From Candidatus Lachnocurva vaginae (GTDB taxonomy: Bacteria > Bacillota > Clostridia > Lachnospirales > Lachnospiraceae), in assembly GCA_011082265.1 (NCBI GenBank), contig CP049781.1, positions 476,333-540,332 of the forward strand: DNA of 64,000 nucleotides, given 5' to 3'. This document shows positions 1 through 64,000 of this stretch, in pieces. The notes under the pieces were generated by a model, which searched no databases, was not told where the DNA came from, and saw nothing but the letters and a program-made list of their open reading frames with translations. The stretch's first letter is position 1. Every line of letters starts with the position of its first letter. A program made the translations under genes and the position numbers.

Positions 1-2084
1 ATGATGTAATGGGTGGCGAAGGCGACAGATTTATGGAAATTTGGAACAACGTATTTTCTCAGTTTGAAAATGACGGCCACGGAAATTACACAGAACTTAA
101 GCAAAAGAATATTGATACAGGTATGGGACTTGAAAGACTTGCACTTGTAATGCAGGACGTCGAATCTGTTTTCGATATTGATACAATGAAAGCGATAAGA
201 GATAAGGTTTGTTCTTTTTGCAATAAAAAGTATAAAGAGAATGAAAAAGATGATATATCAATTCGTCTTATTACAGACCATATAAGAAGCTCGACATTCA
301 TGATTTCCGATGGAATTCTTCCTTCAAATGAAGGAAGAGGATATGTCCTTAGAAGGCTTATAAGAAGAGCAGCTCGTCACGGTAAAATGCTAGGGATTAA
401 GGATACTTTCTTGAATAAGCTTGCAGATACTGTTATTGAAAATAGTAAAAAGGGTTATCCTGAACTTGAGGATAAGAAAACATTCATAAAGAAAGTTCTT
501 CTTGAAGAGGAGGAAAGATTCGCAAAAACTATAGATCAGGGGCTTAGCATTTTAAAGGAACTTTGCACAAAGCTTCATGATGAAAAGAAAAATATTCTTT
601 CAGGTGAAGATGTATTTAAATTATATGATACATACGGATTCCCGGTTGATTTAACAGCAGAAATTATATCAGAGCATAACTTTACATATGACAAAGAAGG
701 CTTTGATAAGTGCATGGAAGAGCAGAGAAATAAAGCAAGAAGTGCAAGAAAAGAAACCAATTATATGGGAAGCGATGCAACTGTATATAATGAAATCGAT
801 CCTTCAATATCGAGTAAATTTGTAGGATATGAATATACAACTTATGATTCCAAAGTAACAGTTATGACAACGGAAGATGCTATTGTAGATACCTTAAAAG
901 AAGGAGAAAAGGGAACTATTATAGTATTAGAGACTCCTTTCTACGGAACAAGAGGCGGACAAGTAGGAGATACAGGTGTAATTGAATCTGAAAATGGATT
1001 ATTTAAAGTAGAGGATACAATCCATTTACTCGGAGAAAAGATCGCACATATAGGGAAAATGGTTAAGGGCTTTATAAGCGTAAATGATAAAGTTACACTT
1101 AAGGTTGACAAGAATAGAAGAAAGCTCATTGCTTCAAACCATAGTGCAACTCATCTTGTACATGCAGCTTTGAGAAGCGTTTTAGGAGACCATGTTCATC
1201 AATCCGGATCATATCTTGATGAATATAGATTAAGATTCGACTTTACACATTTTAAGCCAATGACAAAAGAAGAAATTAAGAAAGTAGAAGACTTTGTAAA
1301 TAATGCTATAAATGAAGAAATCAAAGTAAGAACCGATATAATGGATCAAAATGATGCAAAGAATACCGGTGCTATTGCATTATTCGGAGAAAAATATAAA
1401 GAAAAAGTAAGAGTTGTAAATATGGGAGACTTGTCTGTAGAGCTTTGTGGAGGAACTCATGTAAGAAATACACAGGATATTAAAGATTTTAAGATTATCT
1501 CCGAAACAGGTGTTTCTGCAGGAATAAGAAGAATTGAAGCTCTTACTAATCAGGGCTTATTCAATTATTATGAAGATGAAGAGAATACTCTTAATTCTGC
1601 AGCTAAGCTTTTAAAGACAACTTCAAATGAACTTCTTGAAAAGATTGAACATCTTATGAAAGAAAATAAGGAAATTAAATCTGAAAATGAATCGCTAAAG
1701 CAGAAGATGGCAAATGATTCTGTTAAGGATGTTTTATCTAATGTAAAGAAGATTGGCAATTTCAGTGTTGTAGCAATAAATGTTCCTGATACAGATATGG
1801 GAGAACTTAGAAACTTGGGAGATTCCATAAAAGGAAAAATAGGATCTGGAGTGGTAGCACTTGCATCTAACAAAGATGGAAAAGTAAGCTTTATAGTAAC
1901 TGCTACGGATGATGCTGTTAAAGCGGGAATTCATTCAGGAAATATTATAAAGAATGCGGCTCCTCTTCTTGGAGGTGGCGGCGGAGGTCGCCCTGACATG
2001 GCACAGGCAGGTGGAAAAAATCCGGAAGGAATTGAAAAAGCACTTAGGAAAGTTGAAGAGGTTGCAAAGGAGCAGCTAAGTTAA
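1..2084 (+). CDS. alaS: alanine--tRNA ligase (AlaRS), C-terminal ~690 aa; 5' end lies outside the window
   Basis: The ORF stays open to the window start in frame. It has AlaRS motifs FMEIWNNVFSQF, an HSATHLVHAALRSVLGDHV editing-domain H-box, CGGTHV and a C-terminal Gly-rich tail. Confidence 0.9.
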   Translation, partial: DVMGGEGDRFMEIWNNVFSQFENDGHGNYTELKQKNIDTGMGLERLALVMQDVESVFDIDTMKAIRDKVCSFCNKKYKENEKDDISIRLITDHIRSSTFMISDGILPSNEGRGYVLRRLIRRAARHGKMLGIKDTFLNKLADTVIENSKKGYPELEDKKTFIKKVLLEEEERFAKTIDQGLSILKELCTKLHDEKKNILSGEDVFKLYDTYGFPVDLTAEIISEHNFTYDKEGFDKCMEEQRNKARSARKETNYMGSDATVYNEIDPSISSKFVGYEYTTYDSKVTVMTTEDAIVDTLKEGEKGTIIVLETPFYGTRGGQVGDTGVIESENGLFKVEDTIHLLGEKIAHIGKMVKGFISVNDKVTLKVDKNRRKLIASNHSATHLVHAALRSVLGDHVHQSGSYLDEYRLRFDFTHFKPMTKEEIKKVEDFVNNAINEEIKVRTDIMDQNDAKNTGAIALFGEKYKEKVRVVNMGDLSVELCGGTHVRNTQDIKDFKIISETGVSAGIRRIEALTNQGLFNYYEDEENTLNSAAKLLKTTSNELLEKIEHLMKENKEIKSENESLKQKMANDSVKDVLSNVKKIGNFSVVAINVPDTDMGELRNLGDSIKGKIGSGVVALASNKDGKVSFIVTATDDAVKAGIHSGNIIKNAAPLLGGGGGGRPDMAQAGGKNPEGIEKALRKVEEVAKEQLS

Positions 2085-2148
2085 GCTAAAGAGGCTAAAA
2101 GGAGCAATTAAGTTAAGCTGAAGAGACTAAAAGGAGCAACTAAGTTAA
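2079..2148. repeat. 32-bp tandem direct repeat (2 copies plus partial third) starting inside the alaS stop region
   Basis: agttaagctaaagaggctaaaaggagcaatta (2079-2110) and agttaagctgaagagactaaaaggagcaacta (2111-2142) followed by agttaa. Each copy contains an AAGGAG-like motif. Confidence 0.8.
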
Positions 2149-2191
2149 AAATAATTTAGGTGCTAAAAAACTTAAAAAAGAAGGAGCATTT

Positions 2192-2779
2192 ATGAAAAAC
2201 AGGGTTAGGCTATTATCAATTTTGCTTGTAGGAGTTATGGCACTTAGCGGGTGTAGTATGAGTGCAAGTAATAATAATGGTGACAAAAAATCCGATACAA
2301 AAAAAGAGACTGTAAAAAAAGATAAAAAGAAAAAGTCTGATAAAAAGAAAGATGAAAAGAAACTGGAAATCGGTTTTGAAAATAATATGGCTGTAACTAA
2401 GAATTTAAATCTTAAAATAACAGATTATAAGATTTTAAAGCCTAAGGATAAGGGAAATGAAGAAGGGAAAACTTCTGTTATCGTATTTTATTTTGATGTA
2501 ACAAATAAATCAGATAAGAAGTATTCTCCGGGAATAGCATGGTCTGAAGTGTTTAAAGAAGGCATAAGTCAGGAAATCGACGGCAAAAAGGATATTTTGG
2601 ATGAGAATTTCAAAGTTGAAAAATCTTTAGCTAAAAATGATTTAAAAAATATCGAAAAAGGAAAGACTGTTTCAAGTGCTATGGCATTCAGTTTAGTAGA
2701 TGAAAAAGCGGATGTTATGCTATATGCTTTTGACGAAGGTAAAGTAATCGGAAAGCAGGCTTTTAAACTTAATAAATAA
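2192..2779 (+). CDS. Lys-rich lipoprotein of unknown function
   Basis: Signal peptide with lipobox LSGCSM, a KD-rich low-complexity linker and a GGAG RBS upstream. Confidence 0.6.
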   Translation: MKNRVRLLSILLVGVMALSGCSMSASNNNGDKKSDTKKETVKKDKKKKSDKKKDEKKLEIGFENNMAVTKNLNLKITDYKILKPKDKGNEEGKTSVIVFYFDVTNKSDKKYSPGIAWSEVFKEGISQEIDGKKDILDENFKVEKSLAKNDLKNIEKGKTVSSAMAFSLVDEKADVMLYAFDEGKVIGKQAFKLNK

Positions 2780-2793
2780 GAAATCTAAGGTGC

Positions 2794-2954
2794 GTTTCAA
2801 CCTATCTTTTAAAAACGATTCAAAAAATCTAAATTCTAGCGTTTGAATTTCTAAAATCTTTAACTCGCTTCGCTCAGACAGAAAGATTTTTACGAAATTT
2901 AAACGAAGAATTTAAACGATTTTTCTCATATATTTTTAAAAGATAGGTTGAAAC
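2794..2954. repeat. ~160-bp imperfect palindrome with perfect 22-bp outer arms (gtttcaacctatcttttaaaaa / tttttaaaagataggttgaaac); probably doubles as a terminator
   Basis: The arms at 2794-2815 and 2933-2954 are exact reverse complements. The inner 50 bp of each arm is also largely complementary. Confidence 0.8.
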
Positions 2955-3056
2955 TTATTAGATTCATTGAGAGTTTGATTATTAAAATATAATTTTATTA
3001 ATTTCAAACATTTATCCGATTTTAGTATAACAATTAAATTTTATAGGAGAAATTGC

Positions 3057-4094
3057 GTGAGACTTGGTATTTTAGGTTCAGGGAAGATTGTTGAAGAATT
3101 TTTAACCGTAATTGATAAGCTTGATTTTGAAAGCGTTGATATTTTATCAACCGAAAGATCAAAAGATAAAGCTGAGAAGATGGCGAAAGATTTTAATCTT
3201 CGAGATACTTATACGGACTATGATAAGATGCTTAAAAGTGATATTGATGCCGTGTATGTGGCACTTCCTAATTTCCTTCATTTTGAATATGCTAAAAAAG
3301 CGATTTTGGCAGGGAAAAATGTTATTTGTGAAAAGCCGATAACAAGCACTTTTAGAGAATTTATTGAACTTAAAGAACTTGCTTTAAAAAAGAAGTTGTT
3401 TTTAATTGAAGCGGTTACGATTCACGAGATGCCTTCGTACATTTCTTTAAAAGAAAAAATAAAAGAGCTTGGCGATTTAAAACTTATTTGCCTTAATTAT
3501 TCTCAGTACTCTTCACGGTACAATGCATTTATGGAAGGAAAGAAGGCACCGGTTTTTGATTATCATAAATCGGGAGGCGTTTTATACGACCTTAATGTAT
3601 ACAATGTAAATTTTGTGGTCGGATTATTTGGAAAGCCGGTAAAGATTTCTTATACCGCAAATGTGAAAGAAAATGTTGATACAAGCGGGATTATGGTTTT
3701 AGAATATCCGGGATTCAGAGCGGTGTTAGTTGGAGCAAAAGATACCGAAACAGGATTTATTAATGCAGTCGAAGGAACAAAAGCTCATATTGAAATCAAT
3801 ATGCCGGTTTCAAGAATGACAGGATATAAGCTTATTTACAATAAAAAAATCTCCGGAAATTCAATAGATTATGAAAATGTAGAGTATAAAAACACAGGGT
3901 ATGAAAATATAGAGTATAAAGATAAAGATAAACATCATGCAATGTATTATGAATTTACTGAATTTAAAAGGATGATAGAAAATAAAGACTACGAAAAGAT
4001 GAACGAATTACTTTCTATTTCCGAAACGGTTTCCTATATCTTAGAAAAAGGAAGAAAGGACGCCGGAATATATTTTGATGCCGATATGAAGTAA
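3057..4094 (+). CDS. Gfo/Idh/MocA family NAD(P)-dependent oxidoreductase
   Basis: N-terminal Rossmann motif GILGSGKI, an EKP motif (ICEKP), a GTG start and a GGAG RBS. Confidence 0.75.
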   Translation: MRLGILGSGKIVEEFLTVIDKLDFESVDILSTERSKDKAEKMAKDFNLRDTYTDYDKMLKSDIDAVYVALPNFLHFEYAKKAILAGKNVICEKPITSTFREFIELKELALKKKLFLIEAVTIHEMPSYISLKEKIKELGDLKLICLNYSQYSSRYNAFMEGKKAPVFDYHKSGGVLYDLNVYNVNFVVGLFGKPVKISYTANVKENVDTSGIMVLEYPGFRAVLVGAKDTETGFINAVEGTKAHIEINMPVSRMTGYKLIYNKKISGNSIDYENVEYKNTGYENIEYKDKDKHHAMYYEFTEFKRMIENKDYEKMNELLSISETVSYILEKGRKDAGIYFDADMK

Positions 4095-4164
4095 GCACGA
4101 CATATATTTTAACTTCCATGTTACGTGGATATAGTAAATAATGTTAATTAATATACCGCCTTAG

Positions 4165-4216
4165 TTTTAAAGCACGAAACAAAAAATTTGACGCTTTAAA
4201 ACTATGGTGGTATAAT
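4165..4216 (+). promoter_or_regulatory. sigma-A-type promoter (TTGACG-17-TATAAT) overlapped by a 9-bp inverted repeat; candidate operator for the HTH of the downstream methyltransferase
   Basis: -35 at 4188-4193, -10 at 4211-4216. The inverted repeat is ttttaaagc (4165-4173) / gctttaaaa (4193-4201). Confidence 0.5.
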
Positions 4217-4256
4217 TGCTTATATATATAAAATATAAAGGAGATTATTTGATTAT

Positions 4257-5822
4257 ATGAAAGCATGCTACACTAAACTTTGGAAAAAATTAATAGATAA
4301 TCAAATGAATAAAACGGATTTACGTAAAAAAGCAAAGATAAGCAGCAGTACGCTTGCTAAGATGAGTAAGCAAGAAATGATTAGCTCAGATGTACTATCC
4401 AAAATATGTAATACGTTGAAATGTAGCATTGATGAAGTGGTGGATCTCGTACCTGATGATAATGAGGAATTTATTGTTGAAAATAATCCTAATAAATTAA
4501 AAGTTATATCTTTATTTTCAGGAGCAGGAGGCATGGATTTAGGGTTTCTAAATGCCGGTTTTGAAATTATATGGGCTAATGATTTTTTTAAAGATGCGGT
4601 AAATTCTTATAGGAAAAATGTCGGAAAACATATAGTATATGGAGATATTACTAAAATATCAGATAAAGATATTCCGGATGGAGCTGATGTTATTATAGGC
4701 GGATTCCCATGTCAAGGATTTTCTGTTGCAAATATTAAACGATCCATGAAAGATCGAAGGAATTTTTTATATAAAGAAATGTTAAGAATCATTGCAGATA
4801 AAAAACCTAAATTTTTTGTGGCAGAAAACGTTAAAGGTTTATTATCTATTGAAAATGGAAAAGTTTTTAAAATGATAAAATCTGATTTTGAAAACTTAAA
4901 AGATAAAAATGGAAATCCAATTGGATATAATGTTGATGCGAGAATTTTAAATGCCGCTGAGTATGGAGTTCCACAAAATAGAGAACGTTTGGTTATTATG
5001 GGAAATAGAATAGGAATTGATAATCCTTATCCGAAGCCTACTCATTATATAGAAACATCTTTAAATAGCAAAAACTTATTACCTGCTATGACAACAAAGC
5101 AGGCTATAGGTTTTTTACTTAATAAGAAAATTACTAATAATGAGATAATTATCAGTAAAAAAGAGTTAGAAGAACATATACAAAAAATGAATATAGCTGA
5201 TGTTTCGGGATTTTATGCGAATTTGGGTGTCAGTCAGAATGAAGAAAAATATACTATTAAAAATCATATAGCGTCAGAAAATGTTGCAGATAAATTTTGG
5301 GGAAGAAAATATGAAGTTAATCAGCACGATATTTGTAATTATTTAAGATATTGGAGAGATAAGTCCGGTTGGACAACAAAAAAAGTTGACAAGCATTTTG
5401 GATATTCTTATACTGCAGGTCATTGGTTTAGAAAAGATAATAATTCAGGAAGTATTCCAAAACCGGAAGATTGGTGGGAATTAAAAAAAATTTTTGGCTT
5501 TGATGACAAATATGATAAGCAAGTAACTACGTTAATTGAGAAAAAAATAAAATTTGAGCAATCACTAAGAATTACTAACTGGGACAGACCTAGTGACACT
5601 ATTACCGCCACTAGTCCTGAAATAGCAGTAAATAAGAAAAGAAGATTAAGCGTTAGAGAATGTGCTATATTGCAAACATTTCCATTAGGCTATGAATTTA
5701 CCGGAAGTTTAAACAAAATGTACACTCAAATAGGAAATGCTGTCCCGGTTAGGCTAGCTACACAAATTGCAAATGAAATTTGTAAAGCAATCGAAAAGTA
5801 TAATGAATCAAATAAAAAATGA
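4257..5822 (+). CDS. DNA (cytosine-5)-methyltransferase with an N-terminal XRE-type HTH domain (SsoII/EcoRII-like autoregulatory architecture)
   Basis: Motif I FSGAGGMDLGF, motif IV GFPCQGFS, motif VI ENV, motif X QIGNAVPV. There is a long variable region between motifs VIII and IX. The N-terminal ~60 aa resembles a Cro/C1 HTH. Confidence 0.9.
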   Translation: MKACYTKLWKKLIDNQMNKTDLRKKAKISSSTLAKMSKQEMISSDVLSKICNTLKCSIDEVVDLVPDDNEEFIVENNPNKLKVISLFSGAGGMDLGFLNAGFEIIWANDFFKDAVNSYRKNVGKHIVYGDITKISDKDIPDGADVIIGGFPCQGFSVANIKRSMKDRRNFLYKEMLRIIADKKPKFFVAENVKGLLSIENGKVFKMIKSDFENLKDKNGNPIGYNVDARILNAAEYGVPQNRERLVIMGNRIGIDNPYPKPTHYIETSLNSKNLLPAMTTKQAIGFLLNKKITNNEIIISKKELEEHIQKMNIADVSGFYANLGVSQNEEKYTIKNHIASENVADKFWGRKYEVNQHDICNYLRYWRDKSGWTTKKVDKHFGYSYTAGHWFRKDNNSGSIPKPEDWWELKKIFGFDDKYDKQVTTLIEKKIKFEQSLRITNWDRPSDTITATSPEIAVNKKRRLSVRECAILQTFPLGYEFTGSLNKMYTQIGNAVPVRLATQIANEICKAIEKYNESNKK

Positions 5823-5828
5823 GTATTA

Positions 5829-6647
5829 TTAATTTAATGTTGGATCAAAATTATCAAGATAGAATTTTAGCTTTTTCTTTACGTAGTCAGACATATCAGG
5901 ATTTTTATGAATAATTCTTACTCTCTTTTCATTACCGTTTAATAATTCAAAGTTCGGTACTGCACTAAAATTAAATCTTGCTTTACCGGGATTTTTGCCG
6001 GCTTTTAAAGGTCTGGATTTATACTTCTCTTTTAATCTGCCGTTAGGAAGGCACATAATAGAAATTAGTTCACATTTTTGAGTCACGGAACTATTTAACA
6101 TACATACAAAATATGTTAAGGTTATTTTTTTAGTGCCATCTGATTTAGTATAAAATACAGGTAAGTTGGGCTTATATATTTCATTATTACCGTTAGTTTT
6201 TAGTATTTCAGCACTATATGAATTTTGATTTTCACCAACAAAAATACAAGTATTGAAATCTCCTATGTTATCATTTTTACTTGTGCCTTCATTTGTTGTT
6301 ACGCTTTTTAAATCAATATGTATATAAGCATCTTCTACTTCAAAAAACAAATCGGAGCTTACAGGACAAGAATTCGGTTGACCAGCAATTTTACCATTAA
6401 GAAGAGCATATACAATTCTTTCACTTCCTACGTCAAATTCTGATATACCGCTGTTATTATTGCCATAAAGTCCTTTCCAATCGTTTAAAATTTCCTCTTT
6501 TGAAAGCATTCCACGGACGATATCATCTTCTGCAAATTTCAAAAAATACCAATATTTCATCAAATATTTGTATTCTAATTGCTCAATTTCCTCAAGCGTT
6601 AGTTGATCTGCTTGTTTATGATTAATATCATACATATTAAAATCCAT
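5829..6647 (-). CDS. putative Type II restriction endonuclease (uncharacterised family) paired with the C5-MTase
   Basis: It is convergent with and 6 bp from the MTase stop. It has no recognisable housekeeping motifs. A PD-(D/E)XK-like stretch is possible (SDLFFEVED...IDLK). Extended -10 promoter TGATATAAT upstream on the minus strand. Confidence 0.45.
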   Translation of the reverse strand: MDFNMYDINHKQADQLTLEEIEQLEYKYLMKYWYFLKFAEDDIVRGMLSKEEILNDWKGLYGNNNSGISEFDVGSERIVYALLNGKIAGQPNSCPVSSDLFFEVEDAYIHIDLKSVTTNEGTSKNDNIGDFNTCIFVGENQNSYSAEILKTNGNNEIYKPNLPVFYTKSDGTKKITLTYFVCMLNSSVTQKCELISIMCLPNGRLKEKYKSRPLKAGKNPGKARFNFSAVPNFELLNGNEKRVRIIHKNPDMSDYVKKKLKFYLDNFDPTLN

Positions 6648-6737
6648 CGTAATATCACATCCTTTACAGAATACATATAAAAATTAAATTTAGTTAATTA
6701 TATCAAAAAAAATATAAAAAGTAATGTTATATATTGA

Positions 6738-6751
6738 CGAACATATGTTTG
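6738..6751. promoter_or_regulatory. LexA (Cheo-type) box-like palindrome cGAACATATGTTTg in the divergent promoter region between the endonuclease gene and the small ORF
   Basis: One mismatch to the Firmicutes consensus CGAACATATGTTCG. Same 12-mer class as the recA box in this window. Flanked by two TTGAC motifs. Confidence 0.5.
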
Positions 6752-6796
6752 ACTGATAAGCTATTAATAGGCGTTGATTATGTAAGGAGGGTATAT

Positions 6797-7024
6797 ATGT
6801 TTGCAATGAATCTTTTAGATGTTACCGACCATGATACAGAATATGGAATGCTAATTTGCTGTAATAATGATATTGACGAGAATATCATACAAAATAAAGT
6901 TATGGAAATAAAAAACATATTTGAAGCTAATAAAGAAGATTGGAATATTAGGGATATTATTAGTAAGATGCCAAAAAATTGGCAAATTATTTTGCAACCT
7001 ATTAGTAAAAATATTATGATATAA
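6797..7024 (+). CDS. small acidic hypothetical protein (75 aa) downstream of the LexA-like box
   Basis: ATG at 6797 preceded by a strong RBS AAGGAGGG. The track ORF 6734-7024 starts at an upstream TTG without an RBS. Confidence 0.5.
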   Translation: MFAMNLLDVTDHDTEYGMLICCNNDIDENIIQNKVMEIKNIFEANKEDWNIRDIISKMPKNWQIILQPISKNIMI

Positions 7025-7200
7025 AAGCCATGTATTTATATGTATAGTAAAAATAATGGGTATATTTTCTAAAATGTAATAAAATCATAATTTAGGAAAT
7101 ATATTGACGAAACCTTGATTTACGGTTATAATCAACTTCGTGCAATGAAATTTAATTTGAATCGGCACAATACGCAACCGGAGGGAGGTTGGTTAGAAGA

Positions 7201-7377
7201 ATGGCAACTGTTATCGTAAAAGAGAATGAGTCTCTGGACAGTGCGTTACGCAGATTCAAGAGAAGCTGTGCTAAGGCAGGAATTCAGCAGGAAATTCGTA
7301 AGAGAGAGCATTATGAAAAGCCTTCTGTAAAGCGAAAGAAAAAGTCTGAAGCTGCTCGTAAGCGTAAGTTCAAATAA
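7201..7377 (+). CDS. rpsU: 30S ribosomal protein S21
   Basis: [42 protein letters not shown] is a canonical S21. A GGAGGG RBS lies 14 nt upstream. Confidence 0.95.
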
Positions 7378-7387
7378 GAACGATTAG

Positions 7388-7416
7388 AGTCTCTGCTAAA
7401 GCGGAGACTTTTTTTG
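7388..7416 (+). terminator. rho-independent terminator after rpsU
   Basis: agtctctgc-taaa-gcggagact followed by TTTTTT. Confidence 0.8.
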
Positions 7417-7448
7417 AATTAAAAATAAATTTAAGCAGGAGAATAATT

Positions 7449-9044
7449 TTGAAATTAGCATTACTTAAGAAAGAAATAGAAAAGAGAAGAACCTTTGCGA
7501 TTATTTCTCACCCGGATGCCGGAAAGACTACACTTACAGAGAAATTCCTTCTTTATGGAGGACAGATTAACGAAGCAGGTTCCGTAAAAGGAAAAGCAAC
7601 AGCAAGACATGCTGTATCGGATTGGATGGAAATTGAAAAGCAAAGAGGAATTTCTGTAACATCTTCAGTTCTTCAATTTAGATATAATAATATGTGCATT
7701 AACCTTCTTGATACGCCCGGACATCAGGATTTCTCCGAAGATACATACAGAACTTTGATGGCTGCGGACTCTGCAGTCATGGTAATTGACGGTGCTAAGG
7801 GAGTTGAGCCGCAGACAAGAAAGCTTTTTAAAGTCTGCGTTATGAGGCATATTCCGATTTTTACATTTATAAATAAAATGGATAGAGATGCCATGGATAC
7901 ATTTTCTTTGATGGACGATATCGAAAAAGAACTCGGTATAGAAACTTGTCCTATAAACTGGCCAATAGGCTCAGGAAAGAATTTTAAGGGCGTTTATGAT
8001 AGAAAAAGTCAGGATGTTTTACTTTTTTTTGATACAAAAAAGGGAACAAAAGAAGGACACATAGAAGAAATCAATATAAAAGATTCCAAGATAAATGATA
8101 TTTTATCTAAAGGAGAAATAGATAATTTAGTAGGAGAAATGGAACTTCTTGACGGAGCGGGAGTTCCGCTTTCTATGGAAAAAGTTAAAGTAGGAGAGCA
8201 GACACCCGTATTTTTCGGATCGGCACTTACAAATTTTGGAGTGGAAACATTTTTAAATCACTTCCTTAAAATGACACAGGCTCCTTTAAAGAGACATTCT
8301 GATATAGGAGATATTGATCCTTTCTCAGAAGATTTTTCCGCATTTGTATTTAAAATTCAAGCGAATATGAATAAAAATCATAGAGATAGAATTGCATTTA
8401 TGAGAATTTGCTCAGGTTATTTTACAGCAGGAATGGAAGCTTTTCATGTGCAAGGAAATAAAATCGTAAAGCTTTCAAAACCGCAAACTATGATGGCAGA
8501 TGAAAGACATATGATAAATGAAGCCTGTGCAGGGGATATCATAGGGATATTTGATCCCGGAATATATTCGATAGGAGATACAATCACAACTTCAAAAGAA
8601 AAATTCAAGTTTGATGGAATTCCAACTTTTGCACCGGAACATTTTGCAAGAATAAGACAAAAAGATACGATGAAAAGAAAGCAATTTACAAAAGGAATTA
8701 TGCAGATTGCTCAGGAAGGTGCAATTCAGATTTTTCAGGAATACAACACTGGACTTGAAGAAGTAATCGTAGGCGTTGTAGGAGTTCTACAATTCGACGT
8801 TTTAAAATTTAGACTTAAAAGTGAGTACGGAGTGGAAATTATTATGGAAAATCTTCCATATGCATATTTACGTTGGATTGAAAATGAAGACATTGATCTT
8901 GATAGCATAAATGGTACAAGTGATATGAAAAAAGTTAAGGACTTAAAGGATCGACCGCTTCTTTTATTTGTAAATGAGTGGAGTATAAAGATGACGGAAG
9001 ATAGAAACAAAGGGCTTATTTTAGAAGAATTCGGAAAAGCATAA
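7449..9044 (+). CDS. prfC: peptide chain release factor 3 (translational GTPase)
   Basis: AIISHPDAGKTTLTEK G1 motif, DTPGHQDF, NKMDR; 531 aa. Confidence 0.9.
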   Translation: MKLALLKKEIEKRRTFAIISHPDAGKTTLTEKFLLYGGQINEAGSVKGKATARHAVSDWMEIEKQRGISVTSSVLQFRYNNMCINLLDTPGHQDFSEDTYRTLMAADSAVMVIDGAKGVEPQTRKLFKVCVMRHIPIFTFINKMDRDAMDTFSLMDDIEKELGIETCPINWPIGSGKNFKGVYDRKSQDVLLFFDTKKGTKEGHIEEINIKDSKINDILSKGEIDNLVGEMELLDGAGVPLSMEKVKVGEQTPVFFGSALTNFGVETFLNHFLKMTQAPLKRHSDIGDIDPFSEDFSAFVFKIQANMNKNHRDRIAFMRICSGYFTAGMEAFHVQGNKIVKLSKPQTMMADERHMINEACAGDIIGIFDPGIYSIGDTITTSKEKFKFDGIPTFAPEHFARIRQKDTMKRKQFTKGIMQIAQEGAIQIFQEYNTGLEEVIVGVVGVLQFDVLKFRLKSEYGVEIIMENLPYAYLRWIENEDIDLDSINGTSDMKKVKDLKDRPLLLFVNEWSIKMTEDRNKGLILEEFGKA

Positions 9045-9217
9045 GGAGATTGGATTTACTGAATGAATTTTATGAAGAGTTACTGCTTTTTCATTGAATT
9101 TAAAAAAGTGACATGATTTTTTTTTGAAATTTTGAAAAGAATAAAAAACAAAAAAAATTTTACTTTTGAAACTACCCTTTTTAAAAAAGAAAGTGTATAA
9201 TTGTTAAAGATGAATAA

Positions 9218-10531
<1,314 letters not shown>

Positions 10532-10605
10532 AAGAATAGTGTGAATTTAGCTATAGTTTATATGATTTTTAAATTTATATATTCTTTAATAAAAAAGATT
10601 TTTTT

Positions 10606-10642
10606 AGAAGTGTTGATTATTTTAGTCGACACTTCTTTTTTT
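10606..10642 (+). terminator. rho-independent terminator after eno
   Basis: agaagtgt-(15 nt loop)-acacttct followed by TTTTTTT. Confidence 0.75.
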
Positions 10643-10648
10643 GTTAAA

Positions 10649-10778
10649 ATTATTTATATAGGAGATTATTTATACCGAAAATTACTTATATAGGAGATTA
10701 TTTATATCGAAAATTACTTATATAGGAGATTATTTATATCGAAAATTACTGATATAGAAAATTATTTATGTATTGAAA
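10649..10778. repeat. array of eight 16-bp tandem repeats (consensus attatttatataggag / attatttatatcgaaa alternating as a 32-bp super-unit)
   Basis: Units fall at 10649, 10665, 10681, 10697, 10713, 10729, 10745 and 10761. More diverged copies follow to about 10830. Confidence 0.85.
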
Positions 10779-10997
10779 TTTTGATTTATATGAAAAATGG
10801 TTTAGAAATTATTTATATATAGAAAAATTTCTTTAGAAGGGCTGATTGCCTTTTTATCAATAATTCTTTTATTTTTATACATATTTTATGAATAATAGGG
10901 TATGATATAGAAAGTCGGTAAGACAAAGTTAAAGTTATATCATATAAAATCTTATGTACTAAGATTATAAAATTGTAAAAAATATATTTTTAAAAAG

Positions 10998-11054
10998 TTG
11001 ACAATTAAAAACAAAAATACTATTATAAAAACATAAAATCGAACATGTGTTTCG
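10998..11054 (+). promoter_or_regulatory. recA promoter (TTGACA-17-TATTAT) followed by a LexA/Cheo-like box cGAACATGTGTTTcg
   Basis: -35 at 10998-11003, -10 at 11021-11026. The palindrome at 11040-11054 reads GAAC-N4-GTTT, one mismatch to GAAC-N4-GTTC. Confidence 0.6.
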
Positions 11055-11083
11055 ATATTCGATTATTTTAAGTGGAGGATTAT

Positions 11084-12130
11084 ATGGCAACAGATTCTAA
11101 AGATAAGATAAAAGAAGAGAGAATTAAGGCATTAGATGCCGCTATTTCTCAGATAGAGAAGCAGTATGGAAGAGGCTCCGTTATGAAGTTAGGAGACGAA
11201 TCCAATGATATGAAAGTGGAGACTGTTCCGACAGGGTCTATAGGGCTTGATATTGCATTAGGACAGGGAGGACTTCCGAAGGGAAGAATTATAGAAATAT
11301 ATGGACCTGAATCAAGTGGTAAGACTACAGTTGCACTTCATTGTGTAGCAGAAGTACAAAAACGTGGTGGAATAGCTGGATTTATTGATGCAGAGCATGC
11401 ACTTGATCCTGTATATGCAAAAAATATAGGAGTTAATATAGATGACTTATATATTTCACAACCGGACAGTGGAGAGCAGGCACTTGAAATTACTGAGATG
11501 ATGGTAAGATCCGGAGCTGTAGATATTGTTATTGTGGATTCTGTAGCAGCACTTGTTCCAAAAGCTGAAATTGATGGAGAGATGGGAGATTCTCATGTAG
11601 GACTTCAGGCAAGACTTATGTCTCAGGCACTAAGAAAACTTACTGCAGTTGTATCTAAGACTAAGTGTATAGTTATCTTTATAAATCAGCTTAGAGAAAA
11701 AGTTGGAGTTATGTTTGGAAATCCTGAAACGACTACAGGAGGTAGAGCATTAAAATTTTATTCTAGTGTAAGACTTGATGTTAGAAGAATTGAAACTTTA
11801 AAGCAAAATGGAGAGATGGTAGGAAATAGAACTAGAGTTAAAGTAGTTAAGAATAAGATTGCACCACCTTTTAAAACTGCTGAGTTTGATATAATGTTTG
11901 GAAAAGGAATATCAAAATCCGGCGATATATTAGACCTTGCAACTGAAATTGACTTAGTAAATAAGGCAGGTGCATGGTTCTCTTATAATGGAGAAAAGAT
12001 TGGGCAAGGAAGAGAAAATGCAAAAATTTATCTTGAATCTCATCCTGAAATTATGACTAAAATTGAAAATGAGATTAGGGAAAGATTTAATCTTGATGGT
12101 GGAATTGAAGAACCAAAAGTAAGTGAGTAA
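11084..12130 (+). CDS. recA: recombinase RecA
   Basis: GPESSGKTT Walker A and canonical RecA core. The likely start is ATG 11084 (MATDSK) with a GGAGG RBS at 11074-11078; the track ORF begins at an upstream GTG at 11072. Confidence 0.95.
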
Positions 12131-12187
12131 AGTTGCATTTTTTAGGCTGATGAAAAAATAAAAATATTTATGTAAAAGAGAAGATAA

Positions 12188-12841
12188 ATGGTTATAGTAG
12201 ATATAAAGCCTTTATTTATTAAGAAAAGAATAAAAAAGAGTAAAAAGCCGAAAAGTACAAGAATTAAAGAAAATAATCAATGGTATAAGGGAAGAGTTTG
12301 TCTAGACGACGGGACAGACTTTGTCCTATACAAAAAAGAGATATACAGATTCAATTTAGAAGTTGGACAAGTATTACAAGAAGAAAAATATCAGGAGATA
12401 TTAAATGAAATCTTTATTAAAAGAGCAAGAAAGAGAGCAATGAATCTTGTCCTTAAAATGGATAGAAGTGAAAATGATTTAAGAATTAAATTAAAAGCTA
12501 GCGGATATCCTAAAGAAGCTGTTGATGATGCAATTGAATATATGTATAAGTTTCATTATATTGATGATTTAAGACTTGCTAAAAATTTTGTACGTTATTA
12601 CGAATATACAAAGAGTATATCGGACTTAACAATGAAGCTTACCAAGATGGGAATAAAAGAAGAATATATAGAAGAGGCACTTTCAAATGAACTTAAACTT
12701 AGTGAAGAAGATAAAATTTTATCAATATTAAGTAAGAGGAAATACTATAAAGAGAATGCTGATGAAAAAGAGAAAGCAAAACAGTATAGATATTTGATTT
12801 CAAAAGGCTTTAAAACAAGTGATATAATGAAATTTCTATGA
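12188..12841 (+). CDS. recX: regulatory protein RecX
   Basis: It sits immediately downstream of recA. It has repeated 3-helix modules (LRIKLKASGYPKEAVDDAIEYM..YIDDLRLAKNFVRY) typical of RecX. Confidence 0.6.
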   Translation: MVIVDIKPLFIKKRIKKSKKPKSTRIKENNQWYKGRVCLDDGTDFVLYKKEIYRFNLEVGQVLQEEKYQEILNEIFIKRARKRAMNLVLKMDRSENDLRIKLKASGYPKEAVDDAIEYMYKFHYIDDLRLAKNFVRYYEYTKSISDLTMKLTKMGIKEEYIEEALSNELKLSEEDKILSILSKRKYYKENADEKEKAKQYRYLISKGFKTSDIMKFL

Positions 12842-12984
12842 AGAATAATACCTTCTTATATGTATGTTGTCTTGACTTTGTACTTCCTAAAATGTAATAT
12901 TATAGTGTTTGATATTATCGAAAGAAAATACGGTAATTAAAATATATAATTGAACAATGACAATTTAATAAAGGAGGTGCTCCT

Positions 12985-14532
12985 GTGCCAATAACAGTTT
13001 TAGCAGTAGTTGGGACACTGGTAGTTGCCATTCCTCTAACTTTAGGATTTGCAAATGTATATAATAAAAAAGTTGCTGAAAAAAAAGTGGGAGGAGCTGA
13101 AGAGAAAGCTCGTGGAATTATAGATGATGCTGTAAAGGAAGCTGAATCTAAGAAACGAGAGGCACTACTGGAAGCAAAAGAGGAAAATTTGAGAACTAAG
13201 AATGAGATTGATAAAGAAATTCAATCTAGACGTAATGAGGTCTCAAAAAATGAACGAAGAGTTCAACAAAAAGAGGAAACTCTTGATAGAAAAATGGACT
13301 CTGTTGAACAAAGAGAGAAAAATCTTGTTCGAAAGGTGGAAGAGTTAAAAAAGAAGGAATCTGAAGTAGATAAGCTTAATGATCAGCGAATACAGGAGCT
13401 CGAGAGAATATCGGGATTAACAAAAGAGCAAGGAAAACAAATGCTCCTTGATTCACTCGAATCAGATGTAAAGCTTGATGCTGCAAAGCTTATAAGAGAA
13501 ACTCTTGCAGAAGCGAAAGAAGAAGCAAGCAAGAAATCAAAAGAAATTTTGGTAACAGCAATTCAGCGTTATGCGGCAGATCAGGTATCTGCAAGTACGA
13601 TTACGGTTGTACAGCTTCCTAACGATGAGATGAAAGGAAGAATTATCGGGCGTGAAGGTAGAAATATAAGAGCTCTTGAAACTTTAACGGGAGTTGAACT
13701 TATTATTGATGATACACCTGATGCTGTAGTTTTATCTGCTTTTGATCCGGTAAGAAGAGAAGTAGCAAGAATTGCTCTTGAAAAACTTATTTTAGATGGA
13801 AGAATTCATCCTGCAAGGATTGAAGAAATGGTTGAGGTCGCTAGAAAAGAAATAGATGAGGACATTAAGGAAGCTGGAGAAGCAGCTACACTTGAAGTCG
13901 GAATCCACGGACTTGATTTTAACCTTGTAAAGATGCTTGGAAAGATGAAATTTAGAACAAGTTATGGTCAGAATGTACTTAAACATTCTATTGAAGTTGC
14001 ACAATTTGCAGGTCTTTTAGCTGCAGAGATAGGCGAAGATGTAAAGCTTGCAAAACGTGCAGGACTTTTACATGATATAGGGAAATCTATAGATCATGAG
14101 AGAGAAGGATCACATGTGGAGCTTGGAGTAGAACTTTGCAAGAAAGCAAAAGAACATCCTGTTGTTATCAATGCGGTAGCAGCACATCATGGTGATTGTC
14201 CGCCTGAATCTCTTATCGCAATATTGGTTATGGCGGCTGATACAATCAGTGCAGCAAGACCGGGTGCAAGAAGAGAGACGATGGAAGCATATACGCAAAG
14301 ACTATATCAGCTTGAAGAAATTACAAATGATTTTGACGGAGTAGATAAGTCTTATGCTATTCAAGCAGGACGTGAAGTAAGAATTATGGTAATTCCTGAC
14401 AGGATAGATGATGCAGGGATGACGATACTTGCAAGAAATATTGCAAATAGAATTGAATCGGAAATGAAGTATCCGGGACAGATAAAGGTTAATGTAATAA
14501 GAGAATCTCGAGCAGTTGAATATGCAAAATAA
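12985..14532 (+). CDS. rny: ribonuclease Y
   Basis: N-terminal TM helix, coiled coil, KH domain and an HD domain (LLHDIGK). GTG start with an AGGAGG RBS. Promoter TTGACT-17-TAATAT at 12872-12900. Confidence 0.9.
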
Positions 14533-14554
14533 TTCAGACTACGAAAAAAATTAT

Positions 14555-14595
14555 GAAAAAATCTCAAACATCAAACGATGTTTGAGATTTTTTTC
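14555..14595. terminator. bidirectional rho-independent terminator between rny (+) and aroE (-)
   Basis: atctcaaacatc-aaac-gatgtttgagat flanked by an A-run and a T-run. Confidence 0.85.
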
Positions 14596-14609
14596 ATTTA
14601 TATTTTAAT

Positions 14610-15422
14610 TCATTCAAGTGTTTTTCCTGTAAAGATTTTAAAAGATAAAACTGCCTGATAATGAAGCATGTCAAGACCGTTCATAGTCTTGGCTCCGACT
14701 TTTTTTGCTTCGGAAAGTAATTTCGTTTCAAGCGGATTATAAATTATATCCGCTACAAATAAATCTTTTCTTAAATCTTTTGGGCTTACTAAAAGATTAT
14801 CATTTTCTTTCATACCTACATAAGTCGTATTTACCAAAATATCACTTTTTTTAATACTTAAACTTAAGTCATTCATCATATAAAGATTAATAGGAATGGA
14901 AGAATTATTCTTAATTCTTTTAAGCAATTCTTTAAGGGAATTATGCTCTTTTCTAACAACGATATTGATTTCTTTTGCTGAGGTTTGAGAGAGTGCAGCA
15001 ACTATGGATGATCCAGCACCTCCGCATCCCAGAATCGTAAATATTTTATTATCATAATTAAAATCATTTTTTAAAAGAGCTTTTAAAAATCCCTTTCCGT
15101 CAGTTGTATCGCCATAAATTTTGTTGTCTTTAAAAATTATAGTGTTTGCAGCTTTTATCATTAAAGTTTCATTTGACATTTCATCCAAATATGGAAAAAC
15201 TATTTTCTTTAAAGGCATTGTAAGATTGCAGCCTAAAACTCCCATTTTTTTAAATGCATTTAAAATAGAAGGTAAGTCATTTTCTTTTACATCAAACGCC
15301 ATATATTTATAATTTAAATGCATCTTAGAAAAAGCACTGTTATAAATAAAAGGCGAATGGGAATGCTCTATCGGGCTTCCCAGAAGACAAAATAATTTAG
15401 TTTTTCCATTTATTTCACACAT
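14610..15422 (-). CDS. aroE: shikimate dehydrogenase
   Basis: LLGSPIEHSHSPFIYNSAF substrate motif and ILGCGGAGSSIV NADP-binding motif. Confidence 0.85.
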   Translation of the reverse strand: MCEINGKTKLFCLLGSPIEHSHSPFIYNSAFSKMHLNYKYMAFDVKENDLPSILNAFKKMGVLGCNLTMPLKKIVFPYLDEMSNETLMIKAANTIIFKDNKIYGDTTDGKGFLKALLKNDFNYDNKIFTILGCGGAGSSIVAALSQTSAKEINIVVRKEHNSLKELLKRIKNNSSIPINLYMMNDLSLSIKKSDILVNTTYVGMKENDNLLVSPKDLRKDLFVADIIYNPLETKLLSEAKKVGAKTMNGLDMLHYQAVLSFKIFTGKTLE

Positions 15423-15514
15423 ATAAAAAACCTCTAAAAAATACTATTCTATATATTAAATCTTTTGTTAAAAATTCAAAAAATATTGTCTAATGTTGTA
15501 AGTCTTTGATATAT

Positions 15515-15660
15515 ATATTAAATATGCACATATAATATTGAATACATATCTAATATTACATATACACATACAATATTAGATACATATATAATATTATATA
15601 TACATGTACATAAGATATTAATATCAGATATACGTGTATAGTATATATCAAAATGTACTT
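15515..15660. repeat. AT-rich degenerate ~20-bp tandem repeats (about 6-7 copies, core acatatMtaatattaSa) in the aroE / 15726-ORF divergent intergenic region
   Basis: aatatt cores recur at 15534, 15552, 15572, 15591 and 15614, with acatat/acacat between them. Confidence 0.6.
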
Positions 15661-15725
15661 AAGCGATATTGAAAAATGTTCGGGAAAATATATACTTTTA
15701 TGAAGAGGCAATAAAGAGGTAATAT

Positions 15726-16805
15726 ATGTTCAAAGAAATCTTGGATAAATTATTTATAACCAATTTAAAAAAGTATAAAGAAGAAGTTGCAAGAAAGAAT
15801 ATGAATGATCTAAATTTATTTATTAAATTTGGACTTTTTATAAGTGCTTTTAACTATTTCTCACAGACAATAGTTATTGGGAATATGGGGCATGAAACTT
15901 CTTTCTTATTTTTTATATTTTTTTTAATGGTATTTTTAATAAAAATATTTTTTATTTCTAAGACTTATGAAGGTGCCAGAGAAATTTTATATACGATGGT
16001 ATCAGTAGTTTTCTTATATTCAATAATGATTGGTACTATTTTTGATTCGGAGCATCAAGCAACTACTTATTTTATATTTCTTGTAACTATGCCGTTGTTT
16101 ATTCTTGAAAAAGTAGTTATCCATGTCATTATAGAGTGCTTTTGGACAGCTATATTTATTGCATTTTCATATTTTGTAAAAAGTGAAATACTTTTTAAAT
16201 ATGATTTGCTTCATGCCGTGGGATTTTTAGCTGTAGCAATTGTCATATCAATAGTTGTAAGTAATATAAGAATAAATGAGCTTAAAAAGGATTATATTCA
16301 AAGATATAAGGATGAGCATGATTCGATAACAAAATTATATAATAGGAATCATTTTGAAAGATGCACAAATAAATATGTTGGGAAATCACTTTCCCTTGCA
16401 ACTATCCAAATTAATAATTTAGGGGAATATTATGACAAATATGGAAGAAAATTCAATGAAAAGCTAGTAAATTATTTAGCATCCATTTTAAAAAGATATA
16501 TAGAAGAAGAAAATATTTATGTTTTTGAATTGGGGCTTATACTAATATTATGGCCGGATGGTACAGAAGTTGACTGTTATCGTGACCTTAATTTTGTAAA
16601 AGCGGAATTTGCCGAGGCAAAGATTGAAGATTATATAGTAAATCCTACATTTTCAACAGGATATATTTATGGCAAATGCAATACAGTAGTAGACCTTGAA
16701 ATGATGATAAGGCAGGCAGATACGCATAGAAGAAAGTTTAAGTCGGATGAAGAAGGATTTATTTTCGGCGGTGCATACGATAGGAACTTAAAATATAATA
16801 ATTAA
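15726..16805 (+). CDS. polytopic membrane protein with a C-terminal degenerate GGDEF-like domain
   Basis: 5-6 N-terminal TM helices. The C-terminal domain has the GGDEF-fold pattern (SITKLYNRNHFE..IQINNLGEYYDKYGRKFNEKL), but the GGDEF signature is replaced by VFELG. Confidence 0.5.
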   Translation: MFKEILDKLFITNLKKYKEEVARKNMNDLNLFIKFGLFISAFNYFSQTIVIGNMGHETSFLFFIFFLMVFLIKIFFISKTYEGAREILYTMVSVVFLYSIMIGTIFDSEHQATTYFIFLVTMPLFILEKVVIHVIIECFWTAIFIAFSYFVKSEILFKYDLLHAVGFLAVAIVISIVVSNIRINELKKDYIQRYKDEHDSITKLYNRNHFERCTNKYVGKSLSLATIQINNLGEYYDKYGRKFNEKLVNYLASILKRYIEEENIYVFELGLILILWPDGTEVDCYRDLNFVKAEFAEAKIEDYIVNPTFSTGYIYGKCNTVVDLEMMIRQADTHRRKFKSDEEGFIFGGAYDRNLKYNN

Positions 16806-16829
16806 TAGAAAGATTGGCATAATTTACAA

Positions 16830-17588
16830 ATGAGAAGATATAGACGACATAAATATAATTTAACATCGTTAATCATAAGTATAATCTTTGTTTTAGGTGC
16901 TGGACAATTCTTTGCAGGAAATCATTCAAAGGATGTCATACAACATAATGATACTAAAACAAATGTTGCTGTTCAGAAAGATGAACAAGTAAATGTAAAT
17001 ACACTTAATGACATTCCTGATTTTAATAATATTCCATATGTAAGGCTAAATAATAATATTCCTGAGTTTACTGATGAGGAAAAGAAAGTAGAAAGCCTTG
17101 AAGAGTATGGTGAACATGATTCATTAAATAGATGCACAGCTTGTATTGCACTTGTAGGTAAAGAAACTATGCCAACTTCGCCCAGAGGAAGTATTGGAAT
17201 GGTAAAACCTACCGGGTGGCATACGATAAAATATACCGGAATTGACGGAAAATTTTTGTATAACAGGTGTCATTTAATCGGATATCAGCTTACAGGAGAA
17301 AATGCTAATACTAAAAATCTTATAACAGGTACTAGATATTTGAATGTGGAAGGTATGCTTCCCTTTGAAAACAGAGTTGCAGATTATGTTAATGCTACAA
17401 AAAATCATGTTTTATACAGAGTTACTCCTATATTTAAGGGAAATGATCTTGTCGCAAGAGGTGTTAAAATGGAAGCGTATTCTGTTGAGGATAATGGAAA
17501 AGGAGTTTCATTTAATGTATTTTGCTATAATGCACAGCCTGGAATAGAAATTGATTATAGTAATGGTGATAGTAAACCGATTGAGTAA
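16830..17588 (+). CDS. membrane-anchored DNA/RNA non-specific endonuclease (EndA/NucA-like, Endonuclease_NS_2 family)
   Basis: N-terminal TM anchor and a catalytic region YNRCHLIGYQLTGENANTKNLITGT. Confidence 0.6.
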   Translation: MRRYRRHKYNLTSLIISIIFVLGAGQFFAGNHSKDVIQHNDTKTNVAVQKDEQVNVNTLNDIPDFNNIPYVRLNNNIPEFTDEEKKVESLEEYGEHDSLNRCTACIALVGKETMPTSPRGSIGMVKPTGWHTIKYTGIDGKFLYNRCHLIGYQLTGENANTKNLITGTRYLNVEGMLPFENRVADYVNATKNHVLYRVTPIFKGNDLVARGVKMEAYSVEDNGKGVSFNVFCYNAQPGIEIDYSNGDSKPIE

Positions 17589-17674
17589 TAGCAAAGGAAA
17601 TTAGTAAAAAATTTGCTTATTTATCAATTATAAAAAGGAAAATAGATTGATTAAATATAAAAAAAGGAATATTT

Positions 17675-18442
17675 ATGACGAAATATGCACTTGTAACGGG
17701 AGCAAGTTCCGGTATTGGAAAAGAAATGGCAAAAATACTAAAAAGCTATGGATATAATTTGATTCTTGTGGCAAGACGAAAAGATAGGCTTAAGGAAGTT
17801 TCAAATTATATCGGCGGAGACAATGTTATTTTACCTATTGACTTATCTAAAGAAAAGGAGTTATATAGACTGGTTGGGACAATAAATGAGTACAACCTTG
17901 AAGTTTTTATTAATTGTGCAGGCTTCGGCGATTGCGGAGCATTTGTGGAAACGGATTTAGATAAAGAACTTCAAATGATAGATGTAAATATAAGAGCTGT
18001 TCATATTTTAACTAAAGAAATTTTGAAAAATTTTTCAAAAGAAAACAAGGGTTATATTTTGAATGTAGCATCGTCAGCAGGTCTTTTACCGGGAGGCCCT
18101 TATATGGCAACATATTATGCTACAAAAGCTTATGTTTGCAGTCTTACAAGAGCAATTAGTAAAGAACTAAAAGATAAAGGACTTGATAATGTATATGTAG
18201 GTGTGCTTTGTCCCGGACCTGTTGATACTGAATTTAATAAAGTGGCAGGTGTAAAATTTGCTTTAAAAGGAATAAGTGCCATATCTTGTGCAAGAGCGGC
18301 AATAAATGGAATGTTAAAAAGGAAAACATTAATTGTACCGACTTTCACTATGAAGGCAGGTATATTTTTCTCAAAATTTGTGACTGGAAATGTGTTATTA
18401 AAAATTATATCTAAGCAGCAGAAAAAGAAAATATATAAGTGA
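17675..18442 (+). CDS. SDR family oxidoreductase
   Basis: TGASSGIGKE cofactor motif and a YYATKAY catalytic YxxxK. Confidence 0.85.
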   Translation: MTKYALVTGASSGIGKEMAKILKSYGYNLILVARRKDRLKEVSNYIGGDNVILPIDLSKEKELYRLVGTINEYNLEVFINCAGFGDCGAFVETDLDKELQMIDVNIRAVHILTKEILKNFSKENKGYILNVASSAGLLPGGPYMATYYATKAYVCSLTRAISKELKDKGLDNVYVGVLCPGPVDTEFNKVAGVKFALKGISAISCARAAINGMLKRKTLIVPTFTMKAGIFFSKFVTGNVLLKIISKQQKKKIYK

Positions 18443-18449
18443 TGGTAAA

Positions 18450-19220
18450 ATGAAAAAAAAATATGTGTTGTACAGTCTATTAGTTATTATTTTAGGATTT
18501 ATTTCCTTATTTTCAATTAGATTATTTAACAAATATACAAAAACTTCGGGCAGTAATCAAATAGGAAAAGATGATCCTCTTAATATAAGAAATTCAAAGA
18601 ATAGATCGAAAAAATCAAATAATAATACAAAGGGAAAAGACTATGAAAACAAAACGACAGGTGTTAAGTTATCTGGTATTACAGCTAAAAGCGTTAAATA
18701 TCAGGATAAATTCCCTTATTATATTATGGTAAATAGAAAAAGGAATACGGTTACGATTTATAATTCTACCGATAAAATGACATATAATAATCCTTTTAAG
18801 GTATTTATCTGTTCAACAGGACTTAATAAGGATGATACACCTATAGGAAATTTTCATACTAAAGCAAAGTATAAATGGAGAGCTTTATTTGGAAATGTAT
18901 ATGGACAGTATGCGACAAGAATAAGTGATAATATTTTGTTTCACTCGGTTCCTTATGAAAAACAAAAGAAAAACTCCTTGAAAATGGAAGAATATAATAA
19001 GCTTGGTTATAAAGCTTCGATGGGATGTGTAAGGATGAATGTAGCAGGCGTGAAGTGGATATATGATAATTGTCCTATAGGAACAGGTGTTACTATATAT
19101 GACGGAGATGCTCCCGGAGAATTAGGTAAGCCTAAAATTAAAAAAATAACTAAAACTAATAAGAAAGGTACATGGGATCCTACAGATCCGGATGAGGAAA
19201 ATCCATGGAATAACGATTAA
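18450..19220 (+). CDS. L,D-transpeptidase (YkuD domain) protein with N-terminal TM anchor
   Basis: HSVPY...SMGCVRM catalytic His/Cys signature; K/N-rich linker. Confidence 0.7.
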   Translation: MKKKYVLYSLLVIILGFISLFSIRLFNKYTKTSGSNQIGKDDPLNIRNSKNRSKKSNNNTKGKDYENKTTGVKLSGITAKSVKYQDKFPYYIMVNRKRNTVTIYNSTDKMTYNNPFKVFICSTGLNKDDTPIGNFHTKAKYKWRALFGNVYGQYATRISDNILFHSVPYEKQKKNSLKMEEYNKLGYKASMGCVRMNVAGVKWIYDNCPIGTGVTIYDGDAPGELGKPKIKKITKTNKKGTWDPTDPDEENPWNND

Positions 19221-19252
19221 ATTTAAAATATAGTTAAGCTTTAAGTATAAAA

Positions 19253-19308
19253 TGGAAAATTTTTAGAGATAGATTGGTATAACGTGGAAAATTTTTAGAG
19301 ATAGATTG
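19253..19308. repeat. 24-bp direct repeat (tggaaaatttttagagatagattg x2) upstream of tdk
   Basis: Copies at 19253-19276 and 19285-19308. Confidence 0.8.
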
Positions 19309-19327
19309 AAAAGGAAAAGAGAAAACG

Positions 19328-19888
19328 ATGGCTAAACTTTATTTCAGATATGGAGCCATGGGTGCAGGAAAAACCATGGACATACTTAAAGTTGCATATA
19401 ATTATGAAGAGAGAAATCAAAAGGTTATTATTTTAAAACCTAAGGCAGATAAGAGAGACGGAAAGACAGTAGTTAAAAGTCGTATCGAAGGATTTATGAG
19501 AAAAGGACGTTTGGTTGAAGATTTCATAAAGATGTCTGAAGAAGAGATTAAGGGATACGATTGTGTACTTGTAGATGAGGCACAATTTTGTACAAAAGAT
19601 CAGATTTTCTTCTTTGCACACGTTGTTGACGATTTAAATGTTCCTGTAATATGCTATGGACTTAGGACCGATTTTCAATTAAATCTATTTGAAGGTTCAG
19701 AGTGGCTTTTTGCGTTGGCTGATACTATAGAAGAGACAAAGACTATCTGCTGGTGCGGTAAGAAAGCAACCTGTAATGCGAGATTTAATAAAGATGGAAT
19801 TATTAAGACCGGAGAACAAATTCTTCTAGGCGGAAATGATAGTTATATAAGTCTTTGTAGAAAACATTACATGGAAGGAAAATTATAA
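19328..19888 (+). CDS. tdk: thymidine kinase
   Basis: YGAMGAGKT P-loop and C-terminal Zn-ribbon cysteines (CWCGKKATCNAR..C). Confidence 0.9.
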   Translation: MAKLYFRYGAMGAGKTMDILKVAYNYEERNQKVIILKPKADKRDGKTVVKSRIEGFMRKGRLVEDFIKMSEEEIKGYDCVLVDEAQFCTKDQIFFFAHVVDDLNVPVICYGLRTDFQLNLFEGSEWLFALADTIEETKTICWCGKKATCNARFNKDGIIKTGEQILLGGNDSYISLCRKHYMEGKL

Positions 19889-19901
19889 AAAATAGAAAAA
19901 T

Positions 19902-20894
19902 TTATTTTAAAGTGCAATTTGAAAGATTATCCGAAAGTATAATTTCTTTTCTTTCATAAAAATATGGAGTTAAAAACGATACTTTGTAGGCTTGAAGCTT
20001 CAAAGTGTCGTTTACTTTTTTATTCATTTTGTTAATAGTGTTTGATTCTCGTATATATTTAAAATCGGATTTTCTATTATATAAAGGATCTTCGCATATT
20101 GGATGACCTATTGAAGCAAGATGAACTCTTATCTGATGAGTTCTTCCATTTGAAATTTTAACTTCAATAAGAGTTCTATTTTCTTCTTTAGAAAATCGTA
20201 TTTTTTTTACAAAAGTTTTTGCCGGCTTTCCATCTTTATGAACTTCTCTAATCATAAGGCAGTTTGGCTTTTCACGAATAGGTTTATCAATAATTAAATT
20301 ATCTTCTTTAATTTCTCCTTCGACCCATGCATAATATGTTTTCTTATATAGATGATTCATTTGCTCTTTTGTAAATATAGTTGCACTGTCGGAATTTTTT
20401 GCAAATAAAACTATACCTGATGTATCTTTATCAAGCCTTCCTATGGGGTAAATTGCCCCTTTCTTTATTCCAAGGTGAAAAGCTACCTGATTTGACAAAG
20501 TATCAGCATAATGACCAGGAGAAGGGTGGCAGACAATTCCGGATTTTTTATTTAAGAAAAGTAAATCGTCATCTTCATATAAAATAGAAAGTGGCGGCAT
20601 ATTGGAAGGAGGAGTAGCCCAAATAGACTGTGATGTAGTATCTATTTCTCCTATGTCACAAAGCCGTATTTTAACTACATCATTTTCATGAATAATAGCA
20701 TTTATAAAACAATATTTATCATTAATTAAAATACCATCTTTTCTATGCTTTATCCGATTCAGCATTTTCTCTGAAAAAAGAAGTTTATTTTTTAGAAAGG
20801 ATTTAATAGTATCATTTTCATAATCCTTTAATACAGTAAAAGCGAGATATCTTGTTTTATTGTTATATAGAATTTTTAAATCAAAATTATTCAT
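19902..20894 (-). CDS. RluA-family 23S rRNA pseudouridine synthase (S4 domain plus catalytic domain)
   Basis: HRLDKDTSGIVLFAKN catalytic Asp motif. Confidence 0.8.
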   Translation of the reverse strand: MNNFDLKILYNNKTRYLAFTVLKDYENDTIKSFLKNKLLFSEKMLNRIKHRKDGILINDKYCFINAIIHENDVVKIRLCDIGEIDTTSQSIWATPPSNMPPLSILYEDDDLLFLNKKSGIVCHPSPGHYADTLSNQVAFHLGIKKGAIYPIGRLDKDTSGIVLFAKNSDSATIFTKEQMNHLYKKTYYAWVEGEIKEDNLIIDKPIREKPNCLMIREVHKDGKPAKTFVKKIRFSKEENRTLIEVKISNGRTHQIRVHLASIGHPICEDPLYNRKSDFKYIRESNTINKMNKKVNDTLKLQAYKVSFLTPYFYERKEIILSDNLSNCTLK

Positions 20895-20913
20895 TTTATT
20901 TCTTATTTCTAAA

Positions 20914-22005
20914 TCAATATATCGACTTTAACTCTTGCCACAATTTGTTCATGTAAGACTGATCTTTATTGCTTAAGAAGTGAAAGAGTTCACAGTTTTT
21001 TAAGTCAGCTTCTTTAGGGGATATAGTGGGATCATTTTTATCCTCTTTACTTAAATTGTCTTTGACTGATTTAATGGGTGAACAGTATCTTACATAATCA
21101 AAATTCTTTTTCGCTATTTTATTATCACATAGGAAATTTAAAAAGTCTTGTGCCTGTATTTTATTCTTGCAGGTTTTCGGAATAAACCACGAGTCAATCC
21201 AGACATTAGAGCCTTCCTTAGGAATCACATAGTTTAGATTTTTGTTATATTCCATAGCATAGGCTGCTTCTCCTGAATATACGACAGCAAGATATGCATT
21301 TTCCGCAATCATTTCATCTCCCGTTTCATCGACCATGTACGCATAAACTAAAGGATATTGCTCTTTTAAACTTAAAAGAGCTTTTTTAAGTTCATTTTTG
21401 TTAGTCGTATTAATTGAGTAATTAAGACGGGAGAGAGCCGGGATAAATGTATCTCTTACAGAATTTTGCTGAATTATTTCATTTTTATATTTTTTATTCC
21501 AAAGCACATTCCAAGAAGATGCTTCATCTTTTGTAACAAATTTTTTATTATATAAAAGCCCAACAGTCCCGTAGAAATATGGAACTGTATATTCATTTTT
21601 CTTATCAAATGAAGTTGATAAAGCTAAAACATTTTGAGAAATATTCTTATAATTTTCTATTTTACTTTTATCAATTTTTTGAAGCTCTTTTTCTTTTAAA
21701 AGCTTTTCAATCATGTAGTCGGAAGTACAGATAAGGTCGTACTTAATAGAACCCGATTTATATTTTGTGTACATTTCTTCGGGAGATGCGTATTCTTCAT
21801 ATTTTATAGTAATGCCTGTTTCTTTTTCATAGTATTTTAAAATTTCAGGATTTATATATTTACCTGAATTTAAAATAGTAAGTGTATTTTCGCTTGATTT
21901 ATCAGCACTAGAAAACTTTTTTTCAGATGAGCATGAAGTTAAAAAAATGCAGAGGATAAATGTAAAACATAAAGCCGTAATTTTTAAATATTTCTTAAAA
22001 ATCAT
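20914..22005 (-). CDS. potD: ABC transporter substrate-binding lipoprotein, spermidine/putrescine (PotD)-like
   Basis: Lipobox LTSCSS, SBP fold, last gene of the potABCD-like operon. Confidence 0.7.
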   Translation of the reverse strand: MIFKKYLKITALCFTFILCIFLTSCSSEKKFSSADKSSENTLTILNSGKYINPEILKYYEKETGITIKYEEYASPEEMYTKYKSGSIKYDLICTSDYMIEKLLKEKELQKIDKSKIENYKNISQNVLALSTSFDKKNEYTVPYFYGTVGLLYNKKFVTKDEASSWNVLWNKKYKNEIIQQNSVRDTFIPALSRLNYSINTTNKNELKKALLSLKEQYPLVYAYMVDETGDEMIAENAYLAVVYSGEAAYAMEYNKNLNYVIPKEGSNVWIDSWFIPKTCKNKIQAQDFLNFLCDNKIAKKNFDYVRYCSPIKSVKDNLSKEDKNDPTISPKEADLKNCELFHFLSNKDQSYMNKLWQELKSIY

Positions 22006-22808
22006 TATGCTATACCTCCCATTACATTTGATAAATTTGAATTTTTCGCTCCTTTTTTGCTTTTTACATTAAGAAGTAAAAGAATGAATAACACAATGAA
22101 GAAAAGTATTGTAGAAAGTGCATAAAGCTCAGGCCTTATACCTTTTCTAAGCTGCGTATAAAGCATAGTGGAAAGTGTATTCATTCCTGCACCTTTTGTA
22201 AAATAAGTGATTGAAAAATCATCAAGCGACATTGTAACAGCCATTAAAAATCCTGAAAAAACGCCGGTTTTTATATAAGGCCAGGTAACTTTTCTAAAGG
22301 CGAGCCATTTTCCGGCTCCCAAATCCAAAGCTGCTTCGTATGTAGACATATTCATCTCATTTATCTTAGGGAGTACATTTAAAATAACATATGGAATATT
22401 AAATGTAATGTGTGCAAGAAGTACAGTTACAAATCCTAAATTTGTAAATTTAACGAATAAGAGCATCATTGAAAGTCCTGTAACGATGTCGGCATTTAAA
22501 AGCGGAATATTTGTAGCTCCTAAAAATATCGCACGATTTCTTTTTTTCATATAACTTATACCGATTGCTGCAAGAGTCCCTATTAAGGTTGAAAGGATTG
22601 CAGAGATAAATGTTATTTTTATAGTTGTAAAGAAAGCTGACATGATGGACGGATCACTGAAGCATCTACTGTACCATTTTAGCGTAAATCCTCCCCAAGC
22701 TACTTTTGACTGTGAATCGTTAAATGAAAGTACAATCAGTACAGCAATAGGAAAGTAGAGAAAGATAAAAATGAGTGCAAGATAAAATTTTTCAACACTT
22801 TTTTTCAT
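22005..22808 (-). CDS. potC: ABC transporter permease (PotC-like)
   Basis: 6-TM permease with an EAA-like loop (EAALDLGAGKW). Confidence 0.75.
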   Translation of the reverse strand: MKKSVEKFYLALIFIFLYFPIAVLIVLSFNDSQSKVAWGGFTLKWYSRCFSDPSIMSAFFTTIKITFISAILSTLIGTLAAIGISYMKKRNRAIFLGATNIPLLNADIVTGLSMMLLFVKFTNLGFVTVLLAHITFNIPYVILNVLPKINEMNMSTYEAALDLGAGKWLAFRKVTWPYIKTGVFSGFLMAVTMSLDDFSITYFTKGAGMNTLSTMLYTQLRKGIRPELYALSTILFFIVLFILLLLNVKSKKGAKNSNLSNVMGGIA

Positions 22809-23647
22809 GATTTTACTTCCTCCTTTTTATCAAAAATTACGGAAAGTGCCATAGTTATAAGGACAAAAATCATAAGAACCATAGACAAGGCACTTCCTAC
22901 GCCCCATTCATTTCCATTCATAAAATCCTGTTCAATAATATTTCCTATAAGAAGAATCTTTCCGCCTCCTAAAATATCAGAAATAGCAAATGTTGTAAGA
23001 GAAGGAACGAACACCATAGTGATACCGGTGACAATTCCACTCATAGTAAGAGGAACTATGACTTTAAAGAAAATAATTTTATTATTTGCTCCTAAATCCT
23101 TTGCTGCTTCTATTAAATCAGGCTTTATCTTTACCATAGAAGAATAAATTGGAAGTAGCATAAATGGAAGATAATCGTACACCATACCGATAACGACTGC
23201 ACTAGGAGTATTTATGATGTTAATTTTAGGAAAGCTTAAATTGGAAAGCATAAAATTAAAAATTCCATTTTTATTAAGCATCATTTTCCATGCCATGACT
23301 CGAAGTAAAAAGTTCATCCACATAGGGAGCATGAAAATAAAAACTATCGTGTGTTGGTGCTTTATATTCATATTTTTTAAAATAAGCGCCAAAGGATAGG
23401 CAAGAAGTAGACATATTAAAGTAGTAAAAAACGCTAAAAGTAGCGATAGAATGAAAGCAGCAATATGTACATGGGATGTAACATTAGATAAATTATTCCA
23501 AGTAAAGCTTCCATTCATATTTGTAAATGCATAGTAAAATACCATAAGCATGGGAAGGATGATAAATCCTATAATCCATACGAGGTAAGGCGTTGCATAA
23601 AGAGATTTACTTTTTAATCTATTCATCAATTTCCACCGCCTTTTCAT
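22805..23647 (-). CDS. potB: ABC transporter permease (PotB-like)
   Basis: 6-TM permease with an EAA loop ([10 protein letters not shown]). Confidence 0.75.
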
Positions 23648-24692
23648 CTGACGATTCAGGCTTATGCATAATCTGAATGTTGAATGGAATTACATTGATT
23701 CCAACGTGAGTGCCGATTTCCACATATTTTGTTGTGTGAACCAGCCACTCATACCCATTTGCCATTACATCGATTTCGTAGTGAACACCTTTAAATATGA
23801 TGGACGTTACGTCTCCTTCCATAAAGCCTTCAGATGGAGATACAAGTTCAACATCTTCAGGACGGATTACAACATCGACAGGTTTATTATTTCCGAAGCC
23901 TGTATCGACGCATGGAATTTTAACACCTAAGATTTCAACGAGTTTATCTTGAATCATAATGCCGTCTAAAATGTTACTAAAGCCGATAAAGTCTGCGACA
24001 AAAGCATTTTCCGGTTCATTATATATTTTCTCCGGAGTTCCTATCTGCTGGATATATCCCTGATTCATTACAACGACGGTATCCGACATCATAAGTGCTT
24101 CTTCCTGATCGTGAGTTACATAGATAAATGTAATTCCTAGTTCCTCTTTAAGTCTCATAAGCTCGTACTGCATGCTCTGTCTCATTTTTAAGTCAAGTGC
24201 TGCAAGAGGCTCATCCAAAAGAAGGACTTTAGGCTCATTTACGATAGCTCTTGCAATTGCGATTCTTTGCTGCTGACCGCCGCTAAGTGAATCTATAGTT
24301 CTATCTTCAATTCCCGGGAGATTTACAAGGTCAAGTGCATATTTTATTTTTTCCTGAATAAAACTTTGACTTTTCTTTTTTATTTTAAGTCCGAAAGCGA
24401 TATTTTCCGCAATAGTCATATGAGGAAAAAGCGAATATTTTTGAAAAACGGTATTTAATTTTCGCTCATTTGCAGGAATAGTCGTTATATCTTTTCCGTC
24501 GAATAAAAGACGCCCTGAATCCGGATTTTCAAATCCTCCTAAAATACGAAGAGTTGTAGTTTTACCGCATCCGGAAGGGCCTAAAAGAGTTAGAAATTCA
24601 TTTTCTCTTACGGATAAATTAAGTTCATCCAAAATTACATTGTTACCGTATTTTTTAGATATGTTATCAAAAACAATGAGATCTTTTTTCAT
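23619..24692 (-). CDS. potA: ABC transporter ATP-binding protein (PotA-like, with C-terminal TOBE domain)
   Basis: GPSGCGKTT Walker A, LSGGQQQR signature, a 357-aa length with a C-terminal extension. A 23-bp direct repeat (24698-24742) covers its RBS region. Confidence 0.8.
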
Positions 24693-24730
24693 AATTCAAA
24701 ACCTAACCTATAATAAATTAAAAACCTAAC

Positions 24731-25447
24731 CTATAAATTTTTTAAATTATTGACTTCTTCCTCAGTAAGTTTTTTATATTCTCCTATATTTAAATCTTCC
24801 GGAAGAAAAAGAGAGCCGAAACTTATTCTTTTAAGATATAAAACTTCATATCCTAAAGCTTTAAACATCTTTTTTATTTGATGAAATTTACCCTCGCAAA
24901 TTGTGATATTTACATAAGTGATTGTGCTTTCATCAGAAGCTTTACGTTTTAATATCGAAAGCTTTGATGGTAAAGCTTTTAAATTTTCATCATAATAAAA
25001 ACCTTCATTAAAGGTAAGTATATCAGAATCTTTCACATTTCCTAATATTTTAGCAAAATATGTTTTTTGAACGTGATTTTTCGGAGATAAAAGAAAATGA
25101 GATAATTCTCCGTCATTCGTGATAAGAAGTAAGCCTTCTGTATCTATATCAAGTCGACCTACGGGAAAAACATCTTTTCTATTTCCTTTTAAAAGGTCTG
25201 TTACAACTTTGTGATTTTTGTCGGAAGTTGCAGATACGTACCCTGAAGGTTTATTTACTATAAAATACTGGTAAGGTTCATAAGTGATTGCTTCGTTTTT
25301 ATATAGGATAGTTGAATTTTTAAAAATGGGAAACGAAGCGTCGGAAATTATCTTTCCGTCTACTTTTACATATCCTTTTTTTATATCTTTTTTAATTTCA
25401 TTTCGAGTGCCGACATTCATATCGGACAGAAGCTTATCTATTCTCAA
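24731..25447 (-). CDS. RsuA/RluB-family rRNA pseudouridine synthase
   Basis: N-terminal S4 domain and a GRLDIDTEGLLLITNDG motif. Confidence 0.8.
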   Translation of the reverse strand: MRIDKLLSDMNVGTRNEIKKDIKKGYVKVDGKIISDASFPIFKNSTILYKNEAITYEPYQYFIVNKPSGYVSATSDKNHKVVTDLLKGNRKDVFPVGRLDIDTEGLLLITNDGELSHFLLSPKNHVQKTYFAKILGNVKDSDILTFNEGFYYDENLKALPSKLSILKRKASDESTITYVNITICEGKFHQIKKMFKALGYEVLYLKRISFGSLFLPEDLNIGEYKKLTEEEVNNLKNL

Positions 25448-25724
25448 TTCATATTCCCCTATAAAAACTAAAATAAAAAAGCAATCTATATTATATACTA
25501 AATTTACATTTATAACTAATATTAATTATAAAAATCAAGTTATTTTAATATAAAAAAATTTATAATACAACTAAAATTAAAAAAATAAATTTAGAAATAT
25601 AAATAAAGGTAATATTGAATACATTGAATCATTTTGTTAGGATAAAAACGTATAAATAGTAAACAGTATATAGATATTAAATATAGCGTTAAACAGAGTA
25701 TTATATGTTAACCGGAGATAAAAA

Positions 25725-27254
25725 ATGAATTTTTATGCACTTTCTTACTACAAAAATGAACTTAAAAAAGAAAAATTACTTATAGAAGAAAAAAAATATT
25801 GTAATAACAAATTATATGAAGAAAAAAAAGATACAATAATTGAATATATTACTTATGATTCTAAGAAAGTAAAGAAGAACACGCTTTTTATATGTAAAGG
25901 AGCAGCTTTTAAGAAAGAATATCTTCTTTCTGCAAAGGAAAAAGGAGCAGCATGCTATGTGAGCGAAAAGGATTACGATATAGACCTTCCGTGCCTTTTA
26001 GTAAAGGATATAAGAAAAGCTATGCCTTATCTTGCATCGGAATTTTTTAATTATCCGCAAAAAGAGATTACTATTACAGGAATTACGGGAACTAAGGGAA
26101 AAAGCACGACAGCATGCTATATAAAAGCTATTTTGGATCTTTATTTAAAAGAAAAGGAAAATAAGGATACAGCACTTATTTCATCAATAAATACGTATGA
26201 TGGAAAGGCAGATTTTGAATCACATATTACGACTCCGGAGTCAGTTGAACTTATAGAGCATATAAGAAATGCAGTAGATAAAGGACTTCCTTACCTTACG
26301 ATGGAAGCATCTTCACAGGCGTTAAAATATGACAGAGTTGATTTGGTCGAGTTTACTGTAGGACTTTTTTTAAATATTTCGGAAGATCATATAAGCCCTA
26401 TTGAGCATCCGACATTTGAAGATTATTTTCATTCAAAGCTTAAAATATTTGAAAGGACTAAAAATGCTGTTATAAATCATGATGCAGATTATTTTGATGA
26501 AATAAAAGAAGCTGCACAAAAATCAGATAAAGTAGAAAATATTGTAGTTTTCGGAACCGATAAATCCTGCGATTTATATTGTCATGATATAAAAAAGATA
26601 GGCGGAGCTATAGAGTTTTATGTAAAGACGAAGGATTTTGATGAGAAATTCGATATCACAATGCCGGGACTTTTTAATGTGGAAAATGCACTTGCAGCTA
26701 TAGCTACTTCACTTATATATAAGATTCCTTTAGATTATATAAAAAGAGGACTTCACATTGCAAGATCTAAGGGGAGAATGGAACTTTTTTCTACAAAAGA
26801 TAAGAAGCTTTTTGTACTTGTAGATTATGCACATAATAAATTATCATTTGAAAAGCTTTTTGGCTCAGTAAAAGAGGAATATAAAGATAGAGAGATAATA
26901 TCCATCTTCGGCTGTCCGGGAAAGAAAGCATATAAGAGAAGAACGGAATTAGGGGAGATAGCAAGTATATATTCAAAGAAAATATATATTGTGGCGGAAG
27001 ATCCGGGAGAAGAGAAGTACGCTGATATTGCATCGGAAATGGAAAAACATATAACATGTGATTATGAGAAAATTGAGGATAGAAAAGAAGCTATAAGAAA
27101 AGCAATTTTTTCCATAAGAAATAAAACAATAATTCTTGTTACAGGAAAAGGAGATGAAACAAGGCAGAAGTATGGAAGAAAATATCTTCCTTATCCTTCC
27201 GACAGTTCTATTGTTAAAGAAGCAATTAAGGAATATGATGAGTTATATTGTTAA
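25725..27254 (+). CDS. Mur ligase family protein (UDP-MurNAc-tripeptide synthetase MurE-like)
   Basis: GITGTKGKSTT P-loop, DYAHN motif, a 509-aa length. Confidence 0.6.
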   Translation: MNFYALSYYKNELKKEKLLIEEKKYCNNKLYEEKKDTIIEYITYDSKKVKKNTLFICKGAAFKKEYLLSAKEKGAACYVSEKDYDIDLPCLLVKDIRKAMPYLASEFFNYPQKEITITGITGTKGKSTTACYIKAILDLYLKEKENKDTALISSINTYDGKADFESHITTPESVELIEHIRNAVDKGLPYLTMEASSQALKYDRVDLVEFTVGLFLNISEDHISPIEHPTFEDYFHSKLKIFERTKNAVINHDADYFDEIKEAAQKSDKVENIVVFGTDKSCDLYCHDIKKIGGAIEFYVKTKDFDEKFDITMPGLFNVENALAAIATSLIYKIPLDYIKRGLHIARSKGRMELFSTKDKKLFVLVDYAHNKLSFEKLFGSVKEEYKDREIISIFGCPGKKAYKRRTELGEIASIYSKKIYIVAEDPGEEKYADIASEMEKHITCDYEKIEDRKEAIRKAIFSIRNKTIILVTGKGDETRQKYGRKYLPYPSDSSIVKEAIKEYDELYC

Positions 27255-27325
27255 AAATTTATTTGTAGCATAGTTATACGCTTATTAGAGACGGAATGCA
27301 TATCTTTTATGAAGAGGGGGTTTAT

Positions 27326-29803
27326 ATGAAAAAAGTTATGGATGAACATCAAATCAATGAGCAAAAAAATTCACAAAAGAACAAAAAAATTCTTATTATT
27401 TTAGGTGTAATACTTGCCGCTGCATTAGTTATCGGAGGAGTAGGATTCTTCTCACAAAATGGCTTTATGCCGAAAAATGGACCTAAGTATGCTCACATAG
27501 ATAAGAGCTATCTATTTGCAGATCAAAGTCAGGACTACATGACACCACTTGAACCTACCAGTAATGAAAATATAACTGTAAGATTTAGATCAAAAGCAGG
27601 GGAGCTTACAGGAGCAAATTTACATTATATGGAGAAAAAAAGTGACAGTCAAAAAATCTCATCGATGAAAAGAGCAAAAAAATCATTTTATAAAGACAAT
27701 GGATATGACCCTTCAAAGGTTGAGTTTTGGGAAGGAACAATTCCGGCAGGGAAAAAAGTTATCTATTACTATTTTGAAGCGATAAGTAATAAACAAGGAA
27801 AGACTAAAAAAGCATGGATAAGTGCTGGAGCTGGAGATGATGGACGAGGAATATATGACTTGGAGCCTTCAGAAAGCGGTTTTTCCGTTGCCCCTAATTA
27901 TAAAACTTCAAAATGGAGCAGAGAGAGCATACTCTATCAAATTATGGTTGAAAGATTTAGAGATGGGGATTCTTTAAATAATAAAGATCCAAAGGATTTT
28001 TCAAAAGCAGGAGAAAAACCGGAAGTAACCAAGTGGGGAGGAAAGATTACAAATGGAGCGGAAACCGACCTTATTTGGAATAATCAATTCTTCGGAGGAG
28101 ATTTGGTAGGAGTTAAAGAGGGAATACCATATTTAAAGAAGGTGCTTGGAGTTAATGCACTATATTTCTTACCGATATTTCAGTCCGATAGCGACCATAA
28201 ATATGACAATGATACTTATGATTATGTAGATAAAAATTTCGGAGGAAATAAAACTCTTGCAGACCTTGGAAAGAAACTAAAAAAAGAAAATATAAAGTAC
28301 ATTTTGGACGGAGTATTTAACCATACATCCGCTACCGGAAGCTTATACACTAAAAATAAGGGAAAACTTTATTTTCAGAGGAAGATTAAAAAAGGAGAAG
28401 AGGGACACGAATATTATCCATGGCATGGATATTTCAGTTTTGCAAAACTTGACTATAGTAAAGAAGCTACAAAAAACTATATTTACAAAGGAAAAGATTC
28501 TGTTGCAAAAAAATATTTAAAAGCCCCTTACTATGCAAATGGATGGAGACTTGATGCGGCTGATGACGTAAATACAGAACCGGGAGATTTATATAGTGAA
28601 AAAGGTGCTAAAAATACTCAGCGTCATATAAAAAATAATTTAAAGGTCTGGAAGGATTTTCATGATAATGTAAGGAAAGTAAATAAGGATTGCTTTATTT
28701 TAGGAGAAGTATGGAGCGATGGTAATCAATGGTATTATGGAGATGCTTGGGACGGAAGAATGAATTATTCAGGATTTTATCTTCCTTTTATAGAAGGAAA
28801 ATATAACATGGATGAAATAATTTCGTTTACAAGAGATAATATTCAAATGATTCCTTATAATACTGCATTAAGCTGCACAAATTCTTTATCAACTCATGAT
28901 AAACCAAGAATTTTGAATCAGCCATATTGTGGAAAGGATAATTCAAAAGTGATGAAGCTCGCACAGACGCTTCAGCTTACTTATGTCGGCATACCTATGA
29001 TTTATTACGGTGATGAAATAGGATTAATAGGAGATCATGATGGAAATGATCCATATGATAGACAGACATTTAACTGGAATTCTTCAGAATGGAATTATGA
29101 TATTTTAAATAATTATAGATATCTTATTTCAGCTAGAAAAAATAATAAAGATGCATTTGTTTATGGTGCTCTTGAAGAAATCATGAGAAATAAAGACGAA
29201 CATTTAATCGTTTATGCAAGATATGGCAAAAAAGATAAAGCGATAGTTATGATTAATGACGGTGAAGATGAAGCAAAAAAAGAAATTTCTCTTAAAAATC
29301 TTGACAGATACGGATTTAAAAAAGGAGATGTCTTAATAGATGTACTTTCAGGAAATGAAATTAAATTAAATGGAACGTCAATTAAAATTCCGACTTCAGG
29401 AAAGAGTGCATCTTGTTATGTATTAAAGGATAAATTTACAAAAGTAAAGAAATTAGATAAGAAATTTGACGTAAAAAAAGTACTTTACAATTATAAAGAT
29501 ACAAGAACAAAGCTTTCAAAGGTTAAGGATGCAAAGCTAAAGAAAGACGGCTCTAAAGTGGAGCTTACATATTCCTTAAAAAAGGAAAAAGGTCAGAAAG
29601 AAGTACTTGTACGTGTGCTTAATAAGTCTGAAGAAAAGCTTTTAAAGGATATAAAAGTAAAACCTGATGAAGGAAATGTAAAATTAGGAAGTATTCCAAG
29701 TGATGCAAAAGTATATGTAAAAGTACTTTCAGACAGAGATAAGAAAGTAAAAGGTATTAAAGATGTTTATATGGACAGCGAATATGTGAAAGCTGATTTT
29801 TAA
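27326..29803 (+). CDS. GH13 alpha-amylase-family glycoside hydrolase (neopullulanase/cyclomaltodextrinase-like) with an N-terminal TM anchor and a C-terminal Lys-rich repeat region
   Basis: GH13 regions ILDGVFNHTS, GWRLDAADDV, FILGEVWS, LSTHDKPR. The start was set at ATG 27326 after a GAAGAGGGGG RBS; the track begins at 27296. Confidence 0.8.
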   Translation: MKKVMDEHQINEQKNSQKNKKILIILGVILAAALVIGGVGFFSQNGFMPKNGPKYAHIDKSYLFADQSQDYMTPLEPTSNENITVRFRSKAGELTGANLHYMEKKSDSQKISSMKRAKKSFYKDNGYDPSKVEFWEGTIPAGKKVIYYYFEAISNKQGKTKKAWISAGAGDDGRGIYDLEPSESGFSVAPNYKTSKWSRESILYQIMVERFRDGDSLNNKDPKDFSKAGEKPEVTKWGGKITNGAETDLIWNNQFFGGDLVGVKEGIPYLKKVLGVNALYFLPIFQSDSDHKYDNDTYDYVDKNFGGNKTLADLGKKLKKENIKYILDGVFNHTSATGSLYTKNKGKLYFQRKIKKGEEGHEYYPWHGYFSFAKLDYSKEATKNYIYKGKDSVAKKYLKAPYYANGWRLDAADDVNTEPGDLYSEKGAKNTQRHIKNNLKVWKDFHDNVRKVNKDCFILGEVWSDGNQWYYGDAWDGRMNYSGFYLPFIEGKYNMDEIISFTRDNIQMIPYNTALSCTNSLSTHDKPRILNQPYCGKDNSKVMKLAQTLQLTYVGIPMIYYGDEIGLIGDHDGNDPYDRQTFNWNSSEWNYDILNNYRYLISARKNNKDAFVYGALEEIMRNKDEHLIVYARYGKKDKAIVMINDGEDEAKKEISLKNLDRYGFKKGDVLIDVLSGNEIKLNGTSIKIPTSGKSASCYVLKDKFTKVKKLDKKFDVKKVLYNYKDTRTKLSKVKDAKLKKDGSKVELTYSLKKEKGQKEVLVRVLNKSEEKLLKDIKVKPDEGNVKLGSIPSDAKVYVKVLSDRDKKVKGIKDVYMDSEYVKADF

Positions 29804-29912
29804 TAAAATATAAAAAATCGTTTTTTTTGTAGACTTATTATAATAATAGTTTATAATCAGAGGTTGTTGGCTAAATTTACTAAATTTTTTACAGAGGATT
29901 ATTTTATTTATT

Positions 29913-32900
29913 ATGTCTTGTTTTATAGTTGAAGATAAGCTTCCACCTATGGAAGTTAGAGGAAATGACCGATACATATATACCGAATATGATGCAATTA
30001 CTGACAGCATTATATTTAAAATTAAAGCCGACAAAGCTTTATATGGGTATGTAATGTGTAACACCAATGATTGGAAGCAGAATGCAAAGTATAAATTTGA
30101 AAGGAGCTTCGACGACGTTGATCAAAATAGATTGATGTCGATTTATGTGCCGTACAAAAAGCTTATTTCCAAGGATCAGCGTTATGAGTATAAAGTTGTC
30201 CTTACTTATGACGGAAATCATTTTCAATGGATGAGTGATGATGGAACTGATGGTGTCAATTCGAGATTCCCACAGAGTCATCCGAAGCCATATAAGGCTT
30301 CAAAAATACATGCATTTACATCCTATGATGAAGCAAATGATACAGTAACATTTAAGGTAAAATCCGATGAATATGACTACGGATATGTTATGTGCCGTGC
30401 AAATCAATGGAATTATAATAATTTACCTGCTATAAGAGATTATAAGCTTGTAAAAGATGAAGAAGGCTTTCTAACAGTTACGCTTTCTTATGATAAAAAA
30501 CTTTATCCGAGAGACGGAGAAATTATATTCGGGCTTTTAGCGTGGCAGGGAGTTTTTCAATATAAGCTCTATCTTCATAGCACGGTTGACGATAATTTTC
30601 ACTGGATGGATGCTGACGGAAGAAATGTTTGGGGAATCAATTCAAGATTTGAAACAAAATCCAATTTCTCTACGGACCCTTGGGTTATAAGTGCTGTTGT
30701 CGATAATGAAAAATGTATCAAGGTATTTTTGAAAAATTGCTATACGAATAGAACGGGTGAAAAACCGAAGTTTGAAGTTTCTATCGGAGGAGTAGAATAT
30801 AAGGCTGTAAAGCAAACTGCAAGGGACGATGGAAGTCATATACTTATAAGGATTCCTTTAAGTGAAGTTTTTAAAAATGAGCCTTTTGATACGAGAAAAC
30901 CGCTCTACGTAAGAAGAAAAGGTGCTTCTACATATACAAAAGTATATCTTAGAGATATTCTTGATAAATATGAATATAAAGGAGACGATTTAGGAGTTAA
31001 ATTCAGAGAAGATGGGATTTCCATTAAGGTATGGTCTCCTGTAGCATCAAGAGCAGAGGTTATAATTTATGAAGACTATGACAGTTTCTTAAAAAGTAAA
31101 TTAAATGGTCAGGCAGTGGAGATGGATTATGATGAAAATACAGGAATCTACTCTGCTTTAATTGATAAGGAAAATAGAGATAGATATTACATTTTCAGAT
31201 TCCATTTTGGTGACAGTGTAGTTCGTTATGCTGTGGATCCATATGCTAATTCCGTCGGGATGAATGGAATAGTTGGAGCACTTACGGATATAGATATGGA
31301 AGATACAAAGCCTTTAGGGTATGAGTACGATAAGAGACCTATATTTAAAAATCCTGAAGATGCTATAATTTATGAAATGCATGTACGAGATTTTACAATA
31401 GATAGAACTTGGGGTGGAAGACCTGAGCTTGCAGGAAAGTATCTTGGTGTAGTAGAAGAGGAAACCAAAGTTAATTATAAAGGGAAAGAGTATGCAACAG
31501 GATTTGACCACTTAAAGGACTTAGGTATAACTCATGTACACTTTCTTCCAACTTATGATTTTTCTTCAACAGATGAATCAAGAGCTCGTGACAAGGATGT
31601 AAGAAACTGGGGATATGATCCCGAGAATTATAATGTTCCGGAAGGAAGCTATTCTATGAATCCTAAAAATCCGAAATCCAGGATTATAGAATATAGAAAG
31701 ATGGTTATGAAGCTTCATAAAGCTGGAATAAGAGTAATAAATGATGTTGTTTACAATCATATGGCAAGTACGGAAAATATGGATTGCATAGTACCCGGAT
31801 ATTATTTCAGAAGTAAAAGGGATGGCTCTTACTCTGACGATTCTGCTTGCGGAAATGCAGTTGAAAGTAGACGTCCGATGATAAGAAAATTTATCATTGA
31901 CTCATTAAAGCATTGGATAAAAGATTATAGAACTGACGGTTTCAGATTTGACCTTATGGCAATTCTTGATACAACTACAATGAATCTAATAAAAAAGGAA
32001 TTAAAGAATTTAGACCCTTCTCTATTAATTTATGGAGAACCTTGGATGGCGGCCCCTTCGCCTCTTTCAGACGGTAAACAAACTAATAAGGATAAGGGAA
32101 TCGCATATTTTAATGACGTATTTAGAGATGCAGTAAGAGGAGATAATCATCCGGAAAAATCAAAAGGTTTTGTGACGGGAGATTTTATCAAAAATCCGAT
32201 TGTGTGTAATGGAATTAATGCGAGTGGAAAAGAGCCGAAGTATATGATAAATTATGCCGAAGCTCATGACGATTATACTATATGGGATCAGATAGAAAAG
32301 AATCAGAATCCGGATATAGATCCGTCTCAGTATAGGCAAAATATTCCTGAGGATGTTTTATCCGATATAAGAGTAAGGAAAGCATTACTTGCAAACGCAA
32401 TTATGATTTTATCTCAGGGTATTCCTTTCTTTCAGGGTGGTAGTGAGATATTAAGAACGAAGCATGGAGATAGTAACAGCTTTAGAAGTTCAGATTGGGT
32501 AAATAAGTTCGATTGGATAGGTAAGGGACAGTTTTTACCGGTATTTAATTATTACAAAGGACTTATAGCGTTAAGGAAGGCTCATCCTGCTTTCAGACTT
32601 ACAAGTGTGTTACAGGTTAAAAAATATCAATATGTAAAAAGGCTTCAGGATAAAGATAATATCATATATCAGTATCTTAAACATAATGCCGGAGGAGATG
32701 ATTTTAAAGACATATTTATATTGTATAATGCTTCTGATAAAAGAGAACATATAAATTGTCTTCCAAAGAATGGTGATTGGAAGGTTATAGCAAATCATGA
32801 AAGAGTTGACCTTAAAAAACCGATAGAGATTATTTCTCCTATAAAAGATATGGGAACCGGAAGATACGATTTCTATATAGAGCCTTATAGTCTTATGATT

Positions 32901-32918
32901 ATGTATAATAATGATTAA
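29913..32918 (+). CDS. pulA: type I pullulanase (GH13_14) with N-terminal repeated beta-sandwich domains
   Basis: YNWGYDP-like NWGYDPENYNVPEGSY, GFRFDLM, YGEPW, YAEAHDD. Confidence 0.85.
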   Translation: MSCFIVEDKLPPMEVRGNDRYIYTEYDAITDSIIFKIKADKALYGYVMCNTNDWKQNAKYKFERSFDDVDQNRLMSIYVPYKKLISKDQRYEYKVVLTYDGNHFQWMSDDGTDGVNSRFPQSHPKPYKASKIHAFTSYDEANDTVTFKVKSDEYDYGYVMCRANQWNYNNLPAIRDYKLVKDEEGFLTVTLSYDKKLYPRDGEIIFGLLAWQGVFQYKLYLHSTVDDNFHWMDADGRNVWGINSRFETKSNFSTDPWVISAVVDNEKCIKVFLKNCYTNRTGEKPKFEVSIGGVEYKAVKQTARDDGSHILIRIPLSEVFKNEPFDTRKPLYVRRKGASTYTKVYLRDILDKYEYKGDDLGVKFREDGISIKVWSPVASRAEVIIYEDYDSFLKSKLNGQAVEMDYDENTGIYSALIDKENRDRYYIFRFHFGDSVVRYAVDPYANSVGMNGIVGALTDIDMEDTKPLGYEYDKRPIFKNPEDAIIYEMHVRDFTIDRTWGGRPELAGKYLGVVEEETKVNYKGKEYATGFDHLKDLGITHVHFLPTYDFSSTDESRARDKDVRNWGYDPENYNVPEGSYSMNPKNPKSRIIEYRKMVMKLHKAGIRVINDVVYNHMASTENMDCIVPGYYFRSKRDGSYSDDSACGNAVESRRPMIRKFIIDSLKHWIKDYRTDGFRFDLMAILDTTTMNLIKKELKNLDPSLLIYGEPWMAAPSPLSDGKQTNKDKGIAYFNDVFRDAVRGDNHPEKSKGFVTGDFIKNPIVCNGINASGKEPKYMINYAEAHDDYTIWDQIEKNQNPDIDPSQYRQNIPEDVLSDIRVRKALLANAIMILSQGIPFFQGGSEILRTKHGDSNSFRSSDWVNKFDWIGKGQFLPVFNYYKGLIALRKAHPAFRLTSVLQVKKYQYVKRLQDKDNIIYQYLKHNAGGDDFKDIFILYNASDKREHINCLPKNGDWKVIANHERVDLKKPIEIISPIKDMGTGRYDFYIEPYSLMIMYNND

Positions 32919-32928
32919 TAGTAAAAGT

Positions 32929-32958
32929 AAAGCCGTGCGGTTATAGCCGCATGGCTTT
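32929..32958. terminator. hairpin aaagccgtgcgg-ttatag-ccgcatggcttt after the pullulanase gene; copy 1 of a duplicated hairpin
   Basis: 12-bp stem; 34 of 35 nt identical to the hairpin at 33512-33547. Confidence 0.7.
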
Positions 32959-33019
32959 AGATTTTTAGATTTATGAATTAAAAATAAATTAAAAATTGAA
33001 AAGATAATTAAAAATCGGT

Positions 33020-33472
33020 CTAAAATCTATGGTACATAACTGAACTGTCGGTTAAATCGACAGTACCTTGTCTTATATAAAAATGATAGGCATCAGAACC
33101 TTTTTTAGTTGTAAAGAAGGCTCCAGTTACGCCTTTTTCTTTTAACTCTTTAATAGCAGAATTATAAAGAGAACTTCCTATTCCTAAATGTCTATATTTT
33201 TTATCAACAAAGAAATGTTCAATATAATATGTTTTTGTCGTTCCAAAATATTTAATATTTCCTAAAATTGCTCCGACCGCTACATTATTATATGATGCTA
33301 CTAAGCCAAAAAATTGTGGAGTATTCTCCAAATCATACAAATTTTTCCGTGCATATTCGTTATTCCAATTTTCATTCCACGGATCTTTGTTAAAAACATT
33401 AACAAAAATGGAAACTAAAACAGATGTATCAGTAACCGGTTTTATTAATATATTTTTATTGTTGTTTTCCAT
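33020..33472 (-). CDS. GNAT family N-acetyltransferase (150 aa)
   Basis: Acetyl-CoA motif HRHLGIGSSLY. The ORF track lists this ORF as '+', but the codons read on the minus strand (the reverse complement of 33461-33472 is atggaaaacaac). Confidence 0.8.
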   Translation of the reverse strand: MENNNKNILIKPVTDTSVLVSIFVNVFNKDPWNENWNNEYARKNLYDLENTPQFFGLVASYNNVAVGAILGNIKYFGTTKTYYIEHFFVDKKYRHLGIGSSLYNSAIKELKEKGVTGAFFTTKKGSDAYHFYIRQGTVDLTDSSVMYHRF

Positions 33473-33511
33473 AAAATCTCCATACTTAAATAATAATTCT
33501 AAATGATTAAA

Positions 33512-33551
33512 AGTAAATCCGTGCGGTTATAGCCGCATGGCTTTACTTTTT
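33512..33551. terminator. hairpin agtaaatccgtgcgg-ttatag-ccgcatggctttact followed by TTTTT; copy 2 of the duplicated hairpin and the terminator of the ECF operon
   Basis: It overlaps the ecfT stop at 33543-33545. Confidence 0.7.
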
Positions 33552-34376
33552 AAAAATATTATAAAATCTTGAGTGGTTCATAAACATAATAGAAAAAGAA
33601 AGTACAAATAAAATAATTGATACAAAAAGGACAGCTATGTCCCTTTTTTTGATAGATTTTTCGCTATACCAAGTACGCTTATTTTTTTTACCAAATGATC
33701 GAAGCTCCATTGCATTATCAATGAGTTCAACTCTATCTAGACTAGATAAAATAAGGGGTATTAAAATCATTGCATAATTTTTTACTCTTTTTCTTAGTTT
33801 GCTTTTTGATGATAAATCAATTCCTCTAGCTTGCTGTGCTTTTGAAACTGTTTTAAAATCTCTTTGAATATCCGGTATATATCTAAGAGCTAAAGATACT
33901 GCATATGCAATTTTATAACTTACTCCTACCTTATTCAATGATGAAGCAAACTCACTAGGATGAGTAGTTGTAACAAATAATAAGGCAATCGGAGTAACTA
34001 CTAAATATTTTAAAATGATATTACTTAAATAAAATAATTGCTCTTCTGTTAAATTATATCTCCCAATTCCTTTTAGTAAAACATGGGAGCTTCCATATAA
34101 GTGGACACCTTCCTGGGGAGAAAAAATATATATTGTTATAGTATTTAAAGCGAGGAAAATAATAATTAACCAAAAGATAAAACTAATTTCTTTAAATCTA
34201 ATTTTAGATATTTTAAAGATTAAAAAACTTCCGCAAAGCATTACTAAAAGAATTCTTATATCGTAACTTATCATAGCAACAGTTGACCATAGCAAAAAAA
34301 ATATAAGCTTTGTAATACCGCTTAACTTATGTATAAAAGAAGGCCTATCTATATAAGAAAGCATCTCAGTTGACAT
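33543..34376 (-). CDS. ecfT: energy-coupling factor transporter transmembrane (T) component
   Basis: CbiQ-family polytopic protein placed after the fused EcfAA'. Confidence 0.75.
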   Translation of the reverse strand: MSTEMLSYIDRPSFIHKLSGITKLIFFLLWSTVAMISYDIRILLVMLCGSFLIFKISKIRFKEISFIFWLIIIFLALNTITIYIFSPQEGVHLYGSSHVLLKGIGRYNLTEEQLFYLSNIILKYLVVTPIALLFVTTTHPSEFASSLNKVGVSYKIAYAVSLALRYIPDIQRDFKTVSKAQQARGIDLSSKSKLRKRVKNYAMILIPLILSSLDRVELIDNAMELRSFGKKNKRTWYSEKSIKKRDIAVLFVSIILFVLSFSIMFMNHSRFYNIFKK

Positions 34377-36078
34377 CTCTTTTTACCTCCTCGCTGTGAA
34401 TAAATCTTGCTACAAATTTTTCACGTTCTTTAATTCCTACATAATCGGCTAAATAATATAAAGAAGTTTGCTTTAAATTAGCTTTTTTTATTATTTCTTC
34501 ATCTCCAAGTATATTTACCGGTGTGTCATCGGATATTATTTTGCCATCTGTTAAAACAACAGCTCTTTGAGTATATTCCATCATAAGATGCATATCATGT
34601 GTAATTAAAACTATTGTTATGCCAAGTTTATTTAATTCTTTAAGAAAGTTCATGATGTCAGTATAATGCTTCAAGTCTTGCCCTGCTGTAGGCTCATCTA
34701 AAATTAAAATAGAAGGCTTAAGTGAAAGAATTGAAGCTATTGTAACTCGTTTCTTTTGTCCAAAGCTAAGTGCAGATATCGGCCAATTCCTATAGGAGTA
34801 TAGTCCACAAATTTTTAAAGTTTCATACACTTTTTTTTGAACTTCATCTTCAGAAAATCCTCTTAATCTTAGCCCTAATGCGACTTCATCATAAATTAAA
34901 ACTTTTGAAATCATATTATTTGGATTTTGCATAACAAGACCTATATTTGATGCTCTTTCAGCAATAGAAGCTTTTCCTATGTCTCTACCTTGCATAATAA
35001 TATTGCCTTTACTATGCTTTTCAATTCCTGTAATGACTTTAGCTAAGGTTGATTTTCCTGCTCCATTCTTACCTACAAGACTTATCATTTCGCCTTTATA
35101 TATTTTTAAGTTAATATTTTTAAGAAGCATACTACTTCCATCATAAGAAAAATTCAAATTTCTTAATTCAAGAAGGACTTCATCTTGCTTAGGTTCCAAA
35201 AAATCATGCTGATTATTAAACCAACTTAAAACCTTTTGCTTTTCTTTATCATTTAAAAATAATTGATCCAGTCTACTGGCGTGCATATCTTCATGAATTA
35301 CTACACCAGCATCCTTTAAAGCTGTAATATACAAAGGCTCTCTCAATTTAACATCAGTAAGTACAGAACTACTTAAAATTTTATCAGGGGATGTGTTCAT
35401 AACAATTTTGCCGTCATTCATAACTATAACTCTATCAACCGGCCTATGAAGCACATCCTCGATTCTATGCTCGATGATTACTATCGTTTTTTTAGTTTCT
35501 TCGTGCATTCTATCTATAAGTTCTATAGCTAATTTTCCTGTATGAGGATCAAGATTTGCAAGAGGTTCATCAAAAAGAAGTACATCAACGTCATCTACAA
35601 GAACTCCGGCAAGTGCAGCTCTTTGCTTTTGACCTCCTGATATTTCATGTATGGAAGATTTAAGCTTTTCAAGCATGTCTACCTTAAATGCATAAATTTT
35701 TACTTTATTTTCCATAATATCTTTTGGAGTTGCGTCATTTTCCAATGAAAAAGCAATATCTTCTCCTACAGTAAGACCTACAAATTGGCTGTCAGGATCT
35801 TGAAGCACTGTTCCTATCATTTTAGATCTATCAAAAATATTCTTAGAAAAGGCTTCTTCATTATTTATTAAGAATTCTCCACTGAATTTTCCTTTATACG
35901 ATGACGGGATAAGTCCGTTAAGACAATGTGCTAAAGTGGATTTTCCAGATCCCGAAGGTCCTACTATTAAAATCTTTTCTCCTGGATAAATGGATAAGTT
36001 AATATTATTAAGAGTAGGCGATTTTTGACTGTCATATTTAAACGAAAAATCTTTAAATTGAATAATAGGCTTATCCAT
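34366..36078 (-). CDS. fused ECF transporter ATPase (EcfA1-EcfA2 tandem NBDs)
   Basis: Two Walker A sites (GPSGSGKST, GKNGAGKST) and two LSGGQ-like signatures in 570 aa. Confidence 0.8.
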   Translation of the reverse strand: MDKPIIQFKDFSFKYDSQKSPTLNNINLSIYPGEKILIVGPSGSGKSTLAHCLNGLIPSSYKGKFSGEFLINNEEAFSKNIFDRSKMIGTVLQDPDSQFVGLTVGEDIAFSLENDATPKDIMENKVKIYAFKVDMLEKLKSSIHEISGGQKQRAALAGVLVDDVDVLLFDEPLANLDPHTGKLAIELIDRMHEETKKTIVIIEHRIEDVLHRPVDRVIVMNDGKIVMNTSPDKILSSSVLTDVKLREPLYITALKDAGVVIHEDMHASRLDQLFLNDKEKQKVLSWFNNQHDFLEPKQDEVLLELRNLNFSYDGSSMLLKNINLKIYKGEMISLVGKNGAGKSTLAKVITGIEKHSKGNIIMQGRDIGKASIAERASNIGLVMQNPNNMISKVLIYDEVALGLRLRGFSEDEVQKKVYETLKICGLYSYRNWPISALSFGQKKRVTIASILSLKPSILILDEPTAGQDLKHYTDIMNFLKELNKLGITIVLITHDMHLMMEYTQRAVVLTDGKIISDDTPVNILGDEEIIKKANLKQTSLYYLADYVGIKEREKFVARFIHSEEVKRDVN

Positions 36079-36100
36079 TTTAACTCCTTTTTAAAACGAA

Positions 36101-36652
36101 CTATTCCTTATCAAGACTGTTAGAAGATACTCTTGTTTTGGCATATGCTATAAGTATAGCAGTACCTATAATTCCAACAGTTATTATATTTGCAACTCCT
36201 GCAACTAATCCCTGTATAAAGACTTTATTTGCAGGCTCTTTATAAATTACAATATCCAAAATAGGGGCTACTGCACCAAATCCTATTGCTTGAGTTAGTG
36301 CTTGAGAAATATTAAAAAATACGATTTGCTTTACAGTCATTTTTTCTTCTAGAGGTAAAATTTTCTTGTTAAACATTCCTATAAAAAATCCAACGAAACC
36401 AGAAACTACAATCCAACTCCACCAAGCACTTCCATATGATAACATATCATTTAAGGTATGTCCTATTAAGCCAATAAGTCCTCCTGCAATAGGTCCAAAT
36501 AAGGTAGCAGCTATAGCTAAAAATGCATAAGATGTCTTTATTGAAGTATTTGGAATTCCTGATGGAATGTCAGCAAATCTTGATAAAATTACAAAAACTG
36601 CAGACCCAATACCAATTGCTACAATAGTACGAACAGATAAATCCTTTTTCAT
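36101..36652 (-). CDS. small polytopic membrane protein, probable ECF transporter S (substrate-capture) component
   Basis: 183 aa with 5-6 TM helices, in an operon with ecfAA'T. Confidence 0.45.
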
Positions 36653-37503
36653 TATTTTCCCTCCAATTTTCTAAGCTTTATTATCCAACCAGCTCCTTCT
36701 ACAATATGATAAGCATTAGCAAAGGAACCTTGATTCAAAGCAACTCCTAGCTTATCTAAAGAATTGATAAATAAAAGTGCATCACCGCATCTTGTTTCAG
36801 CAAAAGTCTGTCTCATTTTTAGTACTTTTTCATATACTACTGAATGATTAGATTCTATAGTGATAAGTATATCATCACCATAATTTATTCCTTTTCCAAA
36901 AATGAAATTTCTGTCTAAATTAGTCCATAAATTACCAAATCTTACATCTAAAATATCGATTGAGCCTAAAATTAATCCATCTTCAGTTATTTTTGGAGAA
37001 TTATGAGCAATTGTTATGATCTGATCTAAAGAAATTTTTTTTCCGACTTCTTCAAAGGTTATAACTCCGCTTGCAAGTCTAGCTCCTGCATATGCATATA
37101 CATCTCTGCCATGAAAGGTATAGGAATTGCCGGAATTAGGAAGTCTATTTGTTTTTTCGTCAATTTCTCTAACTTCACAAATCCCTACTTCTTCAAGAAT
37201 ATGAGTAAGTGTACCATTGTTTGGAGTTACTATGAACTGATTCGTTTTAGTCTTTGCTATAACACTAAGTCTATCTGTTCCTACTCCAGGATCAACTACT
37301 GACACAAAAACAGTATTTTGAGGCCAATATTGAATAGTCTGAAGAAGACGATAAGAAGCATCCCAAATATTATACTGTGGGATTTCATGAGTAAGATTAA
37401 AAATCCTAAGTGTTGGGTCAACTCCAATGGCAACTCCGAACATTGCAGACACTGCTCCGTCACAAAGCCCGAAATCTGTTTGCAATAACAATGCTGATTT
37501 CAT
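36652..37503 (-). CDS. SAM hydroxide adenosyltransferase (DUF62 / SAM hydrolase family)
   Basis: N-terminal [17 protein letters not shown] motif region typical of the DUF62 family. First gene of the ECF operon. Confidence 0.65.
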
Positions 37504-37738
37504 AAAAATCCTCCCTTTAAAATTGATAAAAGAAATTGCTTGAAAGGTAATTATACATGAACATAAAATAAAAATCTTTATTTTATAACTTTTATTATAT
37601 ATATTTTATTTTTATATCATAAATATTTTATTTAAGTAACATTCAAGTTTTATTTATTTAAAAAGGTTATTGCATATAAAATAAATAATGAAAGTATGAT
37701 ATATTAGTTTTAAAGAATATTAAAATTATGAATATCTT

Positions 37739-37915
37739 ATGGCAATATATGCATCAAATGCGGGTAAATCGGGAGGAGAATTCTTTACACCCGCAGATAT
37801 CTCAAAGCTTGGAACTGTAGGGAAATCGGAGGTTAATAAGGTGTATATAAATAAGGTGTATATAAAAAAGTTTAAAAACAGGAAAGGATGTTTAAAATAT
37901 TATGAAAAACCTTGA
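37739..37915 (+). pseudogene. 58-codon relic of a Type I R-M hsdM gene (AdoMet-binding [11 protein letters not shown] region) ending at a duplicated aataaggtgtatata core
   Basis: It translates to [36 protein letters not shown]. This is about 85% identical at the nucleotide level to 63541-63657 in the hsdM N-terminal ORF. It breaks at the same VNKVY codon. Confidence 0.75.
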
Positions 37916-38090
37916 AGGATTATGTGGATGTGGGAACGACGACCGTAAAGCAATCATTAACATTTGTGTAATGTCAGCGAAATATTTTAACAATAAAGCG
38001 TCAGTACAGGATATTAACGAAGCTTTGAAAGAAAACGGTCAATCTCCTCTTACAGAAGAGGAGATGAAAAGTTTAAACTTAACTGATTAA
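37902..38090 (+). CDS. hypothetical small protein (62 aa)
   Basis: ORF only, weak RBS, no recognisable motif. Confidence 0.25.
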
Positions 38091-38120
38091 CCTTTTTAAC
38101 AAAATAAAAGAAGCGGATTA

Positions 38121-38327
38121 TTGGCTTATAAGAGTTACTATATAAGAAATCAAAAGGTTATGCTTGATTTTGAACTTGCTGAAATATATGGATATGAAAC
38201 AAAAACATTTAATCAGCAAGTCAAGAATAACATAGAAAAATTTGATGAAGATTTTAGATTTCAACTTACAAAAGATGAATGGGAATTTTTGAGGTCAAAA
38301 ATTTTGACCCCATCAAGATTTTATTAG
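38121..38327 (+). pseudogene. N-terminal fragment of an ORF6N-domain protein (truncated)
   Basis: RNQKVMLDFELAEIYGYETKTFNQQVKNNIEKFDEDFRFQLTKDEW matches the ORF6N N-terminal consensus. Only 68 codons, whereas full-length proteins are about 250 aa. Confidence 0.55.
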
Positions 38328-38793
38328 ATCAAAAGAATTAGTGCAAATAGCAGTACATACAAATGAAAATACAAAGGATATAGCTGAAATAAAGTCGCAA
38401 ATGGCTACAAAAGAAGATAATGTTATTACTAGGTATAATTGTGATAGGTATTATTGTATACCAATATCCAATGCAAAAAGCATTAGCACAAAGAAATTTC
38501 ACAAGTTATATAAATAAACAAGGTGTAGTTTCTGATGAAATTGAGAGTAAAAAGATAATTAAAGATTGGAAACAAGGAGGATATTTGATAATTTAACTTT
38601 TCGTAATGATGAAAACAACAAATACTATTATCATTATCAAACATGGACACATAAAAAAGGAGAAAAGTTGAGATTCAATAGAATTACATTAAGTATTATT
38701 GATGAAAAAAAATCTATTGTGCTAGATGATCCTTATGATGGGAAATGTAAATATCCCCCTATTCAGGAGTAAAAATTAATATAATTATTAAGT

Positions 38794-38826
38794 GACTAAG
38801 GACATTAAGTCTTTAGTCGCTTTTTG
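38794..38826 (+). terminator. rho-independent terminator
   Basis: gactaaggac-attaa-gtctttagtc followed by gcTTTTT. Confidence 0.6.
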
Positions 38827-39210
38827 TTAGTAGATTGTTTATGGTGTGTAAAACAGAATTACAAAAGATCAAATCAGCGATTGAAAGCAAGCAAGTGGAA
38901 ATGAAAGAATTAGAAAAAGTAATGGAAAAGATAGAGAAAGAAGCGGACAAAATAGAAAAGGCACAAAATAAAATGAAGTTGCTTTTGCAATCTGGTTTCA
39001 AAAATATTTAAAACAATAACTGTTGACAATTTTTATTTTTGTACTTTTTTTTTATAAAAATTTTTTGATATAATTATGACAAGTTCCTAAACACTAATTT
39101 TTATTATTATTTATTTAATTTCTACCAAAAAAAATATAAAGGAGTTTATTGTTTTTTTATTTACAATATTAATGACAACTTTCAAAGTGGCGTTTAGGGA
39201 ATTTACTAAT

Positions 39211-39239
39211 TTGACATTTCTAAAAGTATCTGTTATGTT
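39211..39239 (+). promoter_or_regulatory. promoter TTGACA-17-TATGTT driving the antitoxin-RNA repeats
   Basis: -35 at 39211-39216, -10 at 39234-39239, 12 nt before the first repeat. Confidence 0.5.
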
Positions 39240-39250
39240 ATTCGATAAAT

Positions 39251-39329
39251 AAAGAGGGTGTCCCACTACCGTTAAAGGTGGAGCATTAAAGAAGGTGTCT
39301 CACTACCTATATCCAAAAGGTGAAGTATT
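39251..39329 (+). ncRNA. ToxI/antiQ-like type III antitoxin RNA: two imperfect tandem repeats (37 and 42 nt)
   Basis: aaagagggtgtcccactaccgttaaaggtggagcatt and aaagaaggtgtctcactacctatatccaaaaggtgaagtatt, then an aaag-initiated terminator. The arrangement of repeats, terminator and toxN matches type III TA loci. Confidence 0.6.
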
Positions 39330-39336
39330 AAAGCGA

Positions 39337-39366
39337 ACAGAGAGGATAAAACCTCTCTGTTTTTTT
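39337..39366 (+). terminator. rho-independent terminator between the antitoxin repeats and toxN (type III TA attenuator)
   Basis: acagagagg-ataaaa-cctctctgt followed by TTTTTTT. Confidence 0.85.
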
Positions 39367-39377
39367 AGGAGAAGACA

Positions 39378-39935
39378 ATGGCAGAAGCGATTAAATATGG
39401 ATTTTATGCTGTAAATCTTGATTATTTTGAATATCTAAATCAAATAGATTCAGAAGTTTATTACAACCCATCGTATAGAAACAGTATTAAACCATTTGTT
39501 TGAATTATTGTTGGGATAGAAAACTATAATTATTTTATTCCAATATCTTCTGCAAAGGAAAAACACAAAAGATGGAAGAATGTTTCTGATGAGCATTTTT
39601 TGATTTATGAAGTATTTGATAATAACATTACTATAAATGGAGATATATACAAATATTACTCTGATGAAGAAAAAATGCACATATTATCTATATTGGATAT
39701 TAAGAAAATGATACCTGTACCGAATGGTTGTTATGAAAGAATTGAGTTTGATGAGCTTGATGACATCAGATACAAAGACTTATTTGAAAAAGAATATGCT
39801 TTTTGCCTTAAAGTAAAAACAAAGGTTTTGAAAAAGGTAGAAAAATTATATCAGAAGCAAAAGGAAACAGGAACTATCAGAAGAGCAAATTGTAATTTTT
39901 CAGAGTTAGAAAAAGCAATGTTGGATTGGAAGTAA
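39378..39935 (+). pseudogene. ToxN/AbiQ-family endoribonuclease toxin gene with an in-frame TGA at 39501-39503 (Gly-to-stop position in the conserved KPF-G-IV motif)
   Basis: MAEAIKYGFYAVNLDYFEYLNQIDSEVYYNPSYRNSIKPFV*IIVGIENYNYFIPISSAKEKH...MIPVPN...RANCNFSELEKA matches the ToxN/AbiQ pattern (FY.I...YL..D..V...KPFIGIV...YL.PLSS.K.KH...MIP...C.F..LE). The reading frame is continuous apart from the single TGA. Confidence 0.65.
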
Positions 39936-40136
39936 AATATAAATTACTTATGAATAATCAAGGAAGTGGAATAATATTCTGCTTCTTTTTTTTGCGAGGG
40001 AAAGTATTTATAAGTATGATACAAGACAACGGAGAGGTGTTTTTAGAACATTGCAGCTAAAAGAGGCATAGAGTATGCCTAAGATAAAAGCAAGTCTTAA
40101 AACACATTCCATCACTTAATACAACAAAACAGTTAG

Positions 40137-40173
40137 AGCGATTAGAAAAGTAAAACATCTAATCGCTTTTTTT
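40137..40173 (+). terminator. rho-independent terminator
   Basis: agcgattag-(13 nt)-ctaatcgct followed by TTTTTTT. Confidence 0.75.
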
Positions 40174-40196
40174 ATTGCGATGAAAGGAGGAGGCAA

Positions 40197-40439
40197 ATGA
40201 CAGATGAAGAAAACAAACCTGAAAACACATTTAGCAAAAAAACTGGAAAAACAAACTATAAAGTTACAGTGCATTTCAGCGAAACCAGTGATGAAACAAT
40301 CACAGATAAAATAAATAGACTTATTCAGAAAGAATGTGAAGATATGAGTTACAAAAAAGAGATGCTGATTTTTTTGATAATAATTATTGACAAAAAAAGG
40401 TTAGATAATATGATTATTTTAGATAATCTTATTATCTAA
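40197..40439 (+). CDS. hypothetical small protein (80 aa); its C-terminal ~15 codons are encoded by the operator palindrome
   Basis: Strong RBS AAAGGAGGAGG; no recognisable family. Confidence 0.35.
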   Translation: MTDEENKPENTFSKKTGKTNYKVTVHFSETSDETITDKINRLIQKECEDMSYKKEMLIFLIIIIDKKRLDNMIILDNLII

Positions 40440-40457
40440 AATAATCATATTATCTAA
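40401..40457. promoter_or_regulatory. 57-bp palindrome (perfect 20-bp arms ttagataatatgattatttt / aaaataatcatattatctaa around a palindromic agataat-ctt-attatct core); likely TetR operator
   Basis: Exact reverse-complement arms. It lies 18 bp upstream of the TetR start and overlaps a TTGACA at 40387-40392. Confidence 0.6.
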
Positions 40458-40475
40458 CCATGGGAGGTAGATATA

Positions 40476-41114
40476 ATGTCGTATAGTTCAGATTTAACAA
40501 AAAATAGAATTTTAGAATGCGCGAAAGAGGAGTTTTTAGATAAGGGCTTTGAGGAAGCACAGGTGGCTGGAATTGCTAAATTGGCAAATGTAACTACAGG
40601 AGCAATTTATCGTCATTTTAAAAATAAGGAAGCCTTATTTTTCGCTCTAATCGAAGAAGTATATAATTACACTCTAAATGTTGTTGCTGATGCTGAAAAG
40701 AAAAGTGAGGATGAAAATCAAAGAAAACATTTTGAATTAATAGATGAAAAAGTTGCAATAGAAGAGTTCTTTTCAGAAACAATGTTGTTTGTTGATTATA
40801 TGTATGCTCATTTTGACGATTTCAAACTGATTCTTGAATGTAGCAAAGGTTCGAGAGTAGAAAATTTCATTGAGGAAATCGTTGAAAGATATACGATTAA
40901 AAATATGAAATTAATACATAATGACTTTCCGCTACAAATAAATAACGGAATAAAAGAGTTTGAGGTTCATGTTATTACAAAAGGCTATATAACATCTTTG
41001 TGCGAGTGTATTCTTCATAGAATTCCATACCAAGATGTTAGCGAATATATCAGAAACATAGTTGCTTTTCAGTATTATGGTTGGCAAGGATTGATGAATA
41101 AAAAAGAAAAATAA
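40476..41114 (+). CDS. TetR/AcrR family transcriptional regulator
   Basis: N-terminal HTH with TTGAIYRHFKNKEALF. Confidence 0.85.
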   Translation: MSYSSDLTKNRILECAKEEFLDKGFEEAQVAGIAKLANVTTGAIYRHFKNKEALFFALIEEVYNYTLNVVADAEKKSEDENQRKHFELIDEKVAIEEFFSETMLFVDYMYAHFDDFKLILECSKGSRVENFIEEIVERYTIKNMKLIHNDFPLQINNGIKEFEVHVITKGYITSLCECILHRIPYQDVSEYIRNIVAFQYYGWQGLMNKKEK

Positions 41115-41174
41115 GTTTTTTGCCATCAAGTTAGCCAAATCTAAATAATGTTCGAATGAAGGGAGGCTTTATTC

Positions 41175-42926
41175 TTGGAAAATAAAAATAAAAGTGCTAT
41201 TTCAGAGTTATTTAAATACGCTGGTAGCGAGAAAACACAATTATACAAATCAATTTTGTTAGCAATCATAGGGGAAGTATTTGGAATGATTCCCTTTTTA
41301 GCTATAGCTAAATTGATAGAAAAAATTTATCAGTCAGAACTGTCATTTCAAACAGTGTTTTCTATAACTTTTGTAGCTTTAAGTGGACAAATTTTAAAAG
41401 GCATTTTCACTTTGTATTCAACAATGACTTCACATAAAGCAACCTTTCACATTTTGAAAAATATAAGAAGCTTAGTTGCAGAAAAAATGTTAAGAGTACC
41501 TATGGGTGTAATGATAGATACTCCTATAGGTAAATTTAAAAATTTAATTGTAGATACAGTGTCTAAGCTGGAAGATTCAATGGCTCATTTTATGCCGGAG
41601 ATAACATCAAGTATAGTATCTCCTGTTTTGTTTTTGGTTTTGATTTTTGCTTTGGACTATAGGATGGGGTTGGCTTCGCTACTTACAATTCCTTTAGGAA
41701 TGCTTGGATATATAGGTATGATGAGGGATTATGAGTTTAGAAGCAAAACATATACTACAGCTCAAAATAATATGAATAGTACTTTGGTTGAATATGTTAA
41801 TGGCATTGAGGTCATAAAAGCTTTTAATCATAGTACATCTTCATATGAAAAATTTACTAGTGCAATTCAATTTTTCCATGATAGTACCCTTGCTTGGTGG
41901 AAACAAAGCTGGTTATGGTCAGCATTTGTTCAAGCAGTTATGCCGTCAACACTTTTGGGGACTTTGCCAGTTGGTGCATATCTATATATGAATTTTCAAA
42001 TATCTCTATCAAATTTCATTGTGTGTATTATCTTACCTATCGGCTTTATTGCACATTTAATGAAAATCGGAAAGTATTCGGAGCAATTCAGTATGGTTAA
42101 GGCAAGTTTAGATGTAATAGATGAATTTTTATCGACAGAGGAACTTAAAAGACCAAAAGAGAAGGTAATCTTTGATGATACTATTTACCATTTTGAAAAT
42201 GTTTCATTTGCATACGATAAGGAACTTGTGTTAAAAAATATTAACTTTGAATTAAAACCTAATACAGTAACGGCACTGGTTGGCAACTCAGGATCCGGAA
42301 AATCAACTATAGCAAAGTTAATGGCTGGCTTTTGGGATCCAACAGCAGGTAACATAATTTATGGAGGTAAAAAAATTTCTGAAATTCCATTTGAACAGCT
42401 AACAAGTGAGATAAGCTATGTTGCTCAAGATAATTTTTTATTTAATACAAGTATAAAAGAAAATATAAAAATGGGAAACCCAACTGCAAGTGATGAGGAG
42501 GTTATTGAGGTGGCTAAAGCTGCATCTTGCCATGACTTTATTATGGAACTTGAAGATGGATATAACACAAAGGTCGGTGATGCAGGAGGTTATTTGTCGG
42601 GTGGAGAAAGGCAAAGAATTACCATTGCAAGAGCAATGTTAAAACAATCTAAGGTAATAATTTTAGATGAAGCAACTGCATTTGCGGATCCAGAAAATGA
42701 ATATCTCATTCAAAGTGCAATTAACAATCTTATTAAAGGAAAGACTCTTATAGTGGTTGCTCACAGACTTTCTACTATTACAAATGCTGATACAATCCTT
42801 GTTATGAAAGATGGAGAAATTGTAGAGAATGGAACTCATGAAAATCTTGTGAAAAAAGATGGAGTATATGCTTCCTTGTGGAAAAATTATGTGGGCAGAC
42901 TAGATGACGGAAAGGAGGCGATTTAA
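41175..42926 (+). CDS. ABC exporter, fused permease-ATPase (type I exporter half-transporter)
   Basis: 6-TM N-terminal domain, GNSGSGKST Walker A, LSGGERQR signature. Confidence 0.85.
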   Translation: MENKNKSAISELFKYAGSEKTQLYKSILLAIIGEVFGMIPFLAIAKLIEKIYQSELSFQTVFSITFVALSGQILKGIFTLYSTMTSHKATFHILKNIRSLVAEKMLRVPMGVMIDTPIGKFKNLIVDTVSKLEDSMAHFMPEITSSIVSPVLFLVLIFALDYRMGLASLLTIPLGMLGYIGMMRDYEFRSKTYTTAQNNMNSTLVEYVNGIEVIKAFNHSTSSYEKFTSAIQFFHDSTLAWWKQSWLWSAFVQAVMPSTLLGTLPVGAYLYMNFQISLSNFIVCIILPIGFIAHLMKIGKYSEQFSMVKASLDVIDEFLSTEELKRPKEKVIFDDTIYHFENVSFAYDKELVLKNINFELKPNTVTALVGNSGSGKSTIAKLMAGFWDPTAGNIIYGGKKISEIPFEQLTSEISYVAQDNFLFNTSIKENIKMGNPTASDEEVIEVAKAASCHDFIMELEDGYNTKVGDAGGYLSGGERQRITIARAMLKQSKVIILDEATAFADPENEYLIQSAINNLIKGKTLIVVAHRLSTITNADTILVMKDGEIVENGTHENLVKKDGVYASLWKNYVGRLDDGKEAI

Positions 42927-44651
42927 GTGATTGCGATTGTAAAACGAATATTAAAAATATCAGGGAAATATCGAAAAAATGTAATCCTTGGTCTTATATT
43001 TAGTGGATTAAAATCATTTTTCGTTTCTTTGATGTTGTTGGCGGTTTTATTGATTATGATTAATCTTAAACAATTGAACATGACTATTATTATGCAGGCA
43101 ACAGCGATTATAGTTGTGAGTATATTCGGCAGATTCATATTTCAGTATCTTTGCGATAGAAAACTTAGTGCTTCAGGCTACGAGATTTTTAAGGATAAAA
43201 GAATTGAAATAGGCGAAAAATTAAAGAAAGCTCCGATGGGATATTTTTCAGAAAAAAACTTAGGGACAATTCAAGCTGTTCTAACGACAACTATTTCCGA
43301 CTTAGAAGCTATGGCAATGCTTGCAATGAACTTTATTGTTGGTGGGTTTTTCCAAGCTCTAACTATGACAATCATGTTATTAATCTTTTGTTTCCCGGTA
43401 GGGATGGTGTCTTTAATTGCGATAATCTTTGGAATAGTTGTTCTTAAATTAATCACAAAGAAAACTGAAAAATATTCTCCTATTATGCAAGATTCGCAGG
43501 AAATATTAGTTACAGAAGCAATTGAATATATCAGAGGAATTTCTGTGCTTCGTTCATTTAAGAAAGGGACTGATGGAAAAAATAAAGTTGAAAAAGCTTT
43601 TATGAGGAAATGCGAAGTTGATATTGAGGTCAATGAAGGTTCAGCTTATTTAATGAAATTATATGAAATGATTTTCAAGGTAGCAAGTTGTGCTTTAGTG
43701 TTTGTTGCTACGGTTTTATATATGAATTCACAAATTCCACTTTCATATGCACTGATGTTTATAGTATCTGCCTTTCTGATTTTTTTGGAATTGGAGTTGG
43801 TCAGCGATGGAGCTTTTTTAAGTAGGATGCTTGCAACACAACTTAATAGACTGGAATATATTTCGGATATACCTTCACTTGATGATGGTGGAAAAGAGAT
43901 TGATTTGGATTCCTATGATATTGAATTGAAAGATGTTTGTTTCGGCTATGGAGAAAGGGAGATTTTGAATAATATAAACTTGCAAATAAAGTCTAATAGC
44001 AGTTTAGCCATTGTGGGTGCTTCAGGTTCTGGGAAAACAACGCTATGTAATCTGATAGCAAGATTTTGGGATGTAAAAAAAGGTGAAGTTCTTATTGGTG
44101 GAAATAATGTTAAGGATTTTACTTCTGAAAGCCTTTTAAAAAATATCAGTATGGTATTTCAGAAGGTGTATTTGTTTAATGACACGATCGAAAACAATAT
44201 AAAATTTGGAAATCCTAATGCTACACACGAAGAGGTGGTAGAGGCTTGCAAGAAAGCATGCTGTCATGAATTTATAACAAGCCTTAGTGATGGGTACGAT
44301 ACTGTTGTTGGTGAAGGCGGATCAACATTATCCGGAGGAGAAAAACAGAGAATTTCAATTGCACGAGCAATTCTTAAGGATGCTCCAATTATTATACTTG
44401 ATGAGGCAACATCAAGCGTAGATCCTGAAAACGAGTATATGTTAATCAGTGCAATTAAGGAATTAACAAAAAATAAAACGCTTATTAGTATTGCACATAG
44501 ACTATCTACAGTAAGAGAAGCAGATCAAATTATTGTCATTGATAAAGGTAGAATTGTGCAATGGGGAAATCATAAGGAACTAATTGGTCAAGATGGAGTA
44601 TATAAACATTTCATTGAAATAAAAAAACAATCTATTGGCTGGCAAATATAG
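42927..44651 (+). CDS. ABC exporter, fused permease-ATPase (heterodimer partner)
   Basis: 6-TM domain, GASGSGKTT Walker A, LSGGEKQR signature. Start overlaps the upstream stop. Confidence 0.85.
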   Translation: MIAIVKRILKISGKYRKNVILGLIFSGLKSFFVSLMLLAVLLIMINLKQLNMTIIMQATAIIVVSIFGRFIFQYLCDRKLSASGYEIFKDKRIEIGEKLKKAPMGYFSEKNLGTIQAVLTTTISDLEAMAMLAMNFIVGGFFQALTMTIMLLIFCFPVGMVSLIAIIFGIVVLKLITKKTEKYSPIMQDSQEILVTEAIEYIRGISVLRSFKKGTDGKNKVEKAFMRKCEVDIEVNEGSAYLMKLYEMIFKVASCALVFVATVLYMNSQIPLSYALMFIVSAFLIFLELELVSDGAFLSRMLATQLNRLEYISDIPSLDDGGKEIDLDSYDIELKDVCFGYGEREILNNINLQIKSNSSLAIVGASGSGKTTLCNLIARFWDVKKGEVLIGGNNVKDFTSESLLKNISMVFQKVYLFNDTIENNIKFGNPNATHEEVVEACKKACCHEFITSLSDGYDTVVGEGGSTLSGGEKQRISIARAILKDAPIIILDEATSSVDPENEYMLISAIKELTKNKTLISIAHRLSTVREADQIIVIDKGRIVQWGNHKELIGQDGVYKHFIEIKKQSIGWQI

Positions 44652-44659
44652 GTGATGAA

Positions 44660-46168
44660 ATGAGAGATGTAGTTATTGAGTTTGATAATGTAAGTTTCAG
44701 TTACGGGACACAATCAGAAAGAAGTCTTAGTAATATAAATCTTAAAATTAAAGAAGGAGAATTTGTATTGGTTACTGGTCAGTCTGGTTCAGGGAAAACA
44801 ACTGTTACAAGATTGATAAACGGCTTGATTCCTCATTTCTTTGAAGGAGTTTTGACTGGAAGCGTGAAAGTAATAGGAGATGATATAAAGAATGTTACTC
44901 CCGGAGAAATGGGTAAAAATACTGCTTCTATATTTCAAAATCCACGAAGTCAATTTTTTACAACGAATAGTACCAATGAAGTGGCATTTGCTCTTGAAAA
45001 TTATGGAATAGATAGAGATGAAATGATAGATAGAGTAAATTGCTCGTTTCACGATTTTGAAGCTGAAAATCTTATGGATAGGGATATGTTTTCTTTATCT
45101 AGTGGTGAAAAACAGAAGATAGCGATTATAGCTGCAAAAACCTTGAATCCTAAGATTTATGTTTTCGATGAGCCATCTGCAAATTTAGATATTCCTTCAA
45201 TTCTTAAATTGAAGGAAATAATGGAAAGCTTAAAGAAACAAGGACATACAGTGATTGTTTCAGAGCATAGAGTGTTTTACTTAAAAAATTTGGTAGATAA
45301 ATGCTTGATAATGAAAGATGGAGAAATTGATAGGCAACTAAATCACGATGATATTGAAAATTTGAATGAAACAGATCTTCAAACATATAAACTTAGAACA
45401 TTTAATTTGAGCAATATCAAGTATGGCTTGAAGAACAATGCACCTATTAGTAAGCAACAATCAGACTTTAAGGTGGAGAATTTATCATTTTCGTATAATG
45501 CAAATAATTCGATTTTAAATAATTGTAATTTAGAAGGAAATTTTGGTGAAACAGTAGCTATAGTTGGGCACAATGGAAACGGCAAAACTACATTAGGGAA
45601 AATAATGTCAGGTTTATTAAAAGCAAAAAGTGGACAATTTTTTATTGAAAGCAAACTTACAAAGCAAAAGAATTTACATAAAAGTGTATATTTTGTAATG
45701 CAAGATGCAGATTTTCAATTGTACTCCGATTCTGTTGTTTCTGAGTTAATGCTCAGTTCTATGAATAGTATTAAGCAAAATGATGAAAAAATAGAAAATG
45801 CGCTGACTTTATTGAATATTTCATCATTAAGAGATAGACATCCGCATAGCTTATCAGGAGGGCAAAAGCAGCGAGTTACTATTGCAGCTGCTATAGCTTC
45901 AAATAAAAAAATTCTGATTTTTGATGAGCCAACTAGTGGACTTGATTATGAGAACATGAAAGGTGTATCGGAAGCAATAAATTATCTTCGTAAAAAAGGA
46001 AAACTGATTTTTGTTATTTCTCATGATTTAGAATTTTTAAGTAAAGTAGCAACTAAAGCAGTGTTTATAGAGAACAATACTATCATTCAAAGCATCAGTT
46101 TGAAGAATAGTGATGATTTTGAAATAATAAAAAGATTTTTATTACAGAATGAGAGATATGAAGAATGA
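44660..46168 (+). CDS. tandem-NBD ABC ATPase (ECF transporter EcfAA'-like)
   Basis: Two Walker A sites (GQSGSGKTT, GHNGNGKTT) and two signature motifs (LSSGEKQK, LSGGQKQR); 502 aa with no TMD. Confidence 0.75.
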   Translation: MRDVVIEFDNVSFSYGTQSERSLSNINLKIKEGEFVLVTGQSGSGKTTVTRLINGLIPHFFEGVLTGSVKVIGDDIKNVTPGEMGKNTASIFQNPRSQFFTTNSTNEVAFALENYGIDRDEMIDRVNCSFHDFEAENLMDRDMFSLSSGEKQKIAIIAAKTLNPKIYVFDEPSANLDIPSILKLKEIMESLKKQGHTVIVSEHRVFYLKNLVDKCLIMKDGEIDRQLNHDDIENLNETDLQTYKLRTFNLSNIKYGLKNNAPISKQQSDFKVENLSFSYNANNSILNNCNLEGNFGETVAIVGHNGNGKTTLGKIMSGLLKAKSGQFFIESKLTKQKNLHKSVYFVMQDADFQLYSDSVVSELMLSSMNSIKQNDEKIENALTLLNISSLRDRHPHSLSGGQKQRVTIAAAIASNKKILIFDEPTSGLDYENMKGVSEAINYLRKKGKLIFVISHDLEFLSKVATKAVFIENNTIIQSISLKNSDDFEIIKRFLLQNERYEE

Positions 46169-46866
46169 ACAAATCTTGTAAACATAATGGAATAAGATAT
46201 GATCCAAGGATTAAGCTGTTACAAGTTTTAATTATAGGGATTTTAGCATTTACATTAACTGGTAAAAAGTATGAAGTTCTACTTTTTTTATCGGTGTTTG
46301 TATATGGAATGATAAGTGGAATTTACAAAACTTGTTTTAAATTCTTAGTTTTATATGTAGTGTTGTTTATGGTAGCAGAAATAAGTCCTTTATTTATTTC
46401 AACAACAATACACTACTTTATCCTTCGCTTTGTAACATTGACATTTGCGGCTGTTAATATGAGTAGGACAAGTGATGTATCTGAAGTATTAGCTTCCTTG
46501 CAAAATATGAAAATCCCATATTATTTAAACATTCCATTAGCTGTTATATTAAGATTTTTTCCCACTCTAAAACAAGATATTACTTGTATAAAGCAGGGAA
46601 TTAAGACGAGAGGGATTGATATTTCATTCCTTGGATTTTTAAAACATCCATTTAAAATTTATGAAATGATGTTGATTCCTATGTTAATGCGAATGTTATG
46701 TACTGCAACTGAGTTGTCGGCATCTGTTGAGACACGAGGACTTGGAGTTTCGTGCAAAAAAACCAGTTATACAGAAGTCAAATTTCGTATGCTTGATATG
46801 TTATTGCTAGTAATAATGATGGTATTTTATATAACTATCATCATTATGAAAATAAAAAATATTTAA
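46165..46866 (+). CDS. ECF transporter T-component-like (CbiQ family) membrane protein
   Basis: 233 aa, polytopic, overlaps the upstream ATPase stop. Confidence 0.5.
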   Translation: MNKSCKHNGIRYDPRIKLLQVLIIGILAFTLTGKKYEVLLFLSVFVYGMISGIYKTCFKFLVLYVVLFMVAEISPLFISTTIHYFILRFVTLTFAAVNMSRTSDVSEVLASLQNMKIPYYLNIPLAVILRFFPTLKQDITCIKQGIKTRGIDISFLGFLKHPFKIYEMMLIPMLMRMLCTATELSASVETRGLGVSCKKTSYTEVKFRMLDMLLLVIMMVFYITIIIMKIKNI

Positions 46867-46877
46867 AAATAAGGAGA

Positions 46878-47465
46878 ATGATTATGGAAGAAAAAAAGAA
46901 ATTTCAAATTAAAGATTTAATTATTACAGCACTAATGGTGTTATGCTCACAAGTTTTATATAGAGTATTATCCTTTTTGTTCGTATCACCATACACAATG
47001 TTATTAGCCGTCCCAGTATGGTCAATTATAGGAGCAATTGCTTATTTTTTGGTTCCGGTAAAAACAAAAAATCCTTGGATGATTTTATTGTTCTGCATAC
47101 TTACAGGAATTATAAGCTTTTATCCGCCATATATAATTAGTTTGATAATCGCAGGAATTATTGCGATGGTAATTGCACAAACAAAGGGAATACAAAATTA
47201 TAAAGGATTAACAATCGGTTATATAATATTTTGTGCTCTTGCTGGTTTTGGTGGAATGTGTGTTCCATTTCTTTTCTATGCAGAGCAAACGATTAAATCT
47301 TATGAAAAAATGTTTGGCAGTGAATACATGAAAACTCTAACTAAACTTGTTTCCCCTATGACCTCAGTAATATTTCTTGTTGTTATAGTGATTTGTGCGT
47401 TGATTGGAGCAATAATTTCCAAGAAACTATTGAAGAAGCATTTTGAAAAAGCGGGAATGATTTAA
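46878..47465 (+). CDS. small polytopic membrane protein, ECF S-component-like (Trep_Strep-type)
   Basis: 195 aa, 5-6 TM helices, an N-terminal MEEKKKFQIKDLI typical of S components. Confidence 0.4.
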   Translation: MIMEEKKKFQIKDLIITALMVLCSQVLYRVLSFLFVSPYTMLLAVPVWSIIGAIAYFLVPVKTKNPWMILLFCILTGIISFYPPYIISLIIAGIIAMVIAQTKGIQNYKGLTIGYIIFCALAGFGGMCVPFLFYAEQTIKSYEKMFGSEYMKTLTKLVSPMTSVIFLVVIVICALIGAIISKKLLKKHFEKAGMI

Positions 47466-47595
47466 TCAATCTATATTAGTGAGAAAAAAAGGATTAAATA
47501 ATGGAGTTAATTTACATCTATTGTTTAAGCTATACTGGTAATTATCATAAAAAATCAAATTTAAAATATAGATAAATAGCAAATTTATTTCTCTT

Positions 47596-47633
47596 AAGAG
47601 GATTTATGCCTTAGAGCATAAGTCCTCTTTTTA
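47596..47633 (+). terminator. rho-independent terminator ending the TetR-ABC cluster
   Basis: aagaggatttatgc-cttaga-gcataagtcctctt followed by TTT. Confidence 0.75.
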
Positions 47634-47722
47634 TGTTCAAATAAATCATTAAAAATCAAAAATACTATAAAAAAATAAAAATTCTGGTTACCAAAGAGGG
47701 TGAATTTCACTTTATAAAGTGA

Positions 47723-47962
47723 GGGGTATTTTGTCATCATTCAAAGGGAATACAAGAAGCAGCAATAGAAAAAGCATTTGTTGAAAGCTATAGGCAATTA
47801 TGCCATGCAGATTCAACAGTAATAGATGACTTTTTAAAAATTGTTGAAGAAGAAATAAATGATGAATCCTTAGTCAAAGATTTGAAAAAGATAGAAAATC
47901 AATTAAATAGAATCATTAGTCAAGAAAGAAAGCTTAACATTTTATTTCAAAACAGGAGTTAA
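47723..47962 (+). pseudogene. 5'-truncated ORF fragment (79 codons, no start codon); unidentified, coiled-coil C-terminus
   Basis: Open frame from the TGA at 47720 to the TAA at 47960 with no ATG/GTG/TTG start. Reads ..EAAIEKAFVESYRQLCHADSTVIDDFLKIVEEEINDESLVKDLKKIENQLNRIISQERKLNILFQ. Confidence 0.3.
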
Positions 47963-48099
47963 AGATAGTCAAGATTCTAATAATTTCAAAGATAAAAGAA
48001 AAAATGCCAAAGACAATTACAGTGATAAATTGTGGTCTTACAAGAATGACGAGGATAAAAAATTATGTTTCCAAGCAAAAGACAACGCATGTTGAGAGT

Positions 48100-48560
48100 G
48101 TTGTATTGATGTCAAAGGCTTAATAGCCGGGTGCAAGTTTGCCCTTGTGTAGCAAGGCTTAGCGAGGGCTATCGTTAAAAGGTTTAATGCGAAGCGGCTG
48201 TAAGCCAAACCGTTCGATGACGGAAAAATTCAGCTCCGGCTTTCCCATGCTTCGGATCGCCCGGCGATGAACAGGCAGCTGTTCCGATTATGGAGCCCTA
48301 CACTGCCGCTTATCCTCAATAGTAAACAGAACGATGTATTGTTTATCGGGCCGGAAACACCTTAAAATACATCAGCCGTAAAATAATTTACACCACCAAT
48401 GCCATAGAAAGCCTAAATGCGGGGTGCAGACGCCTTAATAAAGGAAGGACGATATTCCAAGCTTGCAGCACTTTTTTTCCTATGGTACAATGAATTTGCT
48501 TGGGGGATGACCACAAGCGTCAAATGGCAAGCTGTGCCGGTAAGGTACAAGTTGGACAAA
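48100..48560 (+). mobile_element. degenerate relic of an IS256-family (Mutator-type) transposase gene in a GC-rich patch
   Basis: 48362-48460 encodes LKYISRKIIYTTNAIESLNAGCRRLNKGRTIF, matching the C-terminal IS256 signature (IRRLIYTTNAIESxNRQxRKVTK..IFP). A frameshifted continuation follows. The GC content is clearly higher than the surroundings. Confidence 0.6.
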
Positions 48561-48665
48561 TAGCTGTTTACAGAGATTTTTCTACGCACTCAATGTTGTC
48601 GATTTTGTAAACGGAGTAGGTGATCCAAACAGTGCAAACGGCGCTGCTTCAATGGGAGGCTGATT

Positions 48666-49613
48666 ATGAAAAAGCAAAGCAAAAACAAACGAAACATGCT
48701 GCTAGTTGTGTGCGTTATAGTTTTTGCGATGCTTTTTGTTGTATTCGGGCTCTTAAGGAACAGAATTTTTCAGTCAAGTATTGTAAGAAACGTTAGCGAC
48801 AAAATCGATTTTATCGTCAATACTAAACAACTTAAAATCCCTGATGACGCCCTTGCTTTTTCGGTGTATGACATGGATGCGAACAGTTACTTATTTTATG
48901 AAGGAGCGGGTCAGGAGCCAACCGTTGCAAGCCTGTCAAAACTTTTTGCTATAGATTATGCACTTAGTAAGGTTAAGCCTGATGACGTTTTTGAAGCAAA
49001 CGAAGAAACGCTTAAACTTGTTCCTGCCGGCTCATCGGTAGCTAATTTGACACGTGGCACGTATACTGCAAAGCAAATTATGCAGGCGATGCTTGTTCCA
49101 TCCGGAAATGATGCGGCGTATGTTATGGCATATAATATCGGCAAAATGGATTTAGGTGCAGGTCATAGCGCAAAAGAATATATCAATCATTTTGTAAAAT
49201 CACTGAGAACCTATTTAGCACGTGAGGGCTATGGCAAAACAGATCTCTTTGACCCAAGTGGATTTTCTATGCAGGCCACTACCAATTTGGATGACGTCAA
49301 TAGGGTGACGCTTAAACTGCTCGATTACGATTTTGTCAAAGAGTGCATGGGAGAGAGCTCATTTACCATTACAACAAAACAAGGTAATTTTACGTGGAAA
49401 AATACCAATGAATTTTTAGATAAAGACTCGCTGTTTTATAACAAGCACATCAAAGGTGTAAAAACGGGAACTATGGCTTCTTCTTATAATATCATTGCCC
49501 TGTACGAGAACAATGGCAAAAGATATTTAATTACCTGTTTAGCTGCACATTCCAATAAAGACAGATATCGAGCCGTTCGGAACGCCATAAATAAGGTTAT
49601 AGAAAAGCGTTAA
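48666..49613 (+). CDS. serine-type D-alanyl-D-alanine carboxypeptidase (peptidase S11 / PBP5-like)
   Basis: SxxK (ASLSKLF), SGN (PSGNDAAY) and KTG (VKTGTM) motifs; N-terminal signal/TM. Confidence 0.7.
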   Translation: MKKQSKNKRNMLLVVCVIVFAMLFVVFGLLRNRIFQSSIVRNVSDKIDFIVNTKQLKIPDDALAFSVYDMDANSYLFYEGAGQEPTVASLSKLFAIDYALSKVKPDDVFEANEETLKLVPAGSSVANLTRGTYTAKQIMQAMLVPSGNDAAYVMAYNIGKMDLGAGHSAKEYINHFVKSLRTYLAREGYGKTDLFDPSGFSMQATTNLDDVNRVTLKLLDYDFVKECMGESSFTITTKQGNFTWKNTNEFLDKDSLFYNKHIKGVKTGTMASSYNIIALYENNGKRYLITCLAAHSNKDRYRAVRNAINKVIEKR

Positions 49614-49615
49614 CC

Positions 49616-49948
49616 CTATAGCTTGGGGCACAAAGGCAACATATTATCAATCAAATCTTCATCATTGTAAGAAAGCGTGATGCCATTTAGAGCTAGAAAG
49701 ATTAGCATGGCGTGGGTGCCAATGTGCTTATTGCCATCAATAAAAGAGTAGTTTTTGATCAATCCAAAGGCCAGCCGTGTGGCTTTATCCAGTAGTGAAG
49801 GAAAAAGTTCACTTTTATCAAAAGTCTGTAGTGGAGTTTTTAGCACAGAGTCTAGCATTCTCTCATCACGAATACCTAACGAGCCACCACTTGTTTCAAT
49901 CAGAGCTTGATGAAGTCTAACTACTTGATCTTGGGTTAGATACTTCAT
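49616..49948 (-). CDS. doc: type II toxin Doc (death-on-curing, Fic fold)
   Basis: Fic motif region FIDGNKHIGTHAM. Confidence 0.8.
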   Translation of the reverse strand: MKYLTQDQVVRLHQALIETSGGSLGIRDERMLDSVLKTPLQTFDKSELFPSLLDKATRLAFGLIKNYSFIDGNKHIGTHAMLIFLALNGITLSYNDEDLIDNMLPLCPKL

Positions 49949-50187
49949 TTAGCTAATTCCTCATAGACTTTTGTATTCTTTTTGATGAACATATCCGATA
50001 AAGCCATGACCTCATCATCAGCTGGAGCAGAAATCTCATCGACTTTAGGGAACTCTAAAATCACATAGCGCGGAGAGTTGTTTTTTAGTATTACAGCTGA
50101 GCCGTATTTATCGACAAGACGAGCAACCTTTGAGAAGTTTTGATTGGCTTCAGAAATTGAAATCAGCGTATCTGTATTTACATTCAT
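49945..50187 (-). CDS. phd: Phd/YefM-family antitoxin
   Basis: 80 aa, ISISEANQNFSKV N-terminus; overlaps doc by 4 nt. Confidence 0.65.
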   Translation of the reverse strand: MNVNTDTLISISEANQNFSKVARLVDKYGSAVILKNNSPRYVILEFPKVDEISAPADDEVMALSDMFIKKNTKVYEELAK

Positions 50188-50440
50188 AACGATAGCCTCC
50201 TTTTAAGGAGATTATACCCTATATTTTAGGATGAATCAATCCTAAGTATTTCAAATCTAGTCATAACTATTAACTCAGAAAAGATATGAAAGGTGTCAAT
50301 CGGAACTCATGGTTTTACGATTGAAGCTGTATAAATACAACAGTTTTAGGTTTGAGCATTAGACGGCAATGCTAGCAAAAAACACTTGACTATGACGTTG
50401 CGTAATACTTTATTCTAGTGATAAGGAAGGAGGTGAGATA

Positions 50441-51015
50441 GTGAAAACAGTGAATGAAGTCAGCAAGATAGCAGGAATTAGTATTCGTACTCTTCAGTAT
50501 TACGACAAAATCGGTTTGTTAAAACCGTCCGCTTATTCGGAGTCAGGATATAGGTTGTATGGTGATGAGGATTTAAAGGTACTACAATCCATTTTACTGT
50601 TTAAAGCTTTGGAATTTCCGCTCAAAGAAATTAAAGAAATAATAACCAGTGAGCATTTCGACAAAGATTTAGTACTGGAACAACAAATCAAATTATTAAT
50701 CCTGAAAAAAGAGCATTTGGAAAATTTAATTCTTTTTGCAAAGGGATTAAAAGCATTAGGAGGTAACTATATGAACTTTACAGCATTTGACACAAGCTAA
50801 AATCACAACACAGCGATTCAGTTGAAGTTCAGGCTTTGGTAAAGAAACTGCAGGAATTTATTACAGCTAATTTCTATAAGTGCTCGAATGAGATTTTATC
50901 CGGACTTGGCAAGATGTATGCTTCTGGTGGTGATTTTACGAAAAATATAGATGCGTTTGCAGGCGAAGGGACATCAGTATTTGTCAACAAGGCAATCGAA
51001 TATTATTGCAAGTAA
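50441..51015 (+). pseudogene. MerR-family (TipA/Mta-like) regulator disrupted by a frameshift/deletion between the HTH-dimerisation region and the TipAS-like C-terminal domain
   Basis: The N-terminal ORF 50441-50800 carries the MerR HTH (IAGISIRTLQYYDKIGLL). A C-terminal ORF in another frame (about 50791-51015) reads ..NFYKCSNEILSGLGKMYASGGDFTKNIDAFAGEGTSVFVNKAIEYYCK, which is TipAS-like. The frames switch near 50790. Confidence 0.55.
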
Positions 51016-51475
51016 GTTTTATAATCGAATTATTGATTAAAAACACCTAATTAACTAATGTAGTGCTCCCAAAAGTTGGACCAAAAATCTAAATTTTGGA
51101 GATCATTACAAAAAGGTGCTTTAATTTTCTACCAGAATAAAAAATTGTTTTGTAGAAAATAGATTCTTAAACCTTTTAACGATAGCTTTTCCTATCGTTA
51201 AAAAGTGCACCCAATATCCATAGTGTGCACTCAAAAAAGTGTAAATAGACTACCTGTTCACTCAATCAACGTGGAAGTTATAGAGTTGATACAAAAGATG
51301 TAAATTTAGAAATCCTGCATTTTAAGCAGTTTTATAAGCATTTTTAGAATTGAAAATCAGGCTGCGAAATATGCCCGGAAAAGTGTATAAAACCTTGGTG
51401 TTTTTATAGTCGGATAGACAGGAATATTGAGAATAGGTTGGGCATACGAAAATAATGAATGGTAGGTGATTCTAG

Positions 51476-51979
51476 TTGGCATACGGAAAATCAATAGAGT
51501 TGTTTCTTGTAAATGGAACGGCTGACAGTTTGATTATTGCAGAGTTATCAAATTGGAATGGAAAAGCAATTAAGATTCCTCGTATTGAGGTTTCTTCTTG
51601 TAATCGTGAGGATATTACACAGGCAGGAGTATATTTCTTGTTTTGTAAGGAAGACGATGGTTCTGATTCTGTATATATTGGAGAAGCGGAAAATGTTAAA
51701 GAAAGACTTGTACAGCATTTAAGAGATTATCAATCTGAAAAAGAAACATACTACTGGAGTAGTGCAGTTGTCTTTATTGGCAGAGATCTCAATAAGGCAT
51801 TGATTAGATATTTGGAAAATCGTTTTGTGGAGATTGCGAGAGCAAGTAAACGATATCTTGTACTTACCAAGAATACCTACCGAAATACAGTTATGAAAGA
51901 ATCGCAGGTAGCTGTAATGGAGGAGTTTGTAGACAATGTAAAGACACTTATCAATGCTTTATTTAAAAACATCAGTTAA
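51476..51979 (+). CDS. GIY-YIG nuclease-domain protein (167 aa)
   Basis: GVYFLF..(11)..VYIGEAENVKERLVQH GIY-YIG core. TTG start. The first 16 nt of the gene are duplicated 38 bp upstream (51438-51453). Confidence 0.5.
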   Translation: MAYGKSIELFLVNGTADSLIIAELSNWNGKAIKIPRIEVSSCNREDITQAGVYFLFCKEDDGSDSVYIGEAENVKERLVQHLRDYQSEKETYYWSSAVVFIGRDLNKALIRYLENRFVEIARASKRYLVLTKNTYRNTVMKESQVAVMEEFVDNVKTLINALFKNIS

Positions 51980-52157
51980 GAACGGAATAATCAGTATTCA
52001 TTCTTTGAATCCGGATGCGATATACTATAAATGTGAAGTGTATGGAAATTTTTATGTCATTGACATTTAAACGGCAAATGTTAATCAGCGTTGCTTGTGG
52101 AAACGGTATGTTTTTCCTACAATGAGGACAACAACTGATAAAAGGAGGTTATCATCG

Positions 52158-52673
52158 ATGCTTAATGAGAACATTCAGTCCATAAGAAAATCGAAAGGAC
52201 TATCACAAGAGGAGCTTGCTATTAAGCTGAATGTAGTGAGACAGACTGTGTCCAAATGGGAACGCGGCTTATCGGTTCCGGATTCCGAAATGCTGATCAA
52301 CATTTCAGGGATTCTCGAAACACCGGTTAGCGTTTTGCTTGGTGAAACGAATACAGAGAACGCGGTACCCGTTGATGATTTGAAAGTGATTTCTGAAAAA
52401 CTGGAGGCCATCAATCTGCAGTTGGCACGAAGTAAAGCTGCTAAACGAAAAGTTTTACACCGGTTGTTTATCACATTGTGTGCTCTAATTGTGATAATTG
52501 CTACAGTTCTGATTTCACAAAACAGTCCCTATTTGAGTTGGAATTTCAATGATCCGGAAACTGCAATAGTAGGAACATTCTTTCATGCGTTTGAATGGCT
52601 CTTTTTCAGATTGGCACCTGTTGCTTTAATGGGAGCTATTGTTGGGATAGTGTTAACGAGACAAAGGAATTAA
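52158..52673 (+). CDS. XRE-family HTH protein with C-terminal transmembrane anchor
   Basis: IRKSKGLSQEELAIKLNVVRQTVSKWERG HTH; two predicted C-terminal TM helices. ATG 52158 follows an AAAGGAGG RBS; the track ORF starts upstream at 52095. Confidence 0.6.
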   Translation: MLNENIQSIRKSKGLSQEELAIKLNVVRQTVSKWERGLSVPDSEMLINISGILETPVSVLLGETNTENAVPVDDLKVISEKLEAINLQLARSKAAKRKVLHRLFITLCALIVIIATVLISQNSPYLSWNFNDPETAIVGTFFHAFEWLFFRLAPVALMGAIVGIVLTRQRN

Positions 52674-53451
52674 GACAGACCAAAGCGCATCCCTACAGGC
52701 AAGTGTGTCGGCGGCTATGGTTTGGTTAACGGTTTGTTATGAAACTTTAGACAGCCGATGCACTGATTTGACGGAGACAAATCATAACTGATATTAATTC
52801 GCAAACGGGTAATTTATTATATGTGGAAATAAAGTAAGCGTACGGACGTTGGATTTAAATATGGATTTTTCAGAAAAGCTTGATTACATAGCAGAGTAGC
52901 ATTTTGGAGGTCGAATATGAAAATTGAAGTTTCCGATTAATTGTATGATAAATTCCGGGTTGTCATAAACTTGGACTCTCGTGCTCCCGGATGACAAGAG
53001 TTTCATCTGCTTAGTAAATAAAATTTAGAAAACAAAGACTATTTCAAGAATATCGTTAAAAGATATTGATGGCTTGGAGTAAGTCTTTGTTTTTTAATAT
53101 GAAATTATATTAAACAGAAACATATCCAAAGACAAAGGTTGACACCGGTAAAGGATACCAAGAAAAATATAATTACTGCACCATGGTTTTAAAAAACAAA
53201 AATTGTATTTCATAATTGTTTCATAAAAGGTGTGTAGAATATTATTTAAAGTAGCTTTAATTGCTGTTGTGTAAAAAATAAAGGAGGAAAAATTTATGAA
53301 GAAAAATAGCACCAAGAGACGCACGTCGATTACTTATATTATGTTTGAACTTGAGTAAAGTCGGTTGTATCAGATGCAGACAAAGTAAAAATCTTTGTTC
53401 GGTGGATACAATTAGTTATGGTTAAAAAAACAGAAAGGAGTAATCAGAAAA

Positions 53452-54729
53452 GTGATAAAAAATGCTATAGCTTATATTACAAGAAAGAAAAATAGAACCT
53501 TAATAATTTTTATCATATTGACCATAGTTCTTTCTTGCTTGTATTCTTGCTTAACAATAATGAAATCAAGCAATAAAATAGAAAAGACTTTATATAAAAA
53601 TTCTAATTCTTCAATATCAATAACAAAAAAAGACGGTAAATATTTTAATGTCAATCAATTTAAAGATATTGAAAAAATAAAAGAAATTGAAGAAAAAATA
53701 ATTCAATTTGATGGATTGGCAAAACTAAAAGATGCGAAAGTAGTTAGCGGAGAACAAAAAATAAACAGGGAAGATATATCTGATGAATTTAAGAATGTTG
53801 TTTCACTCGAAGCTACAAATAATACTAAAAAAAACATTTTATTTAGCAGTGGAGTATTTACCGTTAAAGAAGGCAAGAGTATAGGAGAAAATGATAAGAA
53901 TTCAATTCTTGTACATGAAGAATTTGCCAAACAAAACAATCTAAAATTAGGTGATGAGGTTAATCTTGAATTATTGGATACGGAGAACAACGGACAATTT
54001 AGAAATCATAAATTTAAGATTATAGGAATTTTTTCCGGCAAAAAGCAAGAAAAATACACGGGATTATCTTCTGACTTCAGTGAAAATATGGTATTCGTGG
54101 ATTATTCAACTAGTCAAGAGATATTAAATAAGACAGAAAACAATCAAATTGCAAATAAAATCTTGATATATTCTAATAGTGCAGAATCTACAGATTCAGC
54201 CCTGAACAAATTGAAAGAGCTTAAAATTGATGAATCAAATTATTCTATTGAGAAAGATAATAATGCTTTTGAAGAGTCTTTAGAGTCAGTGAGCGGAATA
54301 AAACATATTATAAAAATAATGACTTATGCCATTATGTTAGGAGGAGTTGTAGTTCTTTCATTGATTTTAATTCTATGGTTAAGGGAAAGAATCTACGAAA
54401 TAGGTATATTATTATCAATCGGCACATCTAAGATAAAGATAATAATGCAATTTATATTAGAGCTGGTATTCATATCTGTCCTCGGCGTAATAACTTCCTT
54501 ATTTTTAGGGAATGTATTATTAAAAATAATTGCTGATGGATTCATTAAATCAGACGAATCAATGGTTTTCGGTGGAAGCTTAATAAATAATATCGATATT
54601 ATGTTAAATATAAAAACATTTGGAGAAAGTTATTTAATATTAGTAAGTATTATTATATTATCAGTGGTATTTGCTTCTTCATTAATACTAATTAAGAAGC
54701 CAAAAGAAATATTATCAAAAATAACTTAG
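53452..54729 (+). CDS. ABC transporter permease, MacB/FtsX-like (1 TM + extracytoplasmic domain + 3 TM)
   Basis: N-terminal MIKNAIAYITRKKNRTL followed by a TM helix, with C-terminal FtsX-type TM bundle. GTG start. Confidence 0.6.
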   Translation: MIKNAIAYITRKKNRTLIIFIILTIVLSCLYSCLTIMKSSNKIEKTLYKNSNSSISITKKDGKYFNVNQFKDIEKIKEIEEKIIQFDGLAKLKDAKVVSGEQKINREDISDEFKNVVSLEATNNTKKNILFSSGVFTVKEGKSIGENDKNSILVHEEFAKQNNLKLGDEVNLELLDTENNGQFRNHKFKIIGIFSGKKQEKYTGLSSDFSENMVFVDYSTSQEILNKTENNQIANKILIYSNSAESTDSALNKLKELKIDESNYSIEKDNNAFEESLESVSGIKHIIKIMTYAIMLGGVVVLSLILILWLRERIYEIGILLSIGTSKIKIIMQFILELVFISVLGVITSLFLGNVLLKIIADGFIKSDESMVFGGSLINNIDIMLNIKTFGESYLILVSIIILSVVFASSLILIKKPKEILSKIT

Positions 54730-54738
54730 GAGAAAATA

Positions 54739-55395
54739 ATGGATATATTAGAAATAAAAAATGTAGCATATAGTTATTCAAACTCTAAAGAAAAAGTACT
54801 GTCAGGAATTAATCAAAAATTTGAATTAGGCAAGTTTTATGCAATAGTAGGAAAATCCGGAACAGGAAAATCCACACTACTTTCATTGCTTGCAGGTCTT
54901 GATAAGCCTAAATCGGGAAAAATATTATTTAAGAATGAAGATATAGAAAAAAAGGGATATAGTAATCACAGAAAAAATAACATATCTTTGGTATTTCAAA
55001 ACTATAATTTAATTGACTACTTGTCACCACTTGAAAATATTAGATTGGTTAATAAGTCAGCTGATGAAAGTATACTATGTGAACTGGGATTAGATCAGAA
55101 ACAAATAAAAAGAAATGTTATGAAATTATCAGGTGGACAGCAACAAAGGGTAGCTATTGCCAGAGCATTGGTATCGGAGGCTCCGATAATACTGGCTGAT
55201 GAACCTACAGGGAACTTAGACAGTGTTACTGCCGGAGAAATAATTGATATATTAAAGAAATTAGCTAAAAATAGAAATAAATGCGTAATAGTTGTAACAC
55301 ACAGTAAGAAAGTGGCGGATTCTGCGGATATAATTTTAGAATTAAGCGGTAAAAAATTGAAAAAAGTGAATAAAATGAATTTGGAGGTTGAATAA
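54739..55395 (+). CDS. ABC transporter ATP-binding protein
   Basis: GKSGTGKST Walker [16 protein letters not shown] signature. Confidence 0.85.
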   Translation: MDILEIKNVAYSYSNSKEKVLSGINQKFELGKFYAIVGKSGTGKSTLLSLLAGLDKPKSGKILFKNEDIEKKGYSNHRKNNISLVFQNYNLIDYLSPLENIRLVNKSADESILCELGLDQKQIKRNVMKLSGGQQQRVAIARALVSEAPIILADEPTGNLDSVTAGEIIDILKKLAKNRNKCVIVVTHSKKVADSADIILELSGKKLKKVNKMNLEVE

Positions 55396-56771
55396 TGATA
55401 AAAAATGCATTTGCTTATGTAACCAGAAAAAGCTTGAAATCATTGATTCTTATATTGGTTATTTTATCAATGTCAACTTTGAGTCTTATTAGCTTATCTA
55501 TTAAAGATGCTACAGACAGAGCCTCAAAAGAAACATTTGCCAACATAACAAACAGTTTTTCTATGGAAATCAATAGACAAGTAAATCCGGGAACACCTAG
55601 GGGCGGAGGAAATGTAAAGGGTGAAGACATTAAAAAGATATCTCAAACAGACAGTATAGACTCCTATGTAAAAAGAATAAACAGCGTTGCGGATCTAGTT
55701 GATTATGATATTATTGAAAATAAAGAGACACTTGCAAATCAATCACCGGAGAGAGCTAAGAATTTTAAAAGAACGGTTATGTTGACAGGTGTTAACGACT
55801 CATCAAAAGAAACAAAATTTGTATCAGAAGCATATAAATTAGTTGAAGGAAATCATTTAAAAAACGATGATAAAAATAAAGTTTTGTTGCATAAGGATTT
55901 AGCGGCAAAAAACAATCTGAAAGTCGGAGATAAAATTAAATTGAAATCCAATTTATTTGATGCCGATAATGAAAAGGGAGCAGATGAAACCGTAGAAGTA
56001 GAAATTAAAGGTTTGTTTGATGGACATAACAGCGGCGGAGTGAGTGCCGCACAAGAGCTTTATGAAAACACATTGATTACCGATGTTCACACGGCTGCTA
56101 AAGTTTATGGAAATACAGAAAATACAGCTGTATATCAAGATGCAACATTCTTCGTAAAAGGTGATAAAAGTCTTGATAGCGTAATAAGGGATCTTGGAAA
56201 ATTAGATATAAATTGGAGAGAATATAATTTGATTAAGAGCACATCAAATTATCCGGCGTTACAACAATCCATATCGGGTATCTATTCAATATCAAACAAA
56301 TTGTTTGCCGGCTCATTAATATTTGCAGGCGTTGTAGTTTCATTGTTACTGTTCTTATGGATGAATGCCAGAAAGAAAGAAATAGCGGTATTGCTGTCAT
56401 TGGGCAAATCAAAATTAGAAATTTTCGGACAGTTTATAATTGAGATGGTATTCATATCTGTTCCCGCACTTTTCGGTTCTTATTTCTTAGCTCAATATAC
56501 ATCTGATAAGCTTGGGAACAATATATTGAATAAGGTTACCGGTGATATAGCTAAACAAATAGCAAGACAATCTGCGTCTAGTCAATTAGGCGGTGGGGCA
56601 GAAGCTGAAGGCTTTAACAAGACTTTATCAAGTTTAGATATAAATGTGTTACCTAAATTTATAATTTATGTAGTTATATTTGTGAGTTTGGTACTTCTTG
56701 TATCATTGATTATTTCTTCATTTAATATATTAAGAAAGAATCCCAAAGAACTATTAATTGACAATAATTAA
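55395..56771 (+). CDS. ABC transporter permease, MacB/FtsX-like (paralog of 53452-54729)
   Basis: Same N-terminal pattern MIKNAFAYVTRKSLKSL and C-terminal FtsX TM bundle. Confidence 0.6.
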   Translation: MIKNAFAYVTRKSLKSLILILVILSMSTLSLISLSIKDATDRASKETFANITNSFSMEINRQVNPGTPRGGGNVKGEDIKKISQTDSIDSYVKRINSVADLVDYDIIENKETLANQSPERAKNFKRTVMLTGVNDSSKETKFVSEAYKLVEGNHLKNDDKNKVLLHKDLAAKNNLKVGDKIKLKSNLFDADNEKGADETVEVEIKGLFDGHNSGGVSAAQELYENTLITDVHTAAKVYGNTENTAVYQDATFFVKGDKSLDSVIRDLGKLDINWREYNLIKSTSNYPALQQSISGIYSISNKLFAGSLIFAGVVVSLLLFLWMNARKKEIAVLLSLGKSKLEIFGQFIIEMVFISVPALFGSYFLAQYTSDKLGNNILNKVTGDIAKQIARQSASSQLGGGAEAEGFNKTLSSLDINVLPKFIIYVVIFVSLVLLVSLIISSFNILRKNPKELLIDNN

Positions 56772-56823
56772 AATTAAATAAGATACTGTATAATACAGTA
56801 TATATACTTGAAATGAGGCATCT

Positions 56824-57477
56824 ATGAGAATATTAACTGTTGAAGATGATAGTATTATAAGAGAGGGTATAAGTGAATATCTTTCGGAATTCGGATATAC
56901 TGTTATTCAAGCTAAAGATGGCAGGGAAGCCCTATCAAAATTTAATAGCGATATAAATTTGGTTATCTTAGATATTCAGATACCTTTTATAAATGGCTTA
57001 GAATTATTGAAAGAAATTAGAAAGAAAAGCGATTTACCAATTATAATTTTGACTGCATTTAGTGATGAAGAATATAAAATTGATGCATTTACTAATTTGG
57101 TAGACGGATATATGGAAAAGCCATTTTCATTACCGGTTTTAAAGGCCAGAATAGATGCTTTAATTAAGAAAACTTATGGGCATTTAGAGAAATTTGAATA
57201 TAAGGATTTATCGGTTAATTTTAATAGCTATACGGCTAAAATAAATGATAAAGAAATAGATGTGAATGTAAAAGAATTAGAAATTTTAAAATGCTTATTG
57301 GACCATGACGGACAAGTTTTAACAAGAATGCAAATCATTGATTATGTATGGAAAGACAGCGAAGAAATTCCTTATGATCGAGTAATAGATGTATATATAA
57401 AAGAACTTAGAAAAAAATTACAATTAGACTGTATAACTACTATAAGAAATGTGGGATATAAATTGGAGAGAAAATGA
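56824..57477 (+). CDS. OmpR-family response regulator
   Basis: Receiver domain (LTVEDD...DLVILD) and a winged-helix C-terminus (TIRNVGYKLE). Confidence 0.85.
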   Translation: MRILTVEDDSIIREGISEYLSEFGYTVIQAKDGREALSKFNSDINLVILDIQIPFINGLELLKEIRKKSDLPIIILTAFSDEEYKIDAFTNLVDGYMEKPFSLPVLKARIDALIKKTYGHLEKFEYKDLSVNFNSYTAKINDKEIDVNVKELEILKCLLDHDGQVLTRMQIIDYVWKDSEEIPYDRVIDVYIKELRKKLQLDCITTIRNVGYKLERK

Positions 57478-58784
57478 AAGAATTAAAGATATTCCCCAAA
57501 ATGTTTATACAAATATTTTCTGTCCTTGGAATAATAATGATATCGGTTCATTCGTTGGTTTTTTTTATCTTTCCCAAAACATATTTGGAAACGAGAAAAG
57601 AAAAGATTCATAATATGGCAAATGAAATTTCCGGAAATATGAACGGAAAAGAAATAAAATATATAGAGCAAACTTTAGAGCTTTATTCTAAAAGTAGTGA
57701 AATAAAGGCGTTTATAAAAGAAAAAAAATATAATAATGAATTACAAATAAAAGATAATATAAATTTTAATCCGGAAAGTGATAGTAATTCTTTGATAATT
57801 GAAGAAAGAGAAATAAAGCTTAATGATGGTAAAAAAATAAATCTGCAATTTGTTTCTACAGCTGACATGCAAAAAGACGCAAAAGATTTAAGCCTTAAAT
57901 TTTTACCATATTCTTTATTGATATCAATTTTATTTTCTGCCGTTATTTCTTTGTTTTATGCAAAATTGATAAAAAACAACATACAAGAAATAAAAACTGT
58001 GACTGATAAAATGATGAAACTTGATAAAAAAACACGTTTAAAAGTTGGCTCAAACGATGAGATTGGACAATTAAAACAACAAATTAATGATTTGTATTCT
58101 GTTTTATTAAGAAATATTAACGATTTAGAATATAAAAACAAAGAGATTTTAAAATTAGAAAAGGTAAAATACGATTTTTTTAAAGGTGCATCCCATGAAC
58201 TTAAAACTCCTCTTGCCAGTCTTAAAATAATATTGGAAAATATGAAATATAATATTGGAAAATACAAAGAAAGAGATGTTTATATTAATGAATGCATTGA
58301 AATCGTTGATAGTCTAACAAAAAATATTTATCAAATATTATCTATTCATTCTATAGAAAATTTAAATAATGATGAAGAATATTTAAAAATAAATGACACA
58401 TTAGAAGATGTATTAAAAAAGTATGAAATATTAGCCAAACAAAAGAAAATAACTATCAATAATTATATATTAGACGAGAATATTTATATAGGGAAAACAG
58501 CTTTAAGTATTGTTCTGTCTAATTTGATTAGCAATGCTGTAAAATATACTGATGTAAGTGGAGTGATTAATATTAGGGTGGTTAATGATTGGCTATATAT
58601 AGAAAATTCATATGATAACGGTAAAATTTCTATGGATAAAATATTTGATGTTAAATTTGATTTAAATAAGGAAAACAGTAATGGATTGGGATTATATATT
58701 GTGAGTAATATTCTTAATAATTACGATATAGCATATAAAGTATTGCAGAATGAAGGATTTTTTATCTTTAAAATAAAAATATAA
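57474..58784 (+). CDS. sensor histidine kinase (two N-terminal TM helices, HisKA + HATPase_c)
   Basis: H-box ASHELKTPLAS, N-box region SNAVKYT, G-box GLGLYIV. Confidence 0.75.
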   Translation: MKELKIFPKMFIQIFSVLGIIMISVHSLVFFIFPKTYLETRKEKIHNMANEISGNMNGKEIKYIEQTLELYSKSSEIKAFIKEKKYNNELQIKDNINFNPESDSNSLIIEEREIKLNDGKKINLQFVSTADMQKDAKDLSLKFLPYSLLISILFSAVISLFYAKLIKNNIQEIKTVTDKMMKLDKKTRLKVGSNDEIGQLKQQINDLYSVLLRNINDLEYKNKEILKLEKVKYDFFKGASHELKTPLASLKIILENMKYNIGKYKERDVYINECIEIVDSLTKNIYQILSIHSIENLNNDEEYLKINDTLEDVLKKYEILAKQKKITINNYILDENIYIGKTALSIVLSNLISNAVKYTDVSGVINIRVVNDWLYIENSYDNGKISMDKIFDVKFDLNKENSNGLGLYIVSNILNNYDIAYKVLQNEGFFIFKIKI

Positions 58785-59477
58785 CACCGCCACTTGTTTT
58801 TCTTACGCAGTTTTAAAAAATGTTGGATTCGGATTTTAACAGCTTTATTTCAAAGCATTCGGTGCGTTTTTAGCGTTGCACACAGCTTCATATAATGCTG
58901 CTAATCTTATTTATCACCGGTGACTTCCACTATTCCCTTTACATCTGAAACCGACTCTACAAACAGCATGCCTTGTCCCGGAATATCCAGATTCAAACGA
59001 TGAAATAAAGCTTCCGTGACCGTATTCGCTAGCACGTTTATCAAGATAGTTAAAATTTGGCATAATCAAAATCTCCTTTGTTATTTATGTAAATGGAATT
59101 TTCCCTTTGTTAATACTGAATCTAATGCTCAATATAAATATCTAGATGCAGTTTATTCATTGATTCGATTCCATTCTTGTAAATAATTCCAGTTGTATTA
59201 GTAGCTTTTGCAATCTGGTTTATATTGTTTGTTGCATTTGAAAGCAGCCATTGTAAGTTTCTAAATGGTTCTAAATCTACAACATAAATTTATTTTTCTA
59301 TTATCCATAGTATATCTCCTTATCATAAAATATTGGGGTCTTAGGGTTCTCCCTAACAAAGTAAAATTGATAAAAAAAGAAGCAGTCCATAAAGGTTCTG
59401 CTTCATCAATTTTTCGTAAGTGGGTACTCACTTACTGTGCTTGCTATTAAAGTTAAAAGCGTTAATCGTATATTAAG

Positions 59478-60569
59478 TTATTTTTCTAAATCTTTAGTAT
59501 TATCCTCGAGTTCTAAGAACTTATCAAAATCACTTTTATAGAGTCTATCTTGTATAATTCTAAATTTTTCAAACTCACTCTCTGCGTGTTTTTTAGCAAG
59601 AGCTGCAGACACTTTTCCTGAATCATTTAAGATTTCTTTATCCCATAATTGTAAAAATCCATTTAATCTTTTTTCCCAATCTTCCATTGTCATAGGAATA
59701 TGTCTTTCTGCTTGCAGTTCTGCCATGTCCAAATAAGAGGAAACAATTCTTTGCATTTGATTTAATTCTTCTTCGTTTAGATAATTTTTTGCAACGACTA
59801 CATCATATTTATGAATTTTTGAATCTGGAGAGCCTTCCCAAGTTGTAAGTCCCATATTTTTCGCTTTGTGATTGGCTCTATCTACAATTAATTCAGCTGC
59901 AGTTTTTCCATGAATTGCATAGTGGAGTTTATTTTGAATAGCGGCAAAAAATCTTTTTGTTGCTTTTGCAGATGGGTCATAGTCTAAAGAAGTGGCATAA
60001 ATATCTGTGATTTTTTGATAGAATCTTCTCTCCGATAATCTAATTTCACGAATTTTTACAAGTAATTTTTCAAAATAATCCTTGGTAAGTTTTGTGCCAG
60101 AATTTTTTAATCTTTCATCATCCATTGCCCAACCTTTAATTGTAAAATCTTTTACAATTTGGTTTGCCCACTTTCTAAATTGGACGGCACGTTCATTATT
60201 TACTTTAAAGCCTACTGCAATGATTGCTTGTAGGTTATAGTGCTTTGTATTATATGATTTTCCGTCGTTTGCAGTTATTAAGTATTTCTTAATAACTGAA
60301 TTTTCGTCTAATTCGTTATCGTCAAATATTTTTTTTAGATGTTGATTTATTGCGGAAACACTTACATCATAAAGAGCTGCCATCATCTTTTGAGTAAGCC
60401 AAATATTCTCATCTTCATATCTAATTTCAATAGCTTCCTTATCATCGCCGTTAGCTGCAATAAAAGTTAAGTATTCAGCAGCAGATGATCTAATTTGAAG
60501 CTCATTTTTATCATGATTTTCGTTTTTATTTTTATCAATTTTTCTACTCATAATTTCCTCCAAGTACAA
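59478..60569 (-). CDS. RhuM-family protein (ORF6N-type N-terminal DNA-binding region)
   Basis: ENIWLTQKMMAALYDVSVSAINQHLKKIFDDNELDENSVIKKYLITANDGKSYNTKHYNLQAIIAVGFKVNNERAVQFRKWAN matches the RhuM consensus. Confidence 0.75.
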   Translation of the reverse strand: MYLEEIMSRKIDKNKNENHDKNELQIRSSAAEYLTFIAANGDDKEAIEIRYEDENIWLTQKMMAALYDVSVSAINQHLKKIFDDNELDENSVIKKYLITANDGKSYNTKHYNLQAIIAVGFKVNNERAVQFRKWANQIVKDFTIKGWAMDDERLKNSGTKLTKDYFEKLLVKIREIRLSERRFYQKITDIYATSLDYDPSAKATKRFFAAIQNKLHYAIHGKTAAELIVDRANHKAKNMGLTTWEGSPDSKIHKYDVVVAKNYLNEEELNQMQRIVSSYLDMAELQAERHIPMTMEDWEKRLNGFLQLWDKEILNDSGKVSAALAKKHAESEFEKFRIIQDRLYKSDFDKFLELEDNTKDLEK

Positions 60570-61275
60570 ATTTCATTCTACCTTTAAACACTGGAATAGT
60601 AATTAAGAATACAATTACATAATGTATAAAGGAATTTATCATCATACTTTTTGTTATTGTTAATTGATGATAAGTTTGACTTATTATTTTAAAAGCGGTT
60701 AGTGTGCTTGTTATAAAATAAGTGCCAACCATAGGGCGACTGATAATCCTATAAAATCAATCAAAAATGCTGAGATTTTTACAGAGTAGGTAGTGATGAG
60801 ATAGTAGAAAACTATTTTTCTGTTTGAGATATAATACAAACTGAACTTATATTTATAGCATAGCACAAACATTCGAGTTTGTAAATAAATTGTGTTTATT
60901 ATCAAAGAAAGAAGGAAGCCATTGCATTGATTAGCACCTAAATTTAATATTGGCATTCATTGACTGAAAGAATTTAACAGGTGAAGAATACAGTATTTCT
61001 TGTGAAATTATAAATAATCAATTCTTAAAATCTGAAATAGAAACCGGGGAGATGCTAGAATGTATAAGCTTTTATGGGGAAGAAAGGATAAAGCTATCCA
61101 TTGGAGCCTATGGGGAAAGTTGGGGATACATAGGGTGCAGACTAATGGAAACAATTTTTTGCCGTGTGTCTTTTACGCACAAAAGTGCAAGTTAGTCAAT
61201 TTGGGCGTAATTTTTAAGTTGAACTTGAAATTTACGCCCAAAATGTATACACTATTATGCAAAGGGGGGCCTTTT

Positions 61276-62448
61276 ATGATAAAAAGAAAAGTTGCTGAAA
61301 AGTTGGTACAAGTTTCCAAGCAAGTGCCTGTAGTTACCGTAATTGGGCCGAGACAATCTGGTAAAACTACCCTAGTAAAGGAGTGTTTTCCAGAATACAA
61401 TTACGTAAATTTAGAAGATCCCTTTACTAGAGCGTTAGCCACAGAAGATTACCGAGGATTTTTTGCAAGCTACAAAGAACCTCTCATTATAGATGAAGTT
61501 CAGCGAGTACCTGAGCTTCTTTCAGCAGTGCAAGTTATGGTTGACGAAGATAGAGAGAGAAATGGGCGATTTATACTAACTGGAAGTCATCAATCCACCT
61601 TGCAAAAAGAAATTTCTCAATCTTTAGCAGGTAGAACGAGCATAGTGACGCTTCTCCCATTAAGCATGGATGAACTTGCCGAAGATGGACGTCTAGGGAA
61701 ATTATCTGCCAATAAGTTATTAATTCAGGGTTTTATGCCTGAATTATATAGAGAAAATTCAAGAGAAAGCAGTGTGTATTATCGCGATTACTTGAATACA
61801 TATGTGGAAAAAGATTTACGCGAAATGTTAGAAGTTAAGAATTTGGATAAGTTTCTACGATTCTTAACCTTGCTTGCAGGCAGAGTTGGGCAAGTTGTAA
61901 ATTTGTCTTCTATGTCTGGAGACGTTGGCGTTTCATCTGCAACTTTGTCGCAATGGCTGTCAGTACTTGAGGCATCTTATATAGTGTATAAGTTACAGCC
62001 ATATTTTTCTAACATTTCAAAGCGGCACACCAAATCGCCAAAAATCTATTTTACAGAAATTGGATTGGCTTCATACTTATTGGGAATTGAAACAGAAAAT
62101 CACGCAAATAGAGATCCATTACGGGGAAATCTTTTCGAAAATCTAATCGTTTCGGAAATCCTAAAATCTCGATTGAACGAGAACAAAACTCCTCAGCTAT
62201 TTTACATGAGAACAGAAAAAGGGATAGAGGTGGATTTGATTGCAAAGGAAGAAAATGCTTTATATCCAATTGAAATAAAAACATCAATGACACCTAATAG
62301 GTCGTTTTCTAAGAATTTACTATCTTTTGTAGATGCAGAAGAAAATGCAAAGAATCCTAAAATTATTTACACAGGACAGTCTTACCCACAATTTAATGGC
62401 GTTGAGTATGTTAACTTCAAAGATACAAAAAACTACCAGATGTTCTAG
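61276..62448 (+). CDS. AAA_14 / DUF4143 family ATPase
   Basis: GPRQSGKTT Walker A, DEVQ Walker B, C-terminal DUF4143-like region. ATG 61276 follows an RBS; the track starts at 61060. Confidence 0.7.
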   Translation: MIKRKVAEKLVQVSKQVPVVTVIGPRQSGKTTLVKECFPEYNYVNLEDPFTRALATEDYRGFFASYKEPLIIDEVQRVPELLSAVQVMVDEDRERNGRFILTGSHQSTLQKEISQSLAGRTSIVTLLPLSMDELAEDGRLGKLSANKLLIQGFMPELYRENSRESSVYYRDYLNTYVEKDLREMLEVKNLDKFLRFLTLLAGRVGQVVNLSSMSGDVGVSSATLSQWLSVLEASYIVYKLQPYFSNISKRHTKSPKIYFTEIGLASYLLGIETENHANRDPLRGNLFENLIVSEILKSRLNENKTPQLFYMRTEKGIEVDLIAKEENALYPIEIKTSMTPNRSFSKNLLSFVDAEENAKNPKIIYTGQSYPQFNGVEYVNFKDTKNYQMF

Positions 62449-62734
62449 ATAACGCTGATGTAAATGCTTATGCATTGTCAAGCAAAATAAACAGACGGTC
62501 GTTACTATGGGATTGAAATCTCTATGAACTGAGTTGTCTGTGCTGTAGGGCTTTACTTGGCGTGTTGGTACGATGATTATCTGGATTTTGTTCCGATGAT
62601 TGCTTACTTTCGTATGGTTTTAGAAGAAAATCTCCTGCGACTATATAAAATAGCGGCAGGAAATAGGAAAAACATGAATTTATGCTATAATTATGCTGTA
62701 TCACTGAAATGGATACGTGAGTAGATGAAATAAG

Positions 62735-62947
62735 ATGACCTGTTCAGAAGAAATAAAGAAAATTCGTCAAAAATGCTTTCTGTCACAGGAGGCTCTTGGA
62801 AGAGAACTTGGTGTATCTTTTTCCTCTGTCAATCGTCGGAAAAGCGGAAAGGTCAAGCCTAATATGTCAGCTATGAAAAAAATTAAAGAATTCTGCGAGA
62901 CGCAGGGTATTGATTTCAGTGTGTTGGGAGCAGAATGGACTAAATAA
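62735..62947 (+). CDS. small XRE-type HTH protein upstream of hsdM
   Basis: 70 aa, IRQKCFLSQEALGRELGVSFSSVNRRKSG. Confidence 0.5.
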   Translation: MTCSEEIKKIRQKCFLSQEALGRELGVSFSSVNRRKSGKVKPNMSAMKKIKEFCETQGIDFSVLGAEWTK

Positions 62948-62955
62948 CTGAAAGG

Positions 62956-63687
62956 ATGAATAATATAATGGTCCTAGATACTAAAAAAGAACAGGAACGT
63001 GAAGAGCTTCACCGTGCTATATGGGCGATTGCTGATGAACTTAGAGGAGCTGTCGACGGATGGGATTTTAAAAATTATGTCCTCGGTACGATGTTTTATC
63101 GTTATATTTCAGAGAATATTGCAAATTATATAAATGAAGGCGAAATTGCAGCGGGAAACACGGATTTCGATTATGCAAAAATGTCTGATGATGATGCAAA
63201 AGAAGCAAGAAGCGGACTTGTTTCGGAAAAAGGATTTTTTATCCTACCGTCTGAACTTTTTTGTAATGTAAGAAAAAGAGCAAAAGATGATGAAAATCTT
63301 AATGAAACATTGGAACAGGTATTTAGACATATAGAAGAATCGGCTAAGGGAAGTGAGTCAGAAGATGACTTTGCAGGACTTTTTGATGATTATGATGTTA
63401 ATAGCAATAAGCTCGGTGCAACTGTAGCTAAAAGGAATGAAACATTGTGTAAGCTTCTTAATGGTGTGGCTGATATGAATCTTGGTGATGTTAAGAACCA
63501 CGATATTGATGCATTCGGAGATGCTTATGAATATCTTATGGCGATGTATGCATCAAATGCAGGTAAATCGGGTGGTGAGTTCTTTACTCCTGCTGATGTA
63601 TCAGAACTTCTTACAAGGCTTGGAACTGTAGGAAAATCGGAGGTTAATAAGGTATATGAGAAGTCATTGATTTATCTAATACAATGA
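62956..63687 (+). pseudogene. hsdM: Type I R-M methyltransferase HsdM, N-terminal domain only; truncated after the VNKVY codons, just before the expected DPxCGSG motif I
   Basis: HsdM_N region (LHRAIWAIADELRGAVDGWDFKNYVLGTMFYRYISE) and the [10 protein letters not shown] motif. It ends ..EVNKVY-EKSLIYLIQ-stop where HsdM proteins continue ..VNKVYDPACGSG. Confidence 0.7.
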
Positions 63688-63758
63688 AACTTTGAGGTTA
63701 ATTGGTTAAAAAATTTATTTCAGATAAACAAAAATGTAATTTTGGCTAGCTAGTGCTA
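63658..63758. repeat. 101-bp direct repeat, copy 1, beginning exactly at the hsdM truncation point; it contains a 14-bp segment (63681-63694) that is inverted at 63860-63873
   Basis: Identical to 63900-64000. Confidence 0.9.
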
Positions 63759-63899
63759 AAATTTTTTATTTTAGGTGGGGTGTGTAATTGTAAGGGTGTC
63801 TTGTCGAATTTTGAAAAGCTAGTATTTTACAGGGCTTTTAAGTTATTCATAGACTGATACAAAGTTTCATTGTGCTAAATACTGTAAGTATATAGTGTA

Positions 63900-64000
63900 G
63901 AGAAGTCATTGATTTATCTAATACAATGAAACTTTGAGGTTAATTGGTTAAAAAATTTATTTCAGATAAACAAAAATGTAATTTTGGCTAGCTAGTGCTA
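63900..64000. repeat. 101-bp direct repeat, copy 2; it runs into the window edge
   Basis: Identical to 63658-63758. Both copies are preceded by aagGTATAT / aagTATATag. Confidence 0.9.

Follow-up and report, generated by a model that had tools for sequence, protein, structure and literature searches.

The palindrome CGAACATATGTTTG at positions 6738-6751 of the Candidatus Lachnocurva vaginae DNA analysed here (a stretch of 64 kb, referred to as the window) is probably a LexA operator, lying in the spacer between the -35 and extended -10 elements of the promoter of a 75-aa gene that adjoins a Type II restriction-modification (R-M) cassette. LexA control of the small gene, as predicted by comparative sequence analysis, is well supported: the statistics of the site, its conservation in eight lineages, the recA boxes of related species and the presence of a lexA gene behind the box in one lineage all point to a Cheo-type operator. 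A predicted SOS-controlled small gene at this place suggests a damage-triggered control on restriction.

A predicted LexA operator in the promoter of a small gene

The published circular genome of Ca. Lachnocurva vaginae (BVAB1) comprises 1,649,642 bp with 31.8% GC (PMC7136613). In the window, an oxidoreductase gene (3057-4094, forward strand) is followed by the gene of a 521-aa C5 cytosine DNA methyltransferase (4257-5822, forward strand; Pfam DNA_methylase 1.8e-78 and HTH_26 9.1e-15, NCBIfam dcm 5.7e-75). This methylase carries an N-terminal Cro/C1-type HTH, with the HTH_26 match at residues 7-67 preceding the DNA_methylase domain. Convergent with it lies the gene of a Type II restriction endonuclease candidate (R; 5829-6647, reverse strand; precomputed Pfam match to MwoI_N), which encodes 272 aa from the ATG at 6647 or 268 aa from the ATG chosen by the gene caller at 6635. 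Its invariant residues D95, E99, D102, D108 and K110 fit a PD-(D/E)XK core. A total of 913 endonuclease homologs were found, and a methylase partner was present in 77 of 85 loci.

The 75-aa ORF (6797-7024, forward strand) comes next, and downstream of it are, in order, rpsU, prfC, eno, recA, recX and rny. This gene order was the same in all 11 distinct same-species contigs examined, while related rumen species have other genes between alaS and rpsU. In the synteny of prfC across GTDB genomes (80 loci returned, the source species not among them) only the order prfC-recA-recX was common. No convincing direct or inverted repeats marking the ends of the cassette were detected in the window, nor is the cassette flanked there by integrase, excisionase, primase-helicase, small terminase or capsid genes.

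The segment 6738-6751 holds cGAACATATGTTTg; this site and the recA box at 11040-11054 (CGAACATGTGTTTCG, taken as the reference LexA box) are the only two GAAC-N4-GTTY sites of the 64-kb window, and both fall in promoters. A previous reading of the sequence alone (the sequence-only reading) had stated that GAACAT(A/G)TGTTT occurs only twice in 64 kb and that the 6738 site is one mismatch away from the Firmicutes Cheo box. Both statements hold. The motif GAACATRTGTTT was found at 6739-6750 and 11041-11052, against an expected count of 0.03, and none of 100 shuffles reached two occurrences; the 14-mer CGAACATATGTTTG differs from CGAACATATGTTCG at a single position. On both strands of the window, GAACNNNNGTTY matched only the two box sites, and this loose pattern is not enriched (2 versus 2.9 expected).

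Boxes of the form CGAAC-N4-GTTYG are present in the recA promoters of nine related Lachnospiraceae. A PWM was built exclusively from the recA boxes of nine other Lachnospiraceae species, the source species being left out. With this matrix the 6738 site reached 19.8 bits, the best score in the window, followed by the species' own recA box (13.3 bits) and by a third-best match within a coding region (11.3 bits). Matches of at least 19.8 bits are expected 0.005 times per 64 kb, or roughly 0.1 times per 1.65-Mb genome.

The 150-bp intergenic region 6648-6796 contains two back-to-back promoters, one for the endonuclease gene (reverse strand) and one for the 75-aa ORF (forward strand). In the latter, the box occupies the spacer between the -35 element TTGACG (6734-6739) of the predicted SOS-controlled promoter and a putative extended -10 element, TGATAAGCT (6754-6762), 17 nt after the -35. 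A ribosome-binding site, AAGGAGG, follows at 6784-6790, and the ATG of the ORF (6797) is 46 bp past the box, in line with the earlier estimate of about 45 bp. The two TTGAC motifs that had been said to flank the box are indeed there, at 6734-6738 and 6749-6753.

On the opposite strand, the endonuclease promoter has the extended -10 element TGATATAAT (6697-6705), kept as ATTATATCA at the endonuclease promoter in every lineage having the small ORF. Its distance to the box is 33-54 bp, a little less than the 'about 60 bp' first given. The box is situated upstream of the -35 region of the endonuclease gene, with a spacing that differs by 7 bp among lineages, and direct SOS modulation of the endonuclease promoter, one of the options raised by the sequence-only reading, is therefore unlikely.

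Variation within the species is concentrated in this region. All five variable sites of 691 bp (6666, 6700, 6739, 6750 and 6754) are within the 150-bp regulatory region. Of these, 6739 G>A, 6750 T>C and 6754 T>C are linked; the three changes are found in 8 of the 11 distinct same-species contigs and alter both half-sites with the motif kept: GAACATATGTTT becomes AAACATATGTTC, which is the same motif on the opposite strand. The commoner allele has A at box position 1, retains GAAC on the opposite strand and scores 20.1 bits in the PWM versus 19.8 bits for the window allele. It also has a better -35 element (TTGACA) and has lost the TG of the extended -10. A separate change, 6700 A>G, present in two contigs, weakens the endonuclease -10 from TATAAT to TACAAT.

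In the recA promoter, the box is placed 13 bp downstream of the -10 element (TATTAT, 11021-11026). From this box, the presence of LexA in the source genome can be inferred; apart from recA, the window contains no canonical SOS gene. A tblastn search of the 64-kb window with an approximate B. subtilis LexA query found no lexA; weak collinear matches at 43961-44425 were rejected, as they are inside an ABC-transporter gene. The eno-recA intergenic region (10532-11083) is unusually long (about 550 bp) and AT-rich, with 22.5% GC around 10401-11000. Its length differs between strains, and the recA start moves in steps of 32 bp among same-species loci. No Rfam family (riboswitch, leader or small RNA) reached its gathering score anywhere in the 64 kb, a result a little unexpected for a window with ribosomal-protein and aminoacyl-tRNA-synthetase neighbourhoods.

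Conservation of the promoter and linkage to an R-M sub-clade

A metagenome scan with an alignment of endonuclease homologs yielded 80 R-M loci, and further loci were obtained via profile searches and context look-ups. By tblastn, homologs of the small ORF were detected in 7 of the 80 R-M loci, all of them divergent from the endonuclease gene as in the window. The promoter sequences of the eight lineages compared are TTGACGAACATATGTTTGACTGATAAGCT (window), TTGACAGAACATATGTTTGGTTATAAT (L104/L183), TTGACAGAACAAATGTTCGATATTATAAT (L135), TTGACAAGAACGTATGTTTGGTGGTAATCT (L117), TTGACAAGAACATATGTTTGATGATAATCT (L118), TTGACAGAACATATGTTCTGCTATAAAAT (L184), TTGACAAGAACGTATGTTCGATGTTATTTT (L187) and TTGACAGAACATATGTTCTGTAGTATGGT (L191). 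All eight diverged lineages keep TTGAC(A/G)-[A]GAAC-N4-GTTY, with TTGACA/G directly before the box, a -10 at 17-18 nt and the promoter pointing away from the endonuclease gene; the -10 equivalents in the other lineages are (TGn)TAnnnT or TATAAT elements 17-18 nt past the -35. Box positions G1, A2, A3 and C4, as well as G9, T10 and T11, are invariant across the eight lineages, while the N4 core and the flanks vary. Since promoter spacers are normally without sequence constraint, this footprint points to a bound factor of LexA-box specificity.

In four loci (L117, L120, L121 and L128) the box promoter is separated from the small ORF by a lexA-type gene of 201 aa. Its product passes the NCBIfam lexA equivalog cut-off (115.5 versus 110.95 bits), matches Peptidase_S24 (5.9e-25), and has the GESM serine and KR lysine motifs and a Cys-Gly at the position of the cleavage site. 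A box ahead of lexA is the classic layout of autoregulation. The idea that an SOS-type operator overlaps the small-ORF promoter beside a Type II R-M system thus receives strong support from phylogenetic footprinting and from the lexA gene behind the box. Two of the lineages show partial decay next to an intact small ORF: the cassette lexA is frameshifted in L118 (about 2790-3390) and the endonuclease gene is truncated to 176 codons in L135 (3480-4010).

The 75-aa protein is acidic (pI 4.5) and, as judged from profile searches, dN/dS and a structural model, represents an undescribed family. A single-sequence search with the small ORF matched only itself; homologs were reached by tblastn on R-M loci and then by profile searches. 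The family amounted to 14 members by a word-indexed search and to 111 cluster representatives by an exhaustive HMM search, nearly all of 70-80 aa and all acidic (median pI 4.25). Homologs are 35-48% identical, with dN/dS values of 0.12-0.28 and largely saturated synonymous sites.

Pfam, PHROG and NCBIfam contain no family matching the 75-aa protein, and Pfam and PHROG scans of 61 family members plus 10 longer members gave nothing informative. The AlphaFold model (pLDDT 75.8) has a beta-beta-alpha-alpha-beta order; a fold search with this model against PDB and BFVD returned no match at E below 0.1, and a sequence search of PDB no meaningful match. Nothing was matched by tblastn of the small ORF and one distant member against INPHARED phages and PLSDB plasmids, and a scan of viral contigs with the small-ORF alignment found no relative. 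One distant family member is located within a long array of small same-strand ORFs, resembling a phage early region. Neither Pfam nor NCBIfam detects an HTH in the small ORF, and the protein has no membrane segment. A damage-induced division inhibitor, as had been suggested, is unsupported, because the protein lacks a membrane segment and is linked to R-M.

This linkage was quantified in close cassettes, for which an endonuclease identity of 60% or more and sufficient upstream sequence were required. Box and small ORF are both present in 14 of these loci and both absent from 20. The ORF never occurs without the box, and the four loci with a box alone comprise a cut contig, an artefact and two unrelated sites. 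Box and small ORF therefore co-occur in 14 of 14 loci, and both are missing from 20 of 34 close and from 40 of 40 distant cassettes of the same R-M family. The small ORF always adjoins R, the only member found without R being L186, behind an IS fragment. The sequence-only reading had placed the small ORF within the R-M module. What stands of this is the linkage in one sub-clade; the ORF is no core component and, because most cassettes of the R-M family lack it, has to be considered an accessory of that sub-clade.

The cassette occurs in two kinds of setting. In L183 and L184 it is inside an integrative element of roughly 12 kb with hallmarks of phage satellites (PICI-like genes). The first part of the order is excisionase, HTH-methylase, EVE-domain gene, R2 (a distant nuclease paralog of R) and R; divergent from R follow the box promoter, the small ORF, a 72-73-aa ORF, primase-helicase, small terminase, major head protein, excisionase and integrase. 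L128 and L117 have a truncated primase fused to an integrase fragment, and in L191/L192 the R2 gene is directly behind the small ORF, on the strand of the SOS promoter. The bare trio of methylase, endonuclease and small ORF is found at two unrelated chromosomal sites, that of the window and, in L187, between PTS and thiI genes.

Other cargo is found in satellites that share the backbone and have 55-59% identical primases: at that spot they carry a standalone HTH and an N6 methylase, and they have neither the small ORF nor the SOS box. These satellites and the co-occurrence counts indicate that the small ORF and the SOS promoter belong to the R-M sub-clade and not to the satellite backbone. On this comparative evidence, HTH-methylase, endonuclease, SOS promoter and small protein form a self-contained cargo cassette, carried bare in chromosomes or in satellite-like elements.

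Candidate binders and possible functions

A second palindrome of the cassette is related to the box. The 15-bp palindrome GAAACAAAAAATTTG (4176-4190) is a candidate operator of the methylase's own N-terminal HTH, and it is centred in a 22-nt inverted repeat (4152-4173 and 4193-4214, 91% complementary). It abuts the -35 of the methylase promoter (4188-4216, forward strand), which consists of TTGACG (4188-4193), a 17-nt spacer and TATAAT (4211-4216), the arrangement TTGACGC...TATAAT being conserved in homologs. At the equivalent position, abutting the -35 TTGACGC, 22 of 23 distinct homologous methylase promoters have CRAAYA-N3-TGTTTG. The half-sites are common to this operator and to the LexA box CGAACA-N2-TGTTTG, and the methylase operator is one central base longer. 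Neither this easily confused operator nor the mobile-element setting had been noticed in the sequence-only reading.

The sharing of half-sites raises the question of which protein binds the box. It might be bound by the methylase N-terminal HTH rather than by LexA, with the small ORF as part of the methylase autoregulatory circuit, and the methylase is always adjacent. We consider this very unlikely, because the spacing between AAC and GTT is strictly partitioned (N5 at 22 of 23 methylase promoters versus N4 at 8 of 8 small-ORF promoters) and because the N4 box is missing from cassettes with the same HTH-methylase but without the small ORF; for these two reasons we assign the two sites to two different binders. 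Further points against the methylase HTH are the lexA gene behind the box in one lineage and the near identity of the host recA box to the 6738 box. The N5 palindrome is confined to the methylase promoter, and the endonuclease promoter is without that operator. Some cross-talk, in which the methylase HTH binds the LexA-type box, may occur. A chance AT-rich inverted repeat with no regulatory role would agree with the lack of enrichment of the loose GAACN4GTTY pattern in the window, but it is extremely improbable in view of the 0.005 matches of such quality expected per 64 kb and of the conservation of position and specificity bases in eight diverged lineages.

The predicted circuit would work as follows. 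In the undamaged cell, a LexA dimer on the 6738-6751 site would block RNA polymerase and would leave the back-to-back endonuclease promoter uncovered. Upon DNA damage, RecA-stimulated self-cleavage of LexA would free the promoter, and the small acidic protein would be made. This protein might in turn inhibit the endonuclease of the cassette. Damage, including that caused by endonuclease cuts in under-methylated host DNA, would then halt restriction until methylation and repair catch up; under-methylation, for instance when the cassette has just entered a cell or when repair synthesis has taken place, would lead to breaks and, through them, to induction of the inhibitor.

An anti-restriction role for the small protein is plausible. 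The more specific reading, that the 75-aa protein is made under LexA control and inhibits the Type II endonuclease of its own cassette, providing a damage-feedback brake, is possible but tentative. It fits the strict linkage to one endonuclease family, the survival of the ORF in decayed elements, the acidity of the protein and its relatives in phage-like early arrays. A link to restriction is also favoured by the position of R2 immediately after the small ORF in L191/L192.

The function of the small protein could also be sought outside restriction. Since the small ORF heads the primase operon in the intact satellites L183 and L184, the promoter and the ORF could be the leftover early (replication) operon of a satellite-like element, and the protein could serve that element. 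The truncated primase fused to an integrase fragment that L128 and L117 retain is compatible with such an origin. Two further points, that the R-M family works without the small ORF in most loci and that L135 has a truncated endonuclease beside an intact small ORF, speak against the restriction reading. We nevertheless regard a satellite origin as unlikely: satellites of the same backbone with 55-59% identical primases lack both ORF and box, the bare trio sits at two unrelated chromosomal sites, and purifying selection has kept the small ORF whole in elements that are otherwise decayed. Alternatively, the small protein might modulate LexA itself, following the logic of phage GIL01, which pairs host LexA at an early-promoter SOS box with a small phage protein, gp7 (PMC4551915); the common operon of lexA and small ORF in the L117 lineage would agree with this. 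Such a role, quite unlikely in our assessment, is weakened by the absence of any sequence or fold match of the small protein to a PDB entry, and it would leave the strict linkage to one endonuclease family unexplained. Inhibition of the endonuclease is our leading, tentative proposal for the small protein.

Known systems and related cassettes

LexA operators of Firmicutes (Cheo/DinR-type), such as that of recA, are likewise 14-bp palindromes of the CGAAC-N4-GTTCG class that overlap a promoter. The difference from the Firmicutes SOS regulon is in the regulated gene, here an accessory of a mobile R-M cassette and not a repair, recombination or division gene. In B. subtilis, the BsuM methylase genes ydiO-ydiP may be under LexA control. 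Mobile-element promoters under the control of host LexA include those of CTXphi rstA, SaPI operon I and coliphage 186 tum. The documented case is the early promoter P1 of phage GIL01, with gp7 (PMC4551915, PMC6182141), a protein that binds host LexA, strengthens its binding to DNA and blocks its self-cleavage (PMC4551915). The present case resembles elements of this type in the host-type SOS box at the first genes and in the small element protein and, in some copies, LexA homolog behind it. It differs in that box and gene are carried along with a Type II R-M cassette instead of the element backbone. The searches of Pfam, PHROG, NCBIfam, PDB and BFVD gave no sign of similarity of the small protein to gp7 or to antirepressors.

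Regulation of Type II R-M systems by an HTH fused to a C5 methylase is known from SsoII and Ecl18kI (PMC3978073, PMC2760811). The methylase described here also has an N-terminal HTH and, in its case, a conserved palindrome at its own promoter. In SsoII and Ecl18kI, however, R and M are divergent and share one operator, whereas here R and M are convergent, the operator is found only at the methylase promoter, and an extra gene is under a second, predicted LexA-type operator. Both SOS boxes in the early promoters of mobile elements and R-M systems regulated by a methylase HTH (PMC2760811, PMC3978073) are thus already known. Our literature searches brought up no description of a LexA-controlled new protein family that is strictly tied to a Type II R-M cassette. 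The methylase operator and the LexA box, one base of spacing apart, provide a natural system for studies of operator discrimination or cross-talk.

A host can be killed by its own Type II restriction enzyme if methylation falls behind, and the safeguards known against this are C proteins, methylase-borne repressors and antisense RNAs. To our knowledge, no Type II safeguard senses DNA damage, and restriction alleviation is documented for Type I systems only. After DNA damage, restriction by EcoKI is alleviated in a ClpXP-dependent manner (PMC11109961). The circuit proposed here would similarly lower restriction when damage or repair creates unmodified sites; the documented alleviation, in contrast, concerns Type I systems and acts by proteolysis, while inhibition of the endonuclease is our proposal. 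Anti-restriction proteins such as ArdA and Ocr (PMC3439906) are small and very acidic, as is the 75-aa protein, and are early products of mobile elements. Searches of Pfam, PHROG, NCBIfam, PDB and BFVD showed no resemblance of the small protein to ArdA, ArdB/KlcA or Ocr in either sequence or fold.

At minimum, the gene adds a new, predicted SOS-regulated member to the accessory genes of defence cassettes. Conserved, predicted to be under SOS control and tied to a single R-M subfamily, it is a testable candidate for damage-responsive control of Type II restriction. Should the protein prove to be an inhibitor, Type II systems would have their first described mechanism of restriction alleviation, and their safe acquisition a third route besides C proteins and methylase HTH domains; such an inhibitor would also explain how a convergent cassette without a C protein is safely established in new hosts. 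Ca. Lachnocurva vaginae is an uncultured bacterium associated with bacterial vaginosis, a condition treated by metronidazole. Because metronidazole damages DNA, the small gene may be switched on during therapy.

Several observations were made on related cassettes. The sequence GAACACTAGTTT is present at two loci (L125 3017-3032 and L126 578-593), some 50-100 bp upstream of an endonuclease gene with 63% identity. Their context is plasmid-like (MobC-like and IstB-like genes), the small ORF is absent and the methylase lacks the HTH; these sites may have arisen by chance. The related satellites L195 (5850-6068), L196 (6462-6674) and L199 (338-589) have a standalone HTH of 70-83 aa upstream of the primase, then an N6 adenine methylase. 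This HTH is about 40% identical to the N-terminal domain of the methylase. The arrangement suggests that the position upstream of the satellite primase is a hotspot where R-M genes are taken up as cargo, with one type of regulator in common.

The R2 paralog, 320-369 aa long, is present in many related cassettes, among them L183 (4837-5946), L184 (3651-4616), L099 (1088-2050) and L191 (2319-3428), and is related to R with an hhalign probability of 92.7%; R2 and the EVE-domain gene are both missing from the window. Control of the cassette by a C protein was considered and rejected, given that the small ORF has no HTH and that a separate HTH gene upstream of R is found only in L099. In this Anaerovoracaceae MAG, on a cut contig, a small HTH gene (1-196; HTH_3/HTH_19/HTH_31) is directly upstream of the endonuclease homolog, an arrangement suggestive of a variant of this R-M family with control of the C-protein type.

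Follow-up and report, generated by a model that had tools for sequence, protein, structure and literature searches.

The hsdM gene at the right end of the analysed window, a stretch of 64,000 nucleotides from Candidatus Lachnocurva vaginae, is split. Very probably (we put it at about 0.82) it was split by mobile DNA, a composite containing a prophage, which large serine integrases would have inserted at a fixed codon of the methylase. The evidence for integration is comparative and consists of occupied sites aligned against empty ones.

The split hsdM gene and its crossover site

The following features define the break:

62735-62947, plus strand: HTH_3 gene (Pfam), 70 aa, immediately 5' of hsdM and kept before intact and split hsdM alike
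62968-63659, plus strand: 5' part of hsdM with HsdM_N and the start of N6_Mtase, 100% identical up to 63659 to the intact 522-aa hsdM of L003, L004 and L006
63658-63659, plus strand: GA crossover dinucleotide, bases 1-2 of the Asp codon in DPACGSG

The hsdM reading frame spans 62956-63687 and matches HsdM_N and only positions 2-43 of the N6_Mtase profile (Pfam); gene callers place the start at 62968, which yields 239 aa. The match with the intact allele extends to ...GTATATGA, and the break falls after 63659. Beyond the crossover the frame runs through nine foreign codons to a stop at 63687. The product is not a complete HsdM: its N6_Mtase domain is truncated and motif I (DPxCGSG) is absent, and a coding sequence for DPxCGxG was found nowhere in the window. 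The cut falls directly ahead of motif I, and both methylation and restriction by the resident type I system should therefore be lost.

Strains L003, L004 and L006 provide the empty site, an uninterrupted hsdM accompanied by hsdS and hsdR. Here attB reads ...GGTATAT[GA]TCCAGC. The corresponding attL reads ...GGTATAT[GA]GAAGTC, and attR reads ...AAAATA[GA]TCCAGC. The sequence common to all is GA, and GA is also all that is shared in the host hsdM, a second hsdM borne by the element (hsdM2), an MmeI-like gene and hsdM of Streptococcus equi; a longer target duplication is absent from these. The flanking 960 nt are 100% identical in occupied and empty strains, hence the gain or loss of the insertion is recent. 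A preliminary description of this DNA had taken the shared breakpoint as the sign of a site-specific process and had proposed that related genomes be compared to define an att core. The first point is borne out, and the comparison leaves the GA dinucleotide as the only shared sequence. It had further let HsdM end after ..EVNKVY where a repeat begins; the split itself stands, and the exact position is now corrected to 63659, with the GA at 63658-63659. In the proposed mechanism the GA in the Asp codon of the AdoMet-binding DPxCGSG would be exchanged by large serine recombinases (LSRs). Since GA is non-palindromic, the element would enter in a single orientation. A circular attP junction or an excision product of this exact hsdM composite was not seen.

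The composite beyond the window end

The window itself contains no serine-recombinase gene or remnant (tblastn), in agreement with the earlier statement that an intact integrase is missing from it. The search past position 64000, which had been recommended, was productive in related contigs. L001, L002 and L120 match the window at 99.9%. Past its end the 242-bp unit described below is completed in L001 and L120 and is followed by a 69-aa ORF and a 550-aa serine recombinase (LSR-550), about 1 kb beyond the window; a Phd gene and the 5' part of hsdM2 come next (L001, L002, L120). Two paralogs, LSR-588 and LSR-525, are located at the far end of the insertion. All three combine PF00239, PF07508 and PF13408 (Resolvase, Recombinase, Zn ribbon), belong to PHROG 95 (integrase), have PDB matches for the catalytic domain and are 40-50% identical pairwise. 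We infer that one or other of them acts at hsdM. The candidate genes for a recombination directionality factor carry no informative family: a 69- or 61-aa ORF overlaps the LSR start, the 69-aa ORF matching no Pfam or PHROG family, and SHOCT and GerE-like genes precede LSR-588.

Type I system genes are also borne by the element. In L029-L036 hsdM2 is intact (895 aa, ...RPYTLHDPAAGSG), and in L002 it is broken at CAC[GA]TCC: a prophage which carries two further paralogous serine recombinases interrupts it at the Asp codon that is also hit in the host gene. The prophage body encodes tape measure and tail proteins, holin, a GH25 lysin, DNA polymerase A and a D5 primase; conjugation genes were not found in the approximately 45 kb of element body seen. 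The structure of the composite was pieced together, as attL and attR junctions come from different loci and only L014 and L037 are known to lie on one contig, on which the 3' part of hsdM2 was not found. So assembled, the insertion would begin at the window end with the tandemly repeated 242-bp module, followed by the 69-aa ORF, LSR-550 and the Phd-like gene, and then by the 5' part of hsdM2. At the hsdM2 Asp codon the prophage would follow, with two Dcm methylase genes, a LlaJI-type restriction system and replication, tail and lysis genes; its right end would comprise LSR-588 and LSR-525, cargo and the P arm. In at least one strain this P arm is joined directly to the host hsdM at its 3' half, the piece for which a search had been suggested. 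The data thus support the view that several elements accumulated at the hsdM att site, nested and in tandem, as the preliminary description had surmised when it considered repeated accretion at one att site.

The left-end module and the att half-sites

At the crossover the following features are arranged:

63658-63899, plus strand: 242-bp left-end unit, copy 1, with a P' half-site at its start and a P-like half-site at its end
63660-63690, plus strand: P' half-site on the element side, 19 nt followed by ATACAATGAAAC at 63679-63690
63900-64000, plus strand: 242-bp unit, copy 2, identical to 63658-63758 and cut by the window end

The segments 63658-63758 and 63900-64000 are identical in 101 of 101 positions at a spacing of 242, and the second copy leaves the window. 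A match that is exact over 101 nt cannot be due to chance. Within it ACAATGAAACTTTG is located at 63683-63696 and 63925-63938, and in inverted orientation at 63860-63873. All sequence features initially described, i.e., the 101-bp repeat, the inverted 14-mer, the truncated hsdM, the relic and the tandem core, are indeed present. The interpretation of the 101-bp repeats as att duplications bounding an element has to be abandoned: they are part of the tandem 242-bp left-end module.

The P' half-site motif and the P-arm motif, GTTTCATTGTAT-N19-[GA], are reverse complements of each other. The geometry [GA]-N19-ATACA recurs in the left end of the prophage, in the S. equi element and in attP-like junctions, and attR reads ...GTTTCATTGTAT-N19-[GA]TCCAGCATGCGG. 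An attP assembled from both arms, GTTTCATTGTAT-N19-[GA]-N19-ATACAATGAAAC, shows imperfect dyad symmetry about its GA; in L024, L025, L051-L053, L090 and L097 the sequence P-[GA]-P' is contiguous. The P-like half-site of the 242-bp unit, GTTTCATTGTG at 63864-63874, lies 25 nt ahead of the next GA, its outer motif being placed at N24 rather than N19.

The number of 242-bp units varies, with one in L002 and L048, at least two in the window and at least three in L049, a MAG; in L029-L036 the unit is contiguous with the recombinase region. The additional copies most likely stem from recombination of attL with the internal attP-like site. This would be an unorthodox way to form the array, as canonical LSRs are not known to act on attL and attP as a pair. 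Appreciable weight, short of even odds, must be given to replication slippage or unequal homologous crossing-over in which no recombinase takes part, or to an assembly artefact. Once two copies exist, unequal homologous exchange accounts for copy numbers of one, at least two and at least three. Short-read scaffolds break or collapse at the array (L001 contains a run of N, L016 a k=55 join), and a GAGA microhomology is present at both ends of the unit. Against this, the array begins precisely at the crossover GA, every unit is flanked by P' and P-like half-sites with the 14-nt inverted arms 25-26 nt on either side of the junction, and the initial duplication requires a non-homologous event. An artefact is contradicted by the presence of the repeat in the window sequence and in the independent MAG.

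The hsdM relic and the accessory DNA behind it

Some 26 kb upstream a second piece of hsdM is found:

37726-37846, plus strand: hsdM relic, 121 nt, a probable host-side B arm just 5' of the integration point, ending ...AATAAGGTGTAT
37835-37870, no strand assigned: 15-bp minisatellite AATAAGGTGTATATA (TRF, 2.4 tandem copies)
37902-38090, plus strand: 62-aa ORF which always accompanies the relic; homology between strains stops at about 38123
38124-62734, no strand assigned: accessory mosaic (Pfam) which differs in content among strains and is not a delimited element

Aligned with window hsdM 63525-63657 the relic shows 109 identities in 121 positions (90.1%) and a single 12-nt gap. The indel had been recognized before; the identity is somewhat higher than the 85% or so then claimed. 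Homology begins at 37726, and the 58-codon ORF at 37739-37915 is a read-through artefact. Against the second hsdM allele of the species, represented by L013, the identity of the relic rises to 97.5%, and both the relic and the window hsdM end at GGTTAATAAGGTRTAT. The relic adjoins a SAM_HAT gene in 10/10 strains; the 62-aa ORF matches no Pfam or PHROG family.

The region had been viewed as an island of approximately 26 kb bounded by the two hsdM copies. This cannot be maintained: the relic is fixed in 10/10 strains examined while the DNA past it varies, and P or P' half-sites of the att family are absent between 37.9 and 62.9 kb. The mosaic encodes a decayed ORF6N, ToxN, TnpW, TetR, ABC transporters, an S11 peptidase, Fic/Phd, MerR, a two-component system, RhuM and a DUF4143 ATPase (Pfam). 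Likewise, the reiterated core at the relic is not an att core. AATAAGGTRTATA is the arm on the host side that adjoins the crossover GA, and the reiteration is a minisatellite with two copies in eight strains and three in L015 and L018; because copy number differs among strains the unit drifts by slippage and does not serve as a recombinase core.

The relic probably represents the arm on the host side left by a much older insertion, of the same family, in another hsdM allele; the fragment would later have been trimmed on its left side and become fixed in the species. This att origin is argued from position and from the context in L013 and L017. The chance that a second hsdM fragment ends 0-2 nt from the same point in a gene of about 1.5 kb is roughly 0.1-0.2% (a rough estimate), and four other genes have the crossover in question. 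In L013 and L017 the relic and the 62-aa ORF are followed within about 220 bp by a P arm-[GA]-target junction of the family, and a further deletion in L013 again begins exactly at TAT[GA]. We consider it unlikely that the relic is unrelated to integration, i.e., that it is a product of an ordinary deletion or of homologous exchange between two hsdM alleles and that the att coincidence reflects chance or a fragile AT-rich repeat. In favour of such an origin are the junction itself, in which GTGTAT continues with AT instead of GA and no ATACA (P') motif follows at N19, the slippage of the 15-bp unit at this junction, the location of the 12-nt gap between CAAAGCTT repeats, and a left end that looks like an unremarkable deletion end.

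Other targets and other hosts

An MmeI-like gene carries the same left end, the joint being ...ILE|DPACGSG (L048 for attL; L043 and L013 for attR). In S. equi the arrangement is hsdM5', 61-aa ORF, LSR-519, 342-aa ORF, hsdM3', altogether 3.2 kb with the same att geometry. In a census of P arms from metagenomes GA was found at N19 in 38/46 junctions; 21/46 abut codons of methylase motif I or motif IV, and 18/46 are without classification. The Pfam domains N6_Mtase, MmeI_Mtase, Eco57I and N6_N4_Mtase begin exactly at the motif at census junctions. The targets seen are two hsdM families, the MmeI-like gene, and Eco57I-like and N6_N4 methylases, which demonstrates a general preference for methylase motifs.

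It is possible, if rather doubtful, that this att/recombinase family specialises on DNA methyltransferase genes in general, at the motifs for catalysis and AdoMet binding, and that its members (phages, mini-elements and composites) knock out resident restriction-modification while importing their own. The targets may then be motif I, (D/E)PxxGxG (type I, type IIG), and motif IV, DPPY (beta-class/type III-like), in every case at the GA of Asp or Glu. Under such a specialisation one would expect 'Russian-doll' nests and a spread across phyla within the vaginal microbiome, and small versions might be reversible on/off switches of restriction.

A related proposal concerns the hsdM insertion itself, which might be a domesticated or semi-domesticated 'intervening element', a reversible switch in which excision by the recombinase would restore hsdM and reinsertion would silence the type I system, resulting in phase-variable restriction on the pattern of comK/phi10403S, sigK/skin and spsM/SPbeta. 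The recent gain or loss, the 2-bp crossover which permits scar-free restoration of hsdM, and the minimal S. equi version, whose gene content is a small ORF, an LSR and a single further gene, are compatible with a switch, and the idea was raised for elements in hsdM by Ambroset et al. (PMC4701971). We judge it improbable here. No sample was found with both occupied and empty states, what is inserted is a large composite containing a full prophage as well as restriction systems of its own, as is typical of a selfish element, and a directionality factor was not identified, the 69-aa ORF having no family.

An ordinary insertion sequence or DDE transposon with terminal inverted repeats and target duplication, in favour of which one could point to the initially noted IS256 relic in another part of the island and to the 14-nt inverted segment near the break, can be dismissed: the downstream sequence contains serine recombinases and no transposase adjoining the break, the duplication does not exceed the 2-bp GA, both inverted 14-mers lie inside one element end instead of at two ends, and unrelated methylase genes are struck at the same codon.

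Comparison with known systems

The closest relatives are the Tn1806-like/Tn1549-family ICEs of streptococci (ICE_hsdM), which carry a serine integrase triplet and split hsdM and other methylase genes such as Eco57I-like and SNF2-methylase genes (PMC4701971; PMC12942858), with GG direct repeats (TGGG...GGGA) at their ends (PMC12942858). Common to both are a set of three paralogous large serine integrases, whose genes point the same way as the target gene, the site-specific splitting of hsdM and other methylase genes, a repeat of only 2 bp, and nesting in other mobile elements that carry methylase targets. LSR-550 is approximately 53-62% identical to the streptococcal recombinases. The differences are clear as well. 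The streptococcal elements are conjugative, whereas the large one described here is a prophage with genes for tail, holin, lysin and DNA polymerase. The recombinase genes are adjacent there and split across the att site here, with one at the left and two at the right. The crossover is GG there, yet GA at an Asp/Glu codon here (38/46 in the census and all junctions studied in detail), and the host is an uncultured vaginal member of the Lachnospiraceae instead of a streptococcus.

A large serine recombinase with GA crossover is a property shared with TnpX/TndX elements. In these clostridial elements (Tn4451/Tn4453, Tn5397) GA is the crossover at both ends and in the circle joint. TnpW-family genes occur in the accessory DNA of the window and 5' of the LSR in L029-L035, and the TnpX catalytic domain is a weak structural-database match to the LSR. 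TnpX/TndX elements differ in being small resistance transposons with looser target choice and low sequence similarity to LSR-550; a specificity for methylase motifs is not known in them.

In A118/phi10403S (comK), SPbeta (spsM) and skin (sigK), which use serine integrases, a temperate phage or phage remnant similarly interrupts a dispensable gene, again at a 2-bp crossover, and excision can in principle restore it. Evidence of regulated excision is not seen here; unlike those prophages, the insertion here targets a conserved motif of many methylase genes, with multiple attB per genome. At rlmH (orfX) the serine recombinases of SCCmec/ccr cassettes likewise line up elements and their remnants in tandem at one chromosomal site, where repeated att-like junctions are left behind. 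SCC insertion, at the 3' end of rlmH, leaves this gene functional and does not involve nesting in an element-borne copy of the target; the hsdM insertion differs in both respects. It is a clear new example of the kind of element known from streptococci, and its mechanism is not new.

Serine-integrase junctions in hsdM

The two broken hsdM copies in the BVAB1 window can be explained as the footprint of serine-integrase elements which land at a conserved methylase motif. The features concerned are as follows.

Features of the window
37726-37846: hsdM fragment of 121 nt (the relic)
37835-37870: AATAAGGTGTATATA in tandem
61060-62448: DUF4143 protein
62956-63687: 5' hsdM ORF, 243 aa
63658-63758 and 63900-64000: direct repeats of 101 bp (101/101 identical, spacing 242)
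63658-63899: 242-bp unit, of which the repeats are the first 101 nt
63683-63696, inverted at 63860-63873: ACAATGAAACTTTG

The 5' hsdM ORF encodes an HsdM_N domain, and its N6_Mtase match covers no more than the initial ~43 profile positions; a sequence coding for DPxCGxG is found nowhere within the window. An exact look-up of the ORF gave no match because gene callers place the start at 62968, and neighbouring window proteins, which occur as exact sequences on many vaginal-metagenome contigs, were used as queries in its place. The DUF4143 protein retrieved contigs of two kinds, with an empty or an occupied hsdM. The empty-site contigs (L003, L004, L006) have the gene order HTH - hsdM (522 aa) - hsdS - hsdR, with 100% identity to the window as far as 63659. 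The occupied contigs (L001, L002, L120) share 99.9% identity with it to the end of the repeat; beyond the repeat follow a 69-aa ORF, the large serine recombinase LSR-550 (550 aa; Resolvase, Recombinase and zinc-ribbon domains) and a Phd-like gene. The other junction was located via a 294-aa ORF, the 3' half of hsdM.

Sites at hsdM (crossover dinucleotide in square brackets)
Empty site, strains with intact hsdM: GGTTAATAAGGTATAT[GA]TCCAGCATGCGGATCAGG
Window junction, hsdM 5' part to element: GGTTAATAAGGTATAT[GA]GAAGTCATTGATT...
Other junction: ...GGTTTCATTGTATCCAACACGTAATGAAAATA[GA]TCCAGCATGCGG

Only GA is common to all three sites; it makes up positions 1 and 2 of the Asp codon in DPACGSG. An overlap of 2 bp without a longer duplication is a serine-recombinase signature, which rules out an IS as the cause of the break. 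Compared across strains, the break in hsdM reads as an integration junction. All features listed in the preliminary description, i.e., repeat, inverted segment, ORF end, upstream fragment and tandem core, are present. It had noted no intact integrase within the window, and neither a serine-recombinase gene nor a remnant of one was found there. Its claim of a site-specific process holds in substance; what it said on the core, the island and the role of the repeats does not.

Geometry of the element arms

The left arms (P') have the form [GA]-N19-ATACA, as seen in the window (ATACAATGAAAC at 63679-63690), at the prophage left end, in a Streptococcus equi element and in arm Z next to the 69-aa ORF. 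The right arms (P) read GTTT(C/A)ATTGTAT-N19-[GA] and are preceded by 3-5 copies of GTTTCAGAGTNCA. The outer motifs of P and P' are mutual reverse complements, thus attP is dyad-symmetric. On the P' sides TTAGGGGTGTG-type repeats are located upstream of the small ORF and the recombinase. A loose pattern (P-arm motif, N19 and GATCC) applied to viral contigs returned mostly chance hits, 2/16 being genuine; a more stringent P-arm pattern took its place when metagenomes were scanned.

Just outside the core site of right arms there are 3-5 direct copies of GTTTCAGAGT(N)CA (L037:9850-10000, L043:15000-15140, L056:12800-12885, L023:14820-14905). Serine-integrase att sites are not usually accompanied by such accessory repeats, which may be binding sites for a directionality factor or for the paralogous integrases.

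A nested element

LSR-550 and the Phd gene are followed by the 5' part of hsdM2, a second, element-borne type I methylase gene unrelated to host hsdM. In L029-L036 hsdM2 is intact (895 aa, ...RPYTLHDPAAGSG), with hsdS, hsdR, a YgjP-like gene and an M78 peptidase downstream. In the window lineage it is broken, CAC[GA]TCC having become CAC[GA]AGAAACCACGACCGAAGTGATACAAT...; here too the Asp codon is hit, and the inserted DNA is a prophage.

Genes of the prophage, in their order
Part 1: HTH gene, two Dcm methylases, AAA_5/LlaJI restriction pair
Part 2: sigma factor, PDDEXK nuclease, ssDNA-binding protein, DNA polymerase A, D5-type primase
Part 3: tape measure, tail proteins, holin, GH25 lysin
Part 4: GerE-like and SHOCT genes, serine recombinases of 588 and 525 aa (LSR-588, LSR-525), surface-protein cargo, P arm

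LSR-550, LSR-588 and LSR-525 are paralogues (40-50% identical). In one strain, in which loci L014 and L037 lie on a single 218-kb contig, the relic and the hsdM 3' half are ~78 kb apart. This fits the sum of island, hsdM 5' part, LSR-550 region and prophage if the right-hand portion of the hsdM2 system is missing, and judged from these distances the strain would carry a fused composite, not a complete nest.

A megablast of the element left end against plasmid and phage collections gave no match, and a genome-contig scan with LSR-550 yielded only relatives of 57% identity or less, with a Peptostreptococcaceae locus (L023) as the sole informative one. Other restriction-modification cargo lies immediately inward of the left arm in the IMG/VR relatives L052:772-4603 and L053:2327-3391: a FokI-like endonuclease accompanied by a methylase of the D12 class, and a C5 methylase. 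Methylase-landing elements seem to bring restriction-modification genes at their left end regularly.

Proteins with at least 90% identity to those of the element (recombinases, HsdR2, M78 peptidase, ClbS/DUF1706 cargo) bear names from Gardnerella, Fannyhessea vaginae and Dialister micraerophilus. These identities suggest a recent sharing of elements across phyla in the vaginal microbiome; the alternative is that the names stem from mis-binned MAG contigs.

The same codon in other methylase genes

The same codon is used in a MmeI-like type IIG gene: on contig L048 the identical left end is joined to ...ACTATATTA[GA]GAAGTCATTG (protein ...HNKYTIL), and L043 and L013 contain P arm-[GA]TCCTGCATGTGGTTCAGGG (DPACGSG...). 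In Streptococcus equi an element of 3.2 kb (L056:8974-13859, CP065191.1) splits hsdM at ...GILY|DPCCGSGG within an otherwise complete type I system. It encodes a 61-aa ORF, a 519-aa recombinase with 62% identity to LSR-550 and a 342-aa HATPase-like protein, and its arm geometry is that of the BVAB1 element. In L023 a pair of recombinases (591 and 525 aa) precedes P arm-[GA]TCCGTTCTGTGGG (DPFCGTGG).

A census of P arms in metagenomes comprised 46 loci, with GA at N19 in 38/46.

Sequences adjoining the P arm in 46 metagenome loci
Motif I-like codons: 15/46
DPPY-like motif IV codons: 6/46
ORF6N-type EQGI site (subfamily with a different N19): 4/46
P'-like arms: 2/46
Unclassified: 18/46
Too short to class: 1/46

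Pfam searches assigned 7/10 tested in-frame downstream ORFs to a methylase family, i.e., N6_Mtase from profile position 52, MmeI_Mtase from position 25, Eco57I, and N6_N4_Mtase from position 7. In six loci (L082, L089, L096, L098, L104, L108) P arm-[GA] runs directly into the motif IV codons (DPPY/DSPY) of a methylase gene of the N6_N4 (beta) class, so that the element family also lands in a second, unrelated methylase motif.

Of note, four loci (L079, L103, L106, L109) have a different N19 (CAATCTCGTAGTTTTCATA) and are fused to EQGIYML... of ORF6N/DUF4783-type genes. ORF6N genes also flank the elements in L029-L035, and a decayed ORF6N is located at 38121-38420 of the window.

The 242-bp unit

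The 101-bp repeats, which the preliminary description counted among the features of a recombination hotspot bounding a ~26-kb island (37739-64000), are the start of a unit which we assign to the element left end. The unit begins with a P' half-site and ends with a P-like half-site (GTTTCATTGTG, 25 nt, GA); past the last unit follows ...AGTGTA[GA]GATAACTTTACAGGAAATGATACAG, i.e., arm Z, itself a P' arm. L002 and L048 have a single copy, and L049, which is an independent MAG, has at least three; the array is a point at which short-read scaffolds break. In L029-L036 unit and Z are contiguous at 92% identity with a different left neighbour, and a division of unit and LSR region into two elements ('E0', 'E1') was dropped on this account. 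In L051-L053, L090 and L097 a phage P arm is joined directly to a Z-like arm without the unit. We treat the unit as part of the element left end, though it is absent from the P-[GA]-Z junctions of L051-L053.

An origin of the array purely by slippage is possible but less likely: every unit boundary is a [GA] between P- and P'-type arms, which speaks for a recombinase. Recombinase action between attL and an internal attP-like Y-[GA]-Z would have generated the array, with later changes in copy number by homologous exchange.

The upstream relic

The relic is 90.1% identical to 63525-63657 (109/121, one 12-nt gap located between CAAAGCTT repeats), and both end at GGTTAATAAGGTRTAT. It adjoins a SAM_HAT gene in 10/10 fetched strains, and the DNA beyond its 62-aa ORF varies. 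The 15-bp repeat, proposed earlier as an att core, is present in two copies in eight strains and in three copies in two; with this variation it is a minisatellite.

With a second hsdM allele of the species, a decayed copy in L013, the relic shares 97.5% identity. A family P arm-[GA] lies no more than ~220 bp beyond the relic-62aa module in both L013 and L017, joined to a different target remnant in each, the 3' part of the MmeI-like gene in L013 and, in L017 (8709-9210), an ORF starting DPDTYKHF... of the ORF6N/DUF4783 type. Further, in a separate deletion in L013 hsdM is joined at TAT[GA] to GAAGA... in the hsdR 3' end, which resembles the start of a P' arm. Taken together, these observations indicate that the right end of the relic is likely to be of att origin. 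We infer it only, since AT stands at the relic junction in place of GA and no ATACA motif is present in the flank. The right flank had no match among viral contigs.

At the L013 deletion (L013:2900-3200, reverse strand) the decayed hsdM is joined exactly at ...GGTGTAT[GA] to GAAGAAAAAAAGCAAAAGG, so that hsdM-3', hsdS and the greater part of hsdR are missing. Within hsdR, GTA[GA]GAAGATAAAAAGCAAAAGG matches the S. equi arm in 14/19 positions. The deletion may have been recombinase-mediated, or microhomology-mediated from a former attL. The relic-62aa-P-arm module of L013 as a simple deletion derivative of the L043 prophage was rejected, the sequences upstream of the two P arms being different.

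The 26-kb interval

The interval contains a decayed ORF6N, ToxN, TnpW, TetR, ABC transporters, S11 peptidase, Fic/Phd, MerR, a two-component system with FtsX/ABC transporter, RhuM and the DUF4143 ATPase. Its gene content differs among strains, and neither P/P' half-sites nor iterons were found within 37.9-62.9 kb; one element of this family spanning the stretch was therefore dropped. What lies between SAM_HAT and an aroD/aroK-like backbone gene is thus accessory DNA that varies, not an island bounded by two hsdM copies.

Several local features were observed. A perfect 29-nt inverted repeat with a 3-nt loop (40399-40459) overlaps the 3' end of a TnpW-family ORF (40197-40439) just upstream of the TetR gene (40476) and could be a terminator or operator. 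The ToxN (type III toxin) ORF at 39600-39935 (111 aa) matches profile positions 64-157 only and is 5'-truncated, given the 185 aa of ToxN in L020; TRF found no toxI-like tandem repeat array upstream of it. The window has ~31% GC, and the circular MAG of 'Candidatus Lachnocurva vaginae' (BVAB1) 31.8% (PMC7136613). A GC-richer block (48168-51186; 40.6% at 48-50 kb vs ~31% elsewhere) contains S11 peptidase, a Fic/Phd pair and MerR; the two arms of a perfect 20-nt inverted repeat, GCTATCGTTAAAAGGTTTAA (48168-48187/51167-51186), enclose the block, which may have been imported as a small cassette. The segment that follows directly, 51193-51212, agrees in 19/20 positions with sequence downstream of the LSR-550 stop in L002; this 17-20-nt match (E = 0.006) is too weak to interpret.

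Mechanism and relation to known systems

Dimers of serine integrases bind to attP and attB and form a synapse, in which both strands are cut at the central dinucleotide; then one half rotates and the ends are religated. The asymmetric GA would fix the orientation of insertion, in agreement with the recombinase and target genes pointing the same way in every case seen.

The main points of value are a clear case of nesting in an uncultured vaginal bacterium, the wide range of methylase motifs that serve as landing sites and a repeated half-site module. The host is an uncultured Lachnospiraceae associated with bacterial vaginosis, and its type I system is intact or not depending on strain. As a prophage with its own LlaJI/Dcm systems replaces the type I system, phage resistance and uptake of foreign DNA should change. 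For annotation, truncated methylase ORFs which end or start at DPxCGxG or DPPY are markers of element junctions. The minimal 3.2-kb member in S. equi would be well suited as a simple experimental model or is a candidate reversible hsdM switch, and integrases with a widely conserved coding motif as attB could provide ready-made landing sites in many bacteria.

Streptococcal ICEs with serine-integrase triplets insert in hsdM with 2-8-bp repeats (PMC4701971), and one such triplet ICE has also been reported in S. salivarius (PMC7563491). For Tn1806-like ICEs, conjugation experiments have demonstrated entry into hsdM, an Eco57I-like methylase gene and, in another ICE, a SNF2-methylase gene, with GG repeats (PMC12942858). 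The BVAB1 case works in the same way, yet has no conjugation module in the ~45 kb covered and uses GA instead of GG. It represents a branch of this kind of system that is carried by phages and mini-elements.

Follow-up and report, generated by a model that had tools for sequence, protein, structure and literature searches.

A nonsense-interrupted toxIN/AbiQ-type cassette on the chromosome of "Candidatus Lachnocurva vaginae", very probably an immobilised type III toxin–antitoxin remnant

Does a toxIN-like locus whose toxin frame is broken by one stop codon still work as a toxin–antitoxin (TA) system, is the stop an artefact of the assembly, or is the locus a remnant? The question is raised by positions 39211-39935 of the window (the whole 64-kb stretch of contig CP049781.1 analysed here), which hold a promoter, two antitoxin-RNA repeats, a strong terminator, a ribosome-binding site (RBS) and a 185-codon ToxN frame. 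The circularised genome of "Candidatus Lachnocurva vaginae" (BVAB1) comprises 1,649,642 bp with 31.8% GC, and the word 'toxin' is never used in the paper that describes it (PMC7136613).

The predicted operon promoter is of the sigma-70 type (39211-39239, + strand), with TTGACA and TATGTT hexamers 17 nt apart, an extended -10 TG and 10 of 12 consensus matches. Promoter-like sites in this AT-rich region are not above chance (6 found, 11 expected from shuffled sequences). The position of this promoter is kept in about 35 homologous loci, which have the -35 TTGACA and the 17-nt spacing in common and mostly TATACT as the -10; compared with the latter, the TATGTT of the window is a weaker variant, and it is polymorphic within the species. 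Downstream on the same strand lie toxI antitoxin RNA unit 1 (39250-39286, 37 nt), unit 2 (39287-39328, 42 nt) and a partial third repeat, TAAAG (39329-39333), which belongs to a third copy of the A-rich AUUAAAG junction, so that the array amounts to about 2.1 copies (37 nt, 42 nt and a 5-nt partial copy). A repeat search picked up the units in two blocks, at spacings of 37 and 42, and the 64 kb contain exactly two copies of their 14-nt core, GGTGTCYCRCTACC, where none would be expected by chance. Tandem Repeats Finder reported no array at toxI, because the array is too short and contains a 5-nt indel. Rfam gave no match at gathering thresholds across the whole window, and a permissive scan of 39150-39420 returned chance-level matches only (the best being sraA, E 0.098, driven by the terminator); the toxI units are therefore recognised by no curated ToxI model.

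The rho-independent terminator between toxI and toxN (39335-39366, + strand) consists of a stem (39335-45 with 39352-62; a perfect inverted repeat of 10-11 bp, -16.7 kcal/mol, z -5.9) followed by a U-run, and is kept in distant loci with compensatory changes. The RBS AGGAG (39367-39371, +) lies 6 nt 5′ of the ATG and is conserved in homologues. The toxN pseudogene itself (39378-39935, +; 185 codons) runs from the ATG at 39378 to the TAA at 39933-39935, with an in-frame TGA at codon 42. All of these elements had been proposed in the first-pass annotation and proved to be in place, some of them a few bases off. The same annotation had held that neighbouring terminators isolate the locus as a module; both outer terminators are real (38790-38822 and approximately 40135-40169), but it is homology with other genomes that sets the limits of the module, at 39162/39190 on one side and at about 39950 on the other, or at 40360 when an adjacent tnpW-like ORF is included. 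A further terminator, absent from the earlier annotation, lies directly 3′ of toxN (39960-39996, +; hairpin 39960-39988, -11.9 kcal/mol, z -3.2).

Protein comparisons were made with the conceptual translation, in which codon 42 is read as Gly. This protein matched the Pfam family PF13958 (ToxN_toxin) with an E value of 1.2e-41 and 143 bits against a cut-off of 25, over profile positions 3-157 of 159 and 174 of its 185 residues, and it was matched by the AbiQ model of PADLOC (E 1.6e-27). Its solved-structure matches were 4ato, 2xd0, 7d8o and 4glk, namely ToxN of B. thuringiensis, P. atrosepticum and E. coli, and AbiQ; all TA-related matches in the PDB were ToxN or AbiQ chains. The active site of ToxN-Pa is made up of Tyr29, Lys33, Thr52, Ser53 and Lys55 (PMC5086642), and in a phmmer alignment these residues fall on Y33, K38, S57, S58 and K60 of the conceptual protein. 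An NCBIfam search with the same protein yielded no matches. The comparisons do not place it in CptN/TenpN, ToxN_toxin being the sole Pfam match, with no CptN chain found in the PDB at E ≤ 1. The type III toxIN/AbiQ assignment made at first sight is thus borne out by the Pfam, PADLOC and PDB matches and by the conserved layout, and judged by its sequence the locus is a member of the toxIN family of type III TA and abortive-infection (Abi) systems, with the canonical order of promoter, repeats, terminator and toxin. An uninterrupted toxin frame, as toxIN requires, is lacking, and the locus is a pseudogenised member of the family, not a functional one.

The first-pass annotation had regarded both the two-repeat array and the unequal lengths of its repeats as unusual. 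Neither view held. An alignment of the upstream regions of about 40 related loci from many genera revealed a 37-nt unit followed by a 42-nt unit as the rule in this subfamily, and the 37+42-nt array is present at every locus with an intact toxN; the exceptions in the subfamily are one locus with three units and one with an internal duplication. Published toxIN arrays range from 1.9 to 5.6 copies of 31-62 nt (Blower et al. 2012, PMC3401426, Table 2), and AbiQ antitoxicity needs at least 1.8 repeats (PMC5086642). The array of the window is normal in size for toxIN, since it lies within the published range of copy number and length and above the AbiQ minimum. The subfamily antitoxin, as a by-product of this analysis, emerges as a conserved pair of non-identical units.

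Both units can be folded into the same predicted H-type pseudoknot, in which stem 1 (GGU:ACC) pairs 39257-59 with 39268-70 in unit 1 and 39294-96 with 39305-07 in unit 2, and stem 2 (C/U-C-A/G-C-U with G-G-U-G-G/A) pairs 39263-67 with 39277-81 and 39300-04 with 39319-23, respectively. Across 38 distinct units and 8 proposed pairs, all 304 of 304 pair cells are standard, as against only 32-75% of cells in slid controls. The outermost pair of the second stem (39263:39281 in unit 1, 39300:39323 in unit 2) changes from C-G in the former unit to U-A in the latter, in perfect linkage (26 versus 12 distinct units), a second variable pair of this stem alternates between A-U and G.U, and the extra 5 nt of unit 2 fall in the loop between the predicted stems. 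The compensatory base-pair difference between the two units supports the pseudoknot model, and the predicted fold would be consistent with the published ToxI fold (PMC5086642), with a covariation that perhaps reflects only one or two independent events. The AUUAAAG junctions are the presumed ToxN processing sites, because RNases of the ToxN family are known for A-rich specificity (PMC5086642).

Of the known systems, the best solved-structure match is ToxIN of the B. thuringiensis plasmid pAW63 (4ATO, E 6.4e-12), a Gram-positive system that has the same layout and a short array (2.9 repeats of 34 nt). The sequence similarity to it is only distant; at the locus studied here the units are of 37 and 42 nt with a compensatory stem difference, the cassette is chromosomal or ICE-borne rather than on a plasmid, and the toxin is a pseudogene. 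ToxI-Bt adopts an H-type pseudoknot flanked by single-stranded tails, and the site cut by ToxN-Bt is A-rich, A/AAAA (PMC5086642). ToxIN of Pectobacterium atrosepticum pECA1039 (2XD0/2XDD) belongs to the same family, with a full-length match (E 6.9e-11) and an aligned active site, but it is a Gram-negative plasmid system with a functional toxin and 5.5 repeats of 36 nt, compared with 2.1 of 37/42 nt in the window. The window units share with ToxI-Pa the motif GGUG...CUACC. AbiQ/antiQ of Lactococcus lactis pSRQ900 (4GLK, E 5.8e-7) likewise comprises a ToxN-family RNase, a more distant protein that has Ser where ToxN has Thr, as at S57 of the window, and its antiQ repeats are of a uniform 35 nt. 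The antiQ array is small, at 2.8 repeats (PMC5086642).

A further ToxN/AbiQ-family locus was found on the L. lactis plasmid p001F (NZ_CP053672.2), whose toxI units, AGGTGACTCRCTACCTATATCCCGAATGTGAAGCTTAAATT, are clearly homologous to unit 2 of the window, while the toxins are only 35% identical; p001F is a mobilisable plasmid with 3.8 uniform 39-nt units and an intact toxin. Blower et al. (2012) had noted loci with full repeats and terminators but partial toxin genes, and their toxIN hosts include Peptoniphilus duerdenii and P. harei, two species in which the present subfamily was detected, and several related genera (PMC3401426). The truncated toxins of that survey were reported as short ORFs of unknown status, whereas here the lesion, its frequency in the population and the relaxed constraint are documented.

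The in-frame TGA (39501-39503, + strand) stands in place of the GGA (Gly42) found in all intact homologues, with the rest of the frame intact, which confirms the earlier observation of a stop at a conserved Gly. The species of the window is absent from the scan of 55 related loci described below, and conspecific contigs were reached by an exact-protein look-up of the neighbouring TetR. This produced six metagenome contigs from independent assemblies, which share the gene order and are 99.2-100% identical across 12.6 kb; codon 42 is TGA in five of them and GGA, within an intact 185-residue ORF, in one (L059). Moreover, 41-residue truncated products carrying the species-specific Leu14 are present on 61 contigs, compared with two for the intact conspecific allele. 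The inactivation had been proposed to be recent. This is doubtful: TGA was found on two N-terminal haplotypes and the TGA allele comprises several haplotypes within the species, so that the allele is not very recent.

Of the long ORFs in the window, 10 of 48 end with TGA, which is thus a normal stop codon in this genome. An alternative code, with TGA read as Gly or Trp, was rejected on the same count, no other gene of the window needing read-through. Selenocysteine recoding was rejected in view of the GGA at codon 42 of all intact homologues. Re-initiation was likewise rejected: beyond the stop, the earliest start in frame is a TTG at 39600, which has no RBS and lies behind all catalytic residues.

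Constraint on toxN downstream of the stop is relaxed, although the contrast rests on few substitutions. TGA alleles differ from one another by four nonsynonymous polymorphisms and no synonymous one, and two of the four, L17F and I80F, hit positions conserved across intact homologues. Between the window and the intact conspecific L059 allele, dN is 0.011 and dS 0.010 (approximately 7 differences, 7/558 nt), giving a ratio near 1, as opposed to a median dN/dS of 0.10 for pairs of intact homologues (n=53). The antitoxin side has changed too. Over the toxI and promoter stretch, 4 of 158 positions differ from the intact conspecific allele, and one of these differences, a C to T change at 39326, in unit 2, is found in all TGA alleles where every other locus has C. 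These comparisons point to a true, inherited and mostly fixed pseudogene that is probably decaying on both sides of the TA pair. Three options had been offered for the stop (inactivation in a decaying island, sequencing error, or read-through), and the first of these is the one backed by the data.

The surroundings of the locus are of a similar kind. In the window, toxIN sits in a 3-kb stretch of gene fragments, with 27% GC compared with 31.6% for the window, that lies between conserved chromosomal genes. Part of it is an AT-rich junk island (37504-39161, + strand) with a 23-residue N6_Mtase fragment, a truncated ORF6N, a truncated DUF3139 and a short coiled-coil ORF; mobility genes are absent from the 3-kb stretch. 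The tnpW-like ORF (40197-40439, +; Pfam PF14202, E 7.8e-12) lies on the other side, and the homology with loci of Johnsonella and Fusobacterium extends into it, to 40360.

A scan with one genome per species detected 55 related loci with 60-98% amino-acid identity, all from oral, vaginal and gut anaerobes, in which the order of promoter, two units, terminator, RBS and ORF is conserved. The genera include Johnsonella, Gemella, Peptoanaerobacter, Fusobacterium, Oribacterium, Anaeroglobus, Anaerococcus, Peptoniphilus, Parvimonas and Granulicatella. At the DNA level, the stretch that these loci share with the window runs from 39162-39200 to about 39950, and in four loci it reaches 40360 and takes in tnpW. 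Elsewhere, related cassettes adjoin a MobA/MobL relaxase or lie within ICE-like sets that contain topoisomerase III, a CD1107-like protein and a 1262-residue LPD18 (large polyvalent protein-associated) protein. A search of plasmid DNA gave a single match (69.5%), to an Enterococcus conjugative plasmid whose toxin copy is 59% identical and annotated as ToxN/AbiQ. By homology, then, the toxIN of the window is revealed as a remnant derived from a mobile element, apparently an ICE, with only tnpW retained beside it, and the tnpW-like ORF would have been co-inherited with toxIN from that element.

Taken together, what lies on the chromosome here is very probably the immobilised remnant of a type III TA and abortive-infection cassette of the ToxIN family whose toxN was killed by a nonsense mutation. 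In other Firmicutes and Fusobacteria the same cassette travels with conjugative or mobilisable elements. In the intact form, a constitutive promoter would transcribe the two toxI units, the terminator would stop most transcripts, and those that read through would serve as toxN mRNA. ToxN, a sequence-specific endoribonuclease, would cut the toxI precursor at the A-rich unit junctions, and the resulting pseudoknotted toxI monomers would keep it inactive until phage infection or loss of the element halted transcription, whereupon the labile RNA would decay and ToxN be released. In the window, a G to T change turned the Gly42 codon GGA into TGA, and translation would end after 41 residues. Such a peptide would carry only the equivalents of Tyr33 and Lys38 of the active site and be without those of Ser57, Ser58 and Lys60. 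If toxI is transcribed, as we infer from the promoter, its transcript would stay unprocessed, ToxN protein and with it both TA and Abi function would be missing, and the two halves of the locus would drift neutrally. The locus may still work in some strains, as the minority intact allele of L059 suggests.

Loss of toxN is frequent and independent in this lineage. Of about 49 genome loci that could be assessed, about 19 have a disrupted toxN, through at least nine independent lesions that include nonsense mutations, 1-nt indels or frameshifts in A-runs, and deletions, and both toxI units are retained in all but one of the disrupted loci (the exception being L055). Nine species share one and the same frameshifted allele, which corresponds to an NCBI MULTISPECIES 110-residue ToxN/AbiQ protein on 291 contigs. 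This pattern could be taken to mean that, once the toxin is lost, selection keeps promoter, toxI and terminator as a free-standing antitoxin RNA, acting against incoming ICE-borne ToxN (anti-addiction) or modulating Abi. Besides the retention of toxI through so many independent lesions, such selection would be in keeping with the Oribacterium loci that are without the 3′ half of toxN and yet have consensus toxI units, and with the solitary toxI-like units of phages (see below), which show that such an RNA alone can have value, the pseudo-ToxI of PhiTE being a precedent (PMC3475682). However, no TA pair can decay viably unless the toxin goes first, so that the retention of toxI needs no selection. 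In this species the toxI and promoter stretch has diverged at least as fast as the dead toxN (4/158 versus 7/558 nt), its changes having weakened the -10 and hit a unit position that is invariant elsewhere. Furthermore, the most degraded locus, L055, has no unit 1 and a broken stem 1 in its remaining unit. We consider selection for a free-standing antitoxin unlikely, and in the frequent loss of toxN with toxI kept we see ordinary decay, not orphan antitoxins kept by selection, because toxin-first decay is expected for any TA pair. Quite unlikely, too, is the broader conjecture that toxin-null, antitoxin-positive alleles are kept in vaginal, oral and gut anaerobes as an RNA 'vaccine' against incoming ToxN, or to tune abortive infection. 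If true, it would explain the nine or more independent toxN knock-outs with toxI almost always retained, and also the dominance of the TGA allele in this species.

The remnant reading also has to be weighed against a working toxIN in which low-level read-through or recoding of the UGA gives full-length ToxN in an amount small enough to be tolerated. Among stop codons UGA is the leakiest, and trace read-through is thus possible. The other parts are all intact (promoter, toxI, terminator, RBS and the remainder of the frame), and TGA is the majority allele, having persisted long enough to diversify. Nevertheless, the read-through arrangement, which the first-pass annotation had entertained, is disfavoured because constraint downstream of the stop is relaxed: all four polymorphisms there are nonsynonymous, two at conserved positions, and dN/dS is near 1 instead of about 0.1. 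Against it stand also the GGA of the intact homologues and the ordinary use of TGA as a stop, as well as the mutations that the antitoxin unit and the -10 box of the locus itself have acquired. When UGA is read through by a near-cognate tRNA, the residue inserted is usually Trp, and it would here replace the invariant Gly of the KPFVGI strand. We regard a read-through system as very unlikely.

That the TGA is a sequencing or assembly error in a gene that is really intact, as had also been suggested, deserves next to no credence: a PacBio long-read metagenome-assembled genome is the likely source of the sequence, but five independent metagenome assemblies that differ elsewhere in the 12.6 kb share the codon, the 41-residue product is called on 61 contigs, and long-read errors are mostly indels, not G to T substitutions.

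The system at this locus is of a known kind, here in degenerate form, and belongs to a subfamily already catalogued and annotated by NCBI as ToxN/AbiQ. It adds a pseudogenised ToxN/AbiQ copy to the genome of an uncultured vaginal bacterium and matters little alone. Solitary toxI-like units in phages may be of more interest than the locus itself. A pattern search for toxI units in viral contigs detected two full cassettes, as well as four contigs that have a lone unit but lack toxN; the unit lies near a terminase large-subunit gene in two of these four. Among GenBank phages, a lone unit is present in 12 records of the Lactococcus 949 group (Audreyjarvisvirus), where it occupies intergenic DNA within a tRNA cluster. 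This solitary phage unit goes unmentioned in a 2026 review of lactococcal Abi systems, which reports AbiQ to be effective against cultured phages of the 949 group (PMC13064643). The unit of these phages matches the 3.8-copy toxI array of L. lactis p001F, and by analogy with the pseudo-ToxI of PhiTE (PMC3475682) such solitary units could be antitoxin decoys.

Inactivation of toxN has occurred independently in many species (loci L033-L045, L047, L050-L055 and L017). The lesions comprise single-nucleotide indels within A5-A7 runs, one deletion of 2 nt, internal deletions and stop codons. In these inactivated loci the segment comprising the promoter, toxI and the terminator was almost always retained. 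One frameshifted toxN allele, GATAGA-AAAAAATG, is identical across nine species and was found on 291 contigs, and NCBI lists its 110-aa product under a MULTISPECIES annotation as ToxN/AbiQ.

Within the species, the toxN frame of the window (39378-39935), which carries a TGA at codon 42, was compared with the conspecific metagenome contigs L057-L061. Among the TGA alleles, the substitutions L17F and I80F were seen in all four combinations, and the TGA itself is carried by both the AVNL and the TVDL N-terminal haplotypes; this implies that recombination or recurrent mutation has taken place within the species. In addition, all five TGA alleles share a C to T change at position 39326, which lies in the 3′ tail of the second toxI unit (39287-39328); the change is absent from the intact conspecific allele (L059, with GGA at codon 42) and from every other locus. 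This change would represent either neutral decay following the death of toxN, or an initial weakening of the antitoxin followed by selection for loss of the toxin.

The size of the toxI array also varies between loci, as seen in the upstream regions of L012 and L024. In Lachnoanaerobaculum saburreum the array contains one short unit and two long ones, three in all. In a Lachnospiraceae MAG the loop of unit 2 carries a 13-nt internal duplication, showing that this loop tolerates insertions.

Single toxI-like units were observed in 12 phage records of the Lactococcus 949 group (Audreyjarvisvirus), located in intergenic DNA of a tRNA cluster, for example at 1498-1545 in phage LW81 (L068) and at 1503-1550 in phage AM1 (L069). 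The phage unit displays ∼85-90% identity to toxI unit 2 of the window, and it also matches the toxI array (3.8 × 39-nt; L070, 390-545) of the ToxN/AbiQ locus on the L. lactis plasmid p001F. By analogy with the pseudo-ToxI of phage PhiTE (PMC3475682), the 949-group unit is possibly an antitoxin decoy. No mention of it was found in one 2026 review of lactococcal Abi systems (PMC13064643).

Four uncultured viral contigs likewise hold one toxI-like unit apiece without toxN: L063 (221-252), L064 (5667-5698, minus strand), L065 (79-110, minus strand) and L067 (1782-1808). The unit is followed by a terminator-like hairpin in L063, L064 and L065, lies near a terminase large-subunit gene in L065 and L067, and adjoins an anti-repressor gene in L064. 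Since L064 still retains a remnant of ∼40 nt from the 5′ end of toxN, some of these viral units may have arisen by decay and not be decoys.

Upstream of the window locus, an AT-rich stretch (37504-39161, 27% GC) is composed of gene fragments, namely a 23-residue piece of an N6 DNA methylase together with truncated versions of ORF6N and DUF3139. Two conspecific contigs, L057 and L060, encode an intact DUF3139 protein (117 aa), and a third, L061, holds a different insert at this site, so that the island is variable within the species. Downstream, a near-perfect 61-nt palindrome (40399-40459; GGTTAGATAATATGATTATTTTAGATAAT...ATTATCTAAAATAATCATATTATCTAACC) lies directly upstream of a TetR gene at 40476, and may be either the TetR operator or a terminator of the tnpW-like ORF (40197-40439, plus strand).

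Elsewhere in the window, an FtsX-like ABC permease (55395-56771) falls into a cluster that, at 90% identity, has 20,762 members, Streptococcus agalactiae proteins among them, suggesting that another widely exchanged element is present here.
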